A DNA stretch of 32,000 nt, from assembly GCA_035620895.1 (NCBI GenBank), contig DASPFY010000022.1, positions 37,892-69,891 on the forward strand, read 5' to 3'. The notes beneath the pieces are model-generated. The model was not told the DNA's origin. It saw nothing but the letters and a program-made list of their open reading frames with translations, and searched no databases. Both the position numbers and the translations under genes were made by a program. Within the stretch, counting starts at the first letter, position 1. Each line of letters starts with the position of its first letter. Of the stretch, positions 1 through 32,000 are shown piece by piece. The stretch is from Nitrososphaeraceae archaeon (GTDB lineage: Archaea > Thermoproteota > Nitrososphaeria > Nitrososphaerales > Nitrososphaeraceae).

Positions 1-477
1 TCGATGTGCATCAAAATGAATCAGTAGAGGGTGAGTTTCTGAAAGACCCTTCAAACAAAAATATGACAGTGTATGTTCTCCACCAAGCACAAATGGTTTC
101 TTTTTTGTTCTTGAGAGTTCCTTTACCAGGGGTGGAACTTTTTCATCTAAGAAGGAAAATATAGAATCTATCTTGCCATCATGATATTGGGGTAATTTAA
201 TATCACCCAAATCAAAAATTTTTGCTATTTCCTTGATATCCTTTTTTTCATCATAAACATAGGTTTCAATTTGACGACCAGATGCACTTCTGATTGCTTC
301 AGGGCCCCTGCTGGTCCCTTTTCCAAACGAAGTTGTCAGTTCCAATGGAATCCCAAAAAATACAATGTTGGATTCATTAAATGAGGTTTTCGTATCAATG
401 TCACCAAAGGAACAACCAGCTTTGGTCCTTTCTGGAGTAATAAAGAAAGAATCCAAAAGGTCCAAAATCTTTGTCAA
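1..477 (-). CDS. speB: Agmatinase / ureohydrolase family, N-terminal 159 codons (3' part lies outside the window)
   Basis: Absent from the ORF track because it runs off the window edge. My minus-strand translation reads ...NIVFFGIPLELTTSFGKGTSRGPEAIRSAS...PFVLGGEHTVSYFCLKG...LLIHFDAHR, which carries arginase/agmatinase-type Mn-binding motifs (GGxH, DAH). There is no in-frame ATG. TTG at 477 is the first plausible start after the in-frame TAA at 504..502, so the start is uncertain. Confidence 0.75.
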   Translation of the reverse strand, partial: MTKILDLLDSFFITPERTKAGCSFGDIDTKTSFNESNIVFFGIPLELTTSFGKGTSRGPEAIRSASGRQIETYVYDEKKDIKEIAKIFDLGDIKLPQYHDGKIDSIFSFLDEKVPPLVKELSRTKKKPFVLGGEHTLSYFCLKGLSETHPLLIHFDAHR

Positions 478-532
478 TTCTGAGCCAAATCCTGAAGGTA
501 ATTATGTTTATGTTTAAAGATAGTTAATAGCA

Positions 533-3238
533 CTAGTTTGACCAAAATAATTCATCCAAGTTGCTCTGTCTTGGCTTACCTATAATAGACTTGAAATTTA
601 CATCCAGTGCAGTTAAAAGCTGGTCAAAAGTAGACTCCATTGCCTCAAGGTATTTTTCGGTATCTATTTCGTTGTGATTGGATAATTCAACAGGTTTTAC
701 TCCTTCAGCAGTCTTTGTCTTTACATATGAAATTATATCTCCCGCCTTAATCTGTCTGCCGTTGTCAGAAAATAGCCTTGCTGCCTTTATATGCTGAGGG
801 ATTCCCTTGAATGAATTGGTAGTTGAATCTTCCCCATGTATAGAGGTTATTCTTGTGTTTTCAGATGTCTTTTTTCCATATTTTTCTGGGGACTTGTTTA
901 TCATCACATTAAAAGAAAGTTCCTCCAAAGGATATTCATTTGATTCTAATTTTCTTGCACTTTCTTTAACAATATCTTTAATTTTCTCTCTAGCAGTATC
1001 AAAATCTTTTTCAGTATTAACTTTGCCAAGAATATCTAACATACTGTAAAAAGTTTTTCTTATGAAAGCGGGCGTGTGAGATTTCTTGCCTGTTAGTCCT
1101 TTTACATCCACAGTCCCATCTTTGAGAACGCCGATATAATTTTTCTTCAGATTGTTAAACACAACATATCGATACTCTTTATCCAGTTCCAAGTCTACAC
1201 CCTGATTGTTTTTTGCCCATTTTGAAATTTCTTCTACGTTACCCTCAGAAGGATCTTTCAAAAATAATGAATCTGTATCACCGTAGACTACCGCTATGCC
1301 CGATTCCCTGCATTTCTCTATGGTTCTAGTGATAATATTTCTCCCAATAGCTGCCGTAGCATCAGCAACGGGAAGGCAATAGAGTGGAAATATTTCAGCG
1401 CCCATTACTCCGTAGCTTGCGTTGAGAATAACCTTAATAGCCTGACTCACTACCGTATAGAGTTGGCGTTCTTCAGGTGAGATTATTTTGTCTTTTGATA
1501 GTTGTTTATAGTAATTGACTCGAAGGTCTCGGAGCGAACCTATCAAAAGTGACGTTATTCCTTTTTTCTCCTTACATGTCCAATATGATGTATCAGTGAT
1601 TTTTTGGCCAGGATCCTGACTGCATGTATCATGGGGACAGTTTACTGTTTCGTAGGATAGATTATGAACCTTTATTATACTTGGGTACAGACTGGCAAAA
1701 TCGACTACTGATACATTGAAGTGAATTCCTGGAGTGGGTTCAACGACAAGACCTCCTCTATATTTTTTTTCTTTTATTATTGCCTCGGAAGATGCTTGCC
1801 CCTTGTATCGCAGCTCTTCGCTGTGAGGAATCAGCGCATTTATTTTTCGGTGCTCATAAAATAGCATTCCCCTGATCCACTGGTTCACACCTACCCTAGA
1901 AAGATCTTCGATTGAAAGTCTGGAAATCCTGGCGATTGCAAATAATAATTTTAGTAAAAGATTATCATTAAAGCTTGTAAGTCTAAACGTCAATTCTGTA
2001 TCTTTTAGACAGTATTGAGCCAATTTTTGGATTGGCAGATCGCTAATGTTTCCATCAAATTCAATTTTACTATCATTTAGAAGGGCTTCTGAGATGGCAT
2101 TTAGTCTGTATTCAGAATATTTGTGGCTAAACGCATAAATTTGAATGGATCTATTTTGGAATGTTCTAAATAGATCAATATGTACTCCGTGTTTCAGTTG
2201 GACTGGTTCTGCCTGGATACCTCTCTTGATGAATGAATCTCGTTTTACAAGTAATGGGATTTCTTCTTTTGGTATAATGGTATGGTTTATGGGATCAATT
2301 GCTGGATCTTGAGATCTTTCATAGAGATAAGGAAGATCAAAATCATCACCATTAAAGGTAACTAAGACACTATATGACCAAATTCTATCAAAGGTTTTTT
2401 CCAAAAGTTCTTTTTCTGTCTTGCACATTTCTGCTTCTGGAATTAGGGCTGTTCCATCATTGGGATTTTTATCTTGTTCAAGAAGAAGTACCTTTCTAAA
2501 GCCATCATTTGATACGATCCCTACTGCAGTAATTTTTCTATCATGTTCCTTGGGAACTGGCATCCGTCCCTCCTCCGAATCCACTTCAATATCAAGGGCT
2601 ATTCTTTTCATTTCTGGAATAGGTTGATTCAGTAGATCAGCCCACTCTCTCACGTATTCTCTATACTTGTCATTTCTTGCCTCCTTGCTCTCTAAGATCT
2701 TATCCCATAGAAAATTTTTCAGGGCATTGTAGACAATGTCTGACATTTTATAAGGATCTTCAATTATTTCGTCCCCTTGCCTCTTGTAGTATGAACCTGG
2801 AATTAGCCTAGTATCATAAAGATAGTTTTCATGATATTTTATGTTGGCTTCCCATACATTGAGTTTTTCTCTAATGCCGCCCTTTCCACCTATCGACAGT
2901 GGATCTGGTGCAATTATTTTTATTGTTTGAATTTCCTTATCTGACAGTAGATCCATTTTTGGAATTATCTTTAGCTCAAATTTCTTTTCTATGGCAGCAA
3001 TTTCTTCTGCTCTTTTTTGGTATTCCAGTTTAGTATAACAATATGGTTTGTGATCCGTTTTATCTTGCCAAAAATATATCACATGTAAATTAGGATCATA
3101 GAATTTCAATTGAACTTTTTGATTTTCACCAGAATAAATTGCTGATATTAACATGACTCGAGTATTTTCCGGCAGCTCCTTCCAATAATTCAAATGTTGT
3201 TTATCTTTATTATTCTGAAGAAGTGATGATTGATCCAA
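533..3238 (-). CDS. polB: Family B DNA polymerase (archaeal PolB)
   Basis: 901-aa ORF. Exonuclease motifs 'ALDIEVDSE' and 'FNGDDFDLPYL'; polymerase motifs 'DFASLYPSII' and 'VVYGDTDSLF'. The track start is TTG, so the true start could be slightly downstream. Confidence 0.95.
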   Translation of the reverse strand: MDQSSLLQNNKDKQHLNYWKELPENTRVMLISAIYSGENQKVQLKFYDPNLHVIYFWQDKTDHKPYCYTKLEYQKRAEEIAAIEKKFELKIIPKMDLLSDKEIQTIKIIAPDPLSIGGKGGIREKLNVWEANIKYHENYLYDTRLIPGSYYKRQGDEIIEDPYKMSDIVYNALKNFLWDKILESKEARNDKYREYVREWADLLNQPIPEMKRIALDIEVDSEEGRMPVPKEHDRKITAVGIVSNDGFRKVLLLEQDKNPNDGTALIPEAEMCKTEKELLEKTFDRIWSYSVLVTFNGDDFDLPYLYERSQDPAIDPINHTIIPKEEIPLLVKRDSFIKRGIQAEPVQLKHGVHIDLFRTFQNRSIQIYAFSHKYSEYRLNAISEALLNDSKIEFDGNISDLPIQKLAQYCLKDTELTFRLTSFNDNLLLKLLFAIARISRLSIEDLSRVGVNQWIRGMLFYEHRKINALIPHSEELRYKGQASSEAIIKEKKYRGGLVVEPTPGIHFNVSVVDFASLYPSIIKVHNLSYETVNCPHDTCSQDPGQKITDTSYWTCKEKKGITSLLIGSLRDLRVNYYKQLSKDKIISPEERQLYTVVSQAIKVILNASYGVMGAEIFPLYCLPVADATAAIGRNIITRTIEKCRESGIAVVYGDTDSLFLKDPSEGNVEEISKWAKNNQGVDLELDKEYRYVVFNNLKKNYIGVLKDGTVDVKGLTGKKSHTPAFIRKTFYSMLDILGKVNTEKDFDTAREKIKDIVKESARKLESNEYPLEELSFNVMINKSPEKYGKKTSENTRITSIHGEDSTTNSFKGIPQHIKAARLFSDNGRQIKAGDIISYVKTKTAEGVKPVELSNHNEIDTEKYLEAMESTFDQLLTALDVNFKSIIGKPRQSNLDELFWSN

Positions 3239-3346
3239 TTTTACTCACTGGGATTAGTTTCAAATATGGAAATTGGATAATTATCTTTTGCTACTGTTAT
3301 CTTCCATCTTTATTTTTGGAAGGTAATAAGCGGCTTTTGCAATACA

Positions 3347-4300
3347 TTAAAGAGTTATTGCATGAGCCTCTTTACGTCTAATGGCTATAATGCCAACAGA
3401 GTATAGACCAATCATAGGTAATGCAATGAACCACATCGTGACACCGGTTCCATCTGGTGTTATTATCGCACCAAATACCGTTATGATTATTATTGCATAT
3501 CTAAAATTTCTTTGCCAGAATTTTGAATCAGTCAGACCACTTAGAGATAAAACATACATCAGGACTGGAAGTTGAAATGCAATGCCAAATGCCAGTATGA
3601 ATTGCATAACAAATGCTATGAAATCGTTAACAGTTAGTAATGTTTCAGCACCAATTGATTCACCATATTTGTAGAGGAAGTCGAGAGTCAATGGAATTAC
3701 AAGCACATACGAGAATACCACACCAAATATGAACAAAAGAAACATTGGTGATATTATTTTGAAAAGATCTATTTTTGAAAATGACCTTTTACTTTTCTTT
3801 CCATCTTCTTCTTTTCTTGTTTGCTGTACATTGCCTTGTGCTGCGTCATCCCCTGTATTTGTATTTCTCACATCTCTGTTATCAAATTCTCCGTTACCCT
3901 TTGCTTGGTAAAATGCAGGAGAAATAAAGCCAAATATTTCTCTGATTACGATTGGCAGGGAGCATATCAAGCCAATTAGCAAGGAGATGTGAACTTGGGC
4001 AAAGAAAACCTGACCTGGAGCTGTTTGAATAAGCTTTACTTCTGGTGGAAGTAGTGTATCTTTCATAAAACTTGTCAGTTGGAGTGCTATATTGTTGAAC
4101 GGATCTGGATATAGATAATATAGCTTGAGATTCTGTTGTTGACCTGTATCTTGGGATGGAAGTGTAATAGGTATAATCGCTGTTTTTATGCCAAAACTCA
4201 TTGAAATAATGGTTATTATTGCAATGCAAATAACAATGCGAATCAACCTTATTCTCATTTCATCAAAATGTTCAGCTATTGACATCCCAGATGTAGACAT
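3347..4300 (-). CDS. tatC: Twin-arginine translocase subunit TatC
   Basis: 317-aa polytopic membrane protein. The N-terminus 'IAEHFDEMRIRLIRIV' is the TatC H-x-x-E-L-R-x-R-L-like signature, and the helix layout is consistent with six TM segments. It carries an unusual hydrophilic insert of about 40 aa (GNGEFDNRDVRNTNTGDDAAQGNVQQTRKEEDGKKSKR) after 'FISPAFY'. Confidence 0.85.
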   Translation of the reverse strand: MSTSGMSIAEHFDEMRIRLIRIVICIAIITIISMSFGIKTAIIPITLPSQDTGQQQNLKLYYLYPDPFNNIALQLTSFMKDTLLPPEVKLIQTAPGQVFFAQVHISLLIGLICSLPIVIREIFGFISPAFYQAKGNGEFDNRDVRNTNTGDDAAQGNVQQTRKEEDGKKSKRSFSKIDLFKIISPMFLLFIFGVVFSYVLVIPLTLDFLYKYGESIGAETLLTVNDFIAFVMQFILAFGIAFQLPVLMYVLSLSGLTDSKFWQRNFRYAIIIITVFGAIITPDGTGVTMWFIALPMIGLYSVGIIAIRRKEAHAITL

Positions 4301-4478
4301 TACAGTGTCGGAAAATAAACAATCTCGATATAATAATTATGTTGAAATATCACTGCATGGCTCTGCAGAGCCTGTAATTTATCAAGAAAAAACTTTTTTT
4401 AAGGGAATCGAATCCCGGTAAAAAAAATCATGATTCTTTAAGTAAATACTTTTAGAAGGTAAAAACAATAAGATTTCA

Positions 4479-4796
4479 ATGCAATATCACAAGGCTTCTT
4501 TCATTGGCCATGAAAGATCCAAAAAGGCACAATTAAAGCTGTTTGATTATACTGGCTACGCCATGTTAACGTATACTGTTAAACAAGATGGAAGTGGATT
4601 TGTTCCGGTAGGTGAAGAAATGCTGGTTGGCAAAATGGAAAGAGAATCTGAGGCAATGTTATTTCTATGTGATAATGATGGTTATGCAAAAGCGCAATCA
4701 AAACCGTTACCAAAGGAAAAAGCCATTGAAGCATACAAGAAAATGCTCGATGACGGCATTCAAGAATTTAAGGGTCAGATTAAAACTGTTACATAA
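4479..4796 (+). CDS. Hypothetical protein (105 aa)
   Basis: ATG-initiated ORF in its own intergenic slot with balanced amino-acid composition. I recognised no motif. Confidence 0.5.
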   Translation: MQYHKASFIGHERSKKAQLKLFDYTGYAMLTYTVKQDGSGFVPVGEEMLVGKMERESEAMLFLCDNDGYAKAQSKPLPKEKAIEAYKKMLDDGIQEFKGQIKTVT

Positions 4797-4869
4797 ACTT
4801 TAACGTATTATGAAATACTTGGCAATTAATAAATTGGATACTACATTAAAAAGTAAACGTTACTCAATT

Positions 4870-5577
4870 CTAGACAATAATCTTCGTTCCAGTTTGTTTG
4901 TTTTTTATGATGAGGTTTCTAATAATCTTAGGATCTGATTTTATTACATATGTAGGAATCTTTGATCTTTCAATTACCTTCATTGCAACAATGTCCATAA
5001 GTTCATAATTACCAGCCTGAGTGCTCTCGTTATTCAACAGGTCTAGGCATTTTTTTATAGTAATTTCCTTAAAGATTTTTGCCTTTGTGTTCTTCTTTGG
5101 ATCAAAATCATAAATTCCATCGACATCTGTTGCATTCAAGAATCTATCAGCCTTAATTTTCTCGCAAATAAGTGCAGCTGTAGCATTTGTACTCTGACCT
5201 GGATGAAGTCCACCACTGACTATAATCTTGCCTGATTGGCAAGCGATACTAATTTCCTCAAGATTTGAAGGAATTACTGGATAAACAGAGTCTCCAAGAG
5301 CTGCAGAAAGCAACATCGCATTTAGCCGGGATATTTCTATGCCCATTTCGTCAAGACTGCTCTCATCAGACCCTAATGATCTTGCTAAATTAACGTAATG
5401 CCTTGCAATTATTCCGCCACCAGACACTACAACTGGTTGCACTTTGGTTTGTATATCTAGCAAAGCTTGAGCGTATTCCTTTAGAGACCTTGAAGTAGTC
5501 GTAAAATTAAAAACACTACCGCTCAATTTTATGACTAGAATTTTTTTCTGTTTTGAAACCTTATTGGAGACATTCAT
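4870..5577 (-). CDS. pyrH: UMP kinase, archaeal type
   Basis: 235 aa. 'ILVIKLSGSVF' N-terminal amino-acid-kinase motif, 'VVSGGG', 'GGLHPGQSTNATAA'. Its start overlaps the stop of the upstream HD gene by 1 nt (TAATG). Confidence 0.9.
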   Translation of the reverse strand: MNVSNKVSKQKKILVIKLSGSVFNFTTTSRSLKEYAQALLDIQTKVQPVVVSGGGIIARHYVNLARSLGSDESSLDEMGIEISRLNAMLLSAALGDSVYPVIPSNLEEISIACQSGKIIVSGGLHPGQSTNATAALICEKIKADRFLNATDVDGIYDFDPKKNTKAKIFKEITIKKCLDLLNNESTQAGNYELMDIVAMKVIERSKIPTYVIKSDPKIIRNLIIKNKQTGTKIIV

Positions 5578-6839
5578 TATTTTTCTGGCAGCTCCTTATC
5601 TAATACATCTTTTGATATATTTGTAATGTTCTTTCGATCCTTATGGTTGGTATAAACTCTTATCATATCAAGATAACCTGTTATTGAATTTACCAAGGGG
5701 AGATTAGAAACTGGTTGTTTAAAGAATTCGTCCTCACTAACAAGAAGTATTGATTTCATTTCTTTCTTGTTTGGGGCAAGTGGAACAAGAGAAATGCCAT
5801 ACGTATCAAGAAAAATTTTCCTTTCATCAATATTTGCTAATCTTGCTATTTTCAATCTCAATTCCTCAATTTTATCTCTATTTAATTTTGTATAATTATC
5901 TCTTTTACGGATAAATCTCTCGTACACACATTTCAATAATTTCCTTTCTAAATAATGAGAAATCATTTCTTTTGCAACTTTGTTATTTTGTGATGAATAA
6001 ATCTTCCACAATATGCTATCATCAGTTAATTTGAGATAATCATTTAATGATAATTTACTCAGGTTCAATGCTTCACTTGAGAGCAAGATAGAATGAAGGA
6101 GCATTACTTCAGCAGATCGGACTGTCTTGTGAAAATAGACAGCGCGGAACATTTCGAATCTTGAAATCATCATAGATTCAAAAGAGTAAAAGGATGAAAT
6201 ATCCAGAGCTAAACTTTCATTGTCAGTTACCCTGAATGAATTAATAATTCTGTTATAATCTACTTTTCCGTATTCTACTCCTGTAAAAAAACCATCCCTT
6301 GGAAGATAGTCCATGAGATCTGCTGAAAGGCTTCCTGAAATTATTTCATTTTTGAATTTTACTTTTGAATCGCCAAAAGAAATTTCGCTTATGCCTTTTG
6401 GAGAATATCCAGAGCCTGAAAGAATATCGCTCAATTCTGTTTTACAAATTATTTCTGCTCCGATTGTTTCATGATTCTTGTTGCCGGTAACTTTCAGTGC
6501 TTCTTCAAACAGATGGGAAAAAGGTCCATGACCAATATCATGCAAGAGAGAAGCTACCCGTAGTTCTTGAATTGATTCTTTTTCTATAGCTCCTATTGAA
6601 AATAGATGTTCCCCTGCCAGACCTGCCACATGCATAGTTCCCAGAGAATGTTCAAATCTTGAATGCTGTGCAGCAGGGTAGACTAGGTGAGCACCTGCCA
6701 ACTGCTTAATTCTTCTCAATCTCTGAAATACAACTGAATCAATTATCTTTTTTTCCAGATCTGTAAATCTAATAAACTTGTGAATAGGATCAGCAATTTC
6801 TCCAACGAATTTCATGTCGACAAGAGAATTTAACACCAC
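5577..6839 (-). CDS. HD-domain phosphohydrolase, dNTP triphosphohydrolase-like (COG1078 / SAMHD1-like)
   Basis: 420 aa. 'FQRLRRIKQLAGAHLVYPAAQHSRFEHSLGTMHVA' and 'LLHDIGHGPFSHLFEE' form the H..HD..D metal site of this family. It sits between tmk and pyrH with spacers of 6 nt or less. Confidence 0.85.
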   Translation of the reverse strand: MVLNSLVDMKFVGEIADPIHKFIRFTDLEKKIIDSVVFQRLRRIKQLAGAHLVYPAAQHSRFEHSLGTMHVAGLAGEHLFSIGAIEKESIQELRVASLLHDIGHGPFSHLFEEALKVTGNKNHETIGAEIICKTELSDILSGSGYSPKGISEISFGDSKVKFKNEIISGSLSADLMDYLPRDGFFTGVEYGKVDYNRIINSFRVTDNESLALDISSFYSFESMMISRFEMFRAVYFHKTVRSAEVMLLHSILLSSEALNLSKLSLNDYLKLTDDSILWKIYSSQNNKVAKEMISHYLERKLLKCVYERFIRKRDNYTKLNRDKIEELRLKIARLANIDERKIFLDTYGISLVPLAPNKKEMKSILLVSEDEFFKQPVSNLPLVNSITGYLDMIRVYTNHKDRKNITNISKDVLDKELPEK

Positions 6840-6845
6840 ACTGAA

Positions 6846-7439
6846 TTAAATTTTCACAATTTTTTTTACTGTTTTCAGTACTTGATAATGAACATCGACG
6901 ACTGACTTTTCTCCATCAATAATGCTCCAGTTGAATTTGTTTGCAAGAATTCTGTAATTTTTCTTTACCTTCCTAATCAGCTCCAGGTCTTTTTCAAAGG
7001 TATCAATTATACCATTTTTAGATCTGGTAACCAAGGTGTTAGTTTTGATATCTATTACTATTACAAGGTCTGCTCTCGGTAAACCTTTGTCCAATGCGAG
7101 AAGCCAGTCTAATTTCAATCCTTTTGATACACCATACACCAGATTAGATTGATAATACCTGTTCATGATAATCGTAGTTCCTTTACCAATTACTCTCTCT
7201 ATTTCGGCCTTTTTCTCCCATCTATTTGCAGATAGGAGTATCATTTTCACCTCATCTGAGTAGCCTCTTTTTCCATCAAGGAATTGCTTTATCTCTTTAC
7301 CTACAGGGGTAGAATAATCAGGAAAATCAAACCTGACGCACTTGCTCCTTAGTTTTTTTTGGAGTAATTTTGCCTGTGTTGTTTTTCCGGCCTTGTCAAT
7401 TCCTTCTATAACGATAATCTTTCCCTTACGCAAATACAT
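6846..7439 (-). CDS. tmk: Thymidylate kinase
   Basis: 197 aa. P-loop 'IVIEGIDKAGKTTQ', a 'NRY..S' LID-region-like segment, and the size fit dTMP kinase. Confidence 0.85.
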   Translation of the reverse strand: MYLRKGKIIVIEGIDKAGKTTQAKLLQKKLRSKCVRFDFPDYSTPVGKEIKQFLDGKRGYSDEVKMILLSANRWEKKAEIERVIGKGTTIIMNRYYQSNLVYGVSKGLKLDWLLALDKGLPRADLVIVIDIKTNTLVTRSKNGIIDTFEKDLELIRKVKKNYRILANKFNWSIIDGEKSVVDVHYQVLKTVKKIVKI

Positions 7440-7545
7440 TCTTTGAAAAAAATGTCGTAAATAAATAGTATTTTAAAAATTCATAATGCCAAGATGGCTT
7501 TGTTGTGTCAGAGTGCCATTACACAAGTAAGAGAATGAACTGTAC

Positions 7546-7983
7546 TTAACCACAGTCAATATCTCCCTCAAAAGTTCCTTTCCATCCAGAATCAGCACGA
7601 ACCTGGATTTTTGCTTTATTTCCACAGTCCCCATTTATTGAAATATTTCCTTTTTTGTCTAAATCACAAATATTACTGGTTGTCTCTTTACCCTCCAAGT
7701 CATACTTTTTCTCGTCGATTCTTCCCGAATCAAGAAATCCGCCGTTACTAGTATTGTCATCTGAAGAGCCATCGAGGACTACTTCCCAACTTCCATAAAT
7801 AGGAGAATCGTTCATAAATGCTGCAAATGACAGTTCACCCTTTTCTGACCTGCCATCAGGACAGCTAATTGAACCTGATGCATTTCCTGATGTTTCTGTT
7901 CCGTAGGCTACGGTAGTAGCAGACAGCATCATAATCGTAAAAAGTAGTAATATTTTCACCTTACTTTTACCGTCCAAATTCAT
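7546..7983 (-). CDS. Small secreted protein, hypothetical
   Basis: 145 aa. N-terminal signal-like segment 'KVKILLLFTIMMLSATTVAYG', four Cys, G/S/D-rich mature part. Confidence 0.55.
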   Translation of the reverse strand: MNLDGKSKVKILLLFTIMMLSATTVAYGTETSGNASGSISCPDGRSEKGELSFAAFMNDSPIYGSWEVVLDGSSDDNTSNGGFLDSGRIDEKKYDLEGKETTSNICDLDKKGNISINGDCGNKAKIQVRADSGWKGTFEGDIDCG

Positions 7984-8090
7984 GAATTTCCCTTGAAAGG
8001 GAAATAATTTATATATTATGTAGAGCGCATCCAGATCATAAATAGGATAAATGGCATGAATCCTTTATTACTGCTTATTGTAGTATTAAA

Positions 8091-8129
8091 GATTATCACT
8101 GATGATTATCGATGATGATTATCGTTTAA
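8091..8129. repeat. Three phased copies of GATTATC (13-bp period) upstream of amoC
   Basis: 'gattatcactgat' / 'gattatcgatgat' / 'gattatcgtttaa', with GATTATC at 8091, 8104 and 8117. Confidence 0.6.
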
Positions 8130-8240
8130 TTGGTCCATTTCCAACGATATTTTCTTGCAAACATTGTAATAATTATCATAATACGTTATCTCTCTTACAA
8201 ATCTTATACTTTATTATATAATTTCTATATCTTCAAGTTA

Positions 8241-8248
8241 TTATAAAA
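8241..8248 (+). promoter_or_regulatory. Candidate TATA box for amoC
   Basis: 'ttataaaa' lies 17-24 nt upstream of ATG 8265 and 26-33 nt upstream of the second ATG (8274). That spacing fits a leaderless or short-leader archaeal transcript. Position-based guess only. Confidence 0.3.
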
Positions 8249-8264
8249 GATCCGTGAAATATCG

Positions 8265-8837
8265 ATGACTAAAATGGCACAGATGCCGGCTCTAATTCCA
8301 AAAGAAGTAGAAATCCAGAGACTAAAGAAAATCTACATCATGGTTATCATGCTGGGTTCAATCGCAGCATCCGTAGAAGTAGACAACTTTGTTGATGGAT
8401 CTCTTCATCAAACCGCAATTAGAGACAGCGCATTTACACCAGCTCATTGGTGGTTATACAGTCACTTTATAGCCCTACCATTAGGTTGGGGATTTGTGGC
8501 AATGTATGACAGAAGGGTGCCTGTACTGAGAGGACCTGGAAACTCAATGAACACTGGTTTAAAGATAACCATCATAGGCTATCTTGCAACCATGTTTACA
8601 ATTGGTGTAAATGAAATGTGGCACTTTTGGTTTGTGGAAGAAATTTTCGCAGTGCCGAACCACTGGATGTTTAACATGGGAGTAGTAGTAGCTTTCATGG
8701 GTGCTCTTGCATATGTAGTAAGAGTTTATGCACGTCTAGTAGAATTGGGTGCTGAAACTCCTGGAAAGAACCCATACGTGGCTGAGATGTACAAGCTTGC
8801 ACTTGAAGGAAAGCTGTACAGCAGATCAATTCCATAA
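8265..8837 (+). CDS. amoC: Ammonia monooxygenase subunit C (archaeal AmoC), stand-alone copy
   Basis: 190 aa. '...MAQMPALIPKEVEIQRLKK...SAFTPAHWWLYSHF...GVNEMWHFWFVEEIF...PYVAEMYKLALEGKLYSRSIP' matches archaeal AmoC as I remember it, over the full length. The true start may be ATG 8274 (MAQMP...). No amoA, amoB or amoX is nearby. Confidence 0.93.
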   Translation: MTKMAQMPALIPKEVEIQRLKKIYIMVIMLGSIAASVEVDNFVDGSLHQTAIRDSAFTPAHWWLYSHFIALPLGWGFVAMYDRRVPVLRGPGNSMNTGLKITIIGYLATMFTIGVNEMWHFWFVEEIFAVPNHWMFNMGVVVAFMGALAYVVRVYARLVELGAETPGKNPYVAEMYKLALEGKLYSRSIP

Positions 8838-8884
8838 GCTAATTTGTCATGCTGTCAACAAAAGCAGGAAGACGAACAAACACC

Positions 8885-8905
8885 TTTTTTTTCTTTTTCT
8901 TTTTT
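8885..8905 (+). terminator. Oligo-T tract (T8 C T5 C T6) downstream of amoC
   Basis: 'ttttttttctttttctttttt' lies about 50 nt after the amoC stop. Archaeal termination typically uses oligo-T runs. Confidence 0.45.
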
Positions 8906-9046
8906 GTCAGGTCCTAGTTGATACTATGGCTCTGCTTAACAACATCCGTGTTAGGTAGTCAAGATATTCATCTACATTGGAAAAAAGTTTCTGACAATGA
9001 AGCATCGTCATCATTCATGGATTTGAAAATATTCTTATATACAAAA

Positions 9047-9799
9047 ATGCATGATAGATATATGGCCGATAATTCTGGATTTTCTCTCAGAGTACTTGAA
9101 AATGAAACTCAAGATAAAGGGAGGAATATTGTAAGGATTGACCCAGAAATCATGCACACATTAAACATTTCTGATGGTGATCTTATTAGCGTTATTGGGC
9201 CCCAAAATGAAACTAACATTATTTGTCTGTCCTTGCATCCTACTGATACAAGCAATGATAAAGGGATAATTCGAATTGATACCAAAACAAGAGATTTGAT
9301 TGGTGCAACGCTTGGAGATATTGTTACAATAAAAAAGGCAATACTGTCTGAAAAAAATAACAAATCCACAAAGATGGATACCCTTGAAATCTCCGAGGAT
9401 ATAACAAATTCAATAATAATCACCGGGTCTTGTCATAATTTTGAAATTGAACGCCAAAAGATAATGGAATTCCTAAAGTCGCTTGAGAAAGAAGTACACT
9501 TGAATCATAACTACTGCAAATGCTATGCTAATGGCAAAAAAACACTGGGGTGGGATTTTTTTGACATTGCTGTAGACTTGAGACTGGTACAAAGATTGAT
9601 AGAAATACATCCTGAGATTAACAAGCAAGAAGCCGCAAGTTTGGAGGGACGATTTGCACTCTGGTTACAGGCAAAATTCAAAAAGACAAAACATGATTAT
9701 CATTTGAAAGTAAGCGAAATTCCCTACGAACCTGTAAGCGGATTTCGACTAAATCCTAATGATTTCAGGGATAAAGGAGATTTGGAAAACCTTCGCTAG
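9047..9799 (+). CDS. CDC48/VAT N-terminal (double-psi beta-barrel)-like domain protein without an ATPase module
   Basis: 'LRVLENETQDKGRNIVRIDPEIMHTLNISDGDLISV...PTDTSNDKGIIRIDTKTRDLIGATLGDIVTIKK' follows the VAT-N/CDC48-N pattern (LRV.E...G..VR.D...GD....KGI.RID...R...GA..GD.V..K). The track ORF begins at TTG 8918 inside the amoC terminator region, so I prefer ATG 9047 or 9062. The C-terminal ~150 aa are unrecognised. Confidence 0.6.
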   Translation: MHDRYMADNSGFSLRVLENETQDKGRNIVRIDPEIMHTLNISDGDLISVIGPQNETNIICLSLHPTDTSNDKGIIRIDTKTRDLIGATLGDIVTIKKAILSEKNNKSTKMDTLEISEDITNSIIITGSCHNFEIERQKIMEFLKSLEKEVHLNHNYCKCYANGKKTLGWDFFDIAVDLRLVQRLIEIHPEINKQEAASLEGRFALWLQAKFKKTKHDYHLKVSEIPYEPVSGFRLNPNDFRDKGDLENLR

Positions 9800-9833
9800 A
9801 CTAGTATCATTTTGTTTATTTTGGTCTAAAATC

Positions 9834-9857
9834 AAGAAATGAAGAAATGAAGAAATG
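9834..9857 (+). repeat. 8-bp tandem repeat (aagaaatg) x3 spanning the start codon of the next ORF
   Basis: 'aagaaatg aagaaatg aagaaatg aaga' places ATGs at 9839, 9847 and 9855, one in each reading frame. Confidence 0.8.
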
Positions 9858-10736
9858 AAGATACCAGACGAAGTTCAAGCCTTCCTGAGCAAAAACAGTG
9901 ACTTGGAACTAGGCCTTATAGGTTGTAGGGCTGATAGCTCTCATGTTTCGTATGATTGTTGTGAATATGATATAGCTGTTCTTGGAAGCAACGGAAACGG
10001 CTATGATAAAAAAATAATGCAGCTTGGACATAACACACTAGAATTTTTGCATTTTCCAAACTATCAAAAATATGGTCATAGTGACATTTCACTTTTCAAC
10101 ATGATAAAAATAGAGAAGTCAAGTGCCCTGTTCATTTCTCCACACCCGCCAAAGATAGATAGAAAAACTTGGTATATTTCAGCAGGAAAACGTAGAGTCG
10201 TTGATTCACTTTTTAATGTCTCTAAAAATGGTAATACTAAATCGGAATCAAATGCCTCTCTTGCCTCGCTCAACCTAAAAATAGCAGCATACGCTCTCAT
10301 TGAAGGTATCATTTTAATATCCCAAACAAGACCTATGCCCATTCATGAATTAAACCAGTTACGCCAGGTCGAAGTTCGCAAAGATTTCATAAATGAAGCT
10401 ATTCAAGTCTGTATCGAATGCTTGGGAATAGAGAGGGCTACAAGAACAATAATAAATAGATCCTTTAAGGCTCTAAAAGAAATCCTCAAAGAAAGATATG
10501 ATGTTGAACTCTTATCATCAAAAATTAATTATTTACTGAAACAAGGATTACTTGCTGATTCCTATTACTACATAGGTAAACTAGTATGTAGCCATCTTGA
10601 AAAAAGGGATAATGCCTCTCAGCTGAACTATCACAAGCTTAACAGCATAGCTTTAGACCTAACAAATGATCATGAAAAGGTAAAGAAGTTGTCTGCGTTG
10701 GTAAAACGCGACTGCAAGCTTATACTGAAAAATTAA
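9855..10736 (+). CDS. Hypothetical protein, possible nucleotidyltransferase-like N-terminus plus helical Rx4H (HEPN-like) C-terminus
   Basis: 293 aa. 'LGLIGCRADSSHVSYDCCEYDIAVLG' loosely resembles the minimal NTase G[SC]-x(n)-D-h-D/A-h pattern. 'QTRPMPIHEL' contains R-x4-H inside a helical region. This is a weak, by-eye assignment. Confidence 0.5.
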   Translation: MKIPDEVQAFLSKNSDLELGLIGCRADSSHVSYDCCEYDIAVLGSNGNGYDKKIMQLGHNTLEFLHFPNYQKYGHSDISLFNMIKIEKSSALFISPHPPKIDRKTWYISAGKRRVVDSLFNVSKNGNTKSESNASLASLNLKIAAYALIEGIILISQTRPMPIHELNQLRQVEVRKDFINEAIQVCIECLGIERATRTIINRSFKALKEILKERYDVELLSSKINYLLKQGLLADSYYYIGKLVCSHLEKRDNASQLNYHKLNSIALDLTNDHEKVKKLSALVKRDCKLILKN

Positions 10737-10975
10737 GCAATAGGAGCAGCAACCAAAATTGGTTCAATCTCCTTTACCCTTCGGGCCCTTAATTTAGCCT
10801 TGTATTTCAGGTTCCTAGGCTTTGTTCTCAGTCTATATCCACAACATGGACACCACAGTCCATCCCATTTTATGAAAATTTCGCATATCTGGCAGCGCTT
10901 TTGACCGCTTACATACCTTCCTGAACCGACCGGCTTTTGGGCTTTATGTCGTATACATATTCCTTTGCAAGTCAT
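10733..10975 (-). CDS. Zinc-ribbon protein with a basic C-terminal tail
   Basis: From ATG 10975: 'MTCKGICIRHKA...KRCQICEIFIKWDGLWCPCCGYRLRTKPRNLKYKAKLR'. It has CxxC + CxxC pairs. The longer track ORF (to 11023) adds an implausible leader. Confidence 0.6.
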   Translation of the reverse strand: MTCKGICIRHKAQKPVGSGRYVSGQKRCQICEIFIKWDGLWCPCCGYRLRTKPRNLKYKAKLRARRVKEIEPILVAAPIA

Positions 10976-11112
10976 CTTTCCTTCCATATATAAAAAACAT
11001 CTCAAGTATTTAAATATGAACATAAATTTTACAATATTTTGAACATTGCTGATTTATTTCATCAATTTTTTACATGTTGGAGAAAAAGAAAATAAAAAAA
11101 ATATGTTTTTTT

Positions 11113-11367
11113 TTAACTAACTTTTATAGATTTGGTCTGAAAGGCTTCATTCATTGTAAGATATTCATCCAGTCTCATCTTAATGTCGTCTGGTTGAGTA
11201 TCATCCATGCCTGAAAAGCCTGCGTCAAACGTAATCTTGTTGCCAGAGACTGACACATTTTCAATTTCCATGTCCGCGTAGATATTTGCCAGTTCATCTA
11301 CCCACGCCTTGCCTTCATCTTGGTTTAATCCGTTAGCTTCTATCGCTACTTTACACATTTTAGTCAA
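11113..11367 (-). CDS. Hypothetical small acidic protein (84 aa)
   Basis: Isolated ORF with no recognised motif. Confidence 0.45.
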   Translation of the reverse strand: MTKMCKVAIEANGLNQDEGKAWVDELANIYADMEIENVSVSGNKITFDAGFSGMDDTQPDDIKMRLDEYLTMNEAFQTKSIKVS

Positions 11368-11483
11368 TCAAATTCACTAAAGAAAAGTTTGAATTGGAGA
11401 TTTATAAAGTTGACGTATTAAATCTGCAATCTTTGCATATGGATTTAAACCTTAATTGAACCTAATTGTGTTTCCTGTATGTG

Positions 11484-11645
11484 TTAAGCTTCCTCAAATC
11501 CCCAATACTTGACTAGCTCTTTTTCAAACTTTGTAAATTGCTCGTCACTCAGAGGGTCTCCACAATTTTTGTGCGACGCTATTACTTTCATTCCCATGAG
11601 CTTAAAATCTACCTCGTAGAAATGAACGCTAGGACAATCGCACAT
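11484..11645 (-). CDS. Candidate 53-aa Cys-containing mini-protein (below the track threshold)
   Basis: My translation: MCDCPSVHFYEVDFKLMGMKVIASHKNCGDPLSDEQFTKFEKELVKYWGFEEA*. It runs ATG to TAA and does not overlap other ORFs. Confidence 0.3.
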   Translation of the reverse strand: MCDCPSVHFYEVDFKLMGMKVIASHKNCGDPLSDEQFTKFEKELVKYWGFEEA

Positions 11646-11756
11646 TTGCTATTTTTGATTTACGCATCTCTTATTAGTTTATCTAAATTTTCTAGGTTCA
11701 ACTAGCTTAATTGGTGGATGACAATTCTAAAAGTTTATGAGTGCGTTTCCTAATTT

Positions 11757-12848
11757 ATGAGAACTATGGGCAAGTTTTATTCTCACTTACAATTTCCGTT
11801 ATGCAAACCAATTGTTGTTTTGTTTGTATTATTTTCTACGGCTTTGATATTGGTAGTTTCTCAATCAAACTTGAATAATGCATTTGCACAGGAAGATGGC
11901 CGATGGTATGTTGGTGATGGTGCAAAAAAAGACATGTATGTAACATACAAGGTGCAAGAGCAGGATACAAATGCTGGCCGACCGTTTGATATGACAATTT
12001 ATTTTAAGGAATATAATGACACTGGTAAATATTGGGTGGCTCCCACGTTTGTTGTGGACCAGGGACGCGTAATCAACGGAACTCTCCACCTAAGTGACCT
12101 TGATTTAACAGCTTTAGGAACTTCTCAAATCCCTCCAGAGATGACAAAGTACAGGAGTGCTTATTCAAGTTCACTAAAGTGGCTTGCATCATTTGTCTCA
12201 AAGCCCGGTCAATCACTAACTGCGCAATATTGGGGCAAGATAGCATCAATAGGAGGGTCTCCCATTTCACCTACGGGCAAGGCTACCATAACAACACCCG
12301 CAGGAACTTTCGATACCACCACAGTTGTATGGCACAAGGGAGTAGATAATACTATTTGGATTAAAGACGGATTTCCTTATCCCATAAAGGCACAGACATA
12401 TGCCGATATTACAACAGGTAATCCTCCAACACAGTATGCGTTTGAATTGCTCGGAACAGGGCAGGGACAACCTAAGCCACCTGAAAGCCAGGAACAAATC
12501 CCCGTACCGCCCCTAGAACAGAGAACAGAGCGTGGAACATATATCATCAGTCTTACATGGGAGCCTGTTACAATAAAAGCTGGTAACAATACCAAGTTTG
12601 GAATAATATTTTACGATGACAAGAAGAACATAGTTACTGATGTTGGGTATAATTTTGCAATTGTCGATGCTAATGGCCAACTTTTCTTTGCAAAGGATAA
12701 TCAACTTGCAAGTGATGGAACTGCTATACAAAATGTAGTCTTCCAAAAGCCCGGACCAATGACAGTAAAGGTGCTCATATCACAAGCTGGTGCAAGTGGC
12801 CCAAGCAACTTTGTAGAATCCGGTCAGTTTGACATGGTTGTACAGTAA
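11757..12848 (+). CDS. Secreted protein, hypothetical (N-terminal domain paralogous to the next gene, C-terminal Ig-like beta domain)
   Basis: 363 aa. Signal peptide '...VVLFVLFSTALILVVSQSNLNNAFA|QED'. It shares 'ITTPAGTFDTTTVVWHKG...GFPYPIKAQTY' with the downstream gene. A P/Q-rich linker precedes a beta-rich C-terminus. Confidence 0.7.
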   Translation: MRTMGKFYSHLQFPLCKPIVVLFVLFSTALILVVSQSNLNNAFAQEDGRWYVGDGAKKDMYVTYKVQEQDTNAGRPFDMTIYFKEYNDTGKYWVAPTFVVDQGRVINGTLHLSDLDLTALGTSQIPPEMTKYRSAYSSSLKWLASFVSKPGQSLTAQYWGKIASIGGSPISPTGKATITTPAGTFDTTTVVWHKGVDNTIWIKDGFPYPIKAQTYADITTGNPPTQYAFELLGTGQGQPKPPESQEQIPVPPLEQRTERGTYIISLTWEPVTIKAGNNTKFGIIFYDDKKNIVTDVGYNFAIVDANGQLFFAKDNQLASDGTAIQNVVFQKPGPMTVKVLISQAGASGPSNFVESGQFDMVVQ

Positions 12849-12913
12849 TCCTTTTTTTGGTTTTTGGGATATACTTCATTTTTAAAGTCTGATTTGGATT
12901 CATAGTAACATCA

Positions 12914-13624
12914 ATGACCCCAAAAAGAATAATATTTCTAGCTTCAGGAATATTTGCAGCAATAGGAATTCTAGTAAGTGTAGTAATAATTGCCATAAAC
13001 GGTGGTTTTTCAGGGGGTGGAAATGGGCCTTCCATTTTCAATCCACCTACGTCAAAAGACCTGTGGACAATTGGGAGCAACATAGACGATGGGATGAATC
13101 TGACATATTCGCTGACAACCGCATTAGGAGGCAAGTCAAACCTCAAAGATTCAATGGTCTCAATGGCTTTTGATGATATGCAAGACAAATGGAATATAAA
13201 TTTCAATATAAAGAATGGCAGTAGTAGTAATAGTGCAGTCAAAGAAGTTAGTGCCAACTTTTCCAAAAAAAAACTCCTGAGAACAGACCCAATTAGTCAT
13301 GAAAACGAATCGTTAATTCAGCCAATAGAAGGATCAATATTGGTTGTACGTGATCTTGCAAAGGAACCCAGATATCTTGTTGTTGGGGCAATTTGGGACA
13401 AGATATTCACAGGTTCATCTACAAAAGATGTAAGAATAGAAGGTACTGAAAAAATCACTACTCCTGCAGATACCTTTGATGTTTATGCGCTGCAATACAA
13501 AGTAGGTAACTCGATAAGCAAGATTTATTTGAACAAGAATTTACCTTTTCCAGTAAAGGCTCAAGTTTACGATGAAAATGACAAAATTCTGTATGAATAT
13601 GAACTGCAGAGCATATCAAGATGA
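12914..13624 (+). CDS. Membrane-anchored paralogue of the preceding secreted protein
   Basis: 236 aa. N-terminal TM segment 'IIFLASGIFAAIGILVSVVIIAI'. 'ITTPADTFDVYALQYKVG...NLPFPVKAQVY' aligns with the upstream gene. Confidence 0.65.
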   Translation: MTPKRIIFLASGIFAAIGILVSVVIIAINGGFSGGGNGPSIFNPPTSKDLWTIGSNIDDGMNLTYSLTTALGGKSNLKDSMVSMAFDDMQDKWNINFNIKNGSSSNSAVKEVSANFSKKKLLRTDPISHENESLIQPIEGSILVVRDLAKEPRYLVVGAIWDKIFTGSSTKDVRIEGTEKITTPADTFDVYALQYKVGNSISKIYLNKNLPFPVKAQVYDENDKILYEYELQSISR

Positions 13625-13774
13625 ATGAATTAAATTGAAGTATTTTCACAAAAACTATAATGAATTTATGTTCCTAGTATTAGAAAGTTTGAATAATTAT
13701 TATTTGTATTTGCATTTTCTATGCAATCATCACCCGATAACATTTTATAATCCAACTGCAGTGACCATTACCAA

Positions 13775-14578
13775 ATGATTGAGACACTGAAAACTGCATG
13801 CGTGGAAGTTAGAAAGAGCGTAAAAGACCTAGTTGGGACTCCAGAAGGTAACACAAAAATGAGTGTTGGAGCAGGCGGGGACATTTCAAGAAAAATAGAC
13901 TTGATAGCAGAAAAAAAAGTAATAGATATATTAAAGGAATCGGGCAAAAATCCTACAATAATCGGAGAAGAGTGTGGAATCATCAATGGTAACGATAATG
14001 ATGGATATATAATTATGGATGCGATTGATGGAACGACTAATGTTACAAGGTCAATTCCTTTTAATTGCTGTTCACTAGCCTATGCTACTGATTCCAGGAT
14101 TAGCTCAGTTGTAGATGCTGCTATAATTGATATTGCAAGAGGAGATCTGTATTATGCTTCAAAAGATAAGGGTGCCTTTCTCAATGGTAATAAAATATCT
14201 ATCAGAAAAACTGACAGTGTAAAAGAAGATGAAATGATTGCAGGTGTCAATATCTCTGGAATTTCACAAGAGTTGTTGCATTCAATAGGTCCAATTATTT
14301 CAAAACTAAATCACATCAGAGTTTTTGGAGCAAATGCACTAGAACTATGTTTTCTGGCAAGGGGATATCTTGACATGTTCATGGACTTGAGGGATAAGAT
14401 TAGACCAACTGACATGGCCGCCGCTTTTCTAATAGTCAAAGAGGCCGGTGGGCTTGTCCTAGATAAGGCCGGCAATGCATTTGACTCTGAATTATCTTTT
14501 GGTAATAGATTTTCGTTTATTGCTGTCTCTGACATCAAGATCTTCAATCTGTTTGCACAAGACTTTCAATTTAAATAA
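13775..14578 (+). CDS. suhB: Inositol monophosphatase / fructose-1,6-bisphosphatase family protein
   Basis: 267 aa. 'IIGEECG', 'IMDAIDGTTN' and 'PTDMAAAFLIVKEAGG' correspond to the IMPase-family metal-binding motifs (GEE, DPIDGT, WDxAAG). Confidence 0.85.
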   Translation: MIETLKTACVEVRKSVKDLVGTPEGNTKMSVGAGGDISRKIDLIAEKKVIDILKESGKNPTIIGEECGIINGNDNDGYIIMDAIDGTTNVTRSIPFNCCSLAYATDSRISSVVDAAIIDIARGDLYYASKDKGAFLNGNKISIRKTDSVKEDEMIAGVNISGISQELLHSIGPIISKLNHIRVFGANALELCFLARGYLDMFMDLRDKIRPTDMAAAFLIVKEAGGLVLDKAGNAFDSELSFGNRFSFIAVSDIKIFNLFAQDFQFK

Positions 14579-14594
14579 ATAAATAAAAAAGAGG

Positions 14595-14706
14595 CGCCCG
14601 GGCCGGGATTCGAACCCGGGTCGAAGGAGTGACAGTCCCCCATACTAGACCGGACTTTATGTTTCAATAGTTTTAGAATTCCATTGAAACTCTATACTAC
14701 CCGGGC
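14595..14706 (-). tRNA. tRNA-Asp (anticodon GUC) with a ~37-nt non-canonical intron in the D-loop
   Basis: Minus-strand fold by eye: GCCCGGG-TA-GTAT-AG[intron 14691..14655]TCCGGTCTA-GTAT-G-GGGGA-CTGTCAC-TCCTT-CGAC-CCGGG-TTCGAAT-CCCGG-CCCGGGC-G. The acceptor stem has 7 bp and the T-arm is perfect. The intron contains an 8-bp hairpin (GTTTCAAT/ATTGAAAC). Exact intron borders are uncertain. Confidence 0.75.
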
Positions 14707-14846
14707 GCATTGAAAAAGTTCCTACTCTACAATTAATATGTTTTCTTAATATCTTCTTGATATTACTGGTAATTCCTGGCGTTTGGGATCAATATTTGGC
14801 TAAACATTAAATATACTACGGTACACGCTATTCAGAAATATAATAT

Positions 14847-14934
14847 GGGCCCGTAGCTCAGCCAGGTAGAGTACCGGACTTTTATCATTTCGGAAGAAAT
14901 CCGGCTGTCTCGGGTTCGAATCCCGACGGGCCCG
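14847..14934 (+). tRNA. tRNA-Lys (anticodon UUU) with a 14-nt canonical intron (14885..14898)
   Basis: GGGCCCG-TA-GCTC-AGCCAGGTA-GAGT-A-CCGGA-CTTTTA[tcatttcggaagaa]A-TCCGG-CTGTC-TCGGG-TTCGAAT-CCCGA-CGGGCCC-G. The intron sits at the 37/38 position, and the mature length is 74 nt without CCA. Confidence 0.88.
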
Positions 14935-15004
14935 TTAACTACTCGGGTTCATATACTTGTATAGAAGATAGAATAAGCATAGAACGGAGACTGGAGAAAG
15001 AAAG

Positions 15005-15157
15005 ATGACGGTGAGGCTATCTACCACTATTAGCAACATTGAGAAGATTGTTTCGAATGAGCAAAATGTGGAAATAATAAAGAGATTCTTCTTATCGTAT
15101 CATTTCTCATTAGACCAAGTTACTCAAGATTTTAGTAGATCACTTTCCATAGTTTAA
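15005..15157 (+). CDS. Candidate 50-aa ORF translationally coupled to the GNAT gene
   Basis: MTVRLSTTISNIEKIVSNEQNVEIIKRFFLSYHFSLDQVTQDFSRSLSIV*. Its stop lies 2 nt before ATG 15160. Below the track threshold, with no recognised motif. Confidence 0.25.
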   Translation: MTVRLSTTISNIEKIVSNEQNVEIIKRFFLSYHFSLDQVTQDFSRSLSIV

Positions 15158-15159
15158 TA

Positions 15160-16131
15160 ATGGAACCTGTAATTCGCTCCTTAAGAGATGCTGATCTAAA
15201 AGAAGCAGATTCCATTTTTAGACTATCGTTTGGCACATTTCTTGGATTGCCTGACCCTATGAGTTTCTTTGGCGATACAGACTACATCGGTACACGATTT
15301 AGGGCGGATCCTACATTGTCACTGGCTGCAGAGATGAATGGAAATTTTGTAGGATCAAACTTTATCGCAAATTGGGGCAGTGTAGGAATATTTGGGCCAC
15401 TCACAATCCATCCCGATCTTTGGGACAAAGGCATTGCAAAACGTTTGTTAGATAAGACAATGGAGATCTTTAAAGAACTAAAAACTAAACACATTGGACT
15501 CTTCACCTTCTCCAACAGCCCTAAACATATCCACCTTTACCAAAAGTACGACTTTTGGCCTAGGTTTCTTACCGCAGTTATGTCAAAACCTGTAATGTCA
15601 GAGTACGCAGAGAAAAAAAGCCAAGAGAAAATAAGTTGGACCAAATATTCTGACATCCAAAAAGAGCAAACTTCAGAGATTCTTGACAACTGTTCTTCTC
15701 TAACAGATTCGATATATGATGGACTAGATCTCAAGATTGAAATACTATCTGTGGCAGATCAGAAACTTGGAGATACAATTCTCTTGACTGATAACAAAAG
15801 TAACAAGTTGGTAGGTCTAGCCGTCTGTCACTGTGGACCAAAAACCGAGGCTGGAAGCAATACATGCTATGTCAAGTTTGGTTCGGTGACAGCAAGTGGA
15901 GACCGGTTCAAATCTGCTAATTTTGATGACCTTATTGATTACTGTGAACATTTTGCGGCATCCAAGGGACTATCTAAACTTGCTGCTGGAGTTAATCTAG
16001 GTAACTTGGCGGCCTACAGAAAAATGATTTCCAAGGGGTTCAGGACTGAATTCCAGGGCGTCATGATGACTAAAAATAATGATCCAGGGTATCATATTGA
16101 AGACGTCTATGCAATCGATGATTGGAGATAG
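15160..16131 (+). CDS. GNAT-family N-acetyltransferase with an extra C-terminal domain
   Basis: 323 aa. 'LTIHPDLWDKGIAKRLLDKTMEIFKE...HLYQKYDF' is the acetyl-CoA-binding Q/RxxGxG/A-like core of GNATs. The C-terminal ~170 aa are unassigned. Confidence 0.75.
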   Translation: MEPVIRSLRDADLKEADSIFRLSFGTFLGLPDPMSFFGDTDYIGTRFRADPTLSLAAEMNGNFVGSNFIANWGSVGIFGPLTIHPDLWDKGIAKRLLDKTMEIFKELKTKHIGLFTFSNSPKHIHLYQKYDFWPRFLTAVMSKPVMSEYAEKKSQEKISWTKYSDIQKEQTSEILDNCSSLTDSIYDGLDLKIEILSVADQKLGDTILLTDNKSNKLVGLAVCHCGPKTEAGSNTCYVKFGSVTASGDRFKSANFDDLIDYCEHFAASKGLSKLAAGVNLGNLAAYRKMISKGFRTEFQGVMMTKNNDPGYHIEDVYAIDDWR

Positions 16132-16200
16132 ATTAAAGGCAAATTTATCACAGACACAGAATTTCAACGATAATATTCAATCATTGGTCCTCGCGTTCCA

Positions 16201-16233
16201 GACCCGAATCGTTAAGAATTCGAATCCCGACGG
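16201..16233 (+). repeat. att-like remnant D: element-end motif plus a 15-nt copy of the tRNA-Lys 3' end
   Basis: 'gacccgaatcgttaagaattcgaatcccgacgg'. Its last 15 nt (16219..16233) are identical to tRNA-Lys 14915..14929. The whole 33-mer matches 23046..23078 at 28/33. Confidence 0.65.
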
Positions 16234-16478
16234 ATTTGAATGAAAAATAAGTTATTAGAAATGATCTAGAAAATATGTCGTTACTATAAATTATTTCAAA
16301 CATGAAGAAGATGGTTTTTCTAAAATGGTCCCACAATAAGTATAAGACAATTTAGTATCTAATTTTTTGTATATTTTGCAACATTATGTCGAGATATTTC
16401 TTGCCGGAAAGAAAATAAATATTTCTTGAAACGCCCGCATGTATTTAATTAAGAGACATCAGGCTAATGAGTACATTC

Positions 16479-16726
16479 CTATCGATCCCTATCAAACTTT
16501 TCTGGTCCTTCAACAGTATATCCTTATATGAGAGCACCTTTCGGCTTGACATAATCTGGCAAACCGAGAACCCAAGATACCTTTTGGTCCTCAAACGCCC
16601 TACAAAGTATGCACCAATTCCCTCGTTTACTGCAGTTAGTAACATGATCATAGAAGCAAACGTTCCATCTACGATACTATAGAATTCTTTGCCTCGAATA
16701 TATGCCCCAAGTCGAAGGAGATCCAC
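16479..16726 (-). pseudogene. Nitroreductase-family pseudogene (C-terminal ~85 codons; 5'-truncated, frameshifted, internal stop)
   Basis: Frame 1 reads '...FYSIVDGTFASMIMLLTAVNEGIGAYFVGR'. After a +1 shift it continues 'FEDQKVSWVLGLPDYVKPKGALI*GYTVEGPEKFDRDR*', the canonical nitroreductase C-terminus, interrupted by a TAA. The N-terminal half is missing, and the upstream space is occupied by the 101-aa gene ending at 16731. Confidence 0.7.
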
Positions 16727-16730
16727 TATA

Positions 16731-17036
16731 TCACATTCTCATGGTTTCCTTGCTAATCTGTACCCGTATGATTCTTTTTCCCTGATTGTCATCTACAGCG
16801 TCTAATGTCGTTTGCCAGTTGTTGTTAAATGCGTCTCGTAAAATGTCAAGGATTCCATAATAGACTAAATCATTGACTCCAAAAGTAGCTTGGCCGAATC
16901 TGAATCCGAATCTTGTGCCAGGAAAAGTATCAAGGCTAATGATAAAATTAACATCAAAGAAATCGTTAGATGGTCTACGATCCTGTACTAGAATCGAGGT
17001 TATTTTTCCGGTAAATTGTAGCATTTCTATTCCCAT
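16731..17036 (-). CDS. Hypothetical protein (101 aa), last gene of the M64-propeller operon
   Basis: Same strand as the 260-aa gene and 48 nt downstream of it. No recognised motif. Confidence 0.5.
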   Translation of the reverse strand: MGIEMLQFTGKITSILVQDRRPSNDFFDVNFIISLDTFPGTRFGFRFGQATFGVNDLVYYGILDILRDAFNNNWQTTLDAVDDNQGKRIIRVQISKETMRM

Positions 17037-17084
17037 ATTGTCATTATCACCTCCATTTCTGTCAACATTCGATCACATTCACGC

Positions 17085-17867
17085 TCACGGCGTATAATGC
17101 CTAAAAAGTTCATAAATTTCTGTTTGTGATCGCTGTGAGAGACCGGTTATATCTATTCCTTTTAACCGGGACACTTCATGTAGTTTATTTTTATACTGGT
17201 GAGTAAAAGATTTCTCCCCTATTATTTTATTTATGTGGCTCTTAACTTCGTATAACCCAATTTCTACTTTTGGAAGTAGAGAGATAGACAAATCTTTAGC
17301 AGGGATATCAACATCAAATTCATAACTAGGAAGCTCCACAATGAAATGGCCTTCCTGACCGGGTACTCCATAAGGATTGGGAAAAGATCTGTTAACACCA
17401 ACATCCATTATTGACCCTGACGCGATGCGCCTTGTCGATAAAGTTACTTCATAGGCGTATTCACCATCGATTCTATCTTCTATTATGAGTGGTCCGTCGA
17501 GCTTGTGTACATCAATCAATGTCATTTTTCCATCTTCTACATGTAAAGTTAAGCGAAGATACGCTCCACCTTTCTGTACCGAAGACTTCTGATTTATCTC
17601 CTTAAATTCTGCTGGTCTAGGATACTCGGCAGTAGTGCCCTTACGTCCATTTGTATTGTCTCTGCCTGCTTCTCCATCTCTGTTCTCTGGAATAGGACCC
17701 ATTAACTTTTTGTCGCCTATCGCATGACCAAACCTGTACTTGCCAGTTGGCATGCTTACTATTTTTCGTTCAACAGGTACAAAATAATTTGAGGCTTGCA
17801 TAAAAGAACGAATACTTGGATATTCAATAGCAGGAGATACACTACTTTCTTGTTTTAATTCGGGCAT
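17085..17867 (-). CDS. Hypothetical protein (260 aa), coupled to the M64-propeller gene
   Basis: ATG lies 1 nt after the upstream TGA (TGAAATG). The N-terminal third is G/R/N-rich and looks disordered; the C-terminal two thirds are beta-rich. No signal peptide or known motif. Confidence 0.6.
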   Translation of the reverse strand: MPELKQESSVSPAIEYPSIRSFMQASNYFVPVERKIVSMPTGKYRFGHAIGDKKLMGPIPENRDGEAGRDNTNGRKGTTAEYPRPAEFKEINQKSSVQKGGAYLRLTLHVEDGKMTLIDVHKLDGPLIIEDRIDGEYAYEVTLSTRRIASGSIMDVGVNRSFPNPYGVPGQEGHFIVELPSYEFDVDIPAKDLSISLLPKVEIGLYEVKSHINKIIGEKSFTHQYKNKLHEVSRLKGIDITGLSQRSQTEIYELFRHYTP

Positions 17868-17868
17868 T

Positions 17869-19935
17869 TCACCAATTCCTACCGTACTTATAGTTATGAA
17901 TCCATTTATAATAAATTTTAGATAGTATCAGATCACTGGAGGGGTCAGTGCGAATCATGCCCAACCAGTCTTGCTTATGAACAATCAGGTCCCGTTTACC
18001 TGGTAGGCCCTCATAGTCACAGGGCTCAAACATATCATCAAATCCTAAAATCCATTCTCCAATTCTATCCTCCTTCAAAAAAGGAAGTAAAGCATTCCCA
18101 CTTGAGACCATACATCCAAAATATTTATGTGACCAATCTACAAAATTAAAAGCGAAAAGATCGTATTTTCCATCACCATTAACGTCGGAAACATAATAAT
18201 TATCGTTCTTACGCATCTGCCATCGAGAAATATTACCATCATAGCGCTTAGTCATGGAAAGATCACTACCGGAAGATCTCATCATACCAAGATAAGCGAT
18301 GGCCCAGCCCCTTCCGTTGAAAACGAAGAGATCATCTTTACCATCTCCATCAAAGTCTCCTACATAATGTCGATCCTGGGGTTTCATTTGCCAGCTAGGC
18401 ATGTTAGCATCGAACCTCCTTGCCACTGAAAGACTAGTTCCATTAGACCTCACCATACCCAAATAAGGAATGGACCAATCAGTTCCGTTGAAAACGAAGA
18501 GATCATCTTTACCATCTCCATCAAAGTCTCCTACATAATGTCGATCCTGGGGTTTCATTCGCCAGCCAGGTATGTTCCCATCATACCGTTGTACAATGGA
18601 GAGGCTAGAGCCATTTGATTTAATCATAGCAAGATACGGTATGGCCCATTGGTTTCCATTGAATATGAAGAGATCTTTTTTAGCATCACCATCAAAGTCT
18701 CCTACATAGAACTTGTCGGACCTCTGAAATGGCCAACCCGGCATACCATCATCATATCGAACTACTAACCTTAGACCATTGCTGCCGTCATCCATTAATA
18801 GCCCTAATATCTCAATTGCCCAGTCAAGGTTGTTATAAATCAGTACCTCATCCTTACCATCTCCATTGAAATCTCCTACATAGAACTGGTCGTTGGGTTG
18901 AAAATACCACGAACCAGGCACAAATAGCACGGCACTAAAAATCAAATCAAGCTTAGCGCCATCGGACCTATAGATAAGTATAGAGTTACCGTTATGAACT
19001 AACAGATCATCCTTACCATCACCGTTAAAGTCACCTGTGTAACATTTGAGAAACGAATGGCCAGTGTAGGCGTGCATTCTGGTTTTTAGCTGAGTATAGC
19101 ATATAGGACAGTAGGGGGGCCAATTTTCACGCATACGACAATTTATAACAGGACGAAAGACACCCCGGTCATAAGTACTACCTCCTTCAAACAATCCGAC
19201 GTCCTGACTGTCGCTCCAGCCAGGAGGTCTCGTACCTTGGTTATAGCCAGCACAGCTTCCGAGACCAGTAGGTATGGGAGTTGTATTATTAATGAACTTA
19301 TTCCATTTTATGGTAGCTAGGTTAGTGTTAACTGTTGCATTAGAGCGTGAAGGTTCTCCAAAAGTCCAAGTTCTTGATCGACAGTATTCATCCGCAAGAT
19401 CACCGGCTGCATGACCAAACTCATGCGCCATAACATTCCAAGGGCCCCCTAGAGTAACTACCTGGTGTCCATCCCATGCTTTTCCCCCCCAACCTGTCTC
19501 GTTTAGAATAATAACAACTAAATGTCGATTAGGCACCCACGTGTTCAAAACATCCCGGACTCGGCTAAGCGTGTCCGCACTATCATCAATCCAAAAGTGT
19601 ATCCAAGAGCCATTATATATATACCTCAGCGCCGTGTCCTTCATGGTGGTACTTACGATTGTGTCATCTGACGGATCATTAGGAGTGCCGTGTTCGTCAT
19701 ACACCCGTTTACTTACACCAGACTCATTTGAAATGAGGTTAACCCTATAGATATTGAAAGCCTGCATATCTTCATAAAAGTAATCATGCCCGAAAACTCC
19801 ATCCAATAGCAGTTCCTTAACTTTATTGTTGTATGTTGTTTGATCAGCCTCTGCGAAACCGTCTCCAAGGACGGCAATGTTTCGCTTTGTGCCAGGAGGT
19901 CCTGAGTTAAGGATCTGAGTTACGCTGTCAACCAC
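17869..19935 (-). CDS. Peptidase M64 (IgA-peptidase-like zinc metalloprotease) fused to a 7-bladed FG-GAP/VCBS beta-propeller
   Basis: 688 aa. 'KRNIAVLGDGF...' together with 'VMAHEFGHAAGDLADEY' (HExxH plus downstream E) fits the M64 family as I know it. Seven repeats follow, of type 'YVGDF(D/N)GDGKDDLFVFNG'. The start is GTG and overlaps the upstream stop by 1 nt. There is no N-terminal hydrophobic segment. Confidence 0.85.
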   Translation of the reverse strand: MVDSVTQILNSGPPGTKRNIAVLGDGFAEADQTTYNNKVKELLLDGVFGHDYFYEDMQAFNIYRVNLISNESGVSKRVYDEHGTPNDPSDDTIVSTTMKDTALRYIYNGSWIHFWIDDSADTLSRVRDVLNTWVPNRHLVVIILNETGWGGKAWDGHQVVTLGGPWNVMAHEFGHAAGDLADEYCRSRTWTFGEPSRSNATVNTNLATIKWNKFINNTTPIPTGLGSCAGYNQGTRPPGWSDSQDVGLFEGGSTYDRGVFRPVINCRMRENWPPYCPICYTQLKTRMHAYTGHSFLKCYTGDFNGDGKDDLLVHNGNSILIYRSDGAKLDLIFSAVLFVPGSWYFQPNDQFYVGDFNGDGKDEVLIYNNLDWAIEILGLLMDDGSNGLRLVVRYDDGMPGWPFQRSDKFYVGDFDGDAKKDLFIFNGNQWAIPYLAMIKSNGSSLSIVQRYDGNIPGWRMKPQDRHYVGDFDGDGKDDLFVFNGTDWSIPYLGMVRSNGTSLSVARRFDANMPSWQMKPQDRHYVGDFDGDGKDDLFVFNGRGWAIAYLGMMRSSGSDLSMTKRYDGNISRWQMRKNDNYYVSDVNGDGKYDLFAFNFVDWSHKYFGCMVSSGNALLPFLKEDRIGEWILGFDDMFEPCDYEGLPGKRDLIVHKQDWLGMIRTDPSSDLILSKIYYKWIHNYKYGRNW

Positions 19936-20075
19936 TACTTCTTACCAACCAATTGATCTTCTATAAATTGAATCGAACCATCATCTTTTTCTTTCAGTTT
20001 TGGAAACAGAACGTCGCTTATCCCTTTTCCTACTGGCTGATCATAATCCTCTGGATTTGCATTTACTTCTGACAT
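19935..20075 (-). CDS. Small acidic protein (46 aa from ATG 20075), first gene of the operon
   Basis: MSEVNANPEDYDQPVGKGISDVLFPKLKEKDDGSIQFIEDQLVGKK*. Its stop overlaps the GTG of the M64 gene (TAGTG). The track's 65-aa version starts at TTG 20132. Confidence 0.4.
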   Translation of the reverse strand: MSEVNANPEDYDQPVGKGISDVLFPKLKEKDDGSIQFIEDQLVGKK

Positions 20076-20534
20076 AATGATAGTCCTCTTTTCATGAAAA
20101 AGAATTTTATGGGCTGTATCTCGGACAAACAATTAATTTTGTTTACATCTTTCTTGATCTCCCGTTTTATTCTTTTATTTTTACCATTCTTAAATTGATT
20201 TTTCACTACATTTTTTTAAATATTACAGTTTATATGCATTTAGTACTGATCAATAACTGATCATACAATAAGCAATGTTTAATATCCACTTCCTTTCGAA
20301 CGAAGGAAATGAAAATCGTTACTTCATGCAGAAAAGGAGTTCTCTAAGTATGGTAATGCGAGTAGATAATATCAAGTGATCGAATATTCACAATTTGCGG
20401 TTGATAAGTAACCACCGATTATTCTTCTATTACAGTTCCTACCGGATGAAAATTTCCGACTGTTGGGGGGACCTATTTCCTGGACTGTGGCAACGGTACT
20501 GAGTTTCGACTAAATATCAGCCATATCTCCTCAT

Positions 20535-20563
20535 TTGGATCCGAATTGTTAACAATGCGTATC
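20535..20563 (+). repeat. att-like repeat C1 (left copy)
   Basis: 'ttggatccgaattgttaacaat' (20535..20556) is identical to 23043..23064, and 5 of the next 7 nt also match. It contains the near-palindrome AATTGTTAACAAT. Confidence 0.7.
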
Positions 20564-20618
20564 TCTCTAGATAGCATCCCAATTGTTAACTATCCAATTG
20601 ACTACGATCTTATTTGTA

Positions 20619-20662
20619 AACACTGTAGTGGTAACGCTAAAACACTGTAGTGGTAACGCTAA
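20619..20662. repeat. Perfect 22-bp tandem duplication (aacactgtagtggtaacgctaa x2)
   Basis: 20619..20640 equals 20641..20662 exactly. It lies in the 720-bp divergent intergenic region. Confidence 0.9.
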
Positions 20663-20853
20663 ACAAATTTAAAATCCTTCAATACCTTTGTATATAATAG
20701 TCACAATTGAAACTGCTTTTTTATTTACTTATTTACTCTACAGTACCAATATCTTACAATATAAGAAAATAAGTATAAACGTGATACAGTTATGATGTTT
20801 GAGACTGTATTGTATAAGGATACATTATTATTTAATGATCACTATCACGTTCT

Positions 20854-22950
20854 ATGCTATCTATACATAAAAGGAAAGAAATTGTTCAACAGAATATGGA
20901 TCCCAAAATCAACCCTCAATACAAACAAAATTATCCGTTTAGAAAGAAGAAATCTGATTTTCATTTCAATGCTAAGTTAAGAGATTATTTTATGCTCTTT
21001 AGTTTTTTTTGCATTTTCTTACCAACCGGGATGCTTCTGGGATTAGAAACCAATTATGTCTTTGGTCAAATAGAGAACAATTTGATAAACGAGACAGATA
21101 AAAATAATAGTTCTATTTCATTTTCCAATTTCACTTCACCCTCACATTCAGACAGAATACCCTTTGTTAGTAACAAATCAAACGAGAACAGTAGTGCACC
21201 TCAAGCTAATCAATCAAGCATTGAATTGAGTTCAGATTCAAGTTCCCAGTCAGGTGGTCGATCGAGCTCTAAAGCCAACGGTGATTTTAATGGTGACGGA
21301 TTTGATGATCTTGCTATTGGAGTAGCTTTAGAAGATGTGGATATAGCAGGCGGAAGTCTACTCAATGCGGGTGCGGTCAATGTCATATATGGCTCTTCAA
21401 ATGGACTGAATGCTACATCGCCTATACCAAATCAGTTCTGGACGCAGGATAATGTATCTGGTATTTCAGAATTTCGTGATAGATTCGGTGAATCACTAAG
21501 CTCTGGGGACTTTAACCGTGATGGATTTGATGATCTTGCTATTGGAGTAACTTTAGAAGATGTACAAACTGTTCACGGAGGACCGACTATAGAGGATGCG
21601 GGTGCGGTCAATGTCATATATGGCTCTTCAAATGGACTGAATGCTACATCGCCTATACCAAATCAGTTCTGGACGCAGAATAAAGTGGGTGGTTTTCCTG
21701 GAACGAGCGAATTTTTCGGTACGTCTCTTGCCTCAGGTGACTTTAATGGTGATGCCCTTGACGATCTTGCTATTGGAGTACCGGATGAAGACGTGGTTCG
21801 AGCTGGATTAACTAGAGATAATGCAGGAGCAATTAATGTCATATACGGTTCTTCAAATGGTCTATCAGCCACATCGACTAGACCAAGTCAGTTCTGGACA
21901 CAGGATACCGCAGATGTAGACGATTATTCAGATGAAGATGATAAGTTCGGTGAATTTCTCACGTCAGGTGACTTTAATCACGATGCTATTGATGATCTTG
22001 CTATTGGAGTACCGGATGAAGATTTTGCTCCGGGCCCTAATGCAGGCAGCAATCTAACTAATGACGGTATCATGCAAGTGATCTACGGTTCTGCTGAGGG
22101 TCTGTCAGCTACTTTAGTGAGAGAAGATCAAAGGTGGAGTCAGAGCTTCACAGATATAGAAGATTTTGCCGAACAATATGATGGCTTCGGTTCAGCTCTC
22201 GCCACTGGTGATTTTAATGGTGATGCTATAGATGATCTTGCCATTGGAGTATCAGGCGAAAGTGTAAACACGAGCGGAGGAACTATAGTTAGGGCCGGTG
22301 CAGTCAATGTGATACATGGCTCTTCAATGGGCCTATCTGCTACATCACCCATACCAAATCAGTTTTGGACACAAGCTACCGCAGGTGTAGATGAACTTCC
22401 AGATGAAGGTGATTTGTTCGGCTTATCTCTTGCATCTGGTGACTTCAATAATGATAGTATGGACGATCTTGTTATTGGAGTACCGGATGAAAGCGTGAAT
22501 ACGGGAAGCCATATAATAGTTCATAGTTATGGCGCAGTCAATGTCATATATGGCTCATCGGCCGGCTTGTCAACTGACGCATTGTCACCAGGTGATGGTA
22601 GAGCTGCTCAGCTGTGGACGCAGAATTCTACAAATGTAGATGATGTTCCAGAGGATGAGGATTTTTTCGGTAGATACCTCAAGACCGGTGATTTTAATGG
22701 TGATGCTGTTGATGATCTTGTTATTGGAGCACATGGGGAAGGAAATTATGTATCAGGAGTACTTGTAAATGATGCAGGTGCAATCAATGTGATATATGGC
22801 TCAGTCGGCATCGCCATCGGCTCAGGCGGCCTGAGTGCTACGGTTCCACTTGGTGGTATCGGACGAGATGATCAGTTTTGGACACAGGATACAGAAGATG
22901 TAGAAGATCATTTAGAATTTAATGACTATTTCGGCAGGCCAGTCGCGTAA
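20854..22950 (+). CDS. Secreted or membrane-anchored integrin-alpha-like FG-GAP repeat protein (7 repeats)
   Basis: 698 aa. Hydrophobic segment 'MLFSFFCIFLPTGMLLGL' (ATG 20992 would make it an N-terminal signal peptide). An S/N-rich linker precedes 7 units of 'FG..L.SGDFNGD..DDLAIGVP.E......AGAVNVIYGS..GL'. The last FG at the extreme C-terminus closes the propeller. Confidence 0.85.
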   Translation: MLSIHKRKEIVQQNMDPKINPQYKQNYPFRKKKSDFHFNAKLRDYFMLFSFFCIFLPTGMLLGLETNYVFGQIENNLINETDKNNSSISFSNFTSPSHSDRIPFVSNKSNENSSAPQANQSSIELSSDSSSQSGGRSSSKANGDFNGDGFDDLAIGVALEDVDIAGGSLLNAGAVNVIYGSSNGLNATSPIPNQFWTQDNVSGISEFRDRFGESLSSGDFNRDGFDDLAIGVTLEDVQTVHGGPTIEDAGAVNVIYGSSNGLNATSPIPNQFWTQNKVGGFPGTSEFFGTSLASGDFNGDALDDLAIGVPDEDVVRAGLTRDNAGAINVIYGSSNGLSATSTRPSQFWTQDTADVDDYSDEDDKFGEFLTSGDFNHDAIDDLAIGVPDEDFAPGPNAGSNLTNDGIMQVIYGSAEGLSATLVREDQRWSQSFTDIEDFAEQYDGFGSALATGDFNGDAIDDLAIGVSGESVNTSGGTIVRAGAVNVIHGSSMGLSATSPIPNQFWTQATAGVDELPDEGDLFGLSLASGDFNNDSMDDLVIGVPDESVNTGSHIIVHSYGAVNVIYGSSAGLSTDALSPGDGRAAQLWTQNSTNVDDVPEDEDFFGRYLKTGDFNGDAVDDLVIGAHGEGNYVSGVLVNDAGAINVIYGSVGIAIGSGGLSATVPLGGIGRDDQFWTQDTEDVEDHLEFNDYFGRPVA

Positions 22951-23042
22951 TCATTTCTAGTTAAATTCTGATTTTGATAATTACGTAACTATTCTCATGA
23001 ACATTTAATCTCAATTTCTTTCTTTAAGTCAAATAACTCTAA

Positions 23043-23082
23043 TTGGATCCGAATTGTTAACAATCCGCATCCCGACGGGCCC
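23043..23082 (+). repeat. att-like repeat C2 (right copy) fused to a 14-nt copy of the tRNA-Lys 3' end
   Basis: 'ttggatccgaattgttaacaatccgcatcccgacgggccc'. 23069..23082 is identical to tRNA-Lys 14920..14933, and 23046..23078 matches remnant D at 28/33. Confidence 0.7.
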
Positions 23083-23152
23083 TCGCTAAACTTGTCCCTT
23101 TAAGCTACAAAGTATAAAAAGCAATTAAAACTATCTAATACTCACTGTTAGA

Positions 23153-23866
23153 ATGCCATTTGATGATATAATGAACTATTACGCGATTCTAGGAGTATCA
23201 CAATATGCAAAATATAGAGAAATTAAAGCCGCCTACAGACGTCTAGCTTTGAAATATCATCCAGATAGGAATAGTTCGCCTGTTTCTGAAAATAGTATTA
23301 AAATAATAAATGTGGCCTTTGAAGTTCTTTCAGATAAAGATAAAAGGAAACAATATGATGAGAAGTTGGTTAGCAGCATTATATCACATAGGAAAAATGA
23401 TCTTCCAAATCATATCGCAAATTTTTCAAAAGGATTATCACATAATAATGCGACAAGAGAGGTAGATCCTACAGCATATTCAACATATGAAACAGCATTA
23501 CAGAATGCATTAAACACCAGAAGTTCCGCACAATTTGAAACTGTTCAATTAGGGGTTCCAAATGGTAGGAAACTTGTAAATCCTTCAGCGGGATTATCAT
23601 TTGACCTAGAAGGACCAGATAGTCATCATGTGACCATTCCCAAAGCCCCGAGGATCGATAATATAGAGGGAGCAGCGGAAATGGCTGAACTGTATTGGAT
23701 GGCATTGCTTCGTGATATAAATTTCACAGATTACGATGAGAAAGATGAAGTTGAAGAAGCGGTTAATGCACTGAATAATGAATTCTCGGCATATCCTAAT
23801 TGGCCTAAAGCTAGTGGTGGAAATATGCTTAAATCAATATCAACCAGCTTATTGAAAGGAACTTAA
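23153..23866 (+). CDS. J-domain protein fused to the N-terminal region of a vanadium-haloperoxidase / PAP2-like protein (catalytic domain absent)
   Basis: 237 aa. 'NYYAILGVSQYAKYREIKAAYRRLALKYHPDRN...FEVLSDKDKRKQYD' is a complete J-domain with HPD. 'IANFSKGLSHN...VNPSAGLSFDLEGPDSHHVTIPKAPRIDNIEGAAEMAELYWMALLRDINFTDY' matches the conserved N-terminal helical region of bacterial vanadium chloroperoxidase-like proteins (from memory). The ORF stops before the PAP2 catalytic half. Confidence 0.7.
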   Translation: MPFDDIMNYYAILGVSQYAKYREIKAAYRRLALKYHPDRNSSPVSENSIKIINVAFEVLSDKDKRKQYDEKLVSSIISHRKNDLPNHIANFSKGLSHNNATREVDPTAYSTYETALQNALNTRSSAQFETVQLGVPNGRKLVNPSAGLSFDLEGPDSHHVTIPKAPRIDNIEGAAEMAELYWMALLRDINFTDYDEKDEVEEAVNALNNEFSAYPNWPKASGGNMLKSISTSLLKGT

Positions 23867-23892
23867 CTTACTTAGGTAAAGAGATTTATGGC

Positions 23893-24102
23893 ATGAAAAG
23901 AGAGAAACTAATCACCGCTGTGATAATATTTTGCTTTTTCGGTGGTTTGGTAGGAGGTCCTGTGGCTAGCCTATTTGACTATAATGGATCCCCTGAAGAA
24001 CGATTTAGACTTTTGATTATTCCAGAATTTATTGGATTTATCAGTGCAGGTTTTCTGGTTTATTACGGAAAATCTGTTAAAAAAAGGACAGGTAGCTCCT
24101 GA
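23893..24102 (+). CDS. Small two-TM membrane protein (69 aa)
   Basis: Two hydrophobic helices ('LITAVIIFCFFGGLVGGPVASL', 'LLIIPEFIGFISAGFLVYY') and a basic C-terminus. Confidence 0.45.
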   Translation: MKREKLITAVIIFCFFGGLVGGPVASLFDYNGSPEERFRLLIIPEFIGFISAGFLVYYGKSVKKRTGSS

Positions 24103-24372
24103 AAAGGTGCTTTATTGAATTGGATATGAAATATTGTATAAAGAATGCATCCGAACTTATAATTGCCGTTTCATGTTATTTTCATATACAACTTATTGCC
24201 ACTCCTCCAGAATATGCTTGTTCATGCCCTCGGACATATACCAGCATTGCCATTCCATTGACCATAACAAAATTTGGAGTTGTTACATTAGTACAAATAA
24301 TTTGTTGATACCAATTATGTGGAAAGATTAAACTAAATAAAACGATTAATCTGTTATGAGCACAAGATAGAA

Positions 24373-26370
24373 ATGAAAAAATACCACGAAGGAAAGATTA
24401 GAGTAGATTTTTCTCTTCGCAGAGAAGTACTATTTGTTGTCATAGGTGCAGTTGTCGGTGCGGTATTAATGGTATTTCCACGAATGGTTTTTGAAGCTGG
24501 AATGGGACTACCTTACTACATCACCTGGATAGCATTTGGTCACGTGGTAGGCGTCTACTCATCCTTCTCAGTACTTGCAGGGATTACAATCCACATGATA
24601 ACAGCCATTTGTATTGGAGTCGTTATTGGAATCTTCTTATACAAATCGGGGATTTTAAATATTAGTAAGTTATCAAACGGACTAATTTACGGACTATTCG
24701 CGGGTATGGTCGTATTCATTCTATTTTTCATACCCGTATCTCAATTTGTATTAGCCCCCGAAATTGCTCGAACATTAACCGAAATGATTCCATCGATGAC
24801 AGAAATTGAAGCAGCCAAACAGCTTGTAATGAGCCTTCCACTAATAATTGGTGGTGCTATCGTAACTCATTTGGTCTTTGGTGTGACGGTTGGATTGATC
24901 TCTTCAATTCTGTCAATTAAGTTTGGAGCAAGATACAGGTGCCCTGAATGCGATATATCATTAGCCAGGATTGATTCTCATCAAAAACACCGAGAGATGG
25001 TCCATGGGGCGCAACCCATCACACTAGAACGAATATTGATCCTGGGAGGAGGATTCGCAGGAGTCCAAGTTCTACGAGCACTTCAAAAAGAGTTTCAGGA
25101 TGATGTAAGCGTAGACATTACATTAGTAAGTAGAGACAACTTTTTCTTATTTACACCTATGCTACCAGAGGTATCATCAGGGATGATAGAAACGAGGAAT
25201 ATACTAACACCTGTGAGAACTTTTTGTAATAGAGCGCGGTTTTACGAAGCAGAGGTAGAATCTATAGATCTAAAAAACAGACAAGTTGTTATTACACATT
25301 TCATAGGGAGGCAGATTCATCCGGTTGATTCTCGATATCATGAATTAAAGTATGATTATCTCGTATTATCTCTCGGCAGTGAGACAAACTTTTTTGGAAT
25401 GAGTGATGTAGCAGATTATGCGTTTACTATAAAGAATATCGGTGACGCAGTGTCGATAAGAAATCATGTAATCAATATGTTAGAACAAGCTGATGTGGAA
25501 CACCAAGATTTTGATCTAAAGAAGAGTTTGATGACCTTTGTTGTTGTTGGGGGAGGTTTTTCCGGTGTTGAAACTGTCGGAGAGTTAAATGACTTTGTGC
25601 GTGAATCTATAAAATATTTCTATCATAATATTGAAATGTCTGATATCCGTATTGTTCTTGTTAATTCTAGCAGAAGGATCCTGCCTGAAGTAACAGAGGA
25701 TTTATCAGAATTTGCTTTACAAAGAATTAGCAAAAATGGAGTGGAAGTTCTTTTGAACACTCGTCTTACAGGAGTTGATGCTAACAGCGTTAGACTGAGT
25801 GATGGTATGAAAATATCCACATATACAGTAATTTGGGCTGGAGGAAATAGACCTAATCCATTGCTATCATGTCTGCAATGTGAGCACGATAAAAATGGAA
25901 GAATATTGACTGATAACTATCTCGAAGTAAAAGGCTATAACGATCATGTCTTTGCGTTAGGTGATTGTGCCTGTATAATTGATCCCAATACAAGTAAAGC
26001 ATGTCCTCCTACCGCACAGCATGCATTAAGGCAGGCAAAGGTAGTTGCAAATAATATTTCAGCTTTGATAAAGCACAAGGGTAAAAAAAGTAAGAAAATA
26101 AACAAGAAAAGGTTTGATTATAAGACTAAGGGCATGATGGCATTGATTGGTAAGAAGAATGGGGTTGGTGTTTTATTCGGATATAAAATACATGGATTTC
26201 TAGCGTGGGCTATATGGCGTTTCTATTATTTATCTACTCTTCCTACTATGCAGAAGAAGGTGAGAGTAATGGTTGACTGGTTTATTGATTTGTTATTTAA
26301 ACGGGATGTAACAAGGCTTAAAACACATACTATGAGTAATGGCTTCAATTTACCCACAGAAAAGAAATAA
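24373..26370 (+). CDS. ndh: Type II NADH dehydrogenase (NDH-2) with an N-terminal polytopic membrane domain and a C2H2 zinc finger
   Basis: 665 aa. Residues ~20-190 form 5-6 hydrophobic helices with conserved-looking His residues (FGHVVG, TIHMITA, VTHLVFG). 'YRCPECDISLARIDSHQKHREMVH' fits C-x2-C-x12-H-x4-H. The NDH-2 body follows, with 'ILILGGGFAGVQ' and 'VVVGGGFSGVETVGEL' dinucleotide folds, 'ALGDCA', and the C-terminal amphipathic anchor 'WAIWRFYYLSTLP...VDWFIDLLFKRDV'. Confidence 0.85.
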   Translation: MKKYHEGKIRVDFSLRREVLFVVIGAVVGAVLMVFPRMVFEAGMGLPYYITWIAFGHVVGVYSSFSVLAGITIHMITAICIGVVIGIFLYKSGILNISKLSNGLIYGLFAGMVVFILFFIPVSQFVLAPEIARTLTEMIPSMTEIEAAKQLVMSLPLIIGGAIVTHLVFGVTVGLISSILSIKFGARYRCPECDISLARIDSHQKHREMVHGAQPITLERILILGGGFAGVQVLRALQKEFQDDVSVDITLVSRDNFFLFTPMLPEVSSGMIETRNILTPVRTFCNRARFYEAEVESIDLKNRQVVITHFIGRQIHPVDSRYHELKYDYLVLSLGSETNFFGMSDVADYAFTIKNIGDAVSIRNHVINMLEQADVEHQDFDLKKSLMTFVVVGGGFSGVETVGELNDFVRESIKYFYHNIEMSDIRIVLVNSSRRILPEVTEDLSEFALQRISKNGVEVLLNTRLTGVDANSVRLSDGMKISTYTVIWAGGNRPNPLLSCLQCEHDKNGRILTDNYLEVKGYNDHVFALGDCACIIDPNTSKACPPTAQHALRQAKVVANNISALIKHKGKKSKKINKKRFDYKTKGMMALIGKKNGVGVLFGYKIHGFLAWAIWRFYYLSTLPTMQKKVRVMVDWFIDLLFKRDVTRLKTHTMSNGFNLPTEKK

Positions 26371-26783
26371 AGAAATGGGTTGTCATAGACATATTACGTG
26401 AGTTCTAAAAATATTAAGCGAGTAAAACAAGTCAAAATACCTATATTAGTTTTAGAAATTCTGACTAGGTTCCGATTGAATATTCAGTCGTATCCAGAAT
26501 GTCGAATAGCTATCAATCCAATGTTATTACAATTATCAATTTTTAGTTCGTTATAAATTACATCGGATATCTGGTTGAACGTTAATTCAAATTTTCATCG
26601 AGCGCATTCTCTGATATAAAATCAAATCCTGCCAAGATCTTATAAGAATGCAAACTAATTTAGTAAAGTATGGGAGCACTACCTTTTGTAAATAAAGAAG
26701 TGGCACCAGCTTTTGTAAAAAAAGAAAAATATGAATTTCTAATCTGACTTGTGTACATCTTCGAATGTAACTATGAGAAGCAG

Positions 26784-26843
26784 AAGAAAAAGCTAAATAC
26801 AAAGTAATAAAACCTTAGTACATGCAGGGTTTGAATCCCGAAG
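26784..26843 (+). repeat. Direct repeat A1 (60 nt), ending in a degenerate tRNA T-arm/acceptor-like motif
   Basis: Matches 31017..31076 at 51/60 with no indels. Its last 15 nt, 'tttgaatcccgaaga' (26830..26844), run 1 nt past the annotated repeat end and match the tRNA-Lys sequence 'ttcgaatcccgacgg' at 12/15. Confidence 0.7.
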
Positions 26844-26942
26844 AACCCGTGCGAATTCATTTAAACAAAAATATTTTATGAAAATATTCCCTAAGAAAGA
26901 AAAACTTTAAAGCTTAGTATCTAATTATTTCGGTAAGAATCC

Positions 26943-26981
26943 ATTTTTAGAACCGATAGCGTCACGGGTACCGACGGCTCA
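26943..26981 (+). repeat. Direct repeat B1
   Basis: 'atttttagaaccgatagcgtcacgggtaccgacggctca' versus 30325..30364: 19 nt identical, then 3 mismatches, 11 nt identical, and a 1-nt indel. Confidence 0.7.
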
Positions 26982-27031
26982 TCAACTTCTTAATAGTTTT
27001 GTTATCCATAACAAGTATCGTAGACTCAAAA

Positions 27032-27178
27032 ATGGTAAATATTGGAAACAGCAGGGAAGATAGAACGCACTCATGCGACTCTTGCAATTCAGGCAGTCAA
27101 GTAGAGTGGTGTGAAAGCTGTAACACATTTGTGTCCAAGAATTGCGACAACGAAGTTCATTCCGTCAGTCTGCCTTAA
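27032..27178 (+). CDS. Candidate 48-aa Cys-rich (zinc-binding?) mini-protein
   Basis: MVNIGNSREDRTHSCDSCNSGSQVEWCESCNTFVSKNCDNEVHSVSLP*. It has CxxC...CxxC...C...H. Below the track threshold. Confidence 0.35.
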   Translation: MVNIGNSREDRTHSCDSCNSGSQVEWCESCNTFVSKNCDNEVHSVSLP

Positions 27179-27213
27179 CTTTAGGATTTTCACGGGCCGA
27201 AGCAAGAGGCTTA

Positions 27214-27462
27214 TTACAGGGCATAGGATAATTGTCTTTTAATTTCTTCCTTGCTGTTCGTTTCTGCTGTACTTTCATCGAGTGCTTTAATCATATCATC
27301 TAAAAACGCTTTTAGTGCCTCTCTATGTTCTTTATTATTATAATATTTATTGATTATTACGGTCCTAGTTTCTTCATCTTCTATCCATCTAAATATTTTA
27401 TTTAATGCATCTAACTTCAATTCTTCTTGTTTGTCAATGTTATTATTATTATCAGAGGACAT
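27214..27462 (-). CDS. Hypothetical helical protein (82 aa)
   Basis: Isolated ORF, K/E-rich, with no recognised motif. Confidence 0.45.
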   Translation of the reverse strand: MSSDNNNNIDKQEELKLDALNKIFRWIEDEETRTVIINKYYNNKEHREALKAFLDDMIKALDESTAETNSKEEIKRQLSYAL

Positions 27463-27720
27463 TTTACATTATTTGATCTTATTCTTCCCTGTTAATAACT
27501 CAATATCCGCGCGACGACCGAAAGCCTAAATTAATTAATATTGTGTCCGTGAATTGAATAATTATCTATTCTTAATGGGACCTTCTGTTACTATAACTTC
27601 TCTTCTAGTAACAAATTATTTATGTAGTAACGATAATAATTGCTAAAAATACTACTCAATATCTAGCGAATTGTGATTACTTTCTTTAAGTCTTATATTC
27701 AATGAAATAAATGCTATTGT

Positions 27721-28176
27721 ATGTCGGAAATGTCCAAAAGACAAATTAGAGGATTCCTAAATAAAGGCACCTTCACAGGAAAGCTAGCTACAGTTAGGAA
27801 GGATGGAAGCTCTCATGTTGTTCCTATCTGGTTTGTGTTAGAATATCGAAATAATGAAGTTAACTTAGGAAATATCTATTTTACAACTTTTATTGGATCG
27901 GTTAAAGCAGAAAATATTCAACGAGATAATAGGATAAGCATTTGTATAGATGACCAGACTCCACCCTTTACCTTCGTAACTATTCATGGCACGGCAAAGC
28001 TTTATCCATATAAGCAAAAAGAGGTTTTGAAATGGGCGACCAGAATTGCCAAACGATACGTGGGTAATAAAGATTCAAAGGCATATGGTGAAAGGAATAG
28101 TGGAGAGGGAGCGGTACTTGTGCAAATAAAACCTACTAAAATAATTGCAGAAAAAGATATAGCTGCTTGGGAATAA
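27721..28176 (+). CDS. Pyridoxamine 5'-phosphate oxidase-family (FMN/F420-binding split-barrel) protein
   Basis: 151 aa. 'GTFTGKLATVRKDGSSHVVPIWFVL...' and 'ISICIDDQTPPFTFVTIHGTA' are typical of the PPOX-class split beta-barrel family. Confidence 0.8.
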   Translation: MSEMSKRQIRGFLNKGTFTGKLATVRKDGSSHVVPIWFVLEYRNNEVNLGNIYFTTFIGSVKAENIQRDNRISICIDDQTPPFTFVTIHGTAKLYPYKQKEVLKWATRIAKRYVGNKDSKAYGERNSGEGAVLVQIKPTKIIAEKDIAAWE

Positions 28177-28246
28177 GAATACCGGCCTCAATGACTTGGA
28201 TAATTCCCTTATCAACAAGATTTTAAGTTGCATTTGACCAAATCAA

Positions 28247-28972
28247 TTGACAGTTGGAGTGAGTAACATCTACACGGCATTGGTAACAGGAAGTGGGCGC
28301 GGTATAGGGAGGGAAACAGCTATCCTGTTATCCAAAAAGGGGTTCAATTTGGTTATATGTTCAAGAAGTCAAAATGAGATAGATTCAGTAGTGAAAGAAA
28401 TCAAATCATTTGGAAATGATAAGATCATAGGAAGAGAATGTGACGTGAGTGTCTCTTCCCAAGTGAATGCCCTTGTGAATGACGCATTGGATATTTACGG
28501 ACGAATTGATGTATTGATAAACAATGCTGGAATTTCATATGTCCGAAAACTAATTGAAACTACAGAAGAGCAATGGGATAGCACACTAGAGATCAACCTG
28601 AAAGGCAGTTTCCTTTTCTGCAAAGCAATTGTTCCACACATGATGGAACACAACCATGGAGTTATCATTAACGTAAGTTCAGGTGCAGGCAAATTTGGGT
28701 TTGAAGATATATCAGCATATTGTGCGAGTAAATTCGGCATGATCGGGTTAACAGAAAGTTTAGCTCGTGAAGTTGCTAATTACAATATTAGGGCAATGAC
28801 AATTTGTCCTGGAGAAGTGGCAACAAAAATGCAGAAAGATATCGATGCACAATACTATGAACTGAACAAACACAAGATGCTGCATCCCCGTAGGGTTGCA
28901 GAAAAAATTGCAGACATGATATTTAGCGATAAAGAATACTCAAATGGAGTTAGTGTGGATCTTCCGAGCTGA
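28247..28972 (+). CDS. Short-chain dehydrogenase/reductase (classical SDR)
   Basis: 'ALVTGSGRGIGRETA' (TGxxxGxG), 'NNAGI', and 'SSGAG...YCASKFG' (S-Y-K triad). The track start is TTG 28247; GTG 28259 is an alternative. Confidence 0.88.
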   Translation: MTVGVSNIYTALVTGSGRGIGRETAILLSKKGFNLVICSRSQNEIDSVVKEIKSFGNDKIIGRECDVSVSSQVNALVNDALDIYGRIDVLINNAGISYVRKLIETTEEQWDSTLEINLKGSFLFCKAIVPHMMEHNHGVIINVSSGAGKFGFEDISAYCASKFGMIGLTESLAREVANYNIRAMTICPGEVATKMQKDIDAQYYELNKHKMLHPRRVAEKIADMIFSDKEYSNGVSVDLPS

Positions 28973-29251
28973 AGATCCAATCACAAAACTTGATTATTTT
29001 CCCCAAGAATGGACGAAGTAGTGCTGAAGGAATGTGCTAATAACAAATGATTAGTAAGTCTCCTGTATGGTAAGGGGCTTTTTTCGGCCTCACCTTATTA
29101 TTTGTCTGTGACTACGTTTTCATCATGATGAATACACGTGAAATCTCTACACCAATAACAAAAACCGCAATTTGGGCATAATGACTTTGAGCGCGTTGGA
29201 TGAAAGTCGGTGTAACAATTAAAGCAATTCATTACAATTCCCAATTGAAAA

Positions 29252-29590
29252 CTAGTTTGCTGGTTTATGAGAAGTTTTCAGAGATACGCAAGTATCATAT
29301 GCTTGCTTAATCAATCGCTTTGAATTGTCTGCCTGCTCTTCAGTTTCTAATATGCATGAGACCCATCCTGCCTGTGGAGCATACTGGTGCGAAATAGCCA
29401 TACGTATCCGCAAGGCCTCTTCTTGTTGAGGTTTTGATAGCCTGATATCTATGTGTCGTGGTCCATGAAAATGGGCAAAATTTCTTAAACCATAGAAATA
29501 AGCTTCTTCACTCATAGGATCATGTTTTCGCTCGACATTTAGTAACGATCTTATGAAACTACTAATTTGTTCTTTCAAGCTGAGACCCAT
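29252..29590 (-). CDS. Hypothetical protein, DUF5519-like ('luciferase-domain' small protein family)
   Basis: 112 aa. 'YFYGLRNFAHFHGPRHIDIRLSKPQQEEAL...HQYAPQAGWVSCIL' resembles that family as I recall it. Unverified. Confidence 0.5.
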   Translation of the reverse strand: MGLSLKEQISSFIRSLLNVERKHDPMSEEAYFYGLRNFAHFHGPRHIDIRLSKPQQEEALRIRMAISHQYAPQAGWVSCILETEEQADNSKRLIKQAYDTCVSLKTSHKPAN

Positions 29591-29621
29591 TGCTCATAAA
29601 TGTATACTCTTTATTGTTTAT

Positions 29622-29978
29622 CTACCTACCTATTTGCACAAATTTATTGAAGTAAAATAATGGAGAGTCCTTAAAGATTACCTTTTTTCTGTTACTACAG
29701 ACCTGATATAAAATCCAATCTAGAATTCTTAATTCAGTATCTAATGGATCGGCTTCAAAAATAGAATCTGTTTTATTTATCTTATCTATAATTTCATTCA
29801 TTCCGATTTGTATGATTTCACAAATAAAAATATCCGGATTCTTCATATTCTTTAAGACCCAGTTTATCAATTCAATCCTTTTTGTAAGATCTCTTTTGTA
29901 AGTGGAATCATCATTTTCTCTGCTAAGCCATCGTTTAGATTCTTCAATTTCTACTAGTAAAATCTGTTCGATAGACAT
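29622..29978 (-). CDS. Hypothetical protein (118 aa)
   Basis: ATG ORF lying 31 nt upstream of the previous gene on the same strand. No motif recognised. Confidence 0.45.
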   Translation of the reverse strand: MSIEQILLVEIEESKRWLSRENDDSTYKRDLTKRIELINWVLKNMKNPDIFICEIIQIGMNEIIDKINKTDSIFEADPLDTELRILDWILYQVCSNRKKVIFKDSPLFYFNKFVQIGR

Positions 29979-30095
29979 AGACTAAATTAATAATATTAAG
30001 ATTTAAGATAGCAAGCGACTGTTAGGGTGGGAGACCGGTCTACTCTATCTTGAAATACTCTAAAGGTATAAGCATGATTAAGTCAATATTCCATT

Positions 30096-30323
30096 ATGTC
30101 TGAAGAAAGAATAGGAGATAAGTTTCTTCGGAAACTCTATGAAAAGACGGTAAATAATGGAATAGAAAATATTGACAGAGAGGAGATTGGAAAAGAAATC
30201 GGAATAATAGATGTACAAATGGATAATCTGATTGACGAATTGACTTCTGAGGGTTATATAAAGAAACTAGGCCGGACAAAAATTTACTTAACCGATGATG
30301 GAAGAAAAAGAGTCGAAATATAA
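30096..30323 (+). CDS. Small winged-helix-like DNA-binding protein (75 aa)
   Basis: 'REEIGKEIGIIDVQMDNLIDELTSEGYIKKLGRTKIYLTDDGRKRVE' has the helix-turn-helix plus wing layout of MarR/ArsR-like wHTH proteins. It is divergent from the 29622..29978 gene. Confidence 0.5.
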   Translation: MSEERIGDKFLRKLYEKTVNNGIENIDREEIGKEIGIIDVQMDNLIDELTSEGYIKKLGRTKIYLTDDGRKRVEI

Positions 30324-30324
30324 T

Positions 30325-30364
30325 ATTTTTAGAACCGATAGCGGCGTGGGTACCGACGAGCTCA
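30325..30364 (+). repeat. Direct repeat B2
   Basis: Partner of 26943..26981 (see B1). It begins 2 nt after the wHTH gene's stop. Confidence 0.7.
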
Positions 30365-30393
30365 GATTTTTATCTGATGTTACAATACTATTG

Positions 30394-30948
30394 TCAATCG
30401 GCTTTCGAAGAATTTTTCAATTTCAGGTCGTCAGTAATCTCATTTGATAAAGGAGTTTTTTTGCTCAAGTCGGTGAGTACGATTTTTATCGACACGCTTT
30501 GCAAAGACTTGTCATGAAGGGTAGTTCTTAGCACCTGTTCGCCGCCATCACTTTGAAGAGTAAATCCACTCCCAATTGAAGTAGTTTTAATGAGTGTTCG
30601 GTTGGGAGCATAGACCTCCATTACTGCGTTTATTAGTTGATTTTGTATTTTTTCATCTTCAAGAGCATATTCTACGTTAACTTTAACTTGGTTCGCATCA
30701 GTATTTGTAAGAGGAATAAAGCTCGAATTTACAACCGAAATATCTATCGACCCACTTTTTTGTGAGAAAGATTCTGTGACGCTAGTGAGCATAATAAATA
30801 TCGAAAAAGCCAATGTTAGGATAAGCCCACACTGATTGGATTTCTCGGATTTTATATCCACTGAATAGTAGGTTTCTCCAAAGGCTATAACCATTAAATA
30901 GTAATCTTCTAGACATTCATTTGGAAAATTTTTCGCACTTTCAAGCAT
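30394..30948 (-). CDS. Hypothetical exported or membrane-anchored protein
   Basis: 184 aa. Internal hydrophobic segment 'CGLILTLAFSIFIMLTSV' followed by a beta-rich, Ig-like-looking region. The start codon is uncertain. Confidence 0.5.
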   Translation of the reverse strand: MLESAKNFPNECLEDYYLMVIAFGETYYSVDIKSEKSNQCGLILTLAFSIFIMLTSVTESFSQKSGSIDISVVNSSFIPLTNTDANQVKVNVEYALEDEKIQNQLINAVMEVYAPNRTLIKTTSIGSGFTLQSDGGEQVLRTTLHDKSLQSVSIKIVLTDLSKKTPLSNEITDDLKLKNSSKAD

Positions 30949-31016
30949 TGATTAGTTACTTTAGGACTTACAATAATGAACAAGAAACAATCACTAGAGG
31001 ACAAGAACCAAACTAA

Positions 31017-31076
31017 AAGAAAAAGCTAAATACAACGTAATAGAACGCCAGTACATGCAAGGTTCCAATCCCGACG
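31017..31076 (+). repeat. Direct repeat A2
   Basis: Partner of 26784..26843 (51/60). Its 3' part, 'ttccaatcccgacgt' (31063..31077), runs 1 nt past the annotated repeat end and matches the tRNA-Lys 3' end at 13/15. Confidence 0.7.
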
Positions 31077-31126
31077 TCTGTGAATCAAATTTACTCCTAA
31101 TCCTTCCGGATTCGCCTTCTTCGTGG

Positions 31127-31297
31127 TTAGCTGTTCTTTGCGTCAGCATCAAATTTAGCCTTACCTTCTTTGTATATGCATTTCAAACACCACCACCTGC
31201 CAATTCTAGTTGGATCATTTAGAGGAACCAACCGATCGACTGAATCTCCACAGTTATCACATTTTTTACCTTCATGATTAATCATTAAATCGACCAT
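31127..31297 (-). CDS. Candidate 56-aa zinc-ribbon mini-protein
   Basis: MVDLMINHEGKKCDNCGDSVDRLVPLNDPTRIGRWWCLKCIYKEGKAKFDADAKNS*. It has CxxC...CxxC. Below the track threshold. Confidence 0.35.
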   Translation of the reverse strand: MVDLMINHEGKKCDNCGDSVDRLVPLNDPTRIGRWWCLKCIYKEGKAKFDADAKNS

Positions 31298-31487
31298 GTG
31301 GTATGTTAATATTTAAAGTTACTTTCCTGGGCGAGTCTAATGGGTATGTTAGCGTTATAACTTACAATAATTTATTCGTAATTACATGATTTGTCCCCAC
31401 ATGACTAAGTAAACCTTTGAATTTCCAAAATGTTACTAATATCGATTGAGTAAAATGTTATATAGCATCAATGGATTTAAGCAGTTA

Positions 31488-31616
31488 ATGGCAGACGATG
31501 ATATCACAAATACAGGGTGTTCCCGCTGTTGGGGTGCTATAGATTCGGAAACAAAAAATTGTAAAAGTTGTAATGGTCCCCAGGAAACTTGCAACTGTAA
31601 AATCGTGCCACACTAA
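31488..31616 (+). CDS. Candidate 42-aa zinc-ribbon mini-protein
   Basis: MADDDITNTGCSRCWGAIDSETKNCKSCNGPQETCNCKIVPH*. It has CxxC...CxxC...CxC. Confidence 0.3.
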   Translation: MADDDITNTGCSRCWGAIDSETKNCKSCNGPQETCNCKIVPH

Positions 31617-32000
31617 GACAAATATAAAGCAAAGAAAAAGACAGAATCATTCACGTTATGTGTTTCCCAGACATTGGTAAATACTTGAGTTATGAGATTT
31701 AAATTCAAAGAATATGTGTAAAATACAAGACCTACAAAATGTATCGATACAATTCAAGAAATGAAGAATCTCGTAGAAAACGATGTCGCCCAGGAGATCA
31801 TGTATACAAAGTTAGAGTGAAAGGATAATTCACAATCAATACCACGACAGAGGAATCAATATGTCCGTGTCAAAGCTAAAGTTTAATTTGAATCTGATTC
31901 AATTAGATTTGTGGAAGACCTCGAAAAAGAGTTAGGGCCTTTAATAGAAAATTTTCAAAACCTAGTGAAGAATGCCAAAGCAAATACAAATAACTGAGGA

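Follow-up and report, generated by a model that had tools for sequence, protein, structure and literature searches.

The 3' end of a tRNA-Lys(UUU) gene is repeated several times downstream of that gene in a 32,000-nt stretch of DNA (hereafter the window) from a soil-dwelling, ammonia-oxidising archaeon of the Nitrososphaeraceae, which raises the question of whether mobile elements have integrated serially at this tRNA, as an earlier note on the sequence had proposed. Our results support this with a probability of roughly 0.8: the 3' end would be the attachment site for several integrative-element families of soil Nitrososphaeraceae, inserted via tyrosine recombinases, and serial integration would have been followed by decay. 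The features of the locus are listed in Table 1.

The tRNA-Lys gene scores 58.9 bits against Rfam (gathering score 29), and a hand parse places its intron 3' of position 37 with a UUU anticodon; ARAGORN assigns the wrong type because of this intron. The intact gene stands at one boundary of the array, its sequence is kept in relatives, and it is the primary attachment site of the array. The core common to the sites, CCGACG, lies within it at 14923-14928. The tRNA-Asp gene is the final conserved core feature ahead of the array, and a homologous tRNA-Asp/tRNA-Lys pair is also found at loci L097, L132 and L147. The earlier note had missed this minus-strand gene, whose T-arm matches the tRNA-Lys 3' end at 15/15 positions. 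GGTTCGAATCC is generic to T-arms, so it is CCCGACGG(GCCC), together with the comparative data, that makes the match specific to tRNA-Lys.

All four extra copies of the tRNA 3' end described previously are present on the plus strand, only downstream of the tRNA and with the reported identities: 15/15 at 16219-16233 (blastn-short within the window, E 0.002), 14/14 at 23069-23082 (E 0.009; extension to 23064 gives 17/19), 12/15 at 26830-26844 and 13/15 at 31063-31077. Shifting the register of the last two gives 14/15 (26827-26841) and 15/16 (31061-31076). No 19-mer match with three or fewer mismatches was found in 100 shuffles, and no site copies occur in positions 1-14.8 kb of the window or in the DNA that flanks the tRNA upstream in 12 relatives. 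The motif ahead of the first two copies has 28 of 33 bases in common, as had been reported, and the last two have about 60 nt in common. A B profile derived from 76 metagenome copies, all independent, gives these last two scores of 55.2 bits (E 5e-15) and 51.7 bits (E 6e-14).

Seven junction sites are present in the window, and they belong to three motif families, A, B and C, each of which ends in CCGACG. All seven lie on the plus strand downstream of tRNA-Lys as same-strand direct repeats of its 3' end. The earlier count of two element families therefore gives way to three site families, and that of at least four modules stands as a minimum: there are at least seven sites and at least eight modules, and the array extends beyond 32 kb, with two further C-type sites at ~32.2 and ~33.1 kb (seen in L013). 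The first C-type site nearly abuts the B-type site before it, so that the intervening module is 'empty'. Both C-type sites and the degenerate A-type site had previously gone unnoticed. Partial tRNA copies on one strand might also be relics of duplicated tRNA genes or of a segmental duplication of the locus. However, recurrence is confined to the final 14-25 nt of the tRNA and never includes its 5' half, the sequences upstream of the copies are three conserved non-tRNA families, and the modules between copies are mutually unrelated; such an origin is scarcely credible.

Table 1. Features of the tRNA-Lys locus and the downstream array (positions in the window).
Position	Strand	Feature	Basis or remark
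14593..14706	-	tRNA-Asp(GUC), non-canonical ~44-nt intron, divergent to tRNA-Lys	T-arm match, ARAGORN intron mode
14846..14935	+	tRNA-Lys(UUU), 14-nt intron	ARAGORN, Rfam, hand parse
14936..15091	+	Family-D element-side arm (TTAACTACTCGGGTTCATATAC), then integrase remnant 15005-15091	
15075..16233	+	GNAT acetyltransferase cassette, gene 15160-16131, A-type end	Pfam
16200-16233	+	A-type site	
16234..20563	-	Module: small ORFs, 260-aa ORF, M64 peptidase/FG-GAP protein (17869-19935), degenerate A end	
20536-20563	+	A-type arm, degenerate core	
20564..23082	+	Module: FG-GAP repeat protein (20854-22950), A-type end	
23043-23082	+	A-type site, core + GGGCCC	
23083..26848	+	Module: DnaJ-domain protein (23153-23866), NDH-2-like oxidoreductase (24373-26370), B-type end	
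26783-26848	+	B-type site	
26897..26981	+	C-type site, promoter-like GAAAAACTTTAAAG and ...GAACCGATAGCGTCACGGGTACCGACGG	blastn to >20 loci, alignment, 55.9 bits
26982..30364		Module: 82-aa ORF, PNPOx (27721-28176), SDR (28247-28972), luciferase-domain protein (29252-29590), 118-aa ORF, 75-aa ORF, partial C end	
30326-30364	+	Partial C-type site	
30365..31079	-	Module: single gene, 184-aa ORF (30394-30948), B-type end	
31015-31079	+	B-type site	
31080..32000		Start of next module: small zinc-ribbon ORFs	Array runs beyond window

When 12 Nitrososphaeraceae loci were compared at nucleotide level, homology to the window ran to 14934/14935, the last base of the tRNA, and then stopped. Beyond that point each relative has different DNA, and contigs L120 and L097, which are 99.76% identical, differ solely in 0.6-0.8 kb beside the tRNA. 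Neither an empty site nor a common downstream flank was found in any relative examined, and the far boundary of the array is therefore undefined. The end of synteny at the tRNA, together with integrases at the site in relatives, agrees with the proposal that tRNA-Lys is a serial integration hotspot.

Intact tyrosine integrases lie directly 3' of tRNA-Lys in L001, L019, L020 and L147. Family C integrases are found immediately 3' of the tRNA in L001 (with a prim-pol), L019 (with an MCM), L020 and L120, while family D, which is XerD-like with an RHS...RY motif, is found in L132 and L147 and as a stub in the window. In the family C alignment the R/K/HxxR/Y columns are invariant. Its predicted fold matches XerA, Cre, Tn1549 Int and lambda Int, with XerA (E 3e-7) and Cre ranking above VchIntIA (E 1e-3), and the modelled likeness to XerA and Cre supports the assignment of family C as integrases. 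The structure model of family D (pLDDT 43) was too poor for use in fold comparison. The integrase ORFs of L001, L019 and L020 are full-length and start 8-70 nt past the tRNA end. An SSV-type (self-splitting) element was rejected for these three loci, where the att site is not inside the integrase ORF.

The earlier statement that the window has no recognisable integrase holds for intact genes, but a remnant had been missed, which comprises the 29 N-terminal codons of a XerD-like integrase gene, 70 nt past the tRNA. It is 69% identical to the L132 protein (tblastn, E 5e-8), agrees with the P0123 sequence at 24 of 29 residues by our own count, and matches the family HMM with E 0.0024. The element-side arm that precedes it is also located directly 3' of tRNA-Lys in L097, L132 and L147. 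The 17 kb of array in the window contain no intact integrase, replication gene or virion gene. Among the loci studied, no complete element that combines an integrase with a left arm of its own was recovered, L019 and L020 have no site within 10 kb, and no pairing of arm type with integrase family was found. Neither the motifs nor the integrases are present in IMG/VR.

Several modules of the window have counterparts in other genomes. The 1.16-kb GNAT unit is found in L074 (97% identity), in L031 (91%, immediately 3' of a C-type core) and in L004 (85%, vs 74% for core DNA), with different neighbours in each. A homologue of the FG-GAP gene at 20854-22950 sits within an L080 array, the segment 29248-29627 is 92% identical to DNA immediately 3' of tRNA-Lys in L010, and L060 matches the last complete module of the window at 96.8% identity as far as the core. 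Module identity between genomes is 85-97%, compared with 74-80% for core DNA.

The same organisation is seen in 120 soil metagenome contigs, where 247 sites (162 B, 57 C and 28 A) in co-oriented arrays share one strand, against 1 on the opposite strand, although these counts are not independent because the B motif served to select the contigs, many of which are redundant. Every array with a visible start has tRNA-Lys at its head (window, L010, L011, L097, L120, L125 and L132), and the sole tRNAs in 675 kb of array DNA are tRNA-Lys and its tRNA-Asp neighbour, always at the head. In these contigs the motifs are abundant, but in co-oriented, tRNA-Lys-headed arrays and not as a dispersed repeat unrelated to this tRNA. 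Right ends of segments shared between genomes fall within 15 nt of a core in 146 of 378 cases, compared with 3 for random positions, and left ends fall within 100 nt in 96 of 324 cases, compared with 19 for random positions. The imprecise left ends are on the side where the integrases sit. The DNA from 31071 onward is preceded by a B arm in the window but by a C arm in L134, the junction falling exactly between CCGACG and TCTGTG, and one and the same flank lies behind an A arm in L004 and a B arm in L065.

These exchanges at the core bear on a second explanation, namely that the motifs serve in regulation or as RNA (as promoters, small RNAs or tRNA-like 3' structures), resemble a T-arm through convergence and have no role in recombination. 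Such elements would not account for flanks that are unrelated from copy to copy on both sides, for intergenomic homology that breaks exactly at CCGACG, for array heads made up of tRNA-Lys and integrases, or for the lack of orientation bias among flanking genes. The B and C arms do contain BRE/TATA-like strings (AAAAAGCTAAATA and GAAAACTTTAAAG), and shuffled sequences fold less well than the B consensus (z -3.5). However, the A, C and window B copies fold no better than shuffles, the 5' half of the T-stem is non-complementary in the copies, and the motifs match no Rfam family. We therefore regard a purely regulatory role as very unlikely.

The size of the modules is harder to reconcile with decay. 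The median site spacing is 1.26 kb (n=133), 25 of the 133 spacings are below 300 bp, i.e., back-to-back sites, and 44 of 108 modules have one ORF (maximum 8); at 1.3 kb, the median module is much smaller than an autonomous element. The earlier description of the modules as decayed is supported by the 29-codon integrase stub, but since most modules are single-gene-sized, decayed elements may not explain everything. Gene-sized modules would be expected from an integron-like platform, in which integrase-less cassettes, each with one A, B or C arm and a core, are not dead remnants but leave the array as circles and enter again, either at tRNA-Lys or at a junction that is already there. The integrases of the element currently beside the tRNA would act on them in trans, a logic known from integron cassettes or streptococcal cis-mobilizable elements. 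This is consistent with arms that stay ~85-90% conserved between genomes that are 74-80% identical in their core DNA, with the very diverse accessory cargo (133 Pfam families in 148 proteins), and with the GNAT cassette, which is found at different positions in four arrays and once is core-bounded on both sides. At most internal junctions the following sequence would not restore the tRNA, as expected from site-by-site insertion inside an array; either these modules have lost that arm or their point of entry was not the tRNA. On the other hand, the left boundaries are imprecise (19 of 324 within 15 nt of a core), and integrase stubs are located at module left ends in the window, L080, L125 and L132, as would be expected if elements decay by deletion. 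Genes within modules are randomly oriented (115 on one strand, 108 on the opposite one), the window B copies are degraded when compared with the consensus (52-55 bits vs up to 70), and no circular form was seen. Junctions resembling attP (arm, CGGGCCCG and integrase-side arm) occur within arrays in L052, L057, L080 and L090, but they do not show excision because tandem insertion predicts identical junctions. Re-insertion of integrase-less cassettes is thus a possible but rather unlikely explanation of the arrays.

For serial integration followed by decay, we infer the direction of growth, the crossover position, the deletional loss and the use of particular arms by particular integrases. An incoming circle would carry an attP in which a conserved left arm (type A, B or C) is followed by the core CCGACG and then by a right arm. 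This right arm would start with CGGGCCCG, rebuild the tRNA and lead to the integrase gene. Crossover at the core would place the integrase side beside the tRNA and the left arm and core at the far end. Re-use of the site would displace older elements outward and give a co-oriented chain of junctions, each with a left arm, a core and the next module. Older elements would lose their integrase and replication side by deletion, while cargo and left arm survive. The window would represent this decayed state, with at least seven junctions, eight accessory-gene modules and one integrase stub. Additionally, integrase-less modules may be reshuffled in trans.

Tandem islands at a single-copy small-RNA gene reportedly contain more than one partial copy of that gene on the same strand, and accessory cargo lies between the copies. 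Dehalococcoides ssrA islands (PMC3146451) and Islander tandem tDNA islands (PMC4383910) resemble the present arrays in serial site-specific integration at a small-RNA 3' end. They usually range from several kb to tens of kb and each keeps its integrase, whereas the modules here are mostly 0.3-4 kb without an integrase and have several arm families on one core. Among thaumarchaeal integrated elements, 57% target tRNA genes, with short att sites, and tyrosine-recombinase elements build arrays through re-use of one site (PMC6563490). The elements in that survey (cryptic elements and proviruses with pNOB8-type tyrosine integrases; Krupovic et al., 2019) are like ours in targeting the tRNA 3' end, in their short att core (median there 17 bp), in leaving the integrase gene intact beside the att site, and in MCM or prim-pol replication genes (here L019 and L001). 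However, the survey covers single or double insertions in 20 genomes and makes no mention of tRNA-Lys or Nitrosocosmicus, while we find chains of at least eight mostly integrase-less modules and three conserved arm families of 33-85 nt that recur across more than 120 metagenome contigs.

Integrons and CALINs, archaeal ones included (PMC9668308, with no mention of Nitroso- or Thaumarchaea), likewise have co-oriented short recombination sites between diverse accessory genes, a tyrosine recombinase adjoining the primary site, and many arrays without an integrase. They differ in that the sites here are sequence-conserved with core CCGACG and lack the GTTRRRY/hairpin design of attC, the primary site is a tRNA gene, and genes lie on both strands, unlike integron cassettes with their single promoterless ORF and uniform orientation; the predicted fold of family C is also closer to XerA/Cre than to IntI. 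Streptococcal cis-mobilizable or accreted ICE-site elements (reviewed in PMC5704250 and PMC7563491) also consist of att-flanked, integrase-less modules stacked in tandem, with an att core common to an integrase-bearing element at the same site. That system is bacterial, conjugation-linked and usually made up of one or two elements. The presence of one cassette in different arrays points indirectly to mobilisation of modules, which may take place in trans or in cis.

This kind of system is already known from tandem tRNA islands, but the cassette-like, widespread form found here is undescribed. Chains of modules anchored at a tRNA are common in soil relatives, and they look like a major route of gene gain.

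The simplest account of the DNA downstream of tRNA-Lys(UUU) is that several element families integrated serially and site-specifically at this gene and then lost sequence from the integrase side by deletion. An earlier note read the locus as a serial integration hotspot from four extra same-strand copies of the tRNA-Lys 3' end, and all four are present at the positions it gave. The two exact copies are improbable by chance within the window (E 0.002 for the first and 0.009 for the second), and the sequence that the two degenerate copies share upstream confirms them, with E ~1e-14 against a profile from independent copies. The T-loop part, GGTTCGAATCC, is generic and is also found in the tRNA-Asp on the opposite strand, and the informative portion is CCCGACGG(GCCC).

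The window has a GC content of 37%, and the island is not distinct from the core in base composition (GC 0.32-0.44 vs 0.32-0.41). The nearest relatives of the phosphatase gene are found in soil Nitrososphaeraceae MAGs (~80% amino-acid identity), which makes the host a soil ammonia-oxidising archaeon. The AmoC-family ORF lies ~6 kb upstream of the tRNAs, an arrangement repeated in one relative (L019). The tRNA-Asp gene was missed by default ARAGORN and by Rfam at gathering threshold, and its divergent pairing with tRNA-Lys is conserved in three related loci (L097, L132, L147). Within the island, the FG-GAP gene aligns with its homologue in L080, a metagenome contig, in several self-similar stretches of 65-72%.

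Features of the window around tRNA-Lys and in the downstream island
Feature	Position	Strand	Description
Core archaeal genes	up to 14.6 kb		PolB, TatC, thymidylate kinase, AmoC paralogue, CDC48-N protein, inositol-monophosphatase-like protein
Lone AmoC-family ORF, 190 aa	8265-8837	+	Pfam E 1e-13, C-terminal two thirds of model
tRNA-Asp(GUC), unannotated	14593-14706	-	non-canonical ~44-nt intron, D-arm/anticodon-stem region
tRNA-Lys(UUU)	14846-14935		14-nt intron
Repeat within family D arm	14942-14950		repeats CTCGGGTTC (5' half of T-arm), 8 nt past tRNA end
Putative family D integrase stub	15005-15091		first 29 residues
Exact tRNA-Lys 3'-end copies	16219-16233; 23069-23082		15/15; 14/14
Degenerate tRNA-Lys 3'-end copies	26830-26844; 31063-31077		
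Type A sites, ~33 nt	16200-16233; 20536-20563 (degenerate core); 23043-23082		ttGGATCCGAATTGTTAACAAT.CG.ATCCCGACGG
Repetitive stretch of FG-GAP gene (698 aa)	21280-22800		DNA-level internal repeats
Type B sites, ~60 nt	26783-26848; 31015-31079		aaaaGCTAAATACCAAGTAGTAGAACCCTAGTACATGCAGGGTTCnAATCCCGA
BRE/TATA-like box, B arm	26783-26800		AAAAAGCTAAATA
Type C sites, ~85 nt	26897-26981; 30326-30364 (partial)		GAAAACTTTAAAGCTTA...AGAATCC.TTTTAGAACCGATAGCGTCGTGGGTACCGACGG
BRE/TATA-like box, C arm	26900-26916		GAAAACTTTAAAG

The four copies had been assigned to two motif families. Comparison with related DNA revealed a third type and further copies. Types A, B and C all terminate in CCGACG, the T-stem/acceptor-stem junction of tRNA-Lys, and two additional C sites lie past the window at ~32.2 and 33.1 kb on short contigs identical to it, where exact-protein look-up added ~1.9 kb of sequence. 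The window's own sites are degraded, as the B copies score 52-55 bits compared with up to 70 and one A site is without its core. An attC-like folded hairpin was rejected for A and C in a folding test. The boxes that open the B and C arms, also read from the consensus in L021-L140, are directed across the core and would face the integrase gene in a circular element, which suggests an integrase promoter put together only after excision. Assemblies made independently from short reads of the same strain (L013-L018) break at 31301 and, within a C-type site, at 30328, which fits contig ends caused by repeats or by heterogeneity.

In agreement with the hotspot reading, nucleotide alignment with relatives showed that homology ends at the last base of the tRNA in 12 loci. 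Seven MAG contigs stop no more than a few hundred bases from the tRNA, which is what strain heterogeneity there would produce. The downstream content differs in each relative, and the motifs recur nonetheless: L004 has an A site 12 nt past the tRNA and a second at 13.2 kb, and B sites follow the tRNA at 9 kb in L010 and 2.6 kb in L011. No A, B or C site was found in the core flanks of any locus examined. Pieces of the window's island are found elsewhere at an identity above that of core DNA. For the GNAT unit, identity to L004 is 85.5% (core 74%), and the segment 29248-29627 is 92% identical to L010 (core 75-80%), where it abuts the tRNA. Between two further loci, L120 and L097, sequence identity is 99.76% outside the 0.6-0.8 kb next to the tRNA, where a family C stub in one stands against a family D arm in the other.

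These families are two groups of putative tyrosine integrases, neither of which gave a significant match in Pfam, PHROGs or PDB sequence searches. In L001, L019 and L020, a family C ORF of ~410 aa begins ~10 nt after tRNA-Lys and is followed by prim-pol or MCM genes. It has ~1,900 homologues, many of them named 'integrase' at source, with invariant R, K, HxxR and Y columns, and its predicted fold matches XerA, Cre, Tn1549 Int, XerH and lambda Int; family C is probably an integrase, identified only by fold search and conserved catalytic columns. The XerD-like family D directly follows tRNA-Lys in L132 and L147, and its candidate assignment rests on an RHS...RY motif, the source name 'XerD' and a SAM-like N-terminus, the structure model being unusable (pLDDT 43). 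The earlier statement that the window has no recognisable integrase holds for intact genes, but two family HMMs on a six-frame translation recovered the family D stub, and no other integrase pseudogene, with 24/29 residues of the stub identical to the protein P0123. The stub is preceded by an element arm also present in L097, L132 and L147, and the first module is therefore a truncated integrase-bearing element. A weak match at 31646-31732 (E 0.028) was not supported by the family HMM on the six-frame translation. The CTCGGGTTC repeat of the family D arm is conserved in L097, L132, L147 and L052, and may be a second, putative integrase-binding half-site.

A family C subfamily, 63-64% identical to the L001-type reference, starts ~8 nt after tRNA-Arg(GCG) beside metH in another Nitrososphaeraceae genus (L141-L146, ~9880-11215). 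No A, B or C motif lies within 10 kb of the integrase in these six loci, so the motifs are tied to tRNA-Lys and not to the whole integrase family. For the elements in L001, L019 and L020, no site marking the far end was found within 10 kb. Scans of IMG/VR gave no matches to the A and B motifs or to family D, one irrelevant 24% match to family C, and no free viral or plasmid form.

At least 120 soil-metagenome stretches came from an exact-pattern scan with motif B, and profile searches of them counted 162 sites of type B, 57 of type C and 28 of type A on one strand vs 1 on the other, at a density of up to 8 per 9 kb and a median spacing of 1.26 kb (n=133). Within 675 kb of these stretches, tRNA-Lys and its tRNA-Asp neighbour are the only tRNAs, and they stand at the array head in all four contigs with tRNA-Lys. 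Of the 378 informative right ends of segments of at least 300 nt common to contigs, 146 lie no more than 15 nt from a core (random expectation 3), and left ends are enriched more loosely, with 96 of 324 within 100 nt (random 19). The DNA to the right of the window's last B site sits behind a C arm in L134 (joint CCGACG|TCTGTG). Another flank comes after an A site in L004 but after a B site in L065. Junctions of arm, CGGGCCCG and integrase-side arm in L044, L052, L057, L080 and L090 appear from their sequence to reconstitute attP. Such junctions would be produced when a later element integrates at the tRNA in front of one already there. The crossover is predicted to lie within AATCCCGACG. Serial integration with subsequent deletion explains the co-orientation and the tRNA at array heads, the left-end position of integrase stubs in modules, the precise right and ragged left boundaries, and the degraded state of the window's sites. 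Decay of the integrated elements is established in part.

The cargo is varied, and the window's modules conform to the general pattern. Modules of at least 300 bp (n=108) hold 0-8 ORFs, with one ORF in 44, on either strand (115 vs 108). The 148 representative proteins represent 133 distinct Pfam families (E 1e-5), including SDRs, luciferase-like monooxygenases, PNPOx, NHL/Kelch/FG-GAP propellers, tyrosinases, response regulators and hydrolases; mobile-element machinery is absent from the 25 families listed. Two B sites enclose a complete molybdenum-cofactor biosynthesis cluster together with a sulfite-oxidase-like gene (L027 509-9131; L011 13709-20795) as the second module after tRNA-Lys; genes of this housekeeping appearance were unexpected within an array. 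The first module in L120 (1343-5528; L097 2083-6265) encodes a DUF763 protein and a full LigD fusion with phosphoesterase, ligase and prim-pol domains. At L020 13546-17440, the integrase-bearing element beside tRNA-Lys carries an ABC-toxin-like gene of 2,881 aa with TcA/TcB and neuraminidase-like domains.

Serial integration and decay do not fully explain the gene-sized modules, the arms that are more conserved than core DNA, or the internal junctions, most of which precede sequence unable to restore the tRNA. These three points leave room for trans-mobilised cassettes that insert at internal junctions in an integron-like or accretion-type process, an explanation we regard as less likely than not. 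Equally tentative is the broader proposal of a tRNA-Lys-anchored Nitrososphaeraceae platform, in which single-gene cassettes with one of three sites would be inserted, excised and reshuffled in trans by XerA-like integrases located beside the tRNA, building arrays of tens of kb that hold much of the flexible gene pool. Such a gene-capture platform would be analogous and not homologous to integrons, from which the array differs in site design, ORF orientation and the nature of the primary site.

Integration targeted to tRNA genes, short att sites and arrays formed through site re-use are established in Thaumarchaeota (PMC6563490) and in other prokaryotes (PMC4383910, PMC3146451). Our literature search found no account of the tRNA-Lys array, the three arm families or their prevalence.

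Ammonia-oxidising archaea drive soil nitrification, and to our knowledge the ways in which they gain accessory genes are poorly understood. The tRNA-Lys locus offers one concrete route, as a single tRNA gene gathers chains of small modules bearing oxidoreductases, secreted repeat proteins and regulators, and in relatives the molybdenum-cofactor cluster, which move between genera with greater freedom than core DNA does. As simple sequence tags, the three junction motifs could be used to harvest the flexible gene pool from any soil metagenome, account for MAG contig breaks at tRNA-Lys, and provide defined substrates (arm-core vs tRNA 3' end) for two very divergent families of archaeal tyrosine recombinases. 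Should trans movement of the modules be confirmed, Archaea would have invented an integron-like system independently.

Follow-up and report, generated by a model that had tools for sequence, protein, structure and literature searches.

Organization of the locus

The window analyzed is a stretch of 32,000 nucleotides from a Nitrososphaeraceae archaeon (GCA_035620895.1 DASPFY010000022.1:37892-69891), and coordinates are counted from its first letter. The ORF listing places four closely packed ORFs on the minus strand: a 46-aa acidic ORF (19935..20075, with its ATG at 20075-20073), gene A (17869..19935; 688 aa, GTG start), gene B (17085..17867; 260 aa) and gene C (16731..17036; 101 aa). An initial annotation of this DNA had described four coupled genes, and re-reading of coordinates and junctions confirmed the layout. 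The stop codon of the 46-aa ORF overlaps the GTG of gene A (TAGTG), a single nucleotide separates gene A from gene B (TGAAATG), and 48 nt lie between gene B and gene C.

The 46-aa ORF can be extended to a 65-aa TTG ORF ending at 20132. Neither blastp nor tblastn found a homologue in any related locus, so its status as a gene or as part of a system is unsupported. It is called upstream of gene A only in one contig of the same species (L020), and has no family match in Pfam, NCBIfam, PADLOC or PHROGs.

The description of the region as a tRNA-flanked island of foreign composition proved an overstatement in its first part. The window has a single tRNA gene, a tRNA-Lys(UUU) with an intron (14847-14934); it is 1.8 kb from the operon and separated from it by a GNAT gene and a 93-aa ORF. 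As for composition, GC content rises modestly over the two FG-GAP genes (0.41-0.44 versus about 0.36), and GC3 of gene A (0.389) is likewise above the background of about 0.30; however, GC3 of gene B (0.295) is typical, and the compositional argument is weak.

A protease–propeller fusion without an export signal

The N-terminal part of the gene A product is an M64 catalytic domain (aa 8-292; 19060..19914, minus strand), as shown by phmmer alignment to solved M64 structures: aa 18-292 align to residues 159-408 of PDB 4DF9/9QDI (E 1.3e-22), and 3P1V is matched with E 2e-19. Pfam detects Peptidase_M64 (PF09471) at residues 8-224 (E 1.1e-27; score 97.5 bits, cut-off 26). The catalytic motif of the family is HEXXHXXXGXXD (PMC12402451), and gene A carries it as HEFGHAAGDLAD; the zinc motif HEFGHAAGDLADEY is at aa 171-184 (nt 19384-19425, minus strand). 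The motif Gly, at position 179, is Asp in gene A, with G178 kept; most relatives have the form HEFGHGTGGLAD. Residues H171, E172, H175 and D182 are invariant in A2. Cysteines 185, 228, 266, 276 and 279 are invariant in 121 of 121 sequences, and C266, C276 and C279 align to the structural-zinc cysteines (CRM...CPVC) of solved M64 domains. Judged by its motif, the domain is predicted to be catalytically intact.

The polypeptide begins at the catalytic domain. The N-terminal β-sandwich of CL-I-type M64 enzymes (PF16217) is absent: because gene A aligns to residues 159-408 of 4DF9, the N-terminal domain (NTD) of the latter (residues 21-145) has no counterpart.

The C-terminal part (aa 296-688; 17872..19050, minus strand) is made of seven FG-GAP blades with DxDxDG-type loops, identified by regular expression at positions 299, 351, 409, 467, 524, 580 and 636, the last one degenerate, and by Pfam (FG-GAP PF01839, E 2e-18; FG-GAP_3 PF13517, E 3e-18). 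The C-terminus, WIHNY.YGRNW, is invariant in the 121 sequences. A 171-nt tandem repeat detected by TRF (18283..18708, minus strand; 2.5 copies, 80% matches) encodes blades 3-5, and is a likely substrate for the formation of gene A variants that are one blade shorter. Such variants, of about 630 aa, include that of L020, a contig of the same species (631 aa), and that of locus L007 when compared with L006.

None of the four products has a hydrophobic N-terminus: the 15-residue Kyte-Doolittle mean is at most 1.1 within the first 50 residues. For the secreted FG-GAP protein encoded next to them, the value is 2.1, in a 19-residue window over the first 90 residues. An upstream start that would provide gene A with a signal peptide was looked for and excluded. 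An in-frame TAA lies three codons 5' of the GTG and makes a longer N-terminus impossible. In addition, most of the 120 homologues begin with M[PAV]DS[VM]TQIL, in support of the annotated start, the rest of the 121 having short N-terminal extensions only, and homologue length is mostly 682-698 aa. Since these starts and lengths leave no room for it, a signal peptide is excluded across the family; the fusion of a protease to a propeller without a signal peptide, as first described for this window, is thus a family-wide trait.

A separate observation is that features usually found in extracytoplasmic proteins (FG-GAP DxDxDG loops, a predicted cholera-toxin-B-like fold and a co-varying Cys pair) occur here in proteins that lack an export signal. 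The module may be intracellular or may leave the cell by an unconventional route, the two options first proposed.

Gene B encodes a predicted β-sandwich with a tail

Two regions can be distinguished in the gene B product. The tail (aa 1-94; 17586..17867, minus strand) is variable and predicted to be disordered (pLDDT <50), and is followed by a predicted β-sandwich (aa 98-260; 17088..17576, minus strand) with AlphaFold2 block-mean pLDDT of 69-93, mostly at least 83. Tail and β-sandwich are separable: in four loci of one sublineage (L008, L034, L035 and L036) they are separate ORFs, with the tail motifs kept. These motifs, seen in alignments of 17-21 partners, are three conserved stretches that end in or near Met (P-V-I-E-N-P-x-L-x-x-M, R-I-x-G-K-I-L-R-M and G-x-K-x-M-x-P) and an acidic E-Y-x-x-Q-E motif. 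The charge of the tail does not consistently complement that of the acidic propeller of gene A. The invariant residues of the β-sandwich are R105, G125, Y139, E140, G151, R160, P163, P165 and H174.

Gene B and gene C had been regarded as lying outside known families, and neither has a match in Pfam, NCBIfam, PADLOC or PHROGs. At the structural level, the nine best Foldseek matches of the β-sandwich among 350,542 PDB chains are Bacteroides M64 peptidases (3P1V, 4DF9 and 9QDI), followed by C2 domains. The match is weak (E 0.017, prob 0.97, TMq 0.26, rmsd about 8 Å). The three entries are all the M64 structures that contain an NTD; that the likeness is to the NTD specifically is something we infer, as the Foldseek output carries no aligned residues of 3P1V or 4DF9. 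PF16217 matches 0 of 9 partners even at E up to 10, and comparison of the partner profile with three canonical M64 proteins is non-significant (hhalign E 0.32).

The tail motifs raise the possibility that gene B encodes a dedicated substrate, cut by the protease at Met motifs (M|P or M-x-P) with release of peptides or activation of the β-sandwich. The regular spacing of three Met-ended motifs, which often have Pro as the next residue, within a tail that elsewhere varies would suit this explanation, and so would the cleavage beside proline by characterized M64 enzymes, among which BF3526 binds the peptide S-T|P-P (PMC12402451). A K-E-x-M-x-M end in the M64-linked subgroup of the gene C family and a LanC-like kinase gene upstream of the pair in loci L006 and L007 point in the same direction. 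We nevertheless consider it improbable: Met is followed by different residues (P, A, D, E, G, N) and no uniform cleavage site is evident; the best-conserved region of the partner is the folded domain and not the tail; and enzymes of the RiPP type are not consistently found near the pair, the lanthipeptide-like neighbor being limited to one lineage.

The conserved unit is a pair of genes

Around 1972 homologues of gene A are found in archaea and in at least five bacterial phyla. When searched from both directions, adjacency of genes A and B was observed in all loci (about 20) in which the contig allowed examination. In Zobellia, Microcoleus, Spirosoma, Thermoleophilia and Actinomycetota, Thaumarchaeota TA_15 and metagenome loci, a gene B homologue lies directly 3' of the M64-FG-GAP gene, with intergenic gaps of -7 to +22 nt; when the search was begun from the partner instead, an M64-FG-GAP gene was present upstream in 6/6 loci with upstream DNA. 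The pair is thus present in Nitrososphaeria, Bacteroidota, Cyanobacteria and Actinomycetota, amid unrelated flanking genes.

The neighborhood proposed for the window, a quartet built around the protease with three partners, is reduced by these comparisons. Only the 688/260 pair is universal, and the unit indicated by sequence comparison is therefore a two-gene protease module with obligate adjacency rather than a four-gene machine. Because the 101-aa protein is limited to a lineage and the 46-aa ORF is nowhere conserved, the three partners become one obligate partner and one lineage-specific accessory. A soil ammonia-oxidizing archaeon thus harbors an undescribed two-gene protease module common to archaea and many bacterial phyla.

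Across groups, identity is 62-74% for gene A and only 26-55% for the partner, which by this measure evolves far faster. The cross-domain identity of gene A argues for horizontal spread of the pair. Fast evolution is equally what one would expect of an inhibitor, an antitoxin or a substrate, and to that extent counts against the gated peptidase favored below. One explanation along these lines is that gene B encodes a dedicated inhibitor that blocks the zinc site until a trigger such as degradation of the disordered tail relieves it; the invariant His174, Glu140 or Asp155 could be the zinc-blocking residue. The disordered tail and the invariant polar residues of the partner are consistent with such a latency or immunity pair, as are its rapid divergence and the self-contained nature of the cassette, whose flanks are unrelated in every genome; moreover, a protease without an export signal would otherwise be active in the cytoplasm. 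On the other hand, gene B matches no known inhibitor family in Pfam or NCBIfam and nothing in PADLOC, its size and the enzyme-first gene order are atypical for toxin-antitoxin pairs, and searches of plasmids and phages did not recover the cassette. We regard this explanation as unlikely, with the proviso that it overlaps mechanistically with the gated peptidase proposed below, from which sequence alone cannot separate it.

The sporadic distribution of the pair, consistent with horizontal transfer, together with its very high conservation amid changing neighborhoods, might also suggest an anti-phage or stress-related abortive module, in which the propeller would sense foreign or damaged protein and unleash the protease. 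Patatin and CYTH genes downstream of the pair in L007 would agree with this view. Yet PADLOC-DB v2 matches none of the four proteins at E up to 0.1, and the sole PHROGs match is a generic FG-GAP stretch. The neighbors are ordinary metabolic and regulatory genes without defense islands, and here too the lack of members on plasmids and phages weighs against the idea, which we find highly improbable.

Gene C is a lineage-specific accessory

The AlphaFold2 model of gene C (pLDDT 84) has a predicted topology β-β-β-long α-β-β, and its Foldseek matches are B subunits of AB5 toxins (TM 0.64-0.70, prob 1.0): LT-II (LT-IIb), CTB, EcxB, PltB, ArtB and pertussis, with 4L63 and 4L6T among the entries. Identity to these subunits is 8-17%, and the likeness is for this reason fold-level only. 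According to the model, gene C has a cholera-toxin-B-like OB fold with a long central helix. The protein ends in SKETMRM, and the K-E-x-M-x-M end is shared by the M64-linked subgroup mentioned above.

A gene C homologue 3' of the partner is found only in L006, L007 and contigs of the same species. The family, with 39 representatives, also includes domains fused to M64 (P0166), TIR (TIR-TM, L037), BNR and Kelch proteins. Most members have a signal peptide, unlike gene C of the window.

These data bring to mind an exported AB5-like complex, with the protease, with or without its partner, as the A effector and gene C as a pentameric glycan-binding B component, freed by unconventional release or by lysis. 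Aside from the structural matches, the gene C family consists mostly of signal-peptide proteins or of C-terminal extracytoplasmic domains on varied enzymes and propellers; FG-GAP Ca-type loops and the co-varying Cys114/Cys152 pair are typical of extracellular proteins; and there is a precedent in EcxAB, where a metalloprotease gene lies directly 5' of the B-subunit gene (PMC11610972). We judge this explanation very unlikely, however, as all the window proteins lack a signal peptide and the resemblance to B subunits stops at the fold. Furthermore, gene C is missing from most M64-FG-GAP loci, and cannot explain the conserved module.

A putative gated two-subunit peptidase

The explanation that we favor, although tentatively and with somewhat less than even confidence, is that the A-B module is a horizontally mobile M64 peptidase of two subunits, with the gate domain provided in trans by the partner. 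As background, the M64 NTD is reported to lie beside the active site and to form a barrier to substrates, in BF3526 limiting which of them can enter; the catalytic domain expressed alone reportedly failed to be produced (PMC12402451). What speaks for the model is the constant pairing of A and B, the missing NTD of gene A, the fold matches of the partner, the separability of tail and β-sandwich, the invariant catalytic residues and cysteines, and the fusion of a gene C relative to M64 in P0166. Gene B is translationally coupled to gene A. In the proposed mechanism, its product would bind the protease as a second subunit. The β-sandwich would then cover the active-site cleft in trans, much as the NTD of BF3526 does in cis, and may also be required for folding of the catalytic domain. 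The docking site of the three or four Met-ended motifs of the tail might be the propeller or the cleft. The resulting complex would be a gated, proline-directed peptidase, with the propeller picking the ligand or the substrate. In the lineage of this archaeon, gene C would probably act as an oligomerizing or ligand-binding accessory. Binding of A to B, the roles of gate and tail, the class of substrate and the cellular location are thus parts of a model that we infer from the locus.

Several results count against this model: the weakness of the fold match, the non-significant profile comparison and lack of PF16217 matches in the partner, and the tail charge that does not consistently complement the propeller. 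Moreover, M64 subfamilies of Ralstonia, Streptomyces and Sodalis are also without the CL-I-type NTD (PF16217), yet no homologue of the partner is encoded near them; an NTD supplied in trans is therefore not a general requirement of M64 enzymes.

Comparison with known systems

The closest relatives are BF3526 (4DF9/9QDI) and BACOVA_00663 (3P1V), which belong to cluster CL-I of M64 (PMC12402451) and have a homologous catalytic domain. Gene A and the Bacteroides enzymes have in common the zinc site (HEXXH...D) and the structural-zinc cysteines (C...CPxC), and a β-sandwich, predicted in the case of gene B, is linked to the enzyme, the Bacteroides structures being the best fold matches of the partner. 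In the A-B module, however, the β-sandwich is a separate polypeptide without detectable sequence likeness to the NTD, and has a disordered, motif-bearing tail. Gene A differs as well in the C-terminal seven-bladed FG-GAP propeller, in the absence of a signal peptide or lipoprotein signal, and in having archaea among its hosts. Proline-directed cleavage is known chemistry of the M64 family (PMC12402451).

ThomasA, the IgA protease of Thomasclavelia ramosa and founding member of M64, resembles the module in combining the M64 fold with extra β-rich domains. Unlike the module, it is a gut enzyme of 137 kDa that is secreted and anchored by sortase; it contains DUF6273 and β-sandwich domains, and has neither propeller nor partner gene. 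For an enzyme of a soil archaeon, IgA is not plausible as the substrate.

In EcxAB and CfxAB, too, a small protein of CTB fold is encoded in one operon with a zinc metalloprotease (PMC11610972). Ecx A is, however, of the metzincin type and not an M64 enzyme, both Ecx subunits are Sec-exported, and the similarity of Ecx B to CTB exceeds 70%, whereas gene C resembles CTB at the fold level only. In our locus, the gene for the 260-aa partner separates 'A' from 'B', and most loci lack the B-like gene.

Propellers of the FG-GAP/VCBS (integrin-α) type, such as that of the 698-aa neighbor in the window, share with gene A the seven FG-GAP repeats and DxDxDG loops. Typical members are exported, as the N-terminal hydrophobic segment of the 698-aa protein illustrates, while in the gene A family the propeller is joined to a protease and a signal peptide is uniformly absent.

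Lastly, some protease genes share a transcript with the gene of a small cognate protein, which governs activity or folding. The gene arrangement is similar to that of proteases with a cognate inhibitor or foldase, to which the partner has no sequence or fold relation; instead, it may resemble, at the fold level, a domain of the M64 enzyme family itself.

Locus Organization and Genomic Setting

The DNA comes from the chromosome of an ammonia-oxidising archaeon. In a database search, the 260-aa protein proved 100% identical to a Nitrososphaeraceae MAG protein. Genes for PolB, TatC and thymidylate kinase lie nearby in the window, as does an AmoC-like gene. The AmoC-like ORF (190 aa, window 8265-8837) matches positions 85-243 of the 245 in the AmoC profile only, that is, the C-terminal two-thirds; either this is an amoC copy that stands alone or is truncated, or the start was mis-called.

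The four minus-strand ORFs and their junctions were found exactly as initially annotated: a 46-aa ORF (19935..20075), the 688-aa protease-propeller gene (17869..19935), a 260-aa gene, hereafter the partner (17085..17867), and a 101-aa gene (16731..17036). A 93-aa GTG ORF (16445-16726), which begins 4 nt past the 101-aa gene and is also called in the same-species contigs L020 and L021, gave no family match and may be a gene remnant. Upstream, the operon is separated from a divergent secreted FG-GAP gene by 720 nt of AT-rich DNA. This region contains two direct tandem copies of a repeat of about 22 nt, gtttagcgttaccactacagtg (20621-20664), a candidate regulator-binding site.

The operon had been placed on a tRNA-Lys-flanked island, with a hint of foreign composition; the former is an overstatement and the latter a weak argument. 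Just one tRNA was detected, a tRNA-Lys(UUU) in which position 37 is followed by a 14-nt intron (14847-14934; Rfam, 58.9 bits; ARAGORN left the anticodon undetermined), and it lies 1.8 kb from the operon. GC content is raised chiefly over the two FG-GAP genes. GC3 is slightly elevated in the protease gene (0.389, against about 0.30 elsewhere) and typical in the partner gene (0.295); therefore, composition is not decisive. Sequence identity across domains argues better for horizontal transfer.

A Signal-Less Protease Fused to a Propeller

The fusion of an M64 peptidase to a seven-bladed FG-GAP propeller was confirmed. Against a cut-off of 26, the 688-aa product scores 97.5 bits with Pfam Peptidase_M64; its FG-GAP repeats amount to seven blades, the last one degenerate. 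NCBIfam matches fell far under their cut-offs. As the profile score is high and both the zinc motif and the structural cysteines are present, the protein is a genuine member of family M64.

In agreement with the initial annotation, all four products lack a hydrophobic N-terminus. An in-frame TAA three codons before the GTG rules out a longer N-terminus, and hence a signal peptide gained from an upstream start. The GTG is further backed by the 120 closest homologues, a subfamily of 60-82% identity found in soil archaea, cyanobacteria, Bacteroidota and Actinomycetota: most begin with M[PAV]DS[VM]TQIL, and most are 682-698 aa long. An export signal is absent from the whole subfamily.

Two local features deserve mention. 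First, a 171-nt tandem repeat with 80% matches (18283-18708) encodes blades 3-5, and several assemblies contain variants of about 630 aa with exactly one blade (57 aa) less, among them a same-species contig (631 aa; L020 173-2068) and L007 (4096-5994, compared with 3925-5994 in L006). These variants reflect either repeat collapse in short-read assembly or real variation in blade copy number, yielding six-bladed proteins. Second, among 121 family sequences, residues Cys114 and Cys152 are both present in 116, both lost in four and mixed in one. The window's protein is one of the four, with F and K at these positions (codons at 19594-19596 and 19480-19482). The alignment suggests a disulfide or a shared metal site, dispensed with in the window's lineage.

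Conservation of a Two-Gene Unit

Relatives of the protease-propeller were abundant (1972 matches among 8000 scored candidates). Identity is 62-74% to members from Microcoleus, Zobellia, Spirosoma, Casimicrobiaceae, Anaerolineae, Acidimicrobiia and Thermoleophilia, and mean column identity over 14 cross-phylum sequences reaches 79%; conservation runs from residue 1 through to ...WIHNYRYGRNW at the C-terminus. Cultured hosts are Zobellia laminariae, Spirosoma flavum and Microcoleus.

At every locus inspected, the M64-FG-GAP gene is followed, at -7 to +22 nt, by a gene of 244-263 aa without Pfam family, whose product was identified by HMM as a homologue of the window's 260-aa protein. Outside the pair, flanks differ entirely from genome to genome. 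The reverse search, with the partner against metagenome contigs, yielded seven loci, and an M64-FG-GAP gene lies directly upstream in all six that have upstream DNA. A word-indexed profile search for further partners added four proteins only, and a scan of genome contigs gave at least six useful loci. Because adjacency is observed from both search directions amid unrelated flanks, the conserved unit is the protease-partner pair. The four-gene unit originally proposed is thus not borne out: neighbourhood conservation holds for the 688/260 pair and fails for the quartet, with the 46-aa ORF and the 101-aa gene outside the universal module. The 46-aa ORF was rejected as a component of the system, since blastp and tblastn detected no homologue in any related locus.

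The two members of the pair evolve at very different rates. Over the same genome pairs, identity is 62-74% for the protease and 26-55% for the partner. An inhibitor or antitoxin-like latency factor would fit the fast evolution of the partner, as well as the disordered tail described below; we consider this reading unlikely.

Searches of plasmid and phage collections found no full-length member of the protease family, and only distant M64 catalytic domains of about 27% identity. This lack of plasmid or phage carriage in the collections searched speaks against a defence module, as do the absence of PADLOC matches and the fact that the neighbours are not defence islands; such a role is highly improbable.

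Structure of the Partner and a Candidate Gate Function

The 260-aa, 101-aa and 46-aa products had been described as unknown partners, and none of them gave any match in Pfam, NCBIfam, PADLOC or PHROGs. In the AlphaFold2 model of the partner, residues 1-94 are disordered, while residues 100-260 form a confident β-sandwich with short helices. The tail is variable, yet it keeps the Met-ended motifs P-V-I-E-N-P-x-L-x-x-M, R-I-x-G-K-I-L-R-M and G-x-K-x-M-x-P, followed by an acidic E-Y-x-x-Q-E motif. A dedicated substrate, cut at the Met motifs, is a distinctly unlikely explanation of the partner. The charges of tail and propeller do not complement each other consistently from one homologue to the next.

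In one sublineage (L008 3589-4418, L034 3705-4486, L035 3143-3945 and L036 1104-1906), the tail (about 100 aa, with the Met motifs kept) and the β-sandwich (about 162 aa) are encoded by separate overlapping ORFs, and the tail ORF starts within the last codons of the M64 gene. Hence, tail and β-sandwich are two separable modules. In Zobellia laminariae (L001 8896-9609), the first partner gene is followed by a second, diverged copy of the β-sandwich (28% identity), with an N-terminal hydrophobic helix where the disordered tail would be.

When the partner model was compared with 350,542 PDB chains using Foldseek, the top nine positions were filled by 3P1V, 4DF9 and 9QDI, the Bacteroides M64 peptidases (E 0.017, probability 0.97); this match is weak and refers to PDB entries, the aligned stretch within them not being given. 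C2 domains came next. These Bacteroides enzymes have an N-terminal β-sandwich (residues 21-145) before the catalytic domain; the window's enzyme aligns to residues 159-408 only, and a counterpart of the N-terminal domain is absent. That domain is reported to flank the active site as a barrier that limits substrate access, and expression of the catalytic domain in its absence is reported to have failed (PMC12402451).

The best-supported reading, which we find possible though somewhat short of probable, is that the partner is a second subunit that would supply a gate-like β-sandwich to the protease in trans, while the motifs of its tail would attach to the propeller or sit in the cleft. Our reserve stems from the weak fold match and the lack of aligned ranges. 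The trans-gate reading is further weakened by sequence comparisons of the partner with the N-terminal domain, which were negative by Pfam (E up to 10), by PDB profile search and by hhalign against three canonical M64 proteins (L017-L019), and by the absence of partner homologues around other M64 subfamilies without that domain (Ralstonia, Streptomyces and Sodalis loci). If the partner is a trans-acting gate, the pair would represent the BF3526 architecture in a naturally split form and would lend itself to studies of M64 specificity control.

A Putative Accessory Protein with a Predicted Cholera-Toxin-B-Like Fold

Next to the partner, on its downstream side, the 101-aa gene was found in no other loci than the same-species contigs and L006 and L007 (about 50% identity). 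Its AlphaFold2 model (pLDDT 84) matches the B subunits of AB5 toxins (LT-IIb, CTB, EcxB, PltB, ArtB and pertussis) with TM 0.64-0.70 and probability 1.0. We read the protein as a lineage-specific accessory with a predicted cholera-toxin-B-like (CTB-like) fold, outside the universal module.

An exhaustive HMMER search retrieved 39 representative relatives. The majority, 120-160 aa long and with a signal peptide, consist of this domain alone; in others, it forms the C-terminal end of BNR/sortilin or Kelch propeller proteins. The locus L037/L038 3993-5417 encodes a protein of 329 aa in which an N-terminal TIR domain is followed by one transmembrane helix, a linker rich in Pro, Thr and Glu and, at the C-terminus, a CTB-like domain, and 19 nt downstream a secreted 138-aa paralogue. 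The larger protein resembles a membrane-spanning TIR receptor with a putative toxin-B-like ectodomain. Union with proteases, TIR and propellers in environmental microbes extends the AB5 B-subunit fold beyond pathogens.

One fusion supports a tie to M64 enzymes: in P0166, the CTB-like domain is joined to a signal-less M64 catalytic domain. Signal-less M64-linked members end in K-E-x-M-x-M-COOH (window 16731-16751; P0144; P0150; L006 6761-7105), an extension absent from members with signal peptides. As the partner tail motifs are also Met-ended, a shared recognition element is suggested.

P0166 belongs to a different signal-less M64 subfamily, with the N-terminus M.T.DG.V.G.TKIVD, fused to the CTB-like domain or to repeats of about 85 aa; a long array of the latter is found on a Ralstonia pseudosolanacearum megaplasmid (L031 2971-5421). 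No partner homologue was detected near this subfamily. In one Nitrososphaeria-like lineage (L006 713-3121; L007 883-3291), the M64 module is preceded at a distance of about 0.8 kb by a gene for an 802-aa protein kinase plus LanC-like protein, in the manner of class III/IV lanthipeptide synthetases. Patatin and CYTH genes lie downstream of the module in L007.

Three observations point to an extracytoplasmic location: FG-GAP loops of Ca-binding type in the protease, a CTB-like fold, most relatives of which are exported, and the strictly co-varying Cys114/Cys152 pair. Against it stands the family-wide lack of signal peptides. An AB5-like exported complex built with the 101-aa protein is very unlikely.

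Relation to Known M64 Enzymes

A broader proposal, which we regard as doubtful, is that of a widespread, unrecognised class of signal-less multi-subunit M64 proteases. The regulatory β-sandwich of the M64 family would have become a separate, fast-evolving subunit (divided again, in certain lineages, into tail peptide and domain), Met-ended motifs of the partner tail and the CTB-like C-terminus would be read by the propeller or active site, and the whole would be a self-contained device for regulated proteolysis or peptide processing, exchanged between archaea and bacteria.

The module is of interest for its unusually conserved, widely transferred, signal-less protease-propeller, for the obligate partner that evolves so fast, and for a split-domain hypothesis open to testing. 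Relatives already bear the database labels 'M64 family metallopeptidase' or 'VCBS repeat protein'; literature searches for M64 with FG-GAP or with Nitrososphaera did not find such a protein. To our knowledge, work on M64 peptidases has dealt only with secreted, IgA-related enzymes of gut bacteria, and a signal-less subfamily with an obligate uncharacterised partner points to a gap in the picture of the family. The protease-propeller differs from the BF3526 type in lacking the N-terminal domain in cis, and from the secreted IgA proteases in lacking a signal peptide.
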